DNA of 35,389 nt. Origin: Deltaproteobacteria bacterium (GTDB taxonomy: Bacteria > Desulfobacterota > Desulfobacteria > Desulfobacterales > UBA11574). A model generated the notes under the pieces. The model did not search any database, was not told the origin of the DNA, and saw nothing but the letters and a program-made list of their open reading frames with translations. The stretch spans positions 1 to 35,389 of the forward strand of contig JAFDEW010000004.1 of the NCBI GenBank assembly GCA_019310125.1, in the 5' to 3' direction. Made by a program: the position numbers and the translations under genes. This document shows positions 1-35,389 of the stretch, piece after piece. Positions within the stretch are counted from its first letter, which is position 1, and the number at the start of each line of letters is the position of its first letter.

Positions 1-11
1 GTTTCTCTCTT

Positions 12-818
12 TTACCTCACATAGGTTCTTGCACCGGCATACCGGGTCTTGAAATATTTCTTTGACAGTGAGGCGGCACATATTCTCCGGCCTTTCCCCG
101 GTGCATGTATAAATTTATTGCCACCGGTATATATGCCCACATGAGAAACTCTTTTACGTTTGGAGGTAGAAAAGAAAACAAGATCCCCGCTTTTGAGTTG
201 ACCTTTCTTAATGGGAATGCCGGCTCTGTATTGTTCTTTTGACGTACGCGGAAGATTCAGGCCGTTAATCCTGTACACCGCCATGGTAAGTCCGCTGCAA
301 TCAAAACCATGATCCGGTGAGGAACCGCCCCATTGATAGGGAAGACCGATAAAGCGCCTGGCGGTTTCCACAATTTCGTTTCTGAGATAACTTCCGCCAT
401 ATTTCCTCTGCCTTACCACCGCATAATCATGAGGACTTACCAGGTAATACTCATGGATGATTCCCGCGGCACGAATAGTTTCAGCCTTTGCGCGGGCCGC
501 CTGTTTTGAAGGATAATCCCCGAAACGAACCTTATAGATCCCTGTTTTGTGAACAAAATAATAGGCATCCACCCCATTGTCTTCTAATACCCTGGTGAGC
601 CGGATCGCGTTGTCCGGATTTGAAAAGGCGCCTACTTGGATAGAATAGCCCATCACGGCTAATCCTGTTTCCGGCATTTTGGGCTGTGAAGCCCGTGGCA
701 CAACAGGTTTGCCCCCGCAACCCGCTCCCAGCAGGAGGAAAGATACCACACAAAAAACAGGGGTCCATTTCGCCTTAAGCGTTGAGAACCGGCCTTGTCT
801 TTTCAGCGTTTGTTTCAT
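12..818 (-). CDS. SPOR-domain + NlpC/P60 peptidoglycan endopeptidase, lipoprotein
   Basis: Lipobox-like LGAG-C. SPOR-like YSIQVGAFSNPDNA..YKVRFG. NlpC/P60 motifs PYQWGG, FDCSGL, HVGIY, FIHA. Confidence 0.92.
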   Translation of the reverse strand: MKQTLKRQGRFSTLKAKWTPVFCVVSFLLLGAGCGGKPVVPRASQPKMPETGLAVMGYSIQVGAFSNPDNAIRLTRVLEDNGVDAYYFVHKTGIYKVRFGDYPSKQAARAKAETIRAAGIIHEYYLVSPHDYAVVRQRKYGGSYLRNEIVETARRFIGLPYQWGGSSPDHGFDCSGLTMAVYRINGLNLPRTSKEQYRAGIPIKKGQLKSGDLVFFSTSKRKRVSHVGIYTGGNKFIHAPGKGRRICAASLSKKYFKTRYAGARTYVR

Positions 819-1193
819 GGATAGTCCATAACTTTCATTTCCTGGAATCAGTAATTGGGCAAATAAAGGAGGTCAGACTTCATATTTACAAATCCACGAA
901 GCTTCTGTCAAACCAGTTGCAGACTTCAAAAAGCCCTAAAATTAAATAGTCGAAGTGTTCTTATCGCCTATCAGTTGAAATTATAACACAATTTTGAAGC
1001 ATCGAAAAGCCGGAGATGGATACCGGAAAGCACAAGTATTGGATGGATGATTTCAAACTGAAATCCAAACAGTTGCAAGGTGGTGCGGATACAAGATTTA
1101 AGGCAAGGTACCGAGATAACCTCAAGCCAGATCTTTGCTTTATTTTAAGGTACCACCCATTTTAGAGGTATGTTTAAAAAAATCAGAGCACTC

Positions 1194-2621
1194 TCAGGCG
1201 GCTTTTGAAAATACTCTGGACGCGCCGGCTGTCGGAAGGGCCGCCGGCAGTTTAGACGGCTGGACAACTTTGTCGGGCAGTCCGCGGGTTAGCCAGCCAG
1301 ATCGGGAAGCCGTTATCAGTCCCCAGAGCGAAATCCAATACAGGCAGAACAACCAGTAAAAAGCATAGGGAATCGCCCATCTCCATCCGAACCACCCGCC
1401 GTAGCGCTTCTGATATACCAAAGCAGGTAAGGAAGCGCTGATAATACACGCTACCGCCAAGAGAAATAGCGTATGCACGGGAGCCATCAGCAGTTGGGCC
1501 ACCACAACGAATTTGAAGGCTTCGCTTAGGGTCATACGAACAAATTGGGTTGTGCTGAACAGTCGAATCCAGCAACTACCGCTATCAGTGGGTCGAAAAC
1601 GACCGATGATGAAAGTAAGCATCACCAGGTTTTCACGGACGTTACTTCGTGCCCATCTTAACAACATCCTGCGCAGACCCGTGAACGTGTTGGGTATCTT
1701 GGTCAATACCACGGCCTCACGCTGATAAACCACCCGAAAGCCGGAACTTAGGACCAGGTTAGTCATAGCGCGGTCTTCACCGATGGCGGCACGGTGCCCC
1801 ATAAAGGTTTGATGGATCCATTTCGGCAGTTGGGGGGTGATTACATCCGCTCGATAGGCTGAAAGTGCACCGGGCGTACAAAATACCCCACCGTAGACGC
1901 TCTGTCCGGCTCGGATGAAATCAAAGCCGCTGGTAAACGAAACTTCCATCATTTTAGGGATAGCGCCTTGGGCAAGATTCAACACACGCACATTGCCGGC
2001 CACTGCGCCCACACGAGGATCACTGATCAGAGGACTGACCAAATGACGGAGGGTATCGGGCAGCACTTCTGAATCGGAATCAATGGTCACATATACCTGC
2101 CCTATAGCTTGAGCGAACCCGGCCATCAACGCATGGCGTTTACCTCGGTTAACGGGCTGACGAATCAACCGCACTCGCCAGGGAAACTCTTTTTGAGCAG
2201 TTTTCATCCATTCCCACGTATCGTCCTGTGAGCCGTCATCAACACAAATCACCTGCATTTTTTCCATGGGGTACCGACTGTTCATCACCGATCGAACGGT
2301 GGGCAAAATCTGTCGGCCTTCGTTGTAGGCGGGTATCACTATAGTAACCGTGGGCAAGGCACTGTCGGACAGAGGCGCATAGGACCGGTAACGACAGGCA
2401 AACCAAATACGCCAGGCCAACGTAAAAAAAGTAAAGAGAGTTAATCCAACGGCTAAATATTTTATAGTGGACCAGGATTGCACAACCTTCCAGGATTCTA
2501 CAGATTTCAGTACGTCCACCTGCCACCAGGTCAAGGTTATTGCCGATATTAAAGTGAAAAGAAGAAGCCAAGGGAAAAAACTATCCGCCTTGAAGCGGTA
2601 TGAACCATTTGTGTTTACCAT
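1194..2621 (-). CDS. Processive membrane glycosyltransferase family 2 (hyaluronan synthase/NodC-like)
   Basis: IPAYNE, DDGS, DSD, GEDR motifs and MLLRW in place of QxxRW. N- and C-terminal TM segments. GAGG RBS upstream. Confidence 0.9.
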   Translation of the reverse strand: MVNTNGSYRFKADSFFPWLLLFTLISAITLTWWQVDVLKSVESWKVVQSWSTIKYLAVGLTLFTFFTLAWRIWFACRYRSYAPLSDSALPTVTIVIPAYNEGRQILPTVRSVMNSRYPMEKMQVICVDDGSQDDTWEWMKTAQKEFPWRVRLIRQPVNRGKRHALMAGFAQAIGQVYVTIDSDSEVLPDTLRHLVSPLISDPRVGAVAGNVRVLNLAQGAIPKMMEVSFTSGFDFIRAGQSVYGGVFCTPGALSAYRADVITPQLPKWIHQTFMGHRAAIGEDRAMTNLVLSSGFRVVYQREAVVLTKIPNTFTGLRRMLLRWARSNVRENLVMLTFIIGRFRPTDSGSCWIRLFSTTQFVRMTLSEAFKFVVVAQLLMAPVHTLFLLAVACIISASLPALVYQKRYGGWFGWRWAIPYAFYWLFCLYWISLWGLITASRSGWLTRGLPDKVVQPSKLPAALPTAGASRVFSKAA

Positions 2622-2888
2622 ATGTTACCTCTGATTTTATAAAATGTTCCGGAAGGTGATGACCTTTTTAGTATTACCAAATTCTGAGCTGCTTGCCGCC
2701 TAAAACAGGTCTCCGGTGGGGAGGGAGATAGGGTCAAACAGCCTGAACCTATCTGTGTTCATCCATAGAGTCCATAAGCGATGTATAATAAGACATCCCC
2801 CCAAAAAAACAATAGTAAGTTTACCCGGATCGCCACTTTTTTTATGGTTTGTTTCTCCGATTGTTACGATACGAATGGAAAAGGTGAT

Positions 2889-2904
2889 TGCAATAGGTGT
2901 GCCA
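2889..2904 (-). promoter_or_regulatory. sigma54 -24/-12 promoter upstream of the GT2 gene
   Basis: Minus strand reads TGGCACACCTATTGCA (GG-N10-GC), about 270 bp upstream of the start codon. Confidence 0.7.
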
Positions 2905-3151
2905 AGCAGAAGAGCTTCTCTATCTATTTAGTATTAATAGCATTATCGTTTGTTGTTGTATTAATGCATAAGGGATTATGAAGGGAAATACATACAAGTT
3001 CTGTAATAAAAAATTTAAGAGCTACACCTAACTGTCAATAATTATAGTATTTTTATATGAAGGAATTTACATACACCATGGATAGGGCTTGATGGCCCTT
3101 CCTGTAATATCCTATGTTTTCATCAAGTTGTAGAAATTTCGAGACATTGAA

Positions 3152-4447
3152 CTATATCTGAAACTTTAGTTTAAATGACGTGGATAACGCATTGTAGGAG
3201 CTATTCCGGCAAATTTTATCATAATATTGGTCGTATCCTAACTCAAAGGAATAACTACTTTTTGGAAAAAACGAATAGGTGGCGTCCCAACTTAAACCCA
3301 CGGAGGTGTCCAATATCGCCGCATCCTGACTTCCATCAGTATTCCTCGTTTTAGAGTATCCCCCCCTTAAAGATAGATCGACCACATTGAAGATTCGACG
3401 ATAATTAATGGAGAGTGAGGCAGAGGGATTTTCTTTGCGTTCTCCATACCAATATCGATATTCGCCAAAACTTAACGTTGGGGTAATGGTGAGATTGGAA
3501 GCAGGGCGGATAGAGGAACTGATTCTATGCCAGAAGCTTTCAGTTTTTTTATTTGTATCAAACAGCTCCTGGCTATGAGAATATTTTGACGAAGCTGTCA
3601 TGTTAAAGGCCTTGCCTCCACAGTAATACAAAAAACCGGCATGGGTTTCTTTGTGCTTCCCTTGATAGTCTGTGTTGTCGGGTTTGATGCTATCCTCAGA
3701 TTCCTCCCTGGAATGAGAAAAAAAGAAGTTAATGGGCAAGGAATGGATTTTGTATTTCATTTCAAGGCCGTATTTATTGGTCAGATTTTGGGCGTGCAAA
3801 GGGTCGCGATCAACGTTGTCCCAAAACCTCGAGAAAAAAGTTTTTAAACCAATAGCCCCGATTTTTTTTTCTCCCCAAATCTCCACCCCTTGCTGATCGT
3901 TTTGTAAATCAACTTTTGTTTTAGTTTCCGTTTTCTTCTTATAATGGTTAGGATCGTTCAAATTTTTCCCCACATAGCGATACTCCACACCGTAATTAAA
4001 GCCATTTAAGTTTTGTTTTAAACGAAAAATCTCAAGATGCTTATCAGACTCATTGGAAGCTACATTTGACGGAAAGCAGGCCTGATCAAATTCGCAACTT
4101 TTTTGAAAAATATCGATTTCCGGCTTAAACGTTCCAAAAAAGTCAGCCTTTACATGAGATTTTAATAACACACCTTCAGGTCCGTTATAAATTACAACAG
4201 GTTGTAGCAAAGGGTCTTTGGCAGAAAAATCTGATGGATTAATTTGTGAATTTTTTACCGCTGGTTGTTTTTGGCACTGATTCCCGGAACGTTCCGCTGC
4301 TTTTACGGTGTTAACAGGAATGGGAAAGTAAGGATTCCAACACAAGATAACGAAAACCGGAATAAGCCATAGCGCACACAAGCGCACCTTGAAAGAAACT
4401 TCTTTTATGCGGATAAATAATCGTACCATCGTTACGTTAAGATGCAA
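3152..4447 (-). CDS. Exported protein, probable outer-membrane beta-barrel (true start probably slightly downstream)
   Basis: Hydrophobic signal-like N-terminus. Alternating aromatic/hydrophobic strands rich in Y/F/S/G. C-terminus FKLKFQI resembles a beta-signal. Confidence 0.65.
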   Translation of the reverse strand: MHLNVTMVRLFIRIKEVSFKVRLCALWLIPVFVILCWNPYFPIPVNTVKAAERSGNQCQKQPAVKNSQINPSDFSAKDPLLQPVVIYNGPEGVLLKSHVKADFFGTFKPEIDIFQKSCEFDQACFPSNVASNESDKHLEIFRLKQNLNGFNYGVEYRYVGKNLNDPNHYKKKTETKTKVDLQNDQQGVEIWGEKKIGAIGLKTFFSRFWDNVDRDPLHAQNLTNKYGLEMKYKIHSLPINFFFSHSREESEDSIKPDNTDYQGKHKETHAGFLYYCGGKAFNMTASSKYSHSQELFDTNKKTESFWHRISSSIRPASNLTITPTLSFGEYRYWYGERKENPSASLSINYRRIFNVVDLSLRGGYSKTRNTDGSQDAAILDTSVGLSWDATYSFFPKSSYSFELGYDQYYDKICRNSSYNALSTSFKLKFQI

Positions 4448-4667
4448 AAAACGTGCAAAATCTAATAGTTCTATTTGATATTATTAACGTCGATAGATTC
4501 CAAATAGTTATCATAACGTTCCGATTGCATATCTCTAGTATTTGACAATTTCTGTCAAAGAAAGTGCCATCCTCCGTTAGGTTTTAAATTAGTTTTGCGA
4601 AATATAAAGGGAACGGAGAAAAACAACGGGGCTTAAACCTGTATTAGAAACGACCAAACATATTCGC

Positions 4668-5285
4668 CTATTCTATGGGTTTAAATAGCTCTATTGTATT
4701 GGAATCAACAAAATCCGGATCATTTTCTATTGGTCCATATAGTTCGACGGTAGCGGATTCTATTGACGGCAAGTCTGACTCTATCGGCTCAAACATTTCC
4801 GTTACATGGTTTTCCTTCGATGGCTTATCGGATTCAAAGGATGGAACACTTTTTTTGCGGATAAAAGAGGACAGGAAAGAAAGCGTCATGGGTTTGCGAT
4901 ATTTGATTAGATTTTCAGGAATAACGATATTATCATTGATGCTCATTCGGTTAGGATTAAGTTTAGGGTTGGCCTTGGATAAGGCCTTCCAATTTCTCCC
5001 GGAACCGGTATACCATTTTGCGATGATGAAAAGTGTCTCCCCCTTCCAGCGAACCCTGTGCACATAGAAGTTGGGAGCTGGTATGGGTGATGGTGACACA
5101 ACCGCTAAGGGACTCTCAGGAACCAAAGTAGCTGTTTCAGGTTTTTCCGGAACCGGTACAGGGAGCTTTTGTAATTTTGACCGGGAATGTGTTTTTTGGT
5201 AAGTACATCCGGTTAACACACTGAATATGATGAGAACCCGCAGACCCCTGGTTAGCCATATGGCAGACATTATTGTGGGTTTCAT
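4668..5285 (-). CDS. LysM-domain lipoprotein
   Basis: Lipobox LTG-C, Pro-rich linker, LysM-like HRVRWKGETLFIIAKWY...ANPKLNPNRMSINDNIVIP. 4-bp overlap with the upstream gene. Confidence 0.8.
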   Translation of the reverse strand: MKPTIMSAIWLTRGLRVLIIFSVLTGCTYQKTHSRSKLQKLPVPVPEKPETATLVPESPLAVVSPSPIPAPNFYVHRVRWKGETLFIIAKWYTGSGRNWKALSKANPKLNPNRMSINDNIVIPENLIKYRKPMTLSFLSSFIRKKSVPSFESDKPSKENHVTEMFEPIESDLPSIESATVELYGPIENDPDFVDSNTIELFKPIE

Positions 5286-7204
5286 AATTTGCTCTTAAGA
5301 TGGTTTAGATATGTTCGCACTCTTTGATTCTCGGGGTTGATATTCAGAGCCTTTTCAAGATTTTTAATACATTGGTTTGTTTTTCCTTGTTTTTGTTGAA
5401 CCACAGACAGATTGAAAAGGGCTTTGTCAAGATAGTCTGTCCTTGAATCAGTCACGAGAAGAAACATTTTTTCCGCATTCATATAATCCTTTTTTTCCGA
5501 ATAAATAAAGCCGAGATTAAAAAATGTATCAACAGAACGGTAATTAAGGTCTGCGGCGTTTTGGTATGCTTTGGTGGCTTTGGAATAGTCTTTGGATCGG
5601 GTATAAAGCTTTCCCAAATCAAAATGTGCCTCGGCGTTTTGAGGATCAATCTCAATGGCTTTAACTAGTAATCGTTCAGATTCTCTTGGATTTGTCCCTA
5701 AGAGACTGCCTGCCTGCCCTCGGAGAGCCTGCGAATAATACCCTTTAATTTTTTGAATAGTTAGCGGATGTAGGGCGATGATATCTTCAAACAATTCCAC
5801 GGATCGCTTGTAGTTTTTGTTGTTAAGTTCCTCCTTAGCCAGTTCCAGAACAATCGGTTTATTTGTCTTGGATTTGTCGTTGTGGGCTGCGCTTATGGAG
5901 AGAGGTGGTGCAGGCGTAGCACCCCTATCTGTTAATGTTTGTGAGGAAAAATTACGATCTGTTTTGATTGGGGATGATGCAGGCGCGGTGAGCACGGAAG
6001 TTGCTGCTTTCTGAACATTTTCTTTTGAGGATATCCCGTTTTTAGATGGCCCGGTCAGAATCATGACGATGACCGCTACCGTCACGGCAGAGCCCCATAA
6101 AACCATTTTTTTTTGCGTGCTTGAAACGGCAGAGCCCCAGAGAAGTAGTTTTTTTCGCACACGAGCAATTGAAGACTCTTTAACATCTTTGGTAGCATTT
6201 CCCTTATTATATTCTTTTGAATCCATTCTCTTTTCGGTACGTTCTGCTTGTCGAAGAGGGATGGATCGAGCATCTTGATTTGTTGGAGTCTCCATTCCCA
6301 TGCTCATCTGATTCTCAAAAGAATGCTTAACTAAGCGGGGCGAATGTTCATAGTATGACGGCTGGTATGGAAAATTTGAAACTGTGTTATTCTTGCTTTC
6401 ACTGGGGGGACTGAGTTCTTGGGAGCATTCCTCTATGATATCCGGAGTAATCTTTTTTAAACCTCGGACATAACCTGTTAAGAGAGCGTGATCGCAAATT
6501 TTGTTTATCAGTCGAGGATAGCCGTTAGAAAAACGATATACTTCTTGGACTGCCCTTCGCTTAAAGAGTTTCATCTCAGTACCGGCAACTTTCAATCGGT
6601 ATTTAATGTATTCAAAAGTTTCGATTTCTGACAAGGGGTTAATTTGGTAAGTCAGCATGATTCTTTGCCGAAGCGCACGGCATTCTTGTGAAGCCAAGGT
6701 TTGATTTATTTCGTTTTGCCCAACCAAGAATATGTTGATTAGTTTTTTCTCCGGAAGTTCTATGTTTGATAAAAGCCGAATATCTTCAAGAAGTTCTATT
6801 GACAATCTATGGGCTTCATCAATAATCAGAAGAACATTTTTATTATCCAAAAATACTTTATTTAAGAAATGGCTGAAGTAAACAATAAAATCTACTTTGT
6901 TATCAAATTTTTTGGAAATATTGAATGATATTGCAACAAAATTATAGAAATCGATGAGGCTTAAAAAAGGATTTGTTATGTTTGCAACGAGCGTATCGTC
7001 TTGGAGACTTTCTAACAATGCATTAACCAATGTAGTTTTACCCGTACCGACGTCTCCGGTAACAAGCAGGAAACCCTTCTGGTCTATTACACCATATTTT
7101 AAAGTTGCCAAGGCCTCCTTGTGCTTATCGCCAAGCCAAAGAAATTCTGGATCTGTGGTTAACTTAAACGGCTTTTTAACCAAGTTATAGTGAGATAGAT
7201 ACAT
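5282..7204 (-). CDS. ExeA/GspA-family AAA ATPase with TM segment and C-terminal TPR repeats
   Basis: MYLSHYNL..PF..TTDP N-terminus, Walker A GDVGTGKT, Walker B LLIIDEAH, LVGQ, GYPRLIN. TPR-like AHFDLGKLY and FFNLGFIY. Confidence 0.9.
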   Translation of the reverse strand: MYLSHYNLVKKPFKLTTDPEFLWLGDKHKEALATLKYGVIDQKGFLLVTGDVGTGKTTLVNALLESLQDDTLVANITNPFLSLIDFYNFVAISFNISKKFDNKVDFIVYFSHFLNKVFLDNKNVLLIIDEAHRLSIELLEDIRLLSNIELPEKKLINIFLVGQNEINQTLASQECRALRQRIMLTYQINPLSEIETFEYIKYRLKVAGTEMKLFKRRAVQEVYRFSNGYPRLINKICDHALLTGYVRGLKKITPDIIEECSQELSPPSESKNNTVSNFPYQPSYYEHSPRLVKHSFENQMSMGMETPTNQDARSIPLRQAERTEKRMDSKEYNKGNATKDVKESSIARVRKKLLLWGSAVSSTQKKMVLWGSAVTVAVIVMILTGPSKNGISSKENVQKAATSVLTAPASSPIKTDRNFSSQTLTDRGATPAPPLSISAAHNDKSKTNKPIVLELAKEELNNKNYKRSVELFEDIIALHPLTIQKIKGYYSQALRGQAGSLLGTNPRESERLLVKAIEIDPQNAEAHFDLGKLYTRSKDYSKATKAYQNAADLNYRSVDTFFNLGFIYSEKKDYMNAEKMFLLVTDSRTDYLDKALFNLSVVQQKQGKTNQCIKNLEKALNINPENQRVRTYLNHLKSKL

Positions 7205-7297
7205 AAACTCTAGAATTTAATTAGTCTGCTATATAATATCGTGATTGCGAGTGTGACGGAAAATCCACCAACCTGATCAGCGCAACGGCTCCTAATT

Positions 7298-7536
7298 TCA
7301 TGAAATTTTATGTCCAGTTCCCCTAATACCGATAAGGTTTCTGAATCGCGTGTTGAACCTACTCGGTTTTTATTGAAATATATCTATATCAAATGGATGG
7401 ATGGTTTTTAGCCCATTTGTGTCAAGATTTGATAATAACCTGCGTCATGCTCTATTAACGTGTTGAACAATTCATGGGCAGAACTTCCGTCAAAATCACC
7501 AGCCAATTTCAGGTAGAGGCTGTCTTTGGTTTTATC
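7298..7536 (-). pseudogene. Decayed small STAS/anti-anti-sigma-like gene
   Basis: Manual translation: DKTKDSLYLKLAGDFDGSSAHELFNTL..YQI, then a frameshift, then DTNGLKTIHPFDIDIFQ*. No intact ORF. Confidence 0.5.
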
Positions 7537-7932
7537 TTGTCTAATTAAGCGGTTTCTGTTTTTATTATGCAAAATTCATGCAAAATCAGTAAGTTGTAAT
7601 GAATTGGTATGAATATTATACATTATCGGATAGTTATGTTTATCATAAAGAAAAGGCACCGATGCTAATTCGTCGAAAAACATCTAAAATTGTGGAATAA
7701 ATCACATAATATTTATTACATTTATTACACATATTTGTTAAAAACCTAAATCCTTATCTATTACATGGTGGTTGTAATGGATGCAATGTGTCGAGGGAAA
7801 AAAATTGACAAAGAAAATAGCCTAAGATAGGCAAATGGCAAATAACCAACCAATATTAAAAGAAATATAAGAGTTTATCTCGTACAGCCGGCCACTGTCC
7901 CGAATTGGATCTTATTACAGGCTACGAACCTG

Positions 7933-8772
7933 TTATAGCTTAAGCAGTCTTGCAGCGTTCTGTCCGCAAATAGCGTCGATCTCATCTTGCGGCAGCCCGG
8001 TTTTTTCAAGCTCCTTGAAATATCTTGCCGGCTTTATCAACGGAAAGTCACTGCCAAAAAGAATCTTTTCCAGGCCGGCAATCTCTTTTGCATACCGGTA
8101 TATTTGAGGATCATAAAGAAACGGGGATGCTGCCGTATCAAAATATACATTTTCAAGGGATTCTTTTACATCCTTTTTTAAAAGATTGAAAAAGAAAATT
8201 CCGCCGCCCCAATGAGCCAGAACGATTTTATTTTCCGGAAATCTCTTGATAAGATCGTAGATCTGTTTCATGGTATTCGGCGTTTTGCCCGGATAGATGT
8301 GTCCCACCGGTTCATTGGTGTGGATCAAAAAAGGCAGGTCCCTGTTGCGGCAGATTTCCATAAGCGGGACCAACTTATCCAGAGCGGTGTCGTTAATTCC
8401 GGATTCATAGAAAGCGATTTCTCCGATCCCCGAAAGCCCCCCTTCTATACAACGGACAGCTTCAGGAACGGCCTCTCCATGAAACGGGTCAAAACATCCC
8501 AAACCGATAAGCCGCTCCGGGTATCTGGCCACGACTTCCATAATGTAGTCGTTTTGAGCTTGGAATATTTCCTTTGTTTTCCATGGAAAACCAAACACAA
8601 CCGATTTATCGATACCCTGTTCATCCATTGAAGCCACGATCTCTGTTGCACCCACCAGTTTTGACCCGGGTGAACTATATAAAAGCTTGAATGCAGATTC
8701 ATTGGGAAAATATTTTTGTCTGTTTTCACGTATGGCTTTCGGGAAAATATGCGTATGAAAATCTATGATCAT
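7933..8772 (-). CDS. Metal-dependent amidohydrolase family protein (Amidohydro_2-like)
   Basis: IIDFHTH, GIGE, IHT, LAHWGG, YFDT and LFGSDFP motifs. Confidence 0.9.
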   Translation of the reverse strand: MIIDFHTHIFPKAIRENRQKYFPNESAFKLLYSSPGSKLVGATEIVASMDEQGIDKSVVFGFPWKTKEIFQAQNDYIMEVVARYPERLIGLGCFDPFHGEAVPEAVRCIEGGLSGIGEIAFYESGINDTALDKLVPLMEICRNRDLPFLIHTNEPVGHIYPGKTPNTMKQIYDLIKRFPENKIVLAHWGGGIFFFNLLKKDVKESLENVYFDTAASPFLYDPQIYRYAKEIAGLEKILFGSDFPLIKPARYFKELEKTGLPQDEIDAICGQNAARLLKL

Positions 8773-9170
8773 TTTTATCCACCTCTATTCCGGATGATTT
8801 TAAACAAGAACGGTAGGTCCTTTTATTTTTTCCATTACCAGAAGATGTTGATTAATATCATATTATACCTAAATTTTGCAAGCCTTGTATCTGCCGGATA
8901 TACAAGGCACCCATCGTGGAGCCGTTAGGTTATATGTTTTTATCAATTTAAATATGTTTGACATCCACCCCTGTCTGCGTGCGGACACTCACAAGGCCGA
9001 CATCATTTTTATCCACCCTTCCCAGTTCATTCGAAAATTTGTTTAACCGGGCGTCACGCTCATAACAAGTTGCCGACGTTGGCCCAGGGCAAACGCATTT
9101 GAATCCCAATACATGAAGAATGCTCCACGAGGGCGGGTTTCTCTTGGATGTTAGCCGATAAGCTGTTGGC

Positions 9171-9310
9171 TTTACAACCTGTAAAAAAGACTGACACCCA
9201 TTCATTCCAAATTTTAGTAGCTATATTTTTTAAAAACAAAAAAAACCTGCATTATATCAATTGGTTCAGGATATATCTCGATGGGGCTTTATTTTGGTAC
9301 GGTTGTTGCT
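9171..9310 (+). promoter_or_regulatory. sigma54 promoter unit 1 (upstream motif, IHF-like site, -24/-12)
   Basis: TTTACA-N3-TGTAAAAAAGACTGACA (17-mer at 9180-9196). TATCAATTGGTT at about 9255. TGGTACGGTTGTTGCT at 9295-9310. Confidence 0.75.
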
Positions 9311-9536
9311 TTTAAAGAAAGCGGGTGGCTTACCCCCGGATTCTAAATGAAACTAATTGTTCATAACACTCTCGAAAAAAATAAGAATTACAAAAACACA
9401 TTTCGAGCGGTATAACTTGCTAAAAACCGATGATCAGCTTCATGGAATGGGTAAAATTTCGACGGTTATAACTGATTTGCCGGGATAAAGGATCTTATTG
9501 ACCACGAAAGTCGTGGTCTGAAAGGAGGCAACTTCT

Positions 9537-10439
9537 ATGACAGAAGGAATTAAAATTCTGCTTGTGGATGACGAAAAACATTTTTTGGAATCATTGACCA
9601 AGCGTTTAAAGAGGAGAAAGCAATATGTCAAGACCGCCGAAAGCGGTTCGGAGGCTTTGGCACAGATGGAAAACGAGTCATTTGATGTGATAATACTCGA
9701 TGTCAAAATGCCGGGCATGAATGGGATTGAAGTCCTGCAGAAGATAAAACGTGGGTTTCCCGATACCGAAGTCATCATGCTTACGGGCCATGCCACAATA
9801 GAATCCGGGCTTGAGGGCGTCCGTTTCGGAGCCTTTGATTACCTGATGAAGCCCACTGATATCGAAATTCTGATGGCCAAACTGGAAGCGGCATACGAGC
9901 ATAAAACCGAAAGGGAACTTAAGATTCACGATGCTGAATTTGAACGCGATCGGGGATTAATCATCGAAGAGATAACCCTGAAAGACGTAATACAGCGCGA
10001 TATCCCAAATGTTTATGCCGATACCTCACTTGCAGATGCGGTGCGAACTTTTAAGAAAAAACCGGGCGCTCCGGTTGCGGAACAGCTCTATGTAATTAAT
10101 GATTCAGAGGAACTTGTTGGAAAAGTGAGACGCAAGCATATCCTCAGGGCGGTGATCCCCATATTTCAAAAAGAAAAAATCATTACCGGGGATGATCTTA
10201 CCTGGAATGAGTTTCTCAAAAAAGGAACAGGCCCTGTGGCCACTATGCCGGTAGGCGAAATTATGAATAAGGAAGTGAAATCTTTGGGCGCTGATGCACA
10301 GATTTTAGAGACGGTGAAGTTTATGATCGATAATAATTTGGCCGTACTTCCGGTTGTGGAAGGGAAAAAATTACTGGGAACCGTTCGGATCTATGATCTC
10401 CTGTTAGTAATCAACGACATTATGGCCGAAGCGCTATAG
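9537..10439 (+). CDS. Response regulator receiver + tandem CBS domain protein
   Basis: LLVDDE, DVKMPG, LTGH, YLMKP. C-terminal CBS pair (LYVIN..LVG, LPVVEGKKLLG). AGGAGG RBS. Confidence 0.9.
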   Translation: MTEGIKILLVDDEKHFLESLTKRLKRRKQYVKTAESGSEALAQMENESFDVIILDVKMPGMNGIEVLQKIKRGFPDTEVIMLTGHATIESGLEGVRFGAFDYLMKPTDIEILMAKLEAAYEHKTERELKIHDAEFERDRGLIIEEITLKDVIQRDIPNVYADTSLADAVRTFKKKPGAPVAEQLYVINDSEELVGKVRRKHILRAVIPIFQKEKIITGDDLTWNEFLKKGTGPVATMPVGEIMNKEVKSLGADAQILETVKFMIDNNLAVLPVVEGKKLLGTVRIYDLLLVINDIMAEAL

Positions 10440-10475
10440 CCAAACGCTTGAGGCTACGCCTAAAGGAGGTAACAC

Positions 10476-11102
10476 ATGGCTGTCATAACCATTTTTGGAT
10501 TATATGCTTCAAAAAAAAGGGGGTTCGGCAAGGCCCTTGCCAAGAAGTTGAACTATGACTACGCGGACAGGGAAATAATTCGCGAGCTGTCCCGTCGCGC
10601 AAATATATCTGAAGAATATGTGGAATCTTATGAAGATGGTCGATTCACAGGACTGATGGAGATTCTTTCCAAGACCGTCAGTATGAATTTCATCAAAAGG
10701 CTTATCGGTGATAGAGCAGGGTATATAGATTCCAAGATTTACTTCAAACTGCTGGAAGAAATTGTCATTTCTCTTGCCAAAAGGGACAATATTGTTATCG
10801 TTGGACGAGGAAGCCATTGTATACTTCAGGGATATGAAAACGCATATTTTATAAAGATTAAATGTGAATGGGAAGACAGGGTCAAAACCGCCGGTAAATT
10901 ACTATCATCGCGAGTTTGCGATGTAGAAGAGTATATCCTTGAACAGGATAAAAAGGAAAAGAAATTCATGGAGTATTTTTACAACGTTGACTGGTTAGAC
11001 CCTTCACTGTTCAGCCTGGAGATAAACCTGAGCCACGTGAGTAGGGAGGAAGCCATACAACAGGTCATTGATCTGATTTCAGCCAAAAAAAATGTTGCAT
11101 AA
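10476..11102 (+). CDS. Cytidylate kinase-like family protein
   Basis: AVITI..ALAKKLNYDYADREII, VIVGRGS, YFYNVDW.DPSLF.L.IN. The P-loop region is degenerate. AGGAGG RBS. Confidence 0.8.
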   Translation: MAVITIFGLYASKKRGFGKALAKKLNYDYADREIIRELSRRANISEEYVESYEDGRFTGLMEILSKTVSMNFIKRLIGDRAGYIDSKIYFKLLEEIVISLAKRDNIVIVGRGSHCILQGYENAYFIKIKCEWEDRVKTAGKLLSSRVCDVEEYILEQDKKEKKFMEYFYNVDWLDPSLFSLEINLSHVSREEAIQQVIDLISAKKNVA

Positions 11103-11140
11103 CGGCTTTGTCAAATCGCGGTGTATTGTTTATCTTTTTC

Positions 11141-11212
11141 TAACTTCTCAATAAGTTCTGGTGTGTTAAATAGTGATATTGAGCCGAATCCGTAATTTAT
11201 TGAGAAGTTACA
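11141..11212. repeat. Small inverted-repeat element
   Basis: TAACTTCTCAATAA ... TTATTGAGAAGTTA. Its right part recurs inverted at 33259-33282. Confidence 0.6.
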
Positions 11213-11332
11213 ATGAACGATTCGATTTTTTTAATAATTGCAATAAGGGATATGCTGTTGTAACATACAGGAAAAGATTGTCGGCGGTGCATGTTTTCAT
11301 TTTATATGTTGATTCATTTTAAGGAACAAAAT

Positions 11333-11602
11333 ATGAAAATTGAGATTAAGAAACCCACAGACAAGGATCTTGAAACTAAAGACATTTTATCCTGGCCCAT
11401 ATGGGAAAAAGAAATTTCTCGCTTCGACTGGCACTATGACAGTACCGAGGAATGCTATCTATTGGAAGGCAAAGTTATTGTTGAAACAAAAGATGGCAAG
11501 ACCGTGGAATTCGGGAAGGGAGATTTTGTTACATTCCCCAAAGGTCTGTCCTGTGTCTGGGATATTAAAGCGCCGGTAAAAAAGCATTACAACTTTAAAT
11601 AA
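11333..11602 (+). CDS. Cupin domain protein (Cupin_3/DUF861-like)
   Basis: WPIWEKE.S.FDWHY...EECYLLEG.V...FGKGDFVTFPKGLSCVWDI. Start moved to ATG 11333 after AAGGA. Confidence 0.88.
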   Translation: MKIEIKKPTDKDLETKDILSWPIWEKEISRFDWHYDSTEECYLLEGKVIVETKDGKTVEFGKGDFVTFPKGLSCVWDIKAPVKKHYNFK

Positions 11603-11737
11603 AATACACCCCGAATATTTCACATACCGAATTTGTCCGAACAAGTCATACTTCTTCCATCCTGACAGTTCATAAAAAAGCCACTTTTCTGACTTTTCCC
11701 CAGCCCATCAACAATTAATATCAGAAATCCTCACATC

Positions 11738-11876
11738 TTTACATACTGTAAAAAATCCTGACATTAATCTATTTTTGCAAACAAGTTTTATAATTCCCTT
11801 CTCCAACATAGTTACCTATATTTTCAATTAGTTATAATAAATTTTTTCGGCAACCTTTATTGGCATAGGTATTGCT
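11738..11876 (+). promoter_or_regulatory. sigma54 promoter unit 2
   Basis: TGTAAAAAATCCTGACA at 11747-11763. IHF-like TTTCAATTAGTTA at about 11822. TGGCATAGGTATTGCT at 11861-11876. Confidence 0.8.
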
Positions 11877-11964
11877 TTTGAACTTATACAAAAGTTAGCT
11901 GCCGAACGCTTAAAACCTAACCCGGACAAACCGGCCTGCGGCTTGGAGAGAACCAAGAAATATT

Positions 11965-12037
11965 TGCCACCAAGGCACAAAGACACGAAGGATTTTATTT
12001 TGTTATTCTTTCTTAGTGTCTTGGTGCCTTAGTGGCA
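11965..12037. repeat. Palindromic element with 8-bp periodic arms
   Basis: TGCCACCAAGGCACAAAGACACGAAG ... CTTAGTGTCTTGGTGCCTTAGTGGCA. Confidence 0.75.
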
Positions 12038-12097
12038 GAATGGAAAAGGTTACAAGGAAAAACGGACTAAATCATTTATCATCAAAAAAGACGACGG

Positions 12098-12478
12098 GTG
12101 GAAAAGAAAATCAAAATATTAGTAGCCGACCGGAATCAGCATGTCCGAGAATTTCTAAAGCGTGAATTGATGGCAGAGGGTTACAGGGTTCGGCTGGCAA
12201 AAAACGTCCAGGAAGTTCTTAAGAAGGTATATCATACCGAAACTCTGGATCTTTTAATCCTGGACCCGGACCTGCCCGGTACCGACAAATTGGCCTTATT
12301 AAAGAAGCTGCAGAATCGGATTCCGGCCCTGCCGGTGGTCGTTCACACGTATCTTGCAGATTATAACGACTACACCAATGAATTGAGTAAACTCGCTTTT
12401 GTGGAAAAGTGCGGCAGCAGTGTTGAAAACCTTAAAAAGATGGTCCATGAAATTTTGCGAAAACACAAAACAAGTTAA
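12098..12478 (+). CDS. Stand-alone atypical receiver-domain protein
   Basis: ILVADRN (DD pair altered), LILDPDLPG, VVHT, FVEK. Confidence 0.82.
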   Translation: MEKKIKILVADRNQHVREFLKRELMAEGYRVRLAKNVQEVLKKVYHTETLDLLILDPDLPGTDKLALLKKLQNRIPALPVVVHTYLADYNDYTNELSKLAFVEKCGSSVENLKKMVHEILRKHKTS

Positions 12479-12573
12479 CAAATTTTTTACTCGGATACTT
12501 AGCAGTGATATCGATTACAATTTGATATCATTTAAAGGTTTTTTAAATGAATTGCCTATAGAGGAATTTTGAC

Positions 12574-14289
12574 ATGACGACGGGTAGCCACAAAAAGGAC
12601 CCATATTATACCTCATTGACCAGAAGAATGATTTTAACCATCATCAGTGTATCATTTGCCCCCATGATCCTGGTCAGCGGCTCAATCCTATATCGGTTCC
12701 ACGTCTCTTATCATGAAAAAGTAGCGGCCCATTTAGAAGAACTGGTGAAAAAACATAAACAGAATATTGACTCTTTTTTAAATGAGAAACTGGGCGAGAT
12801 TCGTTTTCTGGTAAAAAATTCCGAATTTGAAAATCTGTGTAAAGAATCTTACCTGGAACAACAACTGGCAACCCTGCAGCAGGAACTTGATCCTGTATTT
12901 GTAGATCTTGGGATGGTCAATTCCAAAGGGATTCAAATTGCATATGCCGGTCCCTTTAAATTGGGAAAAGCCCAGTACTCGGAATCTGAATGGTTTAAAC
13001 AGGCCATCCAAAGCCAATATTTTATCAGTGACGTTTTCCTGGGCCTGCGGGGTTTGCCTCACTTTATCGTTACGGTGAGAAAAAGCTTCCACGGAGAATA
13101 CTGGATATTTAGAGCAACCATCGACTTTATGGCCTTTAACAATCTGGTGGAAAACGTTCGTATCGGCAAGACCGGATTTGCCTTTATCGTGAATAGAGAA
13201 GGAAAATGCCAGACCAAGCCATGTCTTGACATTATACCCAGTAAAACCAACTACATGAATTTATTAAAAAACGGAAACAGGGATATCGGCAAAATTTATA
13301 TCTTTGAGGCGAAGGACGATATTGGAAAGAAAAATATCTACACGTCGGCTTTTCTCAAAAGCGGTAACTGGATGCTCATATGTCAGCAAAATAAATCAGA
13401 TACCTATTCGGATCTTTACCGCGCTAAAAAGATTGCCGCTTTAATTTTTCTTTTAGGCGGGGTGGGGATTATCACCATGGCGATTTTATTATCCCGAAGA
13501 ATGGTGATCCATATTGCACAAGCAGATCGTGAAAAGGATATGATGAACCTGCAGGTAATCGAAACCGGAAAACTGGCAACCGTAGGTGAACTGGCTGCCG
13601 GTATCGCCCACGAAATCAATAACCCGGTTGCCATTATGGTTGAAGAAGCCGGCTGGATGGAAGATTTGCTGGAAGATGTAGAGGTTACGGAAAATGAAAA
13701 TTTGGAAGAATTCCAAAGAGCGTTGAGGCAGATCAACACCCAGGGAAAACGGTGCAAGGAAATTACCCATAAGTTGCTCAGTTTTGCCAGAAAAACAGAC
13801 TCAAGGATTCAGGTTGTCCTGATGAACGATCTGATCAAAGATGCGATCGGGCTTGCTGAACAAAGTGCCAAGTATAGTAAAATTACCATCAATACAAATT
13901 TTGAAGAAAACATACCTTTCATTCAGGCCTCTCAGACGGAAATTCAGCAAGTTTTTTTAAATCTTATTAATAATGCGGTTGACGCCATGGACAAAAAAGG
14001 CGGCGGCACCATAGACATAACCAGCCGTTTGGAGGGTAACGCCATTGTGATCGATTTTGCGGATAATGGCCCGGGCATCCACCGGAATAATCTTGCCAGA
14101 ATATTCGATCCCTTTTTTACAACCAAACCCGTGGGCAAAGGGACCGGATTAGGGTTGTCTATCTGTTACGGCATTATCAAAAAAATGGATGGGGAGATCC
14201 ATGTGCAAAGTGTTGTCGACGAGGGAACCACATTCAGTATCCGCATCCCCATTCCAAAAGATTTATTAGAGGAATCGTCAATGACTTGA
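12574..14289 (+). CDS. Membrane sensor histidine kinase, Cache-type periplasmic domain (HK1)
   Basis: Two TM segments. H-box AHEINNP, N-box [25 protein letters not shown]. Confidence 0.95.
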   Translation: MTTGSHKKDPYYTSLTRRMILTIISVSFAPMILVSGSILYRFHVSYHEKVAAHLEELVKKHKQNIDSFLNEKLGEIRFLVKNSEFENLCKESYLEQQLATLQQELDPVFVDLGMVNSKGIQIAYAGPFKLGKAQYSESEWFKQAIQSQYFISDVFLGLRGLPHFIVTVRKSFHGEYWIFRATIDFMAFNNLVENVRIGKTGFAFIVNREGKCQTKPCLDIIPSKTNYMNLLKNGNRDIGKIYIFEAKDDIGKKNIYTSAFLKSGNWMLICQQNKSDTYSDLYRAKKIAALIFLLGGVGIITMAILLSRRMVIHIAQADREKDMMNLQVIETGKLATVGELAAGIAHEINNPVAIMVEEAGWMEDLLEDVEVTENENLEEFQRALRQINTQGKRCKEITHKLLSFARKTDSRIQVVLMNDLIKDAIGLAEQSAKYSKITINTNFEENIPFIQASQTEIQQVFLNLINNAVDAMDKKGGGTIDITSRLEGNAIVIDFADNGPGIHRNNLARIFDPFFTTKPVGKGTGLGLSICYGIIKKMDGEIHVQSVVDEGTTFSIRIPIPKDLLEESSMT

Positions 14290-14343
14290 TTTAAAGCGGA
14301 TAACTTCTCAATCTTGATGAGGGGAAAAACCGGTAAATTCGCT

Positions 14344-14363
14344 ATTCCCCCGCAGGCGGGAAC
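14344..14363. repeat. REP-like short palindrome
   Basis: ATTCCCCCGCAGGCGGGAAC, similar in form to the REP arms near 29.25 kb. Confidence 0.4.
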
Positions 14364-14413
14364 CTAAAACAAATTTAGAACGAACAACCAGATTAGATAA
14401 AGGAGAACATAAT

Positions 14414-14845
14414 ATGGCTATTGCAAAAGTACTTTTAGTAGATGATGAAGCTCCATTTGTGGAGACCATGACCAAGCGGTTAACCAAAAGAGCCCTCGAT
14501 ATTATACCGGCGTTTAGCGGAAATGAGGCCCTGAAACGGCTAAAAGAAGACGACAAAATCGAAGTGGTTATACTCGATGTCAAGATGCCGGGCATGGATG
14601 GAATTGAAGCCCTCCAGGAAATCAGGAAGAGATATCCTCTGGTCGAGGTGATCATGCTCACCGGCCATGCCACCGTGGAATCCGCTATTGAAGGGATGAA
14701 GTGGGGCGCCTTTGATTACCTGATGAAACCCTGTGATATCGATCATCTTATTTCCAAGGTATCGGAGGCCGCTGCCAAAAAGAGACAGCATGAAAATAAA
14801 ATCATAGAAGCACGCATGAAGGAGATTACCGGCAGGATGGTCTAG
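14414..14845 (+). CDS. Stand-alone response regulator receiver protein
   Basis: LLVDDE, DVKMPG, LTGH, YLMKP. Short charged C-terminal helix. AGGAG RBS. Confidence 0.93.
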   Translation: MAIAKVLLVDDEAPFVETMTKRLTKRALDIIPAFSGNEALKRLKEDDKIEVVILDVKMPGMDGIEALQEIRKRYPLVEVIMLTGHATVESAIEGMKWGAFDYLMKPCDIDHLISKVSEAAAKKRQHENKIIEARMKEITGRMV

Positions 14846-14943
14846 AGCCGTGGAGCGAACCGACTTCCACGAATAGGTGATCGTTGGAATCCATTTTGAT
14901 CGCTCGGCTAGACTTATGTCTTGTCCGGTTCAGGTAAAGCATT

Positions 14944-15345
14944 ATGTCGGAAAATGAGAAAAAAAAGGCCGATAAAATAAAGCTTCTGCTTGTGGATGAT
15001 GAAAAAGGTTTTGCGAACATCATTGCCAAACGGATGTCTAAACGCGGCATTGATGTCACCGAGGCCTACAGCGGGACTGAAGCGTTACAGGCCATAAGAA
15101 AGGCAGATTTTGACGTGGCCGTCCTGGATCTGAAAATGGAAGATATGGATGGAATTGAAATTCTAAAAATTTTCAAGAAAATGGACCCGGATCTTGCCGT
15201 GATTATGCTGACCGGTCATGGATCCGAAGCCGCGGCCAAAGACGGCATTAAATTCGGAGCTTTTGATTATCTTACCAAACCCTGTGATCTTGAAGAACTT
15301 CTGGAAAAAATCAGGGAGGCATATCAGCAACCCAAACAGATTTGA
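14944..15345 (+). CDS. Stand-alone response regulator receiver protein
   Basis: LLVDDE, DLKMED, LTGH, YLTKP. Confidence 0.93.
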   Translation: MSENEKKKADKIKLLLVDDEKGFANIIAKRMSKRGIDVTEAYSGTEALQAIRKADFDVAVLDLKMEDMDGIEILKIFKKMDPDLAVIMLTGHGSEAAAKDGIKFGAFDYLTKPCDLEELLEKIREAYQQPKQI

Positions 15346-15356
15346 AAGGAGAAAAA

Positions 15357-16937
15357 ATGTTTTTCAAAAGCAAACAGTTCCAACTCGGTTTAGCATTGGC
15401 ACTCGGGATTATTGTTTTTTTATTGCCCAGACCTGAAGGAACCAAATTTAAGATCACCGGTGATCAGGGGCGATTAGTGTTGCAGGACGTAGGCCAGCAC
15501 TTTACCTTAGTTCCCGCTGAAAAGGAAAAGGCCAAAGAATATATCGTGGAAGCCATACATCCCAAAAGCCCTGAATGTACGGCTCAGTTTTTAAAGGATA
15601 CGGCTGCGAAGCTAAACACAGAAGGGGTTGAGGTCGATTATATCAACGGTCTTTCGCCCAGAGGAAAACGGTTTCTGGCAGTGCTGGTGGTGCTTATTTT
15701 TCTCTTTGTGGCCGAACCCATCCCCCTGGAAATTACCGCCATTTGTATCGGCGTGTTTTTGGTGATCATGGGAATCACCGATGTCAAAGGGGCCTGGGCC
15801 CCGTATATGCATCCGGTGGTGGTTTTTATCATGTGCTGTTTAATCTTTGCCATCTCCCTGGATAAAGCCGGGATTACAAAACGGCTCGGGCATTTTATCG
15901 TCAAAAAAGCAGGAACCAGTGTGACCAAGTTCACTTTTATTATTGCCATCAGTTTAGGCATATCTTCCTCTTTTATGCATGATGCCGCGGCATGTGCCAT
16001 TGGCATTATAACCATGCTTCCGTTGATGAAGGCTGCCGGCATTGAACCGCACACAAAAACGGCCAAATTTATGATGCTGTCTCTCCCCTTTGGTTGTTCC
16101 TGCGGCGGCATGGGATCGCTGATCGGCGGGGGACGCTGTATGGTGGCGGCCGCTTTTCTCAAGGAATTTACGGGACTTGAGATTAGCTTTTTCGAATGGA
16201 TAAAGTATGCCATGCCGGCGGCTATTATTTGCGTACCTATAGCAGTTTCCATCGTTTATTTTGTGTTTCGTCCCAATCCCAAGTACAAACTGCCTGTATT
16301 TGATGAGGAAATCGGTCCCTGGACCGCCCTGGAAAAAAAGACGCTCATTATCATCGGGCTGACATTTGCTTTTTGGTTAACCAAGGGATTCCATGGGATT
16401 CACTATTCGGTTACCGGAATGTTAGGTGTTACCTTCCTGGTCCTTTTCGGCATTTTGAAATGGGAACATATTAATGATAATCTGGAATGGGGAACCGCCC
16501 TCTTTATTTTTGGCGGCGGTATTTCCCTGGGTCTGGCCATGGGCTACTCGGGAGCGGCCTCTTATTTTGCCTACCTGTTTTTCCCTCTGGTTCAAGGCGG
16601 GGGCTGGTTGTTGCTGTTTGCCGGCGTAGCCGTTTTCGGGGCTCTGGTTACCAATGCCATGGCCAACGTGGCAGCAGCAGCTCTGATCTTGCCTATTGTG
16701 ATTCCAATGGCCAGGTTGGAGGGCGTCGATCCCACGGTTATCGCGCTGTGTCTTGGAATGGCCACTTCATTTGCCATGCTTTTGGTGATCGGTTGTCCAC
16801 CCAATGCCATTGCATACAGCTATCGATATTTTAAGGCTGCGGATCTCACTAGAGTGGGACTTGTTGCCACACCGATTTTGTTGTTTGTTTTAGTGGTAGT
16901 GGCATCCACATGGTGGAAAATATTGGGGCTGGTATAA
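15357..16937 (+). CDS. DASS/SLC13 family anion transporter (A)
   Basis: Multi-TM protein with EPIPLEIT, ISFFEW, LFIFGGG.SLG, GCPPNAIAY. Start moved to ATG 15357 after AAGGAG. Confidence 0.88.
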   Translation: MFFKSKQFQLGLALALGIIVFLLPRPEGTKFKITGDQGRLVLQDVGQHFTLVPAEKEKAKEYIVEAIHPKSPECTAQFLKDTAAKLNTEGVEVDYINGLSPRGKRFLAVLVVLIFLFVAEPIPLEITAICIGVFLVIMGITDVKGAWAPYMHPVVVFIMCCLIFAISLDKAGITKRLGHFIVKKAGTSVTKFTFIIAISLGISSSFMHDAAACAIGIITMLPLMKAAGIEPHTKTAKFMMLSLPFGCSCGGMGSLIGGGRCMVAAAFLKEFTGLEISFFEWIKYAMPAAIICVPIAVSIVYFVFRPNPKYKLPVFDEEIGPWTALEKKTLIIIGLTFAFWLTKGFHGIHYSVTGMLGVTFLVLFGILKWEHINDNLEWGTALFIFGGGISLGLAMGYSGAASYFAYLFFPLVQGGGWLLLFAGVAVFGALVTNAMANVAAAALILPIVIPMARLEGVDPTVIALCLGMATSFAMLLVIGCPPNAIAYSYRYFKAADLTRVGLVATPILLFVLVVVASTWWKILGLV

Positions 16938-17037
16938 TCCGATGAAGGAGTTCCTAACGTTGATTTTTTTAGAAAACTAACATATAATATGTTAAGATTT
17001 TAATTTGCAACCCGAAATTTTTAACAAAAAAACACAT

Positions 17038-18240
17038 ATGAAAGATATACGCCTTCTTCTTGTTGATGACGAAGATAATTTTCGACAGACTCTCGCCAAA
17101 CGCCTGGCAAAAAAGGGGATTCCTCCCGAGCAGGCCGAAAATGGAGAGAAAGCACTTTCCATTCTTGAAAAAAAAGAGATGGATGTTGTGGTGCTGGACG
17201 TTAAAATGCCCGGTATGGACGGAATCGAGGTCCTTCGCCATATCAAAAAAAAGCATCCCGGGACGGAAGTTATCTTTCTAACCGGTCATGCCGCAACTCA
17301 GGATGGTGTTGATGGAATTAAAAGGGGCGCTTTTGATTATCTCAGCAAACCCATAGAATTCGAACATCTGTTGAGTAAGATCAAACAGGCCTATGATAAG
17401 GTCGTACGGGAAGAAGAAAAGCTCCGGGAAGCCGAATTCAGGAAGAAGATGAGACAGCAAATGGCAACCACTGAAAAATTGGCTTCCCTGGGAACTCTGG
17501 CCGCCGGTGTGGCCCATGAAATTAATAATCCATTGGCCATTATCAATGAATCGGCGGGCTGGCTGAAGCTGATTATAAACAGAGAAGAAATGGCTCAAAT
17601 GCCCCGCAAGCAGGACTTTGAAATGGCCCTGAATAAAATAGAAACGGGCGTGGACAGGGCCAAGAGAATTACCCATCAGCTTTTGGGATTTGCCAAAAAG
17701 GATGATTCCGTCCTTGTTGAAATTAATCTTGGGGATCTGGCCGATGAGGCCGTACAACTGGTACACAGGGAAGCAACCAACAAGGATATTGAAATTGTTC
17801 AGGAAACACAACCTGACATCGGAACGATCTGGAGTGATCCCTACCAGTTACGGCAGGTATTGATTAACCTTTTAAACAATGCCATTCATGCCACCGGATC
17901 CGGAGGCAGAATCACCATCATAATTGAAGCGTTGAACGGAGAAATAAACCTCACCGTTCAGGATAACGGGCAGGGCATACCCAAAGAGAACCTGGATAAA
18001 ATATTCGAGCCGTTTTTCAGTACGAAATCTCCGGGTAAAGGCACGGGTTTGGGGCTGTTTGTTACGCGCGGCATTGTTGAAAAGCTGTGCGGGACTATAA
18101 AGGTGGAAAGCCGCCTAGGTCACGGAACTCGCTTTTGCATCAGGCTGCCGAGATATTGTGAAATAAAAGAGGATCTGGACCAGGATGAACGTATCCCGTT
18201 TTTGGACAATATAGCAAAACACAAAGGTTCAACCCAATAA
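17038..18240 (+). CDS. Soluble hybrid kinase: receiver + HisKA + HATPase
   Basis: N-terminal REC (DDED, DVKMPG, LTGH, SKP), then AHEINNP, NLLNNA, DNGQG, GTGLGL. No TM segment. ATG at 17038. Confidence 0.93.
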   Translation: MKDIRLLLVDDEDNFRQTLAKRLAKKGIPPEQAENGEKALSILEKKEMDVVVLDVKMPGMDGIEVLRHIKKKHPGTEVIFLTGHAATQDGVDGIKRGAFDYLSKPIEFEHLLSKIKQAYDKVVREEEKLREAEFRKKMRQQMATTEKLASLGTLAAGVAHEINNPLAIINESAGWLKLIINREEMAQMPRKQDFEMALNKIETGVDRAKRITHQLLGFAKKDDSVLVEINLGDLADEAVQLVHREATNKDIEIVQETQPDIGTIWSDPYQLRQVLINLLNNAIHATGSGGRITIIIEALNGEINLTVQDNGQGIPKENLDKIFEPFFSTKSPGKGTGLGLFVTRGIVEKLCGTIKVESRLGHGTRFCIRLPRYCEIKEDLDQDERIPFLDNIAKHKGSTQ

Positions 18241-18263
18241 GCTTATAAAGGAGAAAAAAAGAC

Positions 18264-18710
18264 ATGATCAAGATACCAACCAAGGTGCTTTTAGTGGATG
18301 ATGAGAAAGATTTTATTGAAATGCTTTCCTTAAGGTTGACGGAGGTAGGGGAAAAAATTACCGTTGCTTTCAGCGGGCAGGAAGCGCTTGACACATTGGA
18401 AAAAGCCGACATTGATGTGGTCATTCTGGATATTAAGATGCCCGGTATGGATGGTATCGAAACCTTAAGAGAAATAAAGAAGCAATTCCCTCTGGTCGAA
18501 GTCATCATGCTTACCGGACACGGGAGTACCGAAACCGCTGTTGAAGGAATGAAATTAGGCGCTTTTGATTATCTCATGAAGCCGGCGGATTTTGATGATC
18601 TTACTTTGAAGTTGGAAGGGGCCAGAAAGAGAAAAGACGAACAGCAAGAACGGATCAGAAAAGCCGAAGCCAAACTTCTGGTAAGAAAAAGCGGTGGTAT
18701 TTTTTCTTGA
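18264..18710 (+). CDS. Stand-alone response regulator receiver protein
   Basis: LLVDDE, DIKMPG, LTGH, YLMKP. AGGAG RBS. Confidence 0.93.
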   Translation: MIKIPTKVLLVDDEKDFIEMLSLRLTEVGEKITVAFSGQEALDTLEKADIDVVILDIKMPGMDGIETLREIKKQFPLVEVIMLTGHGSTETAVEGMKLGAFDYLMKPADFDDLTLKLEGARKRKDEQQERIRKAEAKLLVRKSGGIFS

Positions 18711-18782
18711 GACTTTTGTTTTTGGCCGGAATTCGCCACTGATTCGTAAGTGTTGTGCTTTTTGTGGAAAGAAACGAATACC

Positions 18783-18834
18783 CATCACGAAAACACGAAA
18801 TTATGTTTATTATTTTTTTCGTGTTTTCGTAATG
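18783..18834. repeat. Palindromic element with 8-bp periodic arms
   Basis: CATCACGAAAACACGAAA ... TTTCGTGTTTTCGTAATG. Confidence 0.65.
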
Positions 18835-18978
18835 AAAAAATTTAGTTTGGGATTTTCAGAGTTAGACGATAACAAAAATATATGCCTTACTAAAATTCCT
18901 TTATGAATACCTGCTCGGCAGCCAACTCCATGACTCCATCATCAAAGGTGCGCCGTCAGCATTCCATATTTTTATTTC

Positions 18979-19114
18979 TTTACACTGTGTAAATAATTCT
19001 GACATATATTTTTTTCCGGCAAACTTCCCGACACACCAATTTCCAAAATAATCCTATATTTTTAAAGAGTTATCCAATATTGCTTGTTGCTTATTTTTTG
19101 GCACATTCATTGCT
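18979..19114 (+). promoter_or_regulatory. sigma54 promoter unit 3
   Basis: TGTAAATAATTCTGACA at 18988-19004. TGGCACATTCATTGCT at 19099-19114. Confidence 0.82.
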
Positions 19115-19192
19115 GTAAGTTATCTTTACCCTTAGATTGTTTTTTCACAATCAGCGTGAAGAATTTCGAATGAAAGATAAAAGATCATCCCA

Positions 19193-19336
19193 ATTTCCAA
19201 AAGGATGTCCAAAAAAAACATTGATGTAACCAAAGCATATAGCGGCACTGAGGCTTTGCAGATGCTGAGAAAAGCGAATTTTGATGTGGTGGTCCTGGAT
19301 TTGAAAATACAGGAAGCTGTTCAATCAGGGAGGTGA
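19193..19336 (+). pseudogene. Receiver-domain remnant, paralog of 14944-15345 (43-aa ORF from ATG 19205)
   Basis: ISKRMSKKNIDVTKAYSGTEALQMLRKANFDVVVLDLK-IQEA aligns with IAKRMSKRGIDVTEAYSGTEALQAIRKADFDVAVLDLK...IREA. N-terminal and internal deletions. Confidence 0.75.
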
Positions 19337-19755
19337 TGGAGGTGAATAACTTCAATGTCCTGCTGGTCGATGATGAACTGGAATTTTTAGCGACTCTGGT
19401 AAAGCGGCTGACAAAAAGAGGACTCAATATTAGTACGGCAAAAAACGGTGAGGATGCGCTGAAAATAATCGGAGGAAAAGTGATTGATGTGGTGGTTCTG
19501 GATGTAAGGATGCCGGGTATTGGCGGCATACAGACACTAAGAGAAATCAAAAAGAAAGATCCTTTGATGGAAGTAATTATGCTGACCGGCCACGCCAGCG
19601 TAGAAGTGGCCATAGAAGGGATGGAGCTGGGCGCTTTTGATTATCTTATGAAGCCTGCTGATATTGATGAGCTATTTTACAAGCTCCAGGACGCGTTTAA
19701 GAAAAAAACAATTCAGCGAGAGAAAATCAAAAAGCTTGAGGAAATAATAAGATAG
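19333..19755 (+). CDS. Stand-alone response regulator receiver protein
   Basis: LLVDDE, DVRMPG, LTGH, YLMKP. Confidence 0.93.
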   Translation: MMEVNNFNVLLVDDELEFLATLVKRLTKRGLNISTAKNGEDALKIIGGKVIDVVVLDVRMPGIGGIQTLREIKKKDPLMEVIMLTGHASVEVAIEGMELGAFDYLMKPADIDELFYKLQDAFKKKTIQREKIKKLEEIIR

Positions 19756-19783
19756 TAAAAAAAACAAAAGGATCGGTATCGAA

Positions 19784-21082
19784 GTGAATTTTTTTAGACA
19801 GTGGGGTCAATTTATGATGATGGGCGCAAAAGCCCATGCACGGTGGGAGATCGGTGTATCCAATACTATTTTTAGTGATAAAAAACGGCTTTTAATACTC
19901 GGTTTGCTGACCATTCCCATAATATTGGGAGGGATTGCGTTTGCAGATCAGATCGGTGGGGCCCTGCCGAATTTATTGGGCGGCAAGAAAGCTTACAGCC
20001 CTGCTTTTTACAGCACCGGTATATTTATCGTCTCGATCCTTATCGGCTTGGGCGCAGGACTGATTACCGGCTGCATCGGTGCAGGCGGGGGTTTCATAAT
20101 TGCGCCTGCTTTGATGAGCGCGGGTGTTAAAGGTATATTAGCCGTGGGGACAGACCTGTTTCATATTTTTGCAAAGGCCATCATGGGAAGTGTCATTCAT
20201 CGGAAGCTGGGGAATGTGTCCGTTGGCCTTGCAGCGGTCTTTCTGATCGGCGCTATTTTAGGCGCAACCCTCGGCGGTGTCATCAACCGCGTACTTTATG
20301 AGATCAATCCGGTGCTCAGCGACGCATTTATCACAACAGTCTATTCCCTTATGCTGGGTTTTCTTGGTACTTACGCCATGACCGACTTTCTCAGGGCAAA
20401 AAAGGCTGAACGCGGGGACTTTCATGGAAAGGATGCCGATGGCGGAAAAATAGAAGGGGTACAAATGGGAAATCTTCCCAAAAAGCTTCAGGCCATCAAT
20501 ATTCCTCCCAAAGTTAAATTTGATTTTGATCTCACACCAACCGGAAGGAGTATTTCATGGATCTTTCTGGTCTTAAGCGGCGTGCTGGTCGGACTTGCGG
20601 CCGGTATTATGGGCGTTGGCGGCGGCTTTTTAACCTTCCCGATATTTGTCTATATCTTGGGTGTTTCCTCCATGACCACGGTAGGAACAGACATTTTTCA
20701 GATTGTATTTACCGCCGGCTATGCCTCAATCAGCCAATACGCGATTTACGGGTTTATTTTTTATACCCTGGCCATGGGTATGCTGCTGGGATCCCTGGTG
20801 GGTATTCAGATCGGTGCAATTGTTACAAAGGTCGTTCCCGGTATCACGATCCGCGGTTTCTACGCCATGGCTGTCCTGGCCGGTTTTCTAAATCGTATCT
20901 TTGCATTGCCGGCCAAGCTGGGCGCCATGGATGTTATTACAATATCAAAAGGCACAGGCGCTTTCTTAGAGTCCATTGGTGTCTGGGCCTTTTTCATCGT
21001 AATTTCCGGATTCGCGATCTGGGTAATCGGTACGTTCCTTATTAATATCCGGGTGCTTAAAGGTGAGGGGATTAAATCATGA
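19784..21082 (+). CDS. TauE/SafE (sulfite exporter-like) family membrane protein
   Basis: Two repeats: GCIGAGGGFII.P...AVGTD and GIMGVGGGFL.FP...TVGTD. Multi-TM. Confidence 0.9.
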   Translation: MNFFRQWGQFMMMGAKAHARWEIGVSNTIFSDKKRLLILGLLTIPIILGGIAFADQIGGALPNLLGGKKAYSPAFYSTGIFIVSILIGLGAGLITGCIGAGGGFIIAPALMSAGVKGILAVGTDLFHIFAKAIMGSVIHRKLGNVSVGLAAVFLIGAILGATLGGVINRVLYEINPVLSDAFITTVYSLMLGFLGTYAMTDFLRAKKAERGDFHGKDADGGKIEGVQMGNLPKKLQAINIPPKVKFDFDLTPTGRSISWIFLVLSGVLVGLAAGIMGVGGGFLTFPIFVYILGVSSMTTVGTDIFQIVFTAGYASISQYAIYGFIFYTLAMGMLLGSLVGIQIGAIVTKVVPGITIRGFYAMAVLAGFLNRIFALPAKLGAMDVITISKGTGAFLESIGVWAFFIVISGFAIWVIGTFLINIRVLKGEGIKS

Positions 21083-21765
21083 TCGAACATAAGAAAGAAT
21101 TTTATGGCGGTTTTGGATTACTAATCGGGTTTGCAGTCACATTGGGAATAATATTTTCGCCGATTTTCAAGGGCCAAAACGGTTTGCAATATTTAGACAG
21201 CCTGTACAACTCCATATCAAAAGGATCGGCCTATTACATTCAAACAGTGAAAAAAGAAACCGATACGTTTTCCGGAAAATCTGTTCAGGTGGTCATAGAC
21301 ATGGCAGACGAGGCCCGGGCACAACAGACAGCCTCTCTGTTTATGAAAGGCGGCGCACGGGTCAATGTATCCGGAACAGGTTTGAAGGTGGAGGGAGATT
21401 TGAGCAAGATCCTTTCAAACTGTCTCGCCGATGCAGACAGCATGTATATAAATGACGGTCAGACAATCTCTTCCAAATACGGATACAATGAAAGGCAAGT
21501 TCTGTTTAACTGGTGGAAAGCGCTCAAGTCCATGGACAAGGGCCTAAAAAAACAAAAGGAGTTCGAAGCAGCTAAAGTAGTATCTCAAGTTGTAAAAAAG
21601 GCGGTGGAATGTTCTTACAACTATTATAAGATCGAACCTCAGAAAATATCAGACCGGGTTGGAATTGTTATCTTTTCTCTGGTGTTTTATGTTGTCTATA
21701 CCCTCTGGTATGGTTTTTCAGTTATGTATATGTTTGAGGGGTGGGGGCTGAAGCTGGGGCACTAA
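21079..21765 (+). CDS. Hypothetical two-TM membrane protein, partner of the TauE-like protein
   Basis: N- and C-terminal TM segments around a soluble loop. ATGA overlap with the upstream stop. Confidence 0.8.
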   Translation: MIEHKKEFYGGFGLLIGFAVTLGIIFSPIFKGQNGLQYLDSLYNSISKGSAYYIQTVKKETDTFSGKSVQVVIDMADEARAQQTASLFMKGGARVNVSGTGLKVEGDLSKILSNCLADADSMYINDGQTISSKYGYNERQVLFNWWKALKSMDKGLKKQKEFEAAKVVSQVVKKAVECSYNYYKIEPQKISDRVGIVIFSLVFYVVYTLWYGFSVMYMFEGWGLKLGH

Positions 21766-21814
21766 ATACAATTCGTTGGCAATACCATAAAAAAAAACGC
21801 GGCTCTGCCGCTTT

Positions 21815-21864
21815 AAAAAGGCTGAAGGCAGGCTTGGGTTCCATCTTGCTTTTAGCCTTTTTTT
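21815..21864 (+). terminator. Possible intrinsic terminator
   Basis: AAAAAGGCTGAAGGCAGG ... CTTGCTTTTAGCCTTTTTTT stem followed by a T-run. Confidence 0.5.
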
Positions 21865-21964
21865 CTTATATCTTAACAGGAAAGATCGTAATTTTTCAAT
21901 AAATTATAGCGGATGCTGAATCTTAAGGTCCCGGCTTTAATTATTCTCGTAACAGGTTAATGTT

Positions 21965-24559
21965 ATGGGCAAACTGATTAATGGTTTTAAAAAGCTTTTT
22001 ATAAAGAAGCCAAAACTGGATGCTGCTGATGTCGAAGAGCTTCGAATTGCATTTAAGGACAGGTATCACAGTTTCAAGCTCCTATTAAATGCCAACAACA
22101 GAACGCTTGAAATTATGGCCGATATTGAGAGAGCCCTTCAGGGCAAACAACCCTTTGGCATGTCCTTTGTCAGGTCAAGTTGTACGGCTGTATCTGTCAA
22201 TATCTTTAATATGATAAAAAATATAGAAAAGCTCGCCCCGGGCAAGTACGGAAAGCTCAATGACCGGTTCAATAATATCCAGCAATATATAGACCTTTTG
22301 CTATCACAGAAGAAATCCATGGAAGATGAAAGACTTATTTTATCCCTGGATACTGTAAATAAGGAAATGACCGATCTTGTGGGAAGTAAGATGGCTAATT
22401 TAGGAGAAATAAAAAACAGGCTTCAGATCAAAGTTCCCGGAGGATTTGTTATTACAGCGGCCGCCTATGAAAGATTTATAAGGGAAAACGATTTGCAGGC
22501 GGAAATAGACAGGCGCTTTCAGTCCGCCGATGTGGACAATATGGAAAGACTTTACACCCTGAGTTCAGAAATTCAGCAGCTTATTATAGCATCCGTTATT
22601 CCGGATGATCTGGCCGTTTCTATTATGCAGGCATGGAAACACTTTACATCAGAAACCGGAGATCGGACAACTCTGGCCCTGCGAAGCAGCGCTCTGGGGG
22701 AAGATACACAGGAGAGCTCATTTGCGGGTCAATATAGGAGCGAATTAAACGTAAGTATTGAAAGCATTTTCCAGGCGTATAAGGAAGTTATTGCGAGTAA
22801 ATACTCTCTTCAGGCCGTCACCTACCGATTGAACAGGGGATTTAAGGATGAAGATATTTCCATGTGTGTGGGATGCATGGCCATGGTGGATGCTGTTGCG
22901 GGTGGTGTCATGTATTCACGTAATCCCGTTGATGTGAGGGATGACTCGATTTTTATAAACGCTGCATGGGGATTGCCCAAGTCTGTTGTTGACGGTAGTG
23001 ATGCCTGTGACCTTGTTGTTGTTTCAAGAAAAGCCCCCATGGAAATTATTCATGAAGATATAAAAACCAAGAAAAGAAAATTTATCTGCTTTCCCGAAGA
23101 AGGGGTGTGCCGGATGGAGTTGACCGGAAAAACCGGAAATCTGGCCGCCATTGATAAAAATCAGGCATTAGATTTGGCAAAACTTGCGGTTAAGATTGAA
23201 GAATATTATGCAGGGCCCCAGGACATTGAATGGGCTATTGCCCAGGATGGCGCGGTTTATATCTTGCAATGCCGGCCATTGCAGCAAACGGAGATGGAAA
23301 AAAGAGATATCCCTGAATCGGCGATGGAAGCAGATCGTGAGGTCGTGATTACCAGAGGGGGAGTTACCGCAAGCCGCGGCGCAGCCTTCGGGGCAGTTTA
23401 TGTGGTTGAAAAAGGAATAGATATGCTGCGATTTCCCGAGGGTGATATCCTTGTTACACGGCAGGCACTCCCCAGATGGGCCTCCCTCTTAAATCGATCC
23501 GCTGCCGTGGTTACTGAGCAGGGCGGTTTTGCAGGACACCTTGCCAACGTGGCAAGGGAGTTCGGAGTCCCGGCACTCTTTGGGGTGTCCGGTGCTGTAG
23601 ATCGTTTGAGCCATGGAGAAATGGTGACCGTTGATGCCGATTCTCGTGTAATATATCAGGGGAAAATCGAGTCATTGCTGATAAAATCCGAGAAAAAGAA
23701 AAACCTTATGCACGGAAGCCCGGTTTATGAAAATCTAAAACAGGTAAGCAGCCTGATTTTACCCTTAAACTTGCTCAACCCGGATTCTCCTGATTTTAAT
23801 CCGTCCAACTGCAAAACTTTACATGATATTACCCGGTTTATCCATGAAAAATCTGTTCAGGAGATGTTCAAATTTGGCAAGGAACACAATTTTTCCGAAA
23901 AATCAAGCAAACAACTTTATTATAATGTGCCGATGCAGTGGTGGGTATTAAATCTGGATGACGGATTTAAAGAAGAAGTGGAGGGAAAGTATGTTACACT
24001 CGAAAATATTGTCTCTATTCCCATGCTGGCCTTCTGGGACGGGTTCACGGCTATTCCCTGGGACGGCCCCCCCGCAATTGACGGCAAGGGACTCATATCT
24101 GTCATGTTTCAGTCAACTGCTAACAGGGCCTTAACCCCTAGTGTTCGTTCAGCTTATTCCGACCGCAACTATTTTATGATCTCGAAAAATTATTGCAGCT
24201 TAAGTTCCAGGCTCGGGTATCACTTTTCCATTATGGAGGCTCTGGTCAGTGAGCGATCCATTGAAAATTACACAAGCTTCCAATTTAAGGGAGGTGCTGC
24301 AGACTATCATAGACGGCTTAAACGAGTACATTTTATCGGAGAGATATTGGAAAAACATGGTTTCAGAGTCGAAATCAATGAGGACAATCTGATTGCCCGC
24401 GTGGAGGGTCATAAAATGGATTTTATGAAAAATTACCTTGCAATTCTGGGTTACCTGACGCTCCATACCCGTCAACTCGATATGATCATGGCCAATACTG
24501 CCGCCCTGAACCATTATCGATCAAAAATCGATAATGACATTCAGACAATTCTCAACTAA
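21965..24559 (+). CDS. PEP synthase/PPDK-like protein (ATP-grasp + mobile His domain + non-canonical C-terminus)
   Basis: VGSKMANLGE, VPGGF, LRSSA..ED...SFAGQY, QDIEW, LQCRPL. His-domain TEQGGFAGHLANVAREFGVP. The C-terminus (TLHDITRFIHE...) does not resemble the pyruvate TIM barrel. Confidence 0.88.
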   Translation: MGKLINGFKKLFIKKPKLDAADVEELRIAFKDRYHSFKLLLNANNRTLEIMADIERALQGKQPFGMSFVRSSCTAVSVNIFNMIKNIEKLAPGKYGKLNDRFNNIQQYIDLLLSQKKSMEDERLILSLDTVNKEMTDLVGSKMANLGEIKNRLQIKVPGGFVITAAAYERFIRENDLQAEIDRRFQSADVDNMERLYTLSSEIQQLIIASVIPDDLAVSIMQAWKHFTSETGDRTTLALRSSALGEDTQESSFAGQYRSELNVSIESIFQAYKEVIASKYSLQAVTYRLNRGFKDEDISMCVGCMAMVDAVAGGVMYSRNPVDVRDDSIFINAAWGLPKSVVDGSDACDLVVVSRKAPMEIIHEDIKTKKRKFICFPEEGVCRMELTGKTGNLAAIDKNQALDLAKLAVKIEEYYAGPQDIEWAIAQDGAVYILQCRPLQQTEMEKRDIPESAMEADREVVITRGGVTASRGAAFGAVYVVEKGIDMLRFPEGDILVTRQALPRWASLLNRSAAVVTEQGGFAGHLANVAREFGVPALFGVSGAVDRLSHGEMVTVDADSRVIYQGKIESLLIKSEKKKNLMHGSPVYENLKQVSSLILPLNLLNPDSPDFNPSNCKTLHDITRFIHEKSVQEMFKFGKEHNFSEKSSKQLYYNVPMQWWVLNLDDGFKEEVEGKYVTLENIVSIPMLAFWDGFTAIPWDGPPAIDGKGLISVMFQSTANRALTPSVRSAYSDRNYFMISKNYCSLSSRLGYHFSIMEALVSERSIENYTSFQFKGGAADYHRRLKRVHFIGEILEKHGFRVEINEDNLIARVEGHKMDFMKNYLAILGYLTLHTRQLDMIMANTAALNHYRSKIDNDIQTILN

Positions 24560-24606
24560 AAATAAAACCTTGACTGGTTTGAATCCGCATCCTTTGTTTT
24601 CATTTT

Positions 24607-24743
24607 TTTGCAATGTGTAAATAATCCTGACAAACCCGCCACGCAAATCTTATCTTAAAAATTTTTCTTAATTATATAAATACCATTATATTAGCATATT
24701 AGATGTATTTTCCTTTGTTGCTATTTTTGGCATGCCGATTGCT
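24607..24743 (+). promoter_or_regulatory. sigma54 promoter unit 4
   Basis: TGTAAATAATCCTGACA at 24616-24632. TGGCATGCCGATTGCT at 24728-24743. Confidence 0.82.
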
Positions 24744-24782
24744 CTATTTAAAAGAGTCTAAAAGCATGCGTTCCGGGAGGAA

Positions 24783-26471
24783 ATGATGATGCCGGATCAT
24801 TTTTCAACACTAAGGAGAGCCATTCTTACCTGTATGGTCCTGGTTCCATTAATTCCATTCATCCTGGCTCTGGGCACCGGTTATTATTATTTCACGACGT
24901 CTCTTGAGGACAGTTCCATTGAAAGCATGAAAAGAATTGTCGAAGATCACCGGCATATGATCGAGTCTTTTCTCAAAGAGCGGAAAAATGATTTAGATTT
25001 TATTATTCATTCCTATACCTTCGAAAATCTCAGTCAATCTGAAAACCTTGAAACCGTCTTTAATAATTTACAGAAAAAATCCCCGGCGTTTTTTGATCTG
25101 GGAGTTTTCAACCCGTCCGGGGTGCATGTTGCTTATCACGGGCCTTACAGTTTAAAAGGCAAGATTTATAAAGATATGCAATGGTTCAAGGAAGTGATGA
25201 AACATGGATATTATATCAGCGATATTTTTTTAGGGTATCGGCAGATACCGCATTTTGTTATTGCGGTTACCCAGGAGGAGATGGGCAAAAAGTGGGTGCT
25301 TCGGACAACCATTGATACGGTTTCATTCAATAATATTGTAAAAAGTATCCGCATCGGTAAGACCGGAGAGGCCTACATTCTGAATGCAAACGGCTTACTT
25401 CAGACAGAACCGCGTTCCGGCGGAAAACTCATGGACAAAAATCCGCACAACATCAACTATCCGTCATCCGACACCCGCACCGAAATTTTTATAAATAACA
25501 ATGTTAAAGGTGAAAAATATCTATGCACGACCACCTGGCTGCAGAATAAAAAATGGCTGGTGGTGGTCAGACAGGAAAAAGCAGATGCATTCAAAGCACT
25601 TACTTCGGCCGCTTATTTGATTATTCTCATCATGGGGGTTGGCGGGTCGGCGATCACCGTGATTGCGTTTTACCTTACGAATCGTATTGTCGGGCGCATG
25701 GAAAAAATGGATGTTGAAAAGGACCGCTTGAACCAGCAGCTCATCGGAGCGAGTCGACTTGCAGAGCTGGGTGAAATGTCGGCGGGTTTTGCTCATGAGA
25801 TTAACAATCCCCTTCAGATCATCAAAACTGAGCAATCCCTGATCCAAATGACTTTAGAGGACATGAAGAAAGCAGGCCAGCTAAAGGAATCGGAGTCTCT
25901 GGCAGAACTTGAGGATTCCATGGATCAGATCAGACTTCAGATTTCCCGGTGTTCCGAGATTACCCGGGCAATTTTAAAATTGGGCCGGCAGGACGAGCCC
26001 AAACCTCAAGATATAACCCTTAAAGATTTCATTCCGGAAATCACCGGTATGGTGGCTCAAAAGGCCATTGTCCACGGAATTTCAATCGAGCAGGATATTG
26101 CCGAAAACACGGTTCGCATACATGGAGATCCCACCCAATTCCAGCAAGTTTTAGTGAATCTTTATAACAATGCAATAGATGCGATTCTCGAACGTCATGG
26201 AACTTCGGGCGGCAAACTGATTATCAAAGCCGGGCCAAAACAAAACAACCGGGTCGAAATTATGGTCATTGACAATGGCCAAGGAATAAGTCCCGAAAAT
26301 TTGAATAGAATTTTTTCACCGTTTTTTACAACCAAATCGGTTGGGAAAGGAACGGGCTTAGGTCTTTGGATATGTTACGGTATCATCGATAATATGCGCG
26401 GCAGTATGGAGGTCAGCAGTGACGTCGGTGTCGGAACCACCGTCACCATACTGCTACCGGCAGCAGTTTAA
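24783..26471 (+). CDS. Membrane sensor histidine kinase, Cache-type (HK2)
   Basis: Paralog of HK1. AHEINNP, NLYNNA, DNGQG, FFTTK, GTGLGL. GGAGG RBS. Confidence 0.95.
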   Translation: MMMPDHFSTLRRAILTCMVLVPLIPFILALGTGYYYFTTSLEDSSIESMKRIVEDHRHMIESFLKERKNDLDFIIHSYTFENLSQSENLETVFNNLQKKSPAFFDLGVFNPSGVHVAYHGPYSLKGKIYKDMQWFKEVMKHGYYISDIFLGYRQIPHFVIAVTQEEMGKKWVLRTTIDTVSFNNIVKSIRIGKTGEAYILNANGLLQTEPRSGGKLMDKNPHNINYPSSDTRTEIFINNNVKGEKYLCTTTWLQNKKWLVVVRQEKADAFKALTSAAYLIILIMGVGGSAITVIAFYLTNRIVGRMEKMDVEKDRLNQQLIGASRLAELGEMSAGFAHEINNPLQIIKTEQSLIQMTLEDMKKAGQLKESESLAELEDSMDQIRLQISRCSEITRAILKLGRQDEPKPQDITLKDFIPEITGMVAQKAIVHGISIEQDIAENTVRIHGDPTQFQQVLVNLYNNAIDAILERHGTSGGKLIIKAGPKQNNRVEIMVIDNGQGISPENLNRIFSPFFTTKSVGKGTGLGLWICYGIIDNMRGSMEVSSDVGVGTTVTILLPAAV

Positions 26472-26556
26472 ACTAAATGCAGGACTACTGACCTATTGTA
26501 GATTCAGATTCAACATATTTTAATGAAGAATTCACACCTTGAAGGCATATAAAAGA

Positions 26557-26676
26557 TGAACGTCGAACATCGAACATCGAACGTTGAACATCCAATAATG
26601 TATTCTACCATTTATAATAAAGACAAAGCGAAGCGCCTTCCACATTCGACGTTCGACGTTGAACGTTCGATGTTCA
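26557..26676. repeat. Inverted element built of 7-bp tandem units (CGAACAT/CGAACGT)
   Basis: GAACGTCGAACATCGAACATCGAACGTTGAACAT ... TTCGACGTTCGACGTTGAACGTTCGATGTTCA. Confidence 0.8.
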
Positions 26677-26784
26677 AATTGTTACATCTAAAATTACGAC
26701 TAACCCCCCATATTACGTTGAAATTATGTATACAGTCAGGAGTTCTGAAATAAGTCTAAACAATTCGTTAACAGGGAGTCAATT

Positions 26785-27231
26785 ATGAAAAAAATGAGGA
26801 TGATAATAGTGGATGATGAGGAAAGGTTTTTGTCAACCATGAAAAAATTGCTTACCAAAAAAGGGTATGATGTGGTGACCGCCTCAAGCGGGGCAGAGGC
26901 ACTGGAAATAATCGGTGCTCAAAATATCCATGTGGTGATCCTTGATGTTAAAATGCCGGGCATGGATGGGAATGAAACGTTAAGGGAAATTAAAAAGCGA
27001 TTTCCATTGACCGAGGTGATCATGCTCACCGGACACGCGACCATGGAATCCGCGGTGGAAGGCTTAAAATCAGGGGCCATGGATTATTTAATGAAGCCGG
27101 CGGATCTGGATGAAATCATCAAGAAAGCAGAGGATGCTTTCGCAAAAAGACAAAACCTGGAAGAAAAAATTCGTGTGGCCCGGATGCGGAAGATAGTGAA
27201 ATCGCCGAGTGAAATTATTCAGGATTCATAG
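26785..27231 (+). CDS. Stand-alone response regulator receiver protein
   Basis: IIVDDE, DVKMPG, LTGH, YLMKP. Confidence 0.93.
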   Translation: MKKMRMIIVDDEERFLSTMKKLLTKKGYDVVTASSGAEALEIIGAQNIHVVILDVKMPGMDGNETLREIKKRFPLTEVIMLTGHATMESAVEGLKSGAMDYLMKPADLDEIIKKAEDAFAKRQNLEEKIRVARMRKIVKSPSEIIQDS

Positions 27232-27279
27232 AACCTTTTTTCGCTTTTCAGCCAAGTATAGGGAACCCATTTTCTTTTT

Positions 27280-27414
27280 TTTACACTGTGTAAATAATCC
27301 TGACATATACATCCGCACATTCCACCGTTAAAATTTCTCTCAGTCAATTAATTATCAGTTATTTTAAATGGTTATCCAAGTTTGTTTATTGCTTTATCTG
27401 GCATAAAGATTGCT
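27280..27414 (+). promoter_or_regulatory. sigma54 promoter unit 5
   Basis: TGTAAATAATCCTGACA at 27289-27305. TGGCATAAAGATTGCT at 27399-27414. Confidence 0.82.
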
Positions 27415-27511
27415 ATTATTAAACACAAACCTTGTATGAAGAGATTATGGAGCAAAATCATTTTTCAACAAATTACAGACAATTTTATCTAATTCAGTTC
27501 AAGGAGAATGT

Positions 27512-29146
27512 GTGAAAATTCAGACAACAAGTGCCGATGGCCGGTCCGCATTCTGGAAGAATAAGCCGGGTTATAAGCCGATTTTGTTTATTGCCGCAGC
27601 CGTGGTTTTTATTGTTATGGTTGTTATGCCGTCACCCCAAAGTATGATTGACATGGTGACAAAAGTCAGCCCTCCCGGGTATAAGCTGTCAAAGGGGTGT
27701 TCAACTATTGTTGAAACGGTTAACCAAAAGTTACGGCCCAAGGCCTTTAAAGCATCCCGTCAGGACAAGACAATAAAAGGGGAAAAACCACTGATGGATG
27801 AGAAAGGGGTGGCCCGGAATGCTAAAATTATGATTGCCATATTATTTTTAGCCGCTTTTTTATGGGGCACTGAAGCCCTGCCTCTGGGCGCCACGGACAT
27901 TATGGTGGGGGTCTTGATTTATCTTTTTGCTATCCTGCCGATTAACGAAATTTCCAGGGCGTATATGAAAGATGCCGTGTTTTTTATTTTCGGCATCCTG
28001 GCGGTAGCGGTTGGCGTTTCCAAAACCGGTCTTGACAAACGGATCGGCCTGATTCTTCTGAGCCGGATTAAGAGCGCTAAATCTTTTGCCTTTATCTTTT
28101 TTCCTCTACTGGCTATGTGTGCCGGATTTTTATCCGAACATGCCCTGGTGGCCCTCCTGATTCCCGCACTTATGGGGGTATATAAGGTTACCTGCAAAAT
28201 GCACGGCGTTAAAAAAGACCGGGCTCTGGCCATTTTTCTTTTTCTTGGGGTCTGTTTTGCGGCCAATCAAGGAGGCCCGGGGTCTCCGGCAGCGGGGGGA
28301 CGCAACGCCATTATGGTCGGCTATTTCATGGAATATGGGATGCCGATTTCTTTTTTGCAGTGGATGAAATATGGCCTGCCGTTTGTTCCGTTCATGGCGG
28401 TGGTCATCGGAGCTTACATGTATATTCTCTTTAAGCCCAAATTCAAGGTGCCGGATGTAAATCCCAGCGAAGTCGTAAAGGCTGAAGTGGCGAATATGCC
28501 TAAATTCGGAGGTCAAGAAGCCATAATGGCTATCATCTTGATCCTTTTAATCACTGGATGGATTACGCTGAGTAAAATTGCCGGTCTTGGCGGCCCCACT
28601 CTTTACGCGGTAATGGCAATGTTTGTATTCCGTATTGTCTCCTGGGATGACATCCAGGCGGGCGTGGCCTTTGATGTGGTCGGGTTGTATGCCGCCGCCT
28701 GTGCCATGGGAGTGGGTCTGAAATTTACCGGAGGCGCCCTCTGGCTGGCATCTACCTTTGTCAATTTCCTTCCGGATTTTATGACCAAAGGTGACGGCCT
28801 GATTATAGGGGTCAGTCTGCTGACCGGAACCATGACCAATTTTATGAGTGACGGTGCTACGGTTGCCGCTTTGGGACCAATCGTTCTCCCCATGGCCACA
28901 CTTGCCAATGTTAATGTTTGGAAAGTGGGGCTGGCCACCGCTTTTTCTTCCTCATTTGCGAATTTTCTGGTGGTCGGCACGCCCAACAATGCAATTGCCT
29001 TCGGCATGAGCCGGGATTTTGAAACCGGTGAAAGGTTGCTGGATGTAATGGATTTTGTTAAATACGGACTTCCGGTAACTATTCTGGCCTGGCTCGTCCT
29101 CTGGGGTTGGGCAGTCTTCGGATACTGGAAATTTTTATCCTGGTAG
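27512..29146 (+). CDS. DASS/SLC13 family anion transporter (B)
   Basis: LWGTEALPLG, GLDKRI, ISFLQW, VGTPNNAIAF, DFVKYG. Multi-TM. AAGGAG RBS with GTG start. Confidence 0.88.
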   Translation: MKIQTTSADGRSAFWKNKPGYKPILFIAAAVVFIVMVVMPSPQSMIDMVTKVSPPGYKLSKGCSTIVETVNQKLRPKAFKASRQDKTIKGEKPLMDEKGVARNAKIMIAILFLAAFLWGTEALPLGATDIMVGVLIYLFAILPINEISRAYMKDAVFFIFGILAVAVGVSKTGLDKRIGLILLSRIKSAKSFAFIFFPLLAMCAGFLSEHALVALLIPALMGVYKVTCKMHGVKKDRALAIFLFLGVCFAANQGGPGSPAAGGRNAIMVGYFMEYGMPISFLQWMKYGLPFVPFMAVVIGAYMYILFKPKFKVPDVNPSEVVKAEVANMPKFGGQEAIMAIILILLITGWITLSKIAGLGGPTLYAVMAMFVFRIVSWDDIQAGVAFDVVGLYAAACAMGVGLKFTGGALWLASTFVNFLPDFMTKGDGLIIGVSLLTGTMTNFMSDGATVAALGPIVLPMATLANVNVWKVGLATAFSSSFANFLVVGTPNNAIAFGMSRDFETGERLLDVMDFVKYGLPVTILAWLVLWGWAVFGYWKFLSW

Positions 29147-29157
29147 ACTGAAAAAAA

Positions 29158-29527
29158 ATGAACGCCCAACATCGAACGTCCAACATCGAATGATGAATGG
29201 AAAAAGATGAAGAAACAGAAATGATGCATTCGTAAAAAGTCGTCACTCCGGTGAAAACCGGAGTCCAGATGGTCTGTAACTGCTTGAAAAGACTGGATTG
29301 CGGCTTGGCCGTCATCCCGGACCCCGATCCGGGACGGAATGACGGAAAACGGTATTTTGGGACTTTTTACGAGGCCATCAGAAATAGCTGTTGAATGTTT
29401 GGTATTGGATATTTATTTTTTATTCGATTTTAAAATAATTTGAGGAGCGGAGCGACATCATTATTCGACGTTCGACGTTCAATGTTCGATGTTGGACGTT
29501 CATCTTTTAATATGTTGGACGTTCATC
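29158..29527. repeat. Second 7-bp-unit inverted element, interrupted by a MITE-like insert
   Basis: Left arm ATGAACGCCCAACATCGAACGTCCAACATCGAAT. Right arm ATTCGACGTTCGACGTTCAATGTTCGATGTTGGACGTTCAT. Confidence 0.75.
29222..29380. mobile_element. MITE-like non-autonomous element containing REP-like palindromes
   Basis: Ends TGATGCATTCGTAAAAAGTC and GACTTTTTACGAGGCCATCA. GAAA flanks both sides. Confidence 0.7.
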
Positions 29528-29544
29528 CTTTAAACGGAATTTTA

Positions 29545-31205
29545 ATGGCATTTTATCAAAGAAAATTCATATACAAAAATCTTAAAAGAAAGATCACGAC
29601 GATCATCCTGTGTGTTGCCATTTTCCCTTTGATCTTTCTTGGAGAGACAATATATTAACATATGAAGAAAAGATTGAAGATCAGATAAAATACCGGACAA
29701 GATCCTTGTCTGATGCGGTGGAAGTTTTCTTAAGGGAACGAACCGCCATCCTTGCCACCATTGTGGACACCCGTTCTTTTGATGACTTAAAACAACAGGA
29801 GAATCTTTCCCGAATGTTTAAAGTGATCAGCCGGCGTACGGACGGCCTGATTGACCTGGGCGTTATCGACAGCGCCGGTCAACACCTGGCATACGCCGGG
29901 CCATATGATTTAAAAGGATTAAATTATTTTCAACAGCCCTGGTTTAATGAAGTTCTCAGCAAGGGCAAATATATCAGTGATGTTTACATGGGATACCGGC
30001 AATTGCCGCATTTTGTTATTGCTGTGCGCGGATACAGCAATGGCCGGGGCTGGATTTTGAGGGCAACCGTGGATTCGGACATTTTTAACAAACTTGTCAG
30101 GACCGCCCAGACAGGAATATCAGGTGATGCTTATATCATCAATAAAAAGGGGATTTATCAGACAGCTCCTCGTTTTTCCGGTAAGATATTAGGCAAATCA
30201 AATATTTCCTTAACGCTTTTTGGTCAAGGTACTACGGTTGCCGAAAAAATTAAGGCTAACGGCAAAACAAAACATGTTGCCGGCACCTGGTTGAAAAATA
30301 ATGAGTGGCTCTTGGTGATCACCCAGGACGTCGGAGATGAGAAAGGCGGGTTATTGACAACCAGAAATACGGAAATCATGATTATTGTCTTTGGCTGTCT
30401 GGCAATAATTATGACCACATTTTTTGCAATGCGTATCATCTTTAACCACTTGGAAGAAGTTGACAAGGGGATTAGCGAACTTAATGATCAACTGATTCAG
30501 TCTGATAAAATGGCTGCCCTGGGAAAAATGGCCACCGGAATTGCCCATGAGATTAACAATCCCCTTGCGATAATCGGTGAAAAAGCAGGATGGATGCGGG
30601 ATTTGCTGGACGAAGAGAAATTTCAGGAGAGTGAAAATTTTAAAGAGTATGAACAATCCGTGGATAAAATTGAGGAACATGTGGAAAGGGCTCGCAAAAT
30701 AACCCATAATATGCTCGGATTTGCCAGAAGGATGGAACATCGTTTAGATGATGTTGATATTAATAATGTGTTAAATCAGACCATAGAACTTTTGCAAAGT
30801 CATGCACAGACAAGCAACATCAAAATAAGCAAAGATTTCCAGTCTGAACTGCCGATTATCGCAAGTGATCAATCTCAGCTTCAGCAGGTATTTTTGAACC
30901 TGATAAACAATGCTATTGATGCTGTGGAAAAGGATGGATTGATTGAAGTCAAAACGCGGAAAAAGGATTCTCAGATTGTAGTCGCTATAAAAGATAACGG
31001 TCCGGGTATGGATGAAGAACATCTGAAAAAGGTCTTTGATCCCTTTTTCACAACAAAAGAGACCGGCAAAGGGACTGGTCTGGGTTTGTCGGTGAGCTAT
31101 AATATTATTAAAAAATTAGGCGGTACCATAAAAGCGGAAAGCAAACTATCAGAAGGGGCTGTTTTCAGCATAAAGATTCCGATTAAAATTCCGGATAAAA
31201 AATGA
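29545..31205 (+). pseudogene. Membrane sensor histidine kinase, Cache-type (HK3), frameshifted just after TM1
   Basis: MAFYQ...PLIFLGETIY* in one frame. YEEKIEDQ...AHEINNP...GTGLGL continues in another frame. Alignment to HK1/HK2 implies about 13 nt missing near 29656. Confidence 0.8.
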
Positions 31206-31355
31206 CGGTCTCGTAAAAAGTCCAACTTCTGCGTTGTGCTGCATTTCGCAATCATTCAACGTACGAAAAGTACGCCTCATGATTACTAAATTTGCACGCC
31301 TTGAATTTGAACTTTTTACGAAACCGTCTAAATCGGACTTTTTACGAGTTCATCA
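31203..31355. mobile_element. MITE-like element of the same end family as 29222-29380
   Basis: TGACGGTCTCGTAAAAAGTCC ... GGACTTTTTACGAGTTCATCA. An internal second right end lies at 31311-31328. CGTAC-GAAAA-GTACG hairpin. Confidence 0.7.
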
Positions 31356-31375
31356 AAAGTAATAAGGAGATTCAA

Positions 31376-31825
31376 ATGGATATGTTCAGAATACTGGTCG
31401 TTGATGATGAAGTTGATTTTTTAGAAACAATTGTAAATCGACTGAAAAAAAGGAAACTGTTTACAACCGGTGTTACCAGCGGAGAACAAGCCCTCGCTCT
31501 TATAAAAGAACAATTATTTGATGTAATTATTCTCGACATAAAAATGCCCGGGGGTATGGACGGTATAGAAACCTTGCGGGAGATCAAGAAGATTCAGCCT
31601 CTGGTCGAAGTTATTCTTCTTACGGGACACGCTTCGCTGGAAACAAGTATTGAGGGGATGAAGCTGGGAGCTTTTGATTATTGCTTAAAACCCATTAAAC
31701 TCGAAGAGCTATTGCAAAAAATGGCGGCGGGATTTGAAAGGAAGTCCGGGCATGATAAAAAAATACGTGACGCCAAAATACAGGAACTGATCCGCTATCC
31801 CAGCAAGGTGTTTGATCAAGATTAA
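31376..31825 (+). CDS. Stand-alone response regulator receiver protein
   Basis: ILVVDDE, DIKMPG, LTGH, CLKP. ATG 31376 follows AAGGAG; the upstream extension is MITE sequence. Confidence 0.92.
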   Translation: MDMFRILVVDDEVDFLETIVNRLKKRKLFTTGVTSGEQALALIKEQLFDVIILDIKMPGGMDGIETLREIKKIQPLVEVILLTGHASLETSIEGMKLGAFDYCLKPIKLEELLQKMAAGFERKSGHDKKIRDAKIQELIRYPSKVFDQD

Positions 31826-31882
31826 CCATAACAAAAGTTCATCGCGTAACAATGCTCATTAATTTCCTATAAGATTCAGGTA

Positions 31883-32863
31883 CTATGCTTTTACGATCAG
31901 ATATGCGACATATCCGGTATAGCAGACCAGGAGTATAAAACCATCCCTGCGCGTGATCGTGTAATCCTTTCTCATCATCAGCCACGGCAGAAACCCCACG
32001 AATATCATCACCAGGTAATCAACCAGCAGACCGCTGTTAATAAAGCCCCCTGGAATGGGAATCGGCCTGATCAAAGAGGCGGCTCCGAGCACGCTCAGTA
32101 TGTTGAAAACATTGCTCCCCACAAGGTTGCCGATGCTGATATCCATCTCTTTTCTCAATGCGGCAACAACGGAAGTGGCAAGCTCCGGAAGCGACGTTCC
32201 CAGCGCGACAACGGTCAGGCCGATGAACTTTTCACTGACGTTGAATATTTTCATGATGGCAACAGCCGAATCAATAAGAATTTCCGCACCCACGACCACA
32301 CCGATGATTCCCACCGCGATAAATAAAACCTGCCGGCTTCTGGAAGTCACATATTCGATTTCTTCCACGGCATCTACAAAAGCAACACTATCGCTTTTCA
32401 AGTTTCGTTGGGATTCTTTAACGGCAATATAATAATTAAAGCATGTATATAAGATAATTCCACCGAAAAGCGATGCACCTTCTATCCTTCCGATTTTTGA
32501 GTCAAAAGAGATTAGCAAAAGATATATGGATACGCCGAGCATAATCGGAATGTCCCGGCGGTACACCGACCGGTTGCTCGCTGTCGGATGTATTACCGCT
32601 GCCAAACCCAGAACAAGGCCAATATTACAAATGTTACTTCCCACAACATTTCCTACGGCGATCATGCTTTTATCTTTAATCGAAGATACCACACTGATAA
32701 ACAGTTCAGGCGCCGAAGTCCCGAATGCAACGACAGTTAAGCCGATGACAAGCGGTGTCAAACCGAGATTGCGAGCCAGGCTCGAAGATCCTTTTACCAG
32801 CCAGTTGGCGCCATAGTAGAGCATCAACAGGCCCATAACAAAATAGACCAGATCAAGTATCAT
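31883..32863 (-). CDS. yrbG: Calcium/sodium antiporter (CaCA, YrbG-like)
   Basis: Two alpha repeats: GTSAPE..GNVVGSNI.N and GTSLPE..GNLVGSNVFN. Confidence 0.9.
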   Translation of the reverse strand: MILDLVYFVMGLLMLYYGANWLVKGSSSLARNLGLTPLVIGLTVVAFGTSAPELFISVVSSIKDKSMIAVGNVVGSNICNIGLVLGLAAVIHPTASNRSVYRRDIPIMLGVSIYLLLISFDSKIGRIEGASLFGGIILYTCFNYYIAVKESQRNLKSDSVAFVDAVEEIEYVTSRSRQVLFIAVGIIGVVVGAEILIDSAVAIMKIFNVSEKFIGLTVVALGTSLPELATSVVAALRKEMDISIGNLVGSNVFNILSVLGAASLIRPIPIPGGFINSGLLVDYLVMIFVGFLPWLMMRKDYTITRRDGFILLVCYTGYVAYLIVKA

Positions 32864-33053
32864 ACATAAAAACCCCGAATAATTTAACGCCTCAAAAATT
32901 TTATAACTTCTTGAAAATACCAGTTTATCAACGGCAACCTATTTGTGCCATCAAGTTTATAGTATCGTATCCCTATCAAACTTACTTAATATATGTAACC
33001 CTTTGAATCAAATAAATTGTTCTTTATCTTTTGATTGCTCTCAAATGAAGTGC

Positions 33054-33245
33054 TTAATTAGTATCCATCCATAAATCTGTATTGAGCACAAATTATGTTT
33101 CCAATGCAGAAATTAGCAATTTTTCGCAAGGTCAAGGAAATCAAGGAATTGCGCGGAGGCGTACAAGTGGTACGCCGCACAAGTAATTCCGCAGATTGAC
33201 GCAGAGATTGCGGAAAAGGGCAATTTCTGGATGGAAACTAATTAA
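33054..33245. mobile_element. MITE-like palindromic element with GGCGTAC/GTACGCC core
   Basis: Ends TTAATTAGTATCCATCCATAAAT and ATTTCTGGATGGAAACTAATTAA. Second left-end copy at about 33097. Core hairpin at 33156-33176. Confidence 0.65.
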
Positions 33246-33376
33246 ACTTCTCGGAATTTGTAACATCTCAATAAATTACGGAATAGTGGCCGAAGTTATG
33301 AAAAATTGGTTGCATATAAGTTTCGAGTTAGGGTAAGACTTTTAAAACGTTAAATTGCGGTTTGGGAGAATCAATA

Positions 33377-34269
33377 TTGCATTATGAGGGAAATATAATC
33401 CGGCCGCCCAGCGAAGCCAACAGCATTCTGCTGCAGATAACCGTGGGGTGTTCCCGGAACAAGTGTACATTCTGTGGTGCATACAAGGGGGAACGGTTTC
33501 GTATAAAACCGGATTCCATTATCATGGAGGATATCGCATTTGCGGCAAACTTCTGCAAACGACAGCGTCGCGTGTTTCTTTGCGACGGAGATGCGTTAAT
33601 TGTTCCCCAGAGAAGGTTGCTGAATATCCTTTGTGAAATTGAAAAAAATCTTCCCTGGGTAACACGGGTTGGTGCATATGCCAATGCCAAAAGTTTGAAA
33701 ATGAAAACGCTTGATGATCTCAAAACATTGAAGGCCCATGGCCTGGGTATCGTCTACCTGGGTCTGGAAACCGGTGATGATGTTACATTAAATAAAATCA
33801 TGAAGGGCGCAACATCAGAACAAATGATCCAAATGGGAAAAAAAGCAAAGGCGGCGGGTATCAAGCTCTCCATCACCGTGCTATTAGGCATTGCCGGCAA
33901 AACACGCTCGAAAATTCATGCCCGAGAAACCGGCCGGGTACTTTCAGCCATAGATCCCGAATATATCGGCGCACTGAGCCTTATGCTTATCCCCGGTACC
34001 CCTCTTTATCAGGATTATATGTCCGGAGATTTTACACTTCTTAAACCTGATGAAATGCTGCAGGAACTCAAAAACATGATTGCCGCTACGGAACTTTCCA
34101 AGGGGCTTTTCCATGCAAATCACGCGTCAAATTCCATGCAAATCACGCGTCAAATTACCTTCCCATCAAGGCACGCCTGCCAAAAGACAAAGCCATGACG
34201 CTGAGTCTTATTGACGAGGCTTTATCAGGTAACATAGCGTTGAAACCGGAATCTTTGAGAGCATTTTAA
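33377..34269 (+). CDS. Radical SAM protein, frameshifted by a 23-bp tandem duplication
   Basis: [26 protein letters not shown]. Removing one copy of 34109-34154 restores [13 protein letters not shown]...ESLRAF*. TTG start after GGAG. Confidence 0.85.
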
Positions 34270-34310
34270 CCCGAAATTTTCGAAAAAAATATAAAAAGGA
34301 GAACCCAATC

Positions 34311-35389
34311 ATGAATCAAGGCTTGTCTGAAAATCAGGCAAAAATCGATGAAATTTGTATTAACACGATTCGCACCCTTTCCATGGATGCTGTTCAAAAG
34401 GCTAACTCCGGACATCCCGGTGCACCAATGGGTCTTGCTCCCGCAGGCTATGTCCTTTGGACTCGTGTGATGAAACATAATCCCAAAAATCCCGGATGGC
34501 TGGACAGGGACCGATTTGTGCTTTCAGCCGGACATGCCTCAATGCTCCTTTACAGCCTGCTTCATCTTACGGGTTATGATGTAACCCTTGATGAGATAAA
34601 AAATTTTCGTCAGTGGGGCAGTAAAACGCCGGGACATCCCGAGTTCGGTCATACTCCGGGAGTGGAAACCACAACCGGTCCTCTGGGGCAAGGCTTTGCT
34701 AATGCCGTGGGTATGGCCATGGCGGAACGGCACCTTGCGGCCCGATTTAATCGTAACGGATATGAAATTGTCGACCATTTCACCTATGTGATGTGCGGGG
34801 ACGGAGACATGATGGAAGGGCTATCTTCTGAAGCTGCATCCCTTGCCGGACATCTGGGTCTTGGCAGACTCATTTGCATTTATGATGACAATAAAATCTC
34901 AATTGAAGGGGGTACCGAGATAACCTTTACGGAAGATGTTGCCCTGCGGTTTAAGGCCTATAACTGGCATGTTCTGAAAGTTGATGATGGGAATGATAGT
35001 GATGCAATTTTCAATGCGCTTGAGAAAGCCAAAGCTGAGACCGAACGTCCGTCACTGATTGTTCTGCGAACTCATATTGCTTTTGGAAGCCCCAACAAAC
35101 AGGATACGGCCGATGCCCACGGCGCGATGCCCACGGCGCTCCGCTTGGAGAAGAAGAAGTCCGCCTGACAAAAAAAGTCCTGGGTGTTCCTGAAGAACCC
35201 TCTTTTTATATACCTGAGCAGGCGATGAATAAATTCAGAAAATGCATCGACGCAGGAAAACAAGCCGAAGCCGGGTGGCAGGAAATCTTTCAGGCTTACA
35301 GCAAAAAATATCCTGATCTGACAAAACAATGGGTTGATGCCATGAGCGGTTTTTTAACCGCGGGATGGGATGACGAGATACCCGAATTT
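34311..35389 (+). CDS. tkt: Transketolase, partial (runs off the window), frameshifted by a 14-bp tandem duplication
   Basis: [41 protein letters not shown]...DDN. Removing one copy of 35111-35138 restores [10 protein letters not shown]. Confidence 0.95.

Follow-up and report, generated by a model that had tools for sequence, protein, structure and literature searches.

What can a group of co-oriented genes rich in histidine kinases and receivers act upon when no DNA-binding output is coded among them? We addressed this question in a window of 35,389 nucleotides (the whole stretch analysed) from contig JAFDEW010000004.1 of a Desulfobacterales sulfate reducer. The best overall explanation, to which we give a probability of roughly 0.55, is that the island is this organism's copy of the published Desulfobacterales cluster type of DASS carriers, two-component systems and CBS proteins; to the description of that cluster type we add regulatory detail.

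Gene content of the island

A Pfam scan of 21 + strand ORFs identified 4 histidine kinases, 7 receiver-only proteins and 1 REC-CBS protein, together with two DASS carriers, one TauE/TSUP carrier, a CMK-like protein and a PEP-synthase-like protein (Table 1). This inventory agrees with that of the earlier note, save for its TauE pair and for the cupin_3 gene C, which it lacked. HTH and AAA+ families were absent from these ORFs at E<=0.01 and all island genes lie on the + strand, both as previously claimed. A search for an Hpt domain found none in the island, so that the earlier term phosphorelay, taken strictly, is unsupported. The flanks are unrelated, with NlpC/P60, GT2, AAA-TPR and amidohydrolase genes upstream on the - strand and a Na/Ca exchanger, a radical SAM protein and a transketolase downstream. 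Judged by eye from the sequence, the CMK-like protein B has no canonical P-loop.

Full-length identity among the three Cache kinases is 36-38%, as expected from their earlier description as paralogous sensors, and the best NCBIfam matches of the kinases are AtoS and ZraS, below cut-off. Relative to an intact same-genus orthologue, R is frameshifted near 29650, so that another frame, from ATG 29545, encodes its first membrane helix; this may reflect an assembly error or a pseudogene, and kinase R is possibly broken. Receiver domains (9) outnumber the 4 kinases, and 8 of the 9 retain the DD/D/T/K residues; eight are close, NtrC-like paralogues with 47-54% identity. D has Ala in place of the first acidic residue and lacks the FDY..KP motif, but we rejected its interpretation as a remnant, as orthologues with 44-52% identity adjoin kinase E in other genomes, which corresponds to a conserved atypical receiver. 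The true start of S is probably further downstream, because its orthologues align only from about residue 16-28. L and M had been read as a TauE pair; M, for which Pfam, NCBIfam and PDB-sequence searches gave no match, is instead a separate conserved membrane protein.

Table 1. Coordinates of the island's features in the window (UAS, upstream activator site)
Feature	Position	Strand	Basis
UAS of pA, TTTACA-N3-TGTAAA-N5-CTGACA	9171..9196	+	motif search, alignment
pA, sigma-54 type -24/-12 promoter, TGGTAC-N5-TTGCT	9295..9310	+	motif search
A, REC + CBS-pair protein	9537..10439	+	Pfam Response_reg 1.5e-30, CBS 3.8e-18
B, cytidylate-kinase-like family protein (CMK-like, PF13189)	10476..11102	+	Pfam
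C, EutQ-like cupin_3	11291..11602	+	Pfam
UAS of pD	11738..11763	+	motif search, alignment
pD, sigma-54 type promoter	11861..11876	+	motif search
D, atypical, probably pseudo-receiver, conserved beside kinase E	12098..12478	+	Pfam, alignment, synteny
E, dCache histidine kinase 1, core kinase	12574..14289	+	Pfam dCache_1+HisKA+HATPase_c
F, single-domain receiver	14414..14845	+	Pfam, alignment
G, single-domain receiver, core	14944..15345	+	Pfam, alignment, synteny
H, DASS carrier 1, in H-I-J insertion between G and K	15342..16937	+	Pfam, NCBIfam, synteny
I, receiver-controlled kinase	17005..18240	+	Pfam REC+HisKA+HATPase_c
J, single-domain receiver	18264..18710	+	Pfam, alignment
UAS of pK	18979..19004	+	motif search, alignment
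pK, sigma-54 promoter, perfect consensus TGGCAC-N5-TTGCT	19099..19114	+	motif search
Receiver remnant, 73% identical to G residues 27-67	19193..19315	+	sequence comparison
K, single-domain receiver, same transcription unit as L-M-N, predicted docking on N	19333..19755	+	Pfam, alignment, complex prediction
L, 432-aa TauE/TSUP-family carrier	19784..21082	+	Pfam
M, 228-aa conserved membrane protein, start overlaps L end by 4 nt	21079..21765	+	sequence searches, synteny
N, 864-aa PEP-synthase-like protein	21965..24559	+	Pfam PPDK_N + PEP-utilizers
UAS of pO, TTTGCA variant	24607..24632	+	motif search, alignment
pO, sigma-54 type promoter	24728..24743	+	motif search
O, dCache histidine kinase 2	24783..26471	+	Pfam dCache_1+HisKA+HATPase_c
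Dispersed repeat, hairpin-forming, left of P-Q cassette	26537..26675		repeat search
P, single-domain receiver	26785..27231	+	Pfam, alignment
UAS of pQ	27280..27305	+	motif search, alignment
pQ, sigma-54 type promoter	27399..27414	+	motif search
Q, DASS carrier 2	27512..29146	+	Pfam, NCBIfam
Dispersed repeat, second copy/copies, right of P-Q cassette	29139..29533		repeat search
R, dCache histidine kinase 3	29545..31205 (main frame from 29610)	+	Pfam dCache_1+HisKA+HATPase_c
S, single-domain receiver	31292..31825	+	Pfam, alignment

Sigma-54 promoters and a candidate activator

The degenerate pattern TGGYAY-N5-TTGCT, loosened only after viewing the 2-mismatch list, matches 5 times against 0.05 expected, always on the + strand and in the spacers 5' of A, D, K, O and Q. 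With 2 mismatches the sigma-54 motif is not above chance (19 matches vs 16.9 expected), and the case for these candidate promoters rests on position, strand and a shared upstream site, not on the total match count. That site, which contains an inverted repeat, is invariant across the five aligned promoter regions apart from the TTTGCA variant at pO, and every promoter lies 110-115 nt 3' of it. With this common site and fixed spacing the island looks like one regulon. Its units of transcription number at least five (A-C, D-J, K-N, O-P and Q onward), all in one orientation and each behind a sigma-54 type promoter.

Across the genome (3.79 Mb), which encodes rpoN, TGTAAA-N5-CTGACA has 11 matches, 8 of them followed at +110 to +115 by the strict sigma-54 motif, and a ninth, on contig C396, precedes a TTGCG-variant motif. 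On other contigs the pair of site and promoter precedes Usp, CMK-like, CBS, TauE and true PPDK genes. Among 26 related loci (582 kb) we found 9 upstream sites, 8 with a promoter at the same distance, and by coordinates two of the nine (G253, G286) lie about 0.2 kb 5' of their own 4HB-kinase gene. The sigma-54 motif occurs in these loci 31 times on the cluster strand vs 9 on the opposite one, and in its strict form it is present in only 4 of 20 distant phylum loci.

Contig C396 codes for a dCache kinase, three REC proteins, a CBS protein, a DASS carrier, a 4HB kinase, a REC-AAA+-HTH_8 activator and a Usp protein, with divergent genes for SulP (SulP-STAS) and CMK-like-REC proteins. The activator, one of about 29 candidates with PF00158 in this genome, is 68-73% identical to activators adjoining the core in G263, G286 and G135, to which the next-best activators of the genome show 40-46% identity. 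In other families this module has its orthologue immediately next to the cluster, and in all four same-family genomes searched the activator is on the contig of N, 44-65 kb away. By these comparisons, the DNA-binding output absent from the island appears to be this NtrC-type activator, which fits the earlier idea of a relay to a distant sigma54 activator; that it would bind TTTACA-N3-TGTAAA-N5-CTGACA is something we only infer.

This arrangement resembles the NtrC-family systems that drive sigma-54 promoters (NtrBC, ZraSR, AtoSC) in its AtoS/ZraS-like kinases, NtrC-like receivers, -24/-12 promoters about 110 nt from the upstream site and REC-AAA+-HTH_8 activator, but differs from them in that the activator is off-island, the receivers are mostly stand-alone, and a single regulon has several kinases and many receivers around it. 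By description, it is also comparable to DVU0132-DVU0133 of Desulfovibrio vulgaris, a sigma-54 dependent two-gene TSUP-permease operon bound by the two-component activators DVU0110 and DVUA0057 in a sulfate reducer (PMC4641369), although the passages on this operon mention no dikinase-like gene or receiver pool.

Conserved core and predicted receiver-dikinase complex

Gene-neighbourhood conservation, proposed earlier as a check, proved strong across order and phylum. All island proteins except cupin C (18 of 19) are colinear in G022, and the order D-E-G-K-L-M-N is found in G046, G038 and G049. Of 301 order genomes 123 encode M, as do 109 of 401 phylum genomes, and L and M are adjacent in 19/20 order loci and 20/20 phylum loci. 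N adjoins them on the same strand in 14/20 order loci, and N-like genes (at least 41% identity) lie no more than 18 kb away in 13/20 phylum loci. The evolutionary core, which recurs across the phylum, consists of the Cache kinase, the receivers, the TSUP carrier L, the membrane protein M and the enzyme N; to it the DASS modules H-I-J, P-Q and (O)/R-S were probably added later.

N comprises an N-terminal extension (120 aa), an ATP-grasp domain (PPDK_N, 3.9e-93), a swivel-His domain (2.6e-19) and a C-terminal domain (290 aa). In an alignment of 85 homologues its catalytic His (H525) and RSS..ED motif show 90% conservation or more. It shares ATP-grasp and swivelling His with PEP synthase (PpsA), PPDK and rifampicin phosphotransferase, but Pfam and NCBIfam searches found no PEP/pyruvate-binding PEP-utilizers_C domain, its NCBIfam PpsA score (369) is under the cut-off of 598, and it has its own extension and C-terminal domain, the latter with no match in a PDB sequence search and no clear match in a fold search.

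Complex prediction docks receiver K on the ATP-grasp part of N with a score of 0.61 (best of 3 controls, 0.00), at least 87% contact agreement between runs and partner pLDDT of at least 80. Of 80 solved complexes 58 attained this score mark, against 2 of 110 mismatched pairs, counts that hold only roughly because our own alignments were used. The predicted interface involves alpha1, the beta4-alpha4 loop and beta5-alpha5 of the receiver and residues 194-209, 258-282, 376-383 and 483-489 of N. Close cousins of true partners also pass this test, and the docking partner of N may be K, another of the eight similar receivers, or none. We know of no receiver-dikinase pair, and a literature search found none. 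Like the CheY-like single-domain regulators, which act by binding to proteins, the island has receiver-only proteins with an intact phosphorylation site, one of them with a predicted partner in its own transcription unit; what sets it apart is that this partner would be a dikinase-like enzyme, contacted on its ATP-grasp domain. A relative (G178) encodes a 700-aa REC-DASS fusion, which together with the K-N model lends indirect support to the post-translational role suggested earlier; we infer that the receivers act on proteins, not DNA.

Function and alternative explanations

The earlier statement that no mechanistic description exists is outdated: PMC11887813 (Sci Adv 2025) reports a cluster of DASS sulfate-transporter, two-component and CBS genes from Desulfosarcina variabilis 3be13 and 26 sulfate reducers, other Desulfobacteraceae included, and proposes sulfate sensing at two levels, by an external sulfate sensor and an internal energy or APS reader. 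Judged from this published description rather than from the D. variabilis sequences, the shared traits are several DASS carriers, many two-component systems with N-terminal Cache kinases, CBS-domain proteins, a separate SulP cluster and wide conservation among sulfate reducers. Its response regulators are called "WalR type" there, suggesting DNA binders, whereas the island receivers have no DNA-binding domain. In the main text of that paper we found no set of five sigma-54 promoters with a shared upstream site, no TSUP-M-dikinase-like core, no off-island activator, no receivers free of DNA-binding domains, and neither a receiver-dikinase complex nor a REC-DASS fusion; TauE, TSUP, dikinase, phosphoenolpyruvate, RpoN, NtrC and enhancer have no occurrences there, and sigma-54 comes up once, in connection with catabolic modules. 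Clustered DASS genes of Desulfobacterium autotrophicum are induced when sulfate is low, while at high sulfate the organism relies on a DASS+SulP pair (PMC5840216, citing Tarpgaard 2017).

Under the cluster-type explanation, three periplasmic dCache kinases and one receiver-controlled kinase would phosphorylate a pool of eight intact-site receivers, which would then act on proteins, K on the ATP-grasp part of N, while the activator on C396, with its own four-helix-bundle kinase, would supply the DNA-binding output. Uptake of sulfate or a related sulfur oxyanion might thereby be matched to external supply and cellular energy state, as the literature on related clusters suggests. H and Q are putative carriers of such anions by analogy with those clusters, although they and the DASS protein of C396 are only 26-27% identical to one another; dicarboxylates are less likely.

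dCache kinases commonly sense carboxylates, and H and Q each have a Pfam match to the citrate-transporter family CitMHS as well. The island could then import C4/C6 carboxylates sensed by DctB/CitA-like Cache kinases, with the dikinase-like enzyme and a co-regulated PPDK serving gluconeogenesis; on contig C50 the shared upstream site precedes a true PPDK and an ADP-forming acyl-CoA-synthetase-like gene. We consider this di-/tricarboxylate function the least probable of the alternatives, given that related clusters are described as coding the abundant DASS sulfate transporters of sulfate reducers (PMC11887813, PMC5840216), that SulP-STAS lies on the partner contig, that TauE/TSUP carriers recur in the regulon and that N has no PEP/pyruvate-binding domain. 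The genes that follow the site on other contigs, namely Usp (x3), CBS-pair, cNMP-binding, CMK-like (x3), AAA_33/APH kinase and PPDK genes, would suit a general energy-starvation or stress regulon rather than one specific to sulfate. In such a regulon the activator answers to energy state, nucleotide and energy balance is tuned by Usp, CBS, cNMP-binding, CMK-like and dikinase-like proteins, and the carriers are only a part; CBS domains typically bind adenosine ligands, as PMC11887813 discusses. Three periplasmic Cache sensors argue for external ligands, and DASS, SulP and TSUP carriers dominate the conserved neighbourhood, which leaves such a regulon unlikely, if the strongest of the alternatives.

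Slightly less probable than a stress regulon is that no integrated network exists and that independent one-to-one kinase-receiver-carrier cassettes were brought together by recombination. The same upstream site before all five units, the close relatedness of the eight receiver domains, their excess over kinases and the conserved core order speak against it; the content is nevertheless modular and varies among genomes. H-I-J was apparently inserted between G and K, where the receiver remnant, noted earlier and real, would be its scar, and P-Q is bracketed by a dispersed repeat. The left copy is overlapped by a 65-aa ORF (26556-26753), taken as part of the repeat, and the right one carries 46-nt inverted arms at 29153-29198 and 29463-29508.

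Gene content of the island and its conserved core

The 35.4-kb window is the entire contig C13 of a 3.79-Mb assembly in 535 contigs, and the closest homologues of its proteins are Desulfobacteraceae, Desulfobacterales or Thermodesulfobacteriota MAG proteins. Every plausible gene between 9171 and 31825 lies on the + strand, and Pfam and NCBIfam searches of the island ORFs gave the identities listed in the table, with 3 dCache_1 kinases, 1 REC-kinase and 9 receiver domains as two-component content. The earlier note had described an island of many receivers with no DNA-binding output. Since the Pfam/NCBIfam gene order agrees with its inventory, the 21 island ORFs are free of HTH and AAA+ matches and the flanking genes are unrelated to the island, that inventory was right, down to the receiver remnant, which is 73% identical to part of G; only the cupin gene C had been overlooked. 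Two single assignments had to be changed. M, previously counted as half of a TauE pair, is not a second TauE, as it matches neither PF01925 nor any other Pfam or NCBIfam family, in contrast to L, which, like TSUP/TauE-SafE carriers, scores above the curated PF01925 cut-off (125.4 bits against 32.6, residues 85-367). D is a conserved atypical receiver and not debris.

Features of the window and of the island genes A to S (5' to 3'), with coordinates where available
Feature	Coordinates	Strand	Content
Glycosyltransferase gene	1194-2621		outside the island
Sigma-54 consensus 5' of the glycosyltransferase gene	2889-2904	-	perfect TGGCAC-N5-TTGCA
A		+	REC-CBS (REC + 2 CBS)
B		+	cytidylate-kinase-like (CMK-like), PF13189
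C		+	cupin_3
D		+	weak receiver
E		+	dCache kinase
F and G		+	receivers
H		+	DASS carrier
I		+	REC-HisKA-HATPase
J		+	receiver
Sigma-54 motif 5' of K	19099	+	perfect TGGCAC-N5-TTGCT
Receiver remnant	19193-19315		G-like fragment
K		+	receiver
L		+	TauE/TSUP, 432 aa
M		+	228 aa, no family
N		+	864 aa, PPDK_N + swivel-His
O		+	dCache kinase
Dispersed repeat, first copy	26537-26675		hairpin-forming
ORF inside the repeat	26556-26753		65 aa, probably not a gene
P		+	receiver
Q		+	DASS carrier
Dispersed repeat, second copy	29139-29533		hairpin-forming
R		+	dCache kinase
S		+	receiver

The interpretation placed on this inventory, a phosphorelay in which several sensors feed a shared pool of receivers, was supported in part only. 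A multi-step His-Asp-His-Asp phosphorelay would be expected to include an Hpt domain or protein and a hybrid kinase with a C-terminal receiver, whereas the island has no such hybrid kinase and no Hpt family match among its 21 ORFs (Pfam, E<=0.01; ORFs of 60 aa or more), so a strict phosphorelay is not supported. The sole kinase-receiver fusion, I, carries its receiver N-terminal to HisKA, the layout of a receiver-controlled kinase.

Gene-neighbourhood conservation, proposed in the earlier note as a check, proved strong in genomes of the same order and the same phylum. When fine synteny was compared across six family genomes, a same-genus genome had 18 of the 19 island proteins in the same order, cupin C being the exception, and three genomes of another genus carried D-E-G-K-L-M-N. 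Because K directly follows G in these three, H-I-J (DASS carrier, REC-kinase and receiver) together with F appear to be an insertion between G and K, of which the G-like fragment ahead of K would be the scar. Full-length orthologues of N, 70-97% identical, occur in many same-family genomes, with a match at E<=1e-50 in 33 of 52. M was found, mostly in single copy, in 123/301 sampled genomes of the order and 109/401 of the phylum, and by gene presence the L-M-N module occurs in about a quarter of sampled Thermodesulfobacteriota genomes. L and M, whose reading frames overlap by 4 nt in the island, are adjacent in 19 of 20 order-level loci and in all 20 phylum-level loci; N follows them on the same strand in 14 of the 20 order-level loci and lies inverted beside them in 2, and at phylum level an N-like gene (at least 41% identity) is found within 18 kb in 13/20 and a receiver immediately 5' of L in about 13/20. 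DASS genes at least 48% identical to H or Q are present in only 6/20 order loci. As L-M(-N) adjacency is common and DASS genes are found in so few loci, the conserved unit is formed by the Cache kinase, receivers, TSUP carrier, M and PEP-synthase-like protein, and the DASS-receiver(-kinase) cassettes are additions to this core.

An apparent L-M gene fusion in some genomes was rejected, the upstream part of the 641-679-aa frames over M being, on translation, an out-of-frame read of L. Paralogues of N, 31-41% identical, were seen near the L-M-N locus in G003 (contig C107, L032) and at L120, L124, L133 and L137, and G003 contains an M paralogue as well (35% identity); the dikinase-like family of N expands locally.

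Probable sigma-54 promoters, a shared upstream site and a candidate activator gene outside the island

The pattern TGGYAY-N5-TTGCT has 5 matches against 0.05 expected, a count that is post hoc, the Y-variant having been loosened after a first match list was seen; position and strand of the five promoters provide independent support. All five lie on the + strand in the spacers before A, D, K, O and Q, 40-227 nt ahead of the start codons, the motif before K being perfect. Scans for sigma-70 promoters (47 vs 39.7 in shuffles) and terminators (28 vs 21.9) did not rise above the shuffled sequences. At all five promoters we found TTTACA-N3-TGTAAA-N5-CTGACA, with TGTAAA 110-115 nt before the -24 TGG and a core that is invariant in the alignment of the five promoter regions. 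The motifs and their upstream site therefore resemble a sigma-54/enhancer-binding-protein regulon, with its -24 GG and -12 GC elements, and the genome encodes RpoN (Sigma54_DBD on C534). The second perfect sigma-54 consensus of the window, 5' of the glycosyltransferase gene, lies outside the island and is without the shared site.

TGTAAA-N5-CTGACA occurs 11 times genome-wide, with the strict sigma-54 motif at +110 to +115 in 8 of the 11 and a TTGCG variant at a ninth. On C50 (3448-4193) the sites head divergent operons, one of Usp plus an ADP-forming acyl-CoA-synthetase-like gene and the other joining a CMK-like gene to one for a true PPDK, which has 916 aa and includes PEP-utilizers_C. Behind the C91 site (3442) comes an operon with genes for cNMP-binding, CBS-pair, TauE (318 aa), Usp and AAA_33/APH kinase-like proteins; the C396 site heads Usp. 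PF13189 genes are tied to this regulon at five places. Related genomes also have the pair of site and promoter, 8 of 9 sites being followed by the promoter at an equal distance; G253 and G286 have one site each about 0.2 kb, by coordinates, 5' of a gene for a four-helix-bundle (4HB) kinase, and in 582 kb of related loci the sigma-54 motif occurs 31 times on the cluster strand vs 9 on the other.

The window contains no activator gene. Contig C396 encodes, in order, a dCache kinase, three receivers, a CBS protein, a DASS carrier, a 4HB kinase, a REC-AAA+-HTH_8 activator and Usp, with SulP-STAS and a CMK-like-REC fusion divergent from them. In G263, G286 and G135 the D/E core is directly preceded by the module of CBS protein, DASS carrier, 4HB kinase and activator, and in G099 and G125 an activator likewise lies 5' of E. 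The C396 activator is the orthologue of the core-adjacent activators of the first three genomes, with 68-73% identity compared with 40-46% for the next-best in this genome. In 4 of 4 same-family genomes the activator is on the contig of N, 44-65 kb away; in 5 of 20 phylum loci it adjoins the cluster, and in 2 of these 5 the 4HB kinase and activator directly precede L-M. We infer that the C396 activator would be the cognate regulator, binding the shared site.

The CMK-like-REC fusion on C396 (14659-15885) is a 408-aa protein with a PF13189 domain and a C-terminal receiver, an arrangement which suggests that the PF13189 orphan family may be a signalling module rather than a nucleotide kinase. 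The unk226 gene of the same contig was considered as an M homologue and rejected at 19% identity.

Receivers and the dikinase-like enzyme N

The receiver domains of A, F, G, I, J, K, P and S share 47-54% mutual identity, look NtrC-like (GAFDYLMKP), keep the acidic pair, phospho-Asp, Thr and Lys, and mostly bear a short helical tail; the island kinases have the H-box AHEINNP in common. F, G, J, K, P and S carry the full residue set of CheY-like single-domain response regulators, from which D departs: its first acidic site is Ala, and the KP motif is missing. Given nine receiver domains for four kinases and the absence of a DNA-binding domain, the island receivers are expected to have protein targets. 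Three indications support action on proteins: a REC-DASS fusion of 700 aa in G178 (L069:4610-6709; receiver 29-138, DASS 249-698), the CMK-like-REC fusion and a predicted complex of N with K.

N shares the ATP-grasp and swivel-histidine domains of PEP synthase and PPDK (Pfam PPDK_N 3.9e-93, PEP-utilizers 2.6e-19), with the ATP-grasp motifs and the swivel histidine kept (H525, at least 90% conserved in 85 aligned homologues). Unlike these enzymes, it does not contain the C-terminal PEP/pyruvate-binding TIM-barrel (PEP-utilizers_C): Pfam gave no PF02896 match, the NCBIfam PpsA model covers only its positions 3-488 of 798 with a score of 369, below the cut-off of 598, and PDB PpsA chains align to N residues 120-607 only. 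In its place stands a C-terminal domain of 290 aa (model pLDDT 90.4), whose family counts 1207 representatives (E<=0.001), almost all of them found in proteins about 860 aa long, and 4617 clusters in a 90% library, with several paralogues per genome. Foldseek returned no PDB match for this domain at E<=0.001, its weak top rows being mostly cytoplasmic parts of histidine kinases (probability <=0.25), and a wide VIA-align search had a best Z of 5.5, with no clear structural relative. The conserved residues are C616, H620, H627, E628, R749, H753, R783, R787 and R836, a set rich in Arg, besides Cys, His and Glu, that would fit binding of an anionic ligand.

M is modelled (pLDDT 87.4) as a helix at either end of a small alpha/beta-plus-helical domain, with no Foldseek match at E<=0.001, and in the ESM Atlas both M and the C-terminal domain of N matched only 'hypothetical' or 'PEP-utilizing' clusters, all from Thermodesulfobacteriota. 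L has extra hydrophobic segments at both termini and a charged loop of about 50 aa. TSUP proteins are the sole candidate sulfate carriers in some sulfate reducers according to the available text of Marietou et al., and our best guess is that L-M-N combine a carrier, of sulfate or of some related sulfur oxyanion, with a receiver-controlled phosphotransfer enzyme.

The complex predicted from full-length N and K residues 1-125 scored 0.61 (runs 0.58-0.64), compared with 0.00 for the best of 3 controls. By a rough count, own alignments having been used, 58 of 80 solved complexes and 2 of 110 mismatched pairs reach this mark; close paralogues of a true partner also pass, so K is singled out only provisionally among similar receivers. 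Contacts were at least 87% alike between runs, with a partner pLDDT of at least 80. On the side of K the contacts come from alpha1, the beta4-alpha4 loop and beta5-alpha5, around the edge of its active site, and N contributes ATP-grasp residues 194-209, 258-282 and 376-383 plus 483-489, just before the swivel domain. The model supports N-K binding as a prediction.

These features led us to a reading to which we give roughly one chance in four, namely that single-domain receivers target a swivelling-histidine dikinase, a new class of target. K would dock on the ATP-grasp domain of N with the surface that would contact a kinase, and either phosphorylated K would turn N on or off or, more boldly, the phospho-histidine of N would give its phosphate to the receiver; N would act with L and M as a conserved module for handling sulfur oxyanions. 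If N does donate phosphate to a receiver, this would constitute an ATP-driven way into two-component signalling without a histidine kinase. A literature search for a link between receivers and PEP synthase gave nothing relevant.

Relation to published clusters and variable parts of the island

The island is a member of a cluster kind already published and not a new kind. The available text of PMC11887813 describes a 30.5-kb Desulfosarcina variabilis cluster, Dvar_38230 to Dvar_38430, with abundant DASS sulfate transporters, many two-component systems with Cache kinases and CBS proteins, reports related clusters in 26 sulfate reducers and proposes a model, still speculative, of external sulfate sensing combined with a CBS-based internal level of control. 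The island likewise has two DASS carriers, H and Q (Na_sulph_symp 1.1e-49 and 1.8e-38; for TIGR00785, with a cut-off of 198.6, H lies above at 218.1 and Q just below at 189.6), three kinases with N-terminal Cache domains, and CBS proteins, if A and the 184-aa protein beside the C396 DASS gene are counted. By analogy with that cluster, H and Q are putative sulfate carriers. The main text of PMC11887813 (supplementary figures may differ) makes no mention of TauE/TSUP, a dikinase, RpoN, NtrC or an enhancer; the available text of Marietou 2018 has no two-component context, Kazakov 2015 gave 0 matches for sulfate transport, universal stress, cytidylate or dikinase, and the D. multivorans genome paper contains nothing on DASS or a dikinase. 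New here are the layout of the sigma-54 regulon around one common upstream site, the candidate activator encoded off the island, the identification of the TSUP-M-dikinase-like module as conserved core and the predicted receiver-dikinase contact.

As cited from Tarpgaard 2017 in the available text of PMC5840216, Desulfobacterium autotrophicum induces clustered DASS genes below 100 uM sulfate and expresses a DASS+SulP pair at high sulfate, low- and high-sulfate sets that may be paralleled by the window island and C396, respectively. TSUP operons of Desulfovibrio vulgaris are under sigma-54 (PMC4641369, available text). Dissimilatory sulfate reduction is among the main routes by which carbon is mineralised in marine sediments, and of its steps the uptake of sulfate comes first and is the least understood. 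How this uptake is regulated and matched to energy state becomes testable in cultured relatives, of which the literature names Desulfosarcina variabilis, Desulfobacula toluolica and Desulfobacterium autotrophicum, through the promoter with its upstream site, the candidate activator, the regulon list (DASS, TSUP, Usp, CBS, CMK-like and PPDK genes), the core and the predicted contact.

At 95-99% likeness, most of the island is matched by contigs of four metatranscriptome libraries (two studies), with any depth in 27, 23, 20 and 24 of its 30 bins. Such contigs give no starts, strand or level and DNA can occur in these libraries, so they show that close relatives are present and do not establish transcription of this genome.

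The hairpin-forming repeat brackets the P-Q (receiver-DASS2) cassette and is found also on C396 at about 5400-5790, in the spacer between DASS and 4HB-kinase genes. It is built of GAACGTCGAACATCGAA-like units, with inverted arms of up to 51 nt at 90% complementarity, and looks like a REP- or MITE-like element. Contigs of two RNA libraries of one study, X3 (depth 3.3) and X6 (depth 22.3), join 26572 to 29432 across 19 other letters and skip P-Q; since their flanking side, just 25 nt long, falls inside the repeat, they hint at best weakly at related strains without the cassette. Finally, within 29545-29660 kinase R has a deletion of about 14 nt relative to its same-genus orthologue, which shifts the frame of the first membrane helix: the intact orthologue reads GETIYYRFAKTYEEK where the window gives GETIY-stop in one frame and DNILTYEEK in another, the frameshift being either an assembly error or a real pseudogene.

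Follow-up and report, generated by a model that had tools for sequence, protein, structure and literature searches.

The five copies of a 26-bp element in this island are best read as enhancers of five sigma-54-dependent transcription units, belonging to a regulon of at least 13 promoters that would be driven by the NtrC-type response regulator P0001, a reading to which we give a probability of about 0.7 on the strength of sequence comparisons. The window, the whole stretch of DNA that was analysed, spans 35,389 nucleotides and comes from a genome whose nearest named relatives are Desulfobacterales, not Desulfovibrionales. Its sites had been taken by a first-pass annotation for promoters of a single enhancer-binding protein (EBP), with a common upstream site and IHF, and this overall reading is supported, every computable prediction made from it having held.

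Shared promoter architecture of the island

An exact search for the 17-mer TGTAAAWAAKHCTGACA returned five copies in the window, all on the + strand, at the annotated positions 9180, 11747, 18988, 24616 and 27289, against none expected by chance (0 of 100 dinucleotide-preserving shuffles matched). Each copy is indeed preceded by TTTRCA-N3, which reads TTTACA-N3 in four copies and TTTGCA-N3 in one (at 24607), and which forms with the start of TGTAAAWAAKHCTGACA a 15-bp dyad, TTTRCA-N3-TGTAAA. The annotation of these sites as TGT-N11-ACA rightly identified a dyad-type upstream site but falls short as a full description, as each window copy is part of a 26-bp element, TTTRCA-N3-TGTAAA-N5-CTGACA, the fuller form of which, 26-27 bp long, is Y-TTTACA-N3-TGTAAAAAA-N2-YYGACA. 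The enhancer contains three half-sites, their centres 9 and 11 bp apart, the third (CTGACA, CCGACA, TCGACA or TTGACA) being more variable than the dyad, while a search of the enhancer set for a fourth conserved half-site returned none.

9171..9196, +, enhancer (UAS) 1, TTTACA-N3-TGTAAA-N5-CTGACA, weight-matrix score 39.9
11738..11763, +, enhancer (UAS) 2, 17-mer match and weight-matrix scan
18979..19004, +, enhancer (UAS) 3, 17-mer match and weight-matrix scan
24607..24632, +, enhancer (UAS) 4, TTTGCA variant, 17-mer match and weight-matrix scan
27280..27305, +, enhancer (UAS) 5, top weight-matrix score, 41.8

All five enhancers are followed by a perfect TGG-N8-TTGC, starting at 9295, 11861, 19099, 24728 and 27399, and the distances from 17-mer to TGG, measured start to start, are 115, 114, 111, 112 and 110 bp, matching exactly the 110-115 bp previously noted. 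The GG-N10-GC elements reported there are present at all five positions, but the loose pattern by itself does not exceed chance, TGG-N8-TTGC with at most one mismatch occurring 129 times in the window against 120.7 expected. The strict form is enriched across the genome (81 sites, where base composition predicts about 21), and the fuller consensus TGGYAY-N5-TTGC is fitted by 5 of 5 promoters in the window and 13 of 13 in the genome, where rpoN is present in single copy (PF04552 match, 209.8 bits, contig C534).

9295..9309, +, sigma-54 -24/-12 element 1, TGGTACGGTTGTTGC
11861..11875, +, sigma-54 -24/-12 element 2, TGGCATAGGTATTGC
19099..19113, +, sigma-54 -24/-12 element 3, TGGCACATTCATTGC
24728..24742, +, sigma-54 -24/-12 element 4, TGGCATGCCGATTGC
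27399..27413, +, sigma-54 -24/-12 element 5, TGGCATAAAGATTGC

Between enhancer and promoter lies a sequence resembling the IHF consensus, WATCAANNNNTTR, with up to two mismatches counted as a match. Such sequences had been placed about 40 bp upstream of several of the promoters, and matches start 37-40 bp upstream of TGG in all five window promoters and in 10 of 13 genome-wide, the other three having no IHF-like match at this fixed position. The genome holds 15 matches to PF00216, a family spanning HU and IHF alike.

9255..9267, +, IHF-like site 1, TATCAATTGGTTC, 1 mismatch, 40 bp upstream of TGG
11822..11834, +, IHF-like site 2, TTTCAATTAGTTA
19060..19072, +, IHF-like site 3, TTTTAAAGAGTTA
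24689..24701, +, IHF-like site 4, TATTAGCATATTA, 2 mismatches
27362..27374, +, IHF-like site 5, TTTTAAATGGTTA, 2 mismatches

The genes behind these promoters were called from open reading frames and Pfam matches, and the grouping of unit 1 follows from a common strand and short gaps.

9537..11602, +, unit 1: receiver-CBS protein 9537-10439; cytidylate-kinase-like protein 10476-11102; cupin 11291-11602
12098..18710, +, unit 2: short receiver 12098-12478; dCache histidine kinase 12574-14289; receivers 14414-14845 and 14944-15345; DASS transporter 15342-16937; receiver-kinase hybrid 17005-18240; receiver 18264-18710
19333..24559, +, unit 3: receiver 19333-19755; TauE/TSUP membrane protein 19784-21082; protein with no Pfam match 21079-21765; PPDK_N plus mobile-domain protein of 864 aa, 21965-24559
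24783..27231, +, unit 4: dCache histidine kinase 24783-26471; receiver 26785-27231
27512..31825, +, unit 5: second DASS transporter 27512-29146; dCache histidine kinase 29610-31205; receiver 31292-31825

The window encodes two DASS transporters, three dCache kinases, one hybrid kinase, seven stand-alone receivers and one receiver-CBS protein, and none of the receiver, CBS or cNMP-binding proteins of the island has a DNA-binding domain in Pfam. The unit 2 DASS protein shares 74-99% identity with proteins at 80 Desulfobacterales and Desulfatiglandales loci, and identity among the genome's three DASS paralogues is about 26%.

The proposed regulon in the genome and among relatives

A weight-matrix scan of the whole genome returned 13 sites scoring at least 26.2, the next match reaching only 18.4, and all 13 have TGGYAY-N5-TTGC 100-125 bp downstream, so that the motif is not scattered at random without sigma-54 sites. 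The five copies share one architecture, as expected of a single regulon, but this regulon is not confined to the island: the 13 units are distributed over seven contigs, five in the window and eight on six others, and the exact 26-mer occurs nine times in the genome. In outline, a unit consists of the enhancer, an IHF-like bending site some 38 bp ahead of the -24 element, and a consensus -24/-12 promoter roughly 120-124 bp from where the enhancer starts. Genes of the units elsewhere include those for PPDK, an ADP-forming acetyl-CoA synthetase and an FNT channel.

The arrangement is also found in related genomes. With no constraint on the gap, 61 of 64 enhancer-promoter pairs are spaced by 117-126 bp, and in a second set, searched with 111-131 bp allowed, 108 of 124 pairs fall at 120-124 bp; a strict sigma-54 element is missing after 16 of 80 enhancer matches. 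The dyad with its third half-site, conserved and at a nearly fixed distance ahead of the promoter, fits what is expected of a UAS, namely a symmetric site some 80-150 bp upstream and in fixed helical phase. The reversed pattern, used as a control, gave no match in 61 relatives or in 401 genomes of the phylum. When the DNA downstream of the activator gene is aligned from nine genera, conservation is confined to the enhancer, the IHF-like block (TTATCAA-N4-TTA) and the -24/-12 element (TGGCAY-N5-TTGC). First genes after 73 units in Desulfobacterota encode Usp (9), CBS (8, plus 1 receiver-CBS), receiver (9), dCache kinase (9), TauE (6), DASS (5), ATP sulfurylase (2) and AMPK1_CBM/CBM_48 (2) proteins, seven other families once each, and proteins of no Pfam family (15).

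Conservation of the enhancer extends from Desulfobacterales as far as Desulfovibrionaceae, with cultured strains among its carriers. DASS genes follow it in Desulfosarcina alkanivorans, as does a DASS gene in Desulfonema magnum, in which the P0001 orthologue is encoded some 4 kb further downstream, in the same orientation, with an unannotated gap of about 2 kb between. In Desulfovibrio sp. DV, it is followed by a pair of proteins to which the unit 3 TauE protein and its neighbour with no Pfam match are 54% and 37% identical, respectively.

P0001 as candidate activator, and the alternatives

P0001 is an NtrC-type response regulator gene (G000:C396:2479-3915, - strand), with Pfam matches to Response_reg (4e-31), Sigma54_activat (1.2e-74), AAA_lid_14 and HTH_8 (1.4e-11). 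It has the full set of NtrC-type EBP features, namely a receiver, an AAA+ domain with GAFTGA and a C-terminal Fis-type HTH, both GAFTGA and GESGTGKE being readable in the translation. Its stop codon is about 10 bp from one enhancer unit on contig C396, and among the 31 PF00158 matches of the genome it is the only one sharing a contig with an enhancer site. The gene and the window are on different contigs, and the physical link between them is synteny in a relative (G003), where a single stretch of 115 kb matches the window as well as contigs C50, C91, C396 and C305. This stretch carries 12 enhancer-promoter units and, among PF00158 genes, just the orthologue of P0001. Taken together, the activator that the first-pass annotation supposed to be shared by all units is supported, but it need no longer be called unidentified, P0001 being the best candidate that the sequences offer.

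Across genomes, the exact motif stands just downstream of the orthologue in 10 of the 14 same-genus genomes having one, and a site lies within 300 bp downstream at 7 of 21 more distant loci. In two Desulfovibrionaceae records, the enhancer is 10-25 bp downstream of an orthologue 63% identical to P0001. Among 60 relatives, 29 have both motif and orthologue, 5 the motif only, 7 the orthologue only and 19 neither, counts that overstate the support because related genomes are not independent. The exact motif is thus missing from 7 of 36 relatives that have the orthologue, which speaks against the assignment.

It is unlikely, though a real consideration, that the sigma-54 regulon is genuine and its enhancer bound by another activator, either one of the roughly 30 others or one absent from this 93%-complete assembly, P0001 merely adjoining one target. 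In its favour are the 5 of 34 motif-bearing relatives (completeness 81-95%) with no P0001 orthologue at E<=1e-140 and the 5 of 21 distant activator loci at which no site scores above 18 in the DNA examined there; moreover, several activators of D. vulgaris are described as sharing targets and even motifs (PMC3333781). It is harder to reconcile with the order of activator stop and then enhancer, kept from Desulfobacterales of 44% GC to Desulfovibrionaceae of 61-65% GC, and with the lone PF00158 gene of the 115-kb stretch. The HTH core is nearly invariant among P0001 orthologues, although elsewhere the protein diverges to 60%, and the genome has no close paralogue with a similar HTH, the next activator sharing 40-45% identity over the whole protein and no more than 50% in the HTH.

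More improbable is that the 26-bp element combines two overlapping operators, TTTACA-N3-TGTAAA for one protein and TGTAAA-N5-CTGACA (or the third half-site alone) for a second, such as a repressor or co-activator, resulting in combinatorial control rather than control by one activator. Three half-sites with no fourth are a misfit to a simple model of a dimer on a palindrome, the third varies more than the dyad, and the regulon encodes many signalling proteins with no assigned output. The island's receiver, CBS and cNMP-binding proteins, however, have no DNA-binding domain in Pfam, and across families the three half-sites are conserved together with the A-tract that separates them. That the copies are chance repeats, or relics of duplicated promoter cassettes with no present common regulation, is scarcely credible: the promoters at window position 9171, C91 3433 and C305 3576 are alike beyond the three elements, suggesting duplication of a whole region, but most copies share just the three functional blocks, only these are conserved across genera, the spacing is held within a few bp, and both the chance expectation and the reversed-pattern control are zero.

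With P0001 as the activator, its receiver domain would be phosphorylated, and the phosphorylated protein would assemble on the enhancer, be brought by IHF-assisted DNA looping to the closed sigma-54 holoenzyme and open the promoter at the expense of ATP. The sequences themselves show the architecture, its specificity in the genome, its conservation and spacing, and the placement of the activator gene beside a site; from these we infer the binding, the looping, the start site and the signal. The genes so controlled would comprise DASS/TauE anion transporters (in the literature, proposed sulfate carriers), dCache kinases and stand-alone receivers, as well as CBS, Usp, cNMP-binding and cytidylate-kinase-like proteins, such that the regulon would feed back on its own signalling proteins. 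This content of anion transporters, signalling and energy proteins makes tuning of a sulfate reducer's sulfate (oxyanion) uptake and of its energy or stress state the most likely role. A more far-reaching view, possible but doubtful, is that the element serves as operator for a master sulfate regulon common to sulfate-reducing Desulfobacterota, a single NtrC-type activator integrating several dCache (sulfate-sensing) kinases and one 4HB-type kinase through a branched network of stand-alone receivers and switching on DASS/TauE sulfate uptake and the Usp/CBS energy-state proteins, along with ATP sulfurylase in some lineages. The composite pattern is a simple sequence signature for predicting the regulon in metagenome-assembled sulfate reducers.

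Comparison with known systems

Classical NtrC-type sigma-54 promoters include glnAp2 with NtrC, nifH with NifA and its TGT-N10-ACA site, and dctA with DctD, often assisted by IHF. The present units resemble them in having a -24/-12 promoter, a dyad about 100-130 bp upstream and an IHF-like site between, and P0001 resembles their activators in its receiver-AAA+(GAFTGA)-Fis-HTH organization. They differ in the motif sequence and the three half-sites, in having one enhancer copy per promoter instead of tandem dimer sites, and in forming a 13-promoter regulon dominated by signalling proteins and anion transporters.

A likely counterpart is the DVU0539/DVU0946 regulon of Desulfovibrio vulgaris Hildenborough, to which we liken the present one by its published description. 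As reported (PMC3333781, PMC4641369), this is a sigma-54 response-regulator activator beside its kinase that regulates its own operon and targets Usp genes and pairs of membrane-protein and hypothetical-protein genes; its orthologues and motif are said to be conserved among environmental Desulfovibrio and further sulfate reducers, a Desulfobacterales species among them. The activator type, its position beside a kinase, the Usp and membrane/hypothetical pair targets and the own-operon control are all common to both, and in Desulfovibrionaceae the enhancer comes directly after the 63%-identical P0001 orthologue, ahead of a receiver-TauE-unknown operon that is the orthologue of window unit 3. However, the function published for that regulon is lactate metabolism and transport, not sulfate uptake (PMC3333781, PMC4641369), and the regulon of the present genome is far larger and includes three DASS genes. 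Molybdate-specific fitness effects are described for DVU0540:DVU0539 and DVU0542:DVU0545, molybdate being a sulfate analogue (PMC10102598). The DVU3305 general-stress regulon of D. vulgaris likewise has a sigma-54 response regulator next to its own operon and Usp-type targets, but is associated with the Lon-protease response regulator DVU3303, which has no equivalent beside P0001, and its orthologues are listed from Thermodesulfovibrio, Thioalkalivibrio and Dechloromonas (PMC3333781), whereas the spread seen here is restricted to Desulfobacterota.

In gene content, the window corresponds to the conserved DASS sulfate-transporter cluster of Desulfobacteraceae, described in PMC11887813 as about 30 kb with two DASS genes, several cache-domain kinases, many response regulators and CBS proteins. 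The clustered DASS genes of D. autotrophicum are reported to respond to sulfate level (PMC5840216). The Desulfosarcina DASS transporters are called constitutively formed (PMC11887813), which makes the signal less certain, and in the sources used here sulfate transport by DASS is itself only inferred. For the control of sulfate uptake in dissimilatory sulfate reducers, the model in PMC11887813 names the cluster's own response regulators, proposed as "WalR type" proteins acting on promoters; in the text of that source, sigma54 occurs once, in another context than the DASS cluster. Unlike that model, the island's receivers lack a Pfam DNA-binding domain, and its promoters are of the sigma-54 type with a shared enhancer. 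If the master-regulon view were true, the current model of how marine sulfate reducers regulate sulfate uptake would gain the DNA-binding output that it lacks, and a shared sigma-54 enhancer with a named candidate activator makes this control directly testable.

Enhancer-promoter units of the window

The window carries five copies of the 17-mer TGTAAAWAAKHCTGACA, always on the + strand, which reproduces exactly the copies located in the first-pass annotation, and a dinucleotide-type control yielded no match in 100 shuffles. Seen with its flanks, each copy forms the right side of a 26-bp element, TTTRCA-N3-TGTAAA-N5-CTGACA, whose left half-site reads TTTACA in four cases and TTTGCA in one, so that the TTTRCA-N3 claimed ahead of every 17-mer is indeed seen in all five. 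Perfect TGG-N8-TTGC elements recover the reported 17-mer-to-promoter spacings of 115, 114, 111, 112 and 110 bp, and all five promoters conform to TGGYAY-N5-TTGC. In the window, the loose GG-N10-GC form with at most one mismatch does not exceed chance expectation (129 matches vs 120.7 expected); the strict sigma-54 form is enriched genome-wide (81 vs ~21 expected from composition). The IHF consensus is WATCAANNNNTTR, and a match to it with at most two mismatches begins 37-40 bp 5' of the TGG in every window promoter, extending to all five the IHF-like sequences earlier placed about 40 bp upstream of several. The five-copy architecture is real and highly non-random, and its sequence elements would make it a textbook enhancer-dependent sigma-54 promoter. 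The first reading holds in every computable respect, subject to four refinements: the regulon is larger, the enhancer has three half-sites, a candidate activator can be named, and the host belongs to the Desulfobacterales.

Units of the window: start of the perfect TGG-N8-TTGC element, strand and genes
Unit 1: 9295, +, receiver-CBS protein, cytidylate-kinase-like protein, cupin
Unit 2: 11861, +, short receiver, dCache kinase, two receivers, DASS transporter, receiver-kinase hybrid, receiver
Unit 3: 19099, +, receiver, TauE/TSUP membrane protein, no-Pfam protein, 864-aa PPDK_N plus mobile-domain protein
Unit 4: 24728, +, dCache kinase, receiver
Unit 5: 27399, +, second DASS transporter, dCache kinase, receiver

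From 9537 to 31825 the major ORFs all share the + strand and form five groups, each with one unit ahead of it; we infer these groups to be operons. According to Pfam, none of the island's eight receiver proteins carries a DNA-binding domain and the window holds no sigma-54 activator gene. Neither sigma-70 promoters (47 vs 40.7) nor terminators (28 vs 21.9) exceed shuffles in 9000-28999, where they do not delimit the units, while Rfam at gathering thresholds gave no match in the whole window, so the long leaders of the units are not known riboswitches or sRNAs. When four of nine RNA runs were set against 9000-28999, RNA-library contigs of 92-99% likeness covered the island genes, such contigs carrying no information on start, strand or level.

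Several further features were seen. A sixth consensus sigma-54 element, TGGCACACCTATTGC (2890-2904, - strand), lies ~270 bp upstream of a family-2 glycosyltransferase/chitin-synthase-like gene (1194-2621, - strand); it lacks an accompanying 26-bp enhancer, so it is presumably another activator's promoter. Enhancer 1 is overlapped on the other strand by an 85-aa ORF without a Pfam family (8948-9205, - strand), which is unlikely to be a gene. Within the 220-nt leader of unit 3, a 43-aa ORF (19205-19336, + strand) resembles the start of a receiver domain (...AYSGTEALQMLRKANFDVVVLDLKI...) and may have arisen by decay of a copy of the short receiver gene opening other units; this stretch is absent from alignments longer than 400 bp to the relative's genome G003. 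The short first gene of many units (12098-12478 in the window; L278:327-794, L279:5277-5726 and further loci elsewhere) matches only about the first 75-90 of 111 receiver-model positions, with weak E-values, and its products seem to form a conserved receiver family, truncated or degenerate. The 864-aa protein (21965-24559) has PPDK_N ATP-binding and PEP-utilizer mobile domains and, in Pfam, no PEP/pyruvate-binding C-terminal domain; a complete PPDK (916 aa) stands behind another unit, on contig C50. Hairpin-forming repeats occupy two intergenic spacers (26552-26675 and 11138-11213), their kinds being GAACATC/GAACGTC-type units in 24-32 nt inverted arms and a 20-nt inverted repeat. At both, RNA-library contigs show depth spikes and many loose ends, with an opposite-strand joint from 11211 to 26588, pointing to a short repeat element or a small RNA of high abundance.

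Extent of the proposed regulon and spacing of its sites

The genome (535 contigs, 3.79 Mb, 44% GC), in which the window is contig C13, contains nine copies of the exact 26-mer, and a scan with a weight matrix built from 11 sites returned 13 sites scoring 26.2-41.8, the next match scoring 18.4. Each of the 13 enhancers carries a sigma-54 element 100-125 bp downstream, as the promoter reading in the first-pass annotation had anticipated for a genome-wide scan. Eight of these units lie on six other contigs, so the regulon extends well past the island: of the earlier proposal that the island is a single regulon, the architecture common to its five units stood and the confinement to the island did not. 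The genome has one copy of rpoN and 15 HU/IHF-family matches.

Units on other contigs of the genome
C50: tandem-Usp, ADP-forming acetyl-CoA synthetase
C50, divergent: cytidylate-kinase-like protein, pyruvate phosphate dikinase
C91: cNMP-binding protein, CBS, TauE, Usp, AAA_33 kinase
C91, divergent: cytidylate-kinase-like protein
C396: two Usp genes
C305: cNMP-binding protein
C463: formate/nitrite-family channel
C455: protein without a Pfam family

Divergent enhancer pairs serving opposite operons lie ~75-80 bp apart in C91 and several relatives, and ~730 bp apart in C50.

Divergent enhancer pairs
L001 (C50): 3432-3457 / 4184-4209
L002 (C91): about 3326-3355 / 3433-3458
G003:C1: 267122-267147 / 267197-267222

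When the region downstream of the candidate activator gene was aligned across nine genera, only the enhancer, the IHF-like block TTATCAA-N4-TTA and the -24/-12 element TGGCAY-N5-TTGC were conserved. Among the 124 distinct sites in the species-wide matches listed, the positions left free by the pattern have a pyrimidine at -1 and a run of A following TGTAAA; a fourth half-site, as in a two-dimer arrangement, was sought in these sites and is not conserved, nor is anything past the third. The TGG lies 120-124 bp from the enhancer start in 108 of the 124 sites among the matches listed, 111-131 bp being permitted. With the gap constraint lifted, a strict sigma-54 element was found within 40-315 bp of 64 of 80 enhancer matches in relatives' loci (none in that range for the other 16), and the distance is 117-126 bp in 61 of the 64 pairs, a rare 99-100 bp class being about two helical turns shorter. 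Such helical phasing is as predicted by DNA looping from a fixed helix face.

A candidate activator and its association with the enhancer

The genome has 31 matches to the sigma-54 activator family PF00158, only one of which shares a contig with an enhancer. On this and the following evidence, we propose its product, P0001, as the candidate activator of the regulon.

P0001 gene
C396:2479-3915, - strand: 478 aa; receiver, AAA+, lid and HTH_8

GESGTGKE and GAFTGA are readable in its translation; a 4HB_MCP-type histidine kinase and a third DASS gene lie upstream, and its stop codon is ~10 bp from the enhancer ahead of the two Usp genes. No close paralogue exists in the genome, the next-closest activator having 40-45% identity overall and at most 50% in the HTH, and orthologues otherwise 60-96% identical hardly differ in the HTH core GNRSxAAKLLGLSRPTLHSKIEKY. 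A P0001 search of genome contigs gave one close match, a Desulfobacterium MAG at 64%, the rest being generic NtrC relatives at 39-48%.

In G003, the window together with C50, C91, C396 and C305 maps by alignment onto one 115-kb stretch of a single contig. This stretch contains 12 enhancer-promoter units and no PF00158 gene other than the P0001 orthologue; the only other activator gene on that contig is >100 kb away. Among 60 relatives, which are related and hence not independent, 34 have the exact motif (0 matches for the reversed control) and 36 a P0001 orthologue (E<=1e-140): 29 have both, five the motif only, seven the orthologue only and 19 neither. The exact motif lies just downstream of the orthologue, on the same strand, in 10 of 14 same-genus genomes with the orthologue. 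Among 21 loci of other genera or families, a unit lies at most 300 bp downstream of it in seven and at 0.7 kb in one further, while the flanking DNA examined around it holds no site scoring >18 in five. In two Desulfovibrionaceae records (61-65% GC), a 63%-identical orthologue ends 10-25 bp before the enhancer. The unit after the orthologue in Desulfovibrio sp. DV precedes an operon of receiver, TauE and unknown genes; the last two encode proteins with 54% and 37% identity to their counterparts in window unit 3. The closed 8-Mb genome of Desulfonema magnum has four exact and two one-mismatch sites, one of them upstream of a DASS gene, with a 75%-identical orthologue in the same orientation ~4 kb downstream. 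The same gene-site arrangement across classes of very different base composition points to a functional link, being otherwise hard to explain.

Distribution and relation to published systems

A composite pattern (enhancer, gap 85-105, promoter), run against one genome for each of 185,579 species, gave at least 119 matching stretches. All but three of the 119 matches listed bear Desulfobacterota-type labels, the exceptions being MAGs labelled Nitrospinaceae, Gammaproteobacteria and Pseudomonadota. Carriers among the matches listed include Desulfosarcina alkanivorans, D. widdelii, Desulfonema magnum, strain NaphS2, Desulfoferrobacter, Syntrophobacteraceae, Desulfomonilaceae, Desulfobaccales, Desulfatiglandales and Desulfovibrionaceae. 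In an even phylum sample, the pattern occurs in 27 of 401 genomes, ours included (control, 0/401), and 44 of 80 DASS-orthologue loci have at least one nearby site. The first downstream gene of 73 units across Desulfobacterota encodes Usp (9), a stand-alone receiver (9), dCache kinase (9), CBS (8), TauE (6), DASS (5), ATP sulfurylase (2), AMPK1_CBM/CBM_48 (2), receiver-CBS (1), one of seven other families (1 each) or a protein without a Pfam family (15). ATP sulfurylase and small AMPK-beta-like CBM_48 proteins each stand behind a unit in two MAGs of other Desulfobacterota (L243:7328-8000, L247:3569-4033, L229:534-926, L236:6097-6393); together with the many CBS proteins, they hint at an AMPK-like energy-sensing theme.

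Desulfobacteraceae share a conserved 30.5-kb DASS sulfate-transporter cluster rich in two-component systems and CBS proteins, for which cache kinases sensing sulfate and 'WalR type' regulators acting on promoters have been proposed (PMC11887813). Sigma-54 goes unmentioned for the cluster in that paper, whereas the window has sigma-54-type promoters; among the papers searched, none connects sigma-54 with the DASS cluster, and supplements or RegPrecise may hold the motif. Desulfosarcina DASS transporters are described as constitutively formed (PMC11887813), so a simple model of induction at low sulfate calls for caution. In Desulfobacterium autotrophicum, clustered DASS genes shift expression with sulfate level (PMC5840216), and expression of HRM2_38230/38300 is reported at low sulfate.

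DVU3305 of Desulfovibrio vulgaris was considered as a counterpart of P0001 and rejected, since the Lon-protease partner of DVU3305 is missing here and its taxonomic distribution is different. The TGTAAA string in the accessible text of PMC4045070 is the lpxC regulator's site, a different motif. The paralogous activators DVU0539 and DVU0946 have one validated motif in common, and their targets are a Usp operon, membrane-plus-hypothetical gene pairs and themselves, with orthologues and motifs in other sulfate reducers (PMC3333781, PMC4641369); the letters of that motif are absent from the accessible text of PMC4641369, PMC3333781, PMC6456213 and PMC4045070. Molybdate-specific fitness effects are described for DVU0540:DVU0539 and DVU0542:DVU0545 (PMC10102598). 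The shared enhancer and candidate activator provide a concrete, testable output for sulfate-uptake regulation in sulfate reducers. P0001 most likely corresponds to DVU0539/DVU0946, with a probability of about two in three.

Follow-up and report, generated by a model that had tools for sequence, protein, structure and literature searches.

What does a PEP-synthase-like protein do when its gene is embedded among two-component receivers and anion permeases? The gene in question encodes 864 amino acids (21965..24559, + strand) and lies on a contig from the Desulfobacterota; the 35,389 nucleotides analysed are referred to here as the window. Sulfate reducers are behind oil-field souring as well as much of the anaerobic carbon and sulfur cycle, and to our knowledge sulfur-oxyanion uptake and its control in these organisms are poorly understood. 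We argue below that the protein is almost certainly not a PEP synthase, that a functional tie to dissimilatory sulfur metabolism or anion transport is likely, and that the protein is probably part of sulfur-anion uptake or of the control of such uptake.

Four regions can be distinguished in the protein. The N-terminal region (residues 1-125; 21965..22339, + strand) was modelled as three long helices (residues 20-58, 66-90 and 97-114) and matched no Pfam family, giving chance-level rows alone at E<=10; this agrees with the extra helical N-terminus of about 125 amino acids described in an earlier note on this DNA. It is followed by an ATP-grasp nucleotide-binding domain (residues 137-451; 22373..23317, + strand), recognized by Foldseek and by Pfam (PPDK_N, E 3.9e-93), and by a PEP-utilizers mobile, or swivel, domain (residues 490-560; 23432..23644, + strand; Pfam E 2.6e-19) with the phospho-His motif GGFAGH at residues 520-525. 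The remainder is a family-specific C-terminal domain (residues 572-864; 23678..24556, + strand). The last residue of the GGFAGH motif, the catalytic His525 (codon 23537-23539, + strand), was invariant in 71/71 full-length relatives, and the ATP-grasp residues G140, K142, R240-S241-S242, E246-D247, Q419-D420, E422 and R437 were invariant in all 46 relatives compared, so that the motifs of both domains are intact, as had been noticed previously. The Thr two residues before the catalytic His in PEP synthase and PPDK, which we take to be the target of the DUF299 kinase-phosphatase, is replaced here by Ala523, again as noted earlier; this position is Ala in 56, Thr in 14 and Val in one of the 71 full-length relatives. 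A DUF299 protein is encoded elsewhere in the genome (contig C343).

The source-database names are 'pyruvate, water dikinase', PEP synthase models are the best NCBIfam rows, and a search of the genome found no canonical PpsA. One explanation for these data is that the database names are right and that the protein is a true PEP synthase whose pyruvate-binding domain has diverged, but this is hardly credible. No Pfam row for the PEP-utilizers_C barrel (PF02896) was obtained with the 864-amino-acid ORF, the PF02896 search of the genome gave matches on contigs C134, C50 and C124 only, and the C-terminal fold was modelled as something other than a barrel. The NCBIfam PEP-synthase models aligned over model positions 3-488 of 798 only, and their scores were far under the curated cut-offs (NF005057, 369 versus 598; TIGR01418, 351.9 versus 739.75). 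The genome already holds two full PPDKs and a PTS enzyme I, and the distribution of the family, described below, tracks dsrA and not central metabolism. The lack of the barrel, the scores and the presence of these other enzymes thus uphold the earlier view that this is not a canonical PEP synthase.

Judged from its sequence, the protein is instead a member of a large family in which an orphan C-terminal domain follows the ATP-grasp and His domains. The C-terminal domain was modelled as an alpha+beta structure with antiparallel sheets (pLDDT 79.5) and no (beta/alpha)8 barrel. Residues 572-864 gave chance-level rows alone against Pfam at E<=10, the model found nothing in the PDB with Foldseek at E<=1e-3, and the domain as a query of the ESM Atlas returned no usable match. 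A wide VIA-align search gave coproporphyrinogen oxidase at the top (Z 5.5), followed by bilin reductases and the MotA C-terminal domain (Z 4-5), all of which are common background; these missing matches do not make the fold new. They do, together with the missing PF02896 match and the alpha+beta model, bear out the earlier remark that this region is unlike the PEP/pyruvate barrel. A search with the domain recovered 1210 cluster representatives at E<=1e-3 and 466 at E<=1e-30, and 2765 proteins were matched among 8000 candidates scored. Throughout the 1210-representative family the domain is almost always fused to the ATP-grasp/His dikinase core, and among the 150 matches listed it sits at the C-terminal end in long proteins.

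Conservation of the C-terminal domain is on a par with that of the ATP-grasp domain (mean column conservation 0.70-0.79). Residues invariant in the 46 full-length relatives are H620 and D621, R624, H627 and E628, W699, G751 and H753, N768 and Y769, G776-G777-A778-A779, R783, R787, D807 and the run H834-T835-R836-Q837-L838-D839. Paralogs at 30-37% identity share a smaller core, consisting of C.T.HD..R..H, W699, G.HF and NY, and also keep the Gly-Gly loop with R787 and the motif T-(R/K)-Q-(L/I)-D. So many invariant polar residues argue for a catalytic acceptor site over a mere dock, and we infer a putative acceptor pocket rich in Arg and His in this domain.

In the window, the gene stands behind a unit of three genes on the + strand: a stand-alone receiver (19333..19755), identified by Pfam and by its receiver clade and referred to here as the cassette receiver, a TauE/TSUP-family permease of 432 amino acids that is extended at the N-terminus and has a long central loop (19784..21082), and a membrane protein of 228 amino acids with a hydrophobic helix at either end (21079..21765), the gene for which overlaps that of TauE by 4 nt. 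The 228-amino-acid protein belongs to no family, with chance-level rows alone in Pfam at E<=10. Ahead of this unit lie a palindrome, TTTACACTGTGTAAA (18979-18993, + strand), and a perfect sigma-54 promoter-like site (19099-19114, + strand). The unit is separated from the dikinase-like gene by a gap of 199 nt (21766..21964) that contains terminator-like hairpins, one at 21799-21811, listed on the - strand by the scan, and one at about 21815-21866, seen by eye. Unlike the neighbouring units, this gap has neither a sigma-54 site nor an upstream palindrome, and because of these features the dikinase-like gene may be expressed on its own. Metatranscriptome contigs from libraries of two studies cover the genes; in run X1 no contig covers 21716-21909, in the gap before the gene, which for contigs is no sign of separate transcripts. 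Rfam gave nothing at E<=1 for 18000-27600.

Downstream, a dCache histidine kinase (24783-26471, + strand) and a receiver (26785-27231, + strand; Pfam) stand behind a palindrome at 24607 and a sigma-54-like site at 24728, followed by a DASS-family anion symporter (27512..29146, + strand; Pfam). A second DASS symporter is encoded at 15342-16937 (Pfam). The Pfam receivers around the dikinase-like gene start at 9537, 12098, 14414, 14944, 17005 (a hybrid), 18264, 19333, 26785 and 31292, that at 9537 being a receiver-CBS protein, and dCache kinases start at 12574, 24783 and 29610.

The position of the gene among receivers had already been pointed out, and comparison across relatives indicates that it is not due to chance. 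Of 55 assessable loci, 45 have a stand-alone receiver no more than 4.2 kb upstream and 10 are without it, and a single receiver clade (support 0.86) takes in 40/46 such upstream receivers. At 17 loci the distance from the receiver gene to the dikinase-like gene downstream of it is below 600 nt. Among the 46 cassette receivers, D13, D57 and K107 are invariant and T85 is present in at least 90%. TauE was within 10 kb in 48/61 loci and absent from that range in 13/61; TauE was preceded by a receiver in 31/45 cases, and TauE and the 228-amino-acid gene are directly upstream of the dikinase-like gene in 30 of the 61 assessable loci. Histidine kinases were present in the flanks of 40/61 loci. A dedicated single-domain receiver, a TauE permease and a small membrane protein are therefore conserved neighbours of this gene, an association that is new here. 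We consider the chance that the receiver is a direct partner of the enzyme to be slightly better than even.

The strongest clue to function, overlooked by the earlier note, is the confinement of the family to genomes bearing dsrA and aprA. The sample of Acidobacteriota comprised 301 genomes, 35 with dsrA and 266 without; the domain was found in 23/301, all 23 with both dsrA and aprA, in 0/266 genomes without dsrA and in 0/5 with dsrA but without aprA. For the Desulfobacterota, also sampled at 301 genomes (156 with dsrA, 145 without), the domain was present in 119, of which 113 had dsrA; the six positive genomes lacking dsrA were 61-97% complete, and 139 of the 145 genomes without dsrA were also without the domain. 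At the level of the 30 Desulfobacterota families itemised, the domain occurred in 11, all of them among the 18 with dsrA. Since the sampled genomes are kin, Fisher values overstate the association with dsrA. In these samples of two phyla the family is found only in lineages carrying dsrA, which is a new observation. The domain was absent from 43/156 dsrA-positive Desulfobacterota and 12/35 dsrA-positive Acidobacteriota, and the family is therefore not required for sulfate reduction as such. Also new is its adjacency to dsrAB-qmo-aprAB in Acidobacteriota: in 4/4 loci examined, which are 60-90% identical among themselves, dsrBA-qmoCBA-aprAB-TauE is divergent from a histidine kinase, a receiver and two dikinase-like genes.

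A similar gene order has been studied genetically in Desulfovibrio. Transposon mutants in DVU0251 (TauE), DVU0250 (hypothetical), DVU0247 (receiver) and DVU0246 (PPDK-like) were all reported to be nitrate resistant (Korte 2014, PMC4001038), and Table 3 of that paper places a DSPc-type phosphatase gene, DVU0245/Dde_0605, after the dikinase-like gene. The link to thiosulfate given there is cited as unpublished data. A literature search found DVU0246, DVU0251 and DVU0247 only in this paper and in a transcriptome paper. A Desulfovibrionaceae locus in our set with this gene order (L097), which we equate with the DVU/Dde genes by gene order alone, carries the same C-terminal domain (E 3.2e-63). L097 also has a TauE/TSUP permease with a small membrane protein behind it, a PtxB-like periplasmic protein, and a DSPc-type phosphatase gene after the dikinase-like gene. 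A profile of the 228-amino-acid protein did not match the small membrane protein of L097, the two having only position and hydrophobic character in common. In genome G605 the copy resembling the nitrate cluster scored 212 bits, versus 449 for the ortholog of the window gene, so that an ortholog of the window's subfamily is also present in Desulfovibrionaceae genomes. By such comparison, the published genetics concerns a paralogous module and not the subfamily to which the window gene belongs.

We tentatively propose, with rather less than even confidence, that the protein is a PpsA-derived phosphotransferase of the dikinase type that does not make PEP but serves, gated by a receiver, in sulfur-oxyanion uptake or handling by a TauE-type permease module. 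If it works like PEP synthase, PPDK and rifampin phosphotransferase, the enzyme would load His525 of the swivel domain from ATP by means of its ATP-grasp domain, and the swivel domain would then bring the phosphoryl group to an acceptor in the putative Arg/His-rich C-terminal pocket. The acceptor could be a small molecule, either the transported solute or a metabolite derived from it, and this too we hold only as a tentative suggestion. Cache kinases would phosphorylate the receiver, the receiver would switch the enzyme, and uptake or handling of a sulfur oxyanion by the permease module would require the enzyme.

Another possibility, which we regard as unlikely, is that the protein is a protein kinase, passing phosphoryl from His525 to the TauE permease, the small membrane protein or another regulator so that the permease is switched on or off, with a dual-specificity phosphatase reversing the modification. 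A comparable opposition exists in plants, where dual-specificity-type phosphatases act against glucan water dikinase. No characterised relative in this enzyme class is known to us to phosphorylate a protein. The phosphatase gene that follows the dikinase-like gene in L097 and in Desulfovibrio would fit, as would the single phenotype common to the permease, small protein, receiver and dikinase-like mutants and the fitness of the D. vulgaris phosphatase mutant in nitrate, reported as -6.04 versus +2.18 to +11.44 for the other genes (PMC4001038). However, the corresponding mutant of D. alaskensis G20 was reported at +2.08, the same sign as the others (PMC4001038), no phosphatase gene adjoins the gene in the window, and conservation outside the membrane helices is poor both for the central loop of TauE and for the 228-amino-acid protein.

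The shared phenotype of the receiver and dikinase-like mutants (PMC4001038) could also mean, along the lines suggested in the earlier note, that the enzyme is an ATP-driven phosphodonor for the cassette receiver, whose Asp57 would accept phosphoryl from His525 either in addition to a histidine kinase or in its place. The dedicated receiver clade, with its intact acid pocket, acceptor Asp, Thr and Lys, and the closeness of the two genes in the 17 loci mentioned above, the receiver gene ending 4 nt before the dikinase-like gene in locus L093, are in keeping with this. It is nevertheless distinctly unlikely. Histidine kinases flank 40/61 loci and lie directly before the receiver in L093-L097, and a canonical phosphodonor is therefore already present; moreover, such a transfer leaves no role for an invariant, catalytic-looking C-terminal domain. 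Four unusually long family members (P0142, P0177, P0203 and P0212) contained no receiver fusion and no extra Pfam domain. A distant paralog in the same genome (contig C74) does have a weakly matched receiver domain, but at the N-terminus, the usual place of input domains. More improbable still is a reverse dikinase for sulfate activation, in which AMP from APS reductase, PPi or Pi from ATP sulfurylase and a donor on the C-terminal domain would yield ATP. The partial reactions of dikinases are reversible, as established for PPDK, and the adjacency to aprAB-qmo-dsrAB and the restriction to aprA-bearing Acidobacteriota (23/23 positives, 0/5 of the dsrA-positive genomes without aprA) would be accounted for, but there is no known donor, many sulfate reducers lack the family, and the receiver, the permease and the nitrate phenotype are left unexplained.

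The receiver-gated phosphotransferase proposed here can be extended further, to a sulfate-reducer-specific enzyme class gated by two-component signalling that couples ATP to sulfur-oxyanion traffic and, with the TSUP permease, constitutes a PTS-like trapping system. This is a long shot, but if true, phosphorylation of the incoming anion or its first product would run by way of His525, a genome with its many paralogs, each equipped with its own kinase and receiver, would direct different signals into one chemistry, and the toxicity of nitrate to Desulfovibrio would be a by-product of the uptake route. The family is large, highly conserved and misnamed as PEP synthase. To identify the acceptor of the C-terminal domain would be to extend the dikinase superfamily by a new reaction and to mend the annotation of the family, and might provide a marker gene for sulfate-reducing lineages. 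It would also account for the strong nitrate-resistance phenotype of the look-alike module, which has been published without a mechanism (PMC4001038).

Two published gene clusters resemble the locus. As here, the DVU0246/Dde_0604 cluster combines a TauE permease, a small hypothetical protein and a receiver with a dikinase-like protein that contains ATP-grasp and mobile domains. It differs in that the Pfam results for the window ORFs included neither a PtxB-like periplasmic protein nor a dual-specificity phosphatase, both of which belong to the DVU0251-DVU0245 cluster, and DVU0246 is listed at 2235 bp, shorter than the 2595-bp window gene. The DASS sulfate-transporter/two-component cluster of Desulfobacteraceae (PMC11887813, section 14) has DASS symporters, Cache-type kinases, receivers and CBS proteins, as does the window, where the receiver-CBS protein, several Cache-type kinases, numerous receivers and both DASS symporters lie within about 25 kb and the dikinase-like gene stands among them; a dikinase or PEP synthase is not named in the main text or text supplement of that paper, the figures of which may draw the gene. 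Literature searches found no paper joining a dikinase with TSUP or a phosphoenolpyruvate synthase-like protein with a response regulator, unrelated papers only for TauE and phosphoenolpyruvate synthase in sulfate reducers, an unrelated paper only for a pyruvate-binding domain-containing protein with sulfate, and nothing in a further search on sulfate transporters.

At the level of the enzyme, a close likeness is to PpsA (TIGR01418/NF005057; PDB 2ols, 8a8e, 9dae), which shares the order of an ATP-grasp domain and then a phospho-His domain that swivels (E 1.6e-65 to 4.1e-59 by sequence; Foldseek 2ols E 2.6e-25 over 471 columns). In contrast to PpsA, the protein has a three-helix N-terminus and an unrelated C-terminal domain of 290 amino acids in place of the PEP/pyruvate TIM barrel, has Ala for the regulatory Thr, and falls under the curated cut-offs. 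Rifampin phosphotransferase, RPH (NF041857; PDB 5hv1, 5fbs), provides an example of the two phosphotransfer domains being reused with another acceptor-binding domain, and its ATP domain superposes on that of our protein at TM 0.90 (rmsd 2.4; 5hv6_A, Foldseek). However, the His domain of RPH is C-terminal, after the substrate domain, and is central here; the NF041857 score was 226.1 versus a cut-off of 999, and the C-terminal domain matches no RPH chain. PigC/RedH and, from the Foldseek listing alone, HpeI (9goj) are other PpsA-like enzymes with other acceptors. PTS enzyme I, for which a weak NCBIfam row was obtained (E 5.1e-4), likewise has a phospho-His domain that swivels and belongs to this superfamily, and its phosphoryl acceptor is a protein; the loading of enzyme I is from PEP by way of a barrel, whereas the protein described here, having no barrel, carries an ATP-grasp loader.

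The 864-residue product of the dikinase-like gene (21965-24559, + strand) joins two textbook phosphotransfer domains to a C-terminal domain that is an orphan of catalytic appearance. Pfam places PPDK_N, the dikinase ATP-grasp nucleotide-binding domain, at residues 137-451 (E 3.9e-93) and the mobile phospho-His domain at 490-560 (E 2.6e-19), with no match to the PEP/pyruvate barrel. The earlier note had read the ATP-grasp and phospho-His motifs as intact, and this holds among the relatives compared: all 46 examined for the ATP-grasp motifs keep the motif residues without exception, and His525, which closes the GGFAGH motif (520-525), is invariant in all 71 full-length relatives. Its remark that Ala replaces the regulated Thr two residues before the His also describes most of these 71 (Ala in 56, Thr in 14, Val in one). 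The structure prediction it had proposed gave three long helices at residues 20-114 (whole-protein AlphaFold2 model, pLDDT 80.4, pTM 0.62) and, in a separate model of residues 572-864 (pLDDT 79.5), an alpha+beta fold with antiparallel sheets and no barrel, in agreement with the extra helical N-terminus and non-barrel C-terminal region it had suspected. Foldseek, also proposed there, found no PDB match to the C-terminal model at E ≤ 1e-3, and VIA-align against 48,161 chains reached a top Z of 5.5, which the tool regards as common background. The full-length model matched PEP synthase 2ols over 471 columns (E 2.6e-25) and, with TM 0.90 on the target, the ATP domain of rifampin phosphotransferase, and no structure matched in that search covered the C-terminal domain; by sequence, solved PEP synthases and rifampin phosphotransferases match only residues ~120-607.

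A word-indexed search yielded 2765 matches among 8000 scored candidates, named at source 'pyruvate, water dikinase' or 'PEP/pyruvate-binding domain-containing protein'. The best 120 of these matches were 66-98% identical, with query coverage of at least 98% in all but two (85% and 92%), and the closest named relative among the matches listed was from Desulfobacteraceae bacterium Eth-SRB2 (97%). With the C-terminal domain as query, 1210 cluster representatives reached E ≤ 1e-3, and 466 reached E ≤ 1e-30; the long proteins in the list of 150 matches have roughly 830-900 residues and carry the domain at their C-terminal end. Its conservation is no lower than that of the ATP-grasp domain, and tandem paralogs at only 30-37% identity keep the His, the ATP-grasp motifs and the core C-terminal positions (C.T.HD..R..H, W699, G.HF, NY, a Gly-Gly loop with R787, and T-(R/K)-Q-(L/I)-D), a pattern of conservation resembling that of an active site that has an anion-binding loop. 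Many genomes hold 2 to 7 or more paralogs. Copy number runs from one in the window's genome to at least seven (for example G605, G049 and G334), tandem pairs and triplets are common, and one contig (G605:C11) carries three copies within 6 kb. Variable copy number and tandem copies suggest subfunctionalisation or hetero-oligomers.

Synteny was assessed by calling and clustering ORFs in 80 loci from species-representative genomes, of which 61 were assessable once two lacking a called target ORF and 17 with less than 2500 nt upstream were set aside. In 30 of these the dikinase-like gene directly follows, on its own strand, genes for a TauE-family permease and a membrane protein of ~230 residues, and these two overlap by 4 nt or are spaced by 3-4 nt. 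Within 10 kb of the dikinase-like gene, TauE was present in 48/61 loci, the small protein in 39/61, a histidine kinase in 40/61 and a DASS symporter in 11/61. The survey of receiver co-occurrence suggested in the earlier note found a stand-alone receiver no more than 4.2 kb upstream in 45 of the 55 loci with sufficient flank; across all 70 loci there were 47, 30 of them at 2.0-3.1 kb (order receiver-TauE-small protein-enzyme) and 17 at less than 600 nt (receiver-enzyme). TauE had a receiver no more than 800 nt upstream in 31 of 45 cases. A tree built from 124 receivers of these loci places 40 of the 46 cassette receivers in a single clade (47 leaves, support 0.86). The cassette receivers all retain D13, K107 and the acceptor Asp57, at least 90% of them have T85, and residues 86-121 beyond it are also highly conserved. 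By these counts, the single clade and the conserved residues, the enzyme has a dedicated receiver, which with the TSUP permease makes up its partners. Just upstream of the receiver at 19333, a stretch at about 19196-19310 (+) resembles by eye the middle of a receiver gene and is probably a gene remnant. A receiver-CBS protein (9537-11102 in the window) and a cytidylate-kinase-like protein (PF13189) are found repeatedly close to the cassette elsewhere (gene clusters.30 and.33 of related loci), and so are universal stress proteins and a Pat-like acetyltransferase.

Seven sites in the window resemble the sigma-54 promoter consensus with at most one mismatch, against 1.07 expected (0/100 shuffles reached seven). 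Five of the seven, on the + strand, stand in front of units on that strand, each with the palindrome TTTACA-N3-TGTAAA 119-124 nt upstream (five matches against 0.22 expected; 0/100 shuffles reached five). Palindrome and sigma-54-like site together span 9171-9310 (sigma-54-like site at 9295), 11738-11876 (11861), 18979-19114 (19099), 24607-24743 (24728) and 27280-27414 (27399). Because the same palindrome and sigma-54-like element stand ahead of each, the receiver-TauE-small protein unit and the DASS symporter gene at 27512 seem to have one activator in common. A gene for a sigma-54 activator was not seen within the window; the units for receiver-CBS, kinase, TauE and DASS may therefore be driven by a single activator encoded elsewhere. 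The 199-nt gap before the dikinase-like gene contains terminator-like hairpins and neither a sigma-54-like site nor the palindrome. The genes for the receiver, TauE, the small protein and the dikinase-like enzyme are covered, at a likeness of at least 95%, by metatranscriptome contigs from two studies, with DNA carry-over possible. The DASS symporters (15342-16937 and 27512-29146) each have about 100 residues ahead of the start of the Pfam/TIGR00785 match.

In the genomes surveyed the family is restricted to dsrA/aprA lineages, and in Acidobacteriota its genes are physically linked to those of sulfate reduction. The first four genomes probed outside Desulfobacterota all carried dsrA, frame-split in one. 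Among 301 Acidobacteriota genomes (phylum inferred), the C-terminal domain occurred in 23, dsrA in 35 and aprA in 30; all 23 carriers had both genes, the genomes without the domain included 12 dsrA-positive and seven aprA-positive, and the domain was found in none of the 266 without dsrA and none of the five with dsrA but without aprA. Among 301 genomes of the window's own phylum, the domain was in 119 and dsrA in 156 (both in 113, domain only in six, dsrA only in 43, neither in 139). The six domain-only genomes are 61-97% complete, and at least four belong to families whose other members carry dsrA. Thirty families were itemised for both the domain and dsrA: 11 had the domain, all with dsrA, 18 had dsrA, and none of the 12 without dsrA had the domain. 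As the sampled genomes are kin, Fisher values overstate this association. The four Acidobacteriota loci fetched (L093-L096; for example L093, G041:C19:9500-29400) share the order dsrB-dsrA-qmoC-like-qmoB-qmoA-CxxCxxCC-aprA-aprB-TauE, divergent from and back to back with histidine kinase, receiver and two tandem dikinase-like genes; with 60-90% identity to one another, these loci do not count as independent cases. The TauE they encode shares 30% identity with that of the window, central-loop motif included. Additional conserved gene(s) lie between aprB and TauE.

A paralogous module has been described, and its mutants share a phenotype. According to the accessible text of Korte et al. (2014), the products of the 'nitrate cluster' (DVU0251-DVU0245/Dde_0597-0605) are a permease resembling TauE, a hypothetical protein, a periplasmic protein resembling PtxB, a kinase, a receiver, a protein that combines the ATP-grasp and PEP-utilizer mobile domains, and a dual-specificity phosphatase; mutants with transposon insertions in the permease, hypothetical, receiver and dikinase-like genes grew at 100 mM nitrate, and a Desulfovibrio vulgaris phosphatase mutant was more nitrate sensitive (PMC4001038). 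A leaky thiosulfate transporter was those authors' suggestion there, with thiosulfate phenotypes cited as unpublished (PMC4001038). Our literature search on DVU0246 found nothing besides that paper.

We propose that ATP would load a phosphoryl group onto His525, that the swivel domain would deliver it to an acceptor in the C-terminal pocket, that the receiver would gate the enzyme and that the permease module would require it. Our favoured, if tentative, reading is that the acceptor is a small molecule linked to the transported anion, because every characterised relative we know of acts on a small molecule or glucan and the pocket residues are fixed across paralogs. Less likely in our judgement, the target would be a protein, with the phosphatase opposing its phosphorylation. 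In the Desulfovibrionaceae locus L097, at about 9906-11432 (+), a dikinase-like gene is followed by one for a dual-specificity phosphatase, a pairing that recalls plant glucan water dikinase, which has dual-specificity-type phosphatases. The Asp of the dedicated receiver is in our judgement an improbable acceptor, and we give little credence to salvage of AMP and PPi.

A true PEP synthase, as the source names would have it, is scarcely credible. The protein aligns to only the first 488 of 798 positions of the NCBIfam PEP-synthase models, scoring 369 bits (cut-off 598) and 351.9 bits (cut-off 739.75); the rifampin phosphotransferase, PigC/RedH and PPDK models match more poorly still. The window's assembly (93% complete) encodes two full PPDKs (contigs C50 and C124), PTS enzyme I (C134), a DUF299 regulator (C343) and two further distant PPDK_N proteins, with a single occurrence of the C-terminal domain, and does not need the dikinase-like protein in that role. 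In a 988-residue protein on contig C74 of that assembly (L002:982-3948, minus strand), Pfam places PPDK_N at 436-816 and finds no mobile His domain; a receiver domain is weakly matched near the N-terminus. By these matches it is another non-canonical, receiver-fused dikinase relative.

In the literature searched we found no description of the C-terminal domain, the receiver pairing or the restriction to sulfate reducers, where the family appears as a 'poorly annotated' gene that has a phenotype and nothing more; the main text of reviews and genome papers on dsr organisms, so far as accessible, lacks such a gene (PMC6018796, PMC10591310, PMC5840216). This analysis adds the counts of co-occurrence with dsrA and aprA, the supercluster in Acidobacteriota, the clade of cassette receivers and the common activator site. 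A protein of at least 976 residues on contig C353 of the window's assembly (L004:1-2961) opens with ~480 unassigned residues, continues with PPDK_N and ends in the mobile His domain, a domain order like that of rifampin phosphotransferase but with no substrate domain between PPDK_N and the His domain. The accessible main text on the '30.5-kb DASS-type sulfate transporter gene cluster', which has many two-component systems and CBS proteins in Desulfosarcina variabilis and 26 sulfate reducers, makes no mention of a dikinase or PEP synthase; as described there, this cluster matches the window (PMC11887813). Locus L097 reproduces the nitrate-cluster gene order exactly, and its dikinase-like protein has the same C-terminal domain (E 3.2e-63), but it is a paralog of the window's subfamily, with a score of 212 bits where the ortholog encoded by that genome scores 449.
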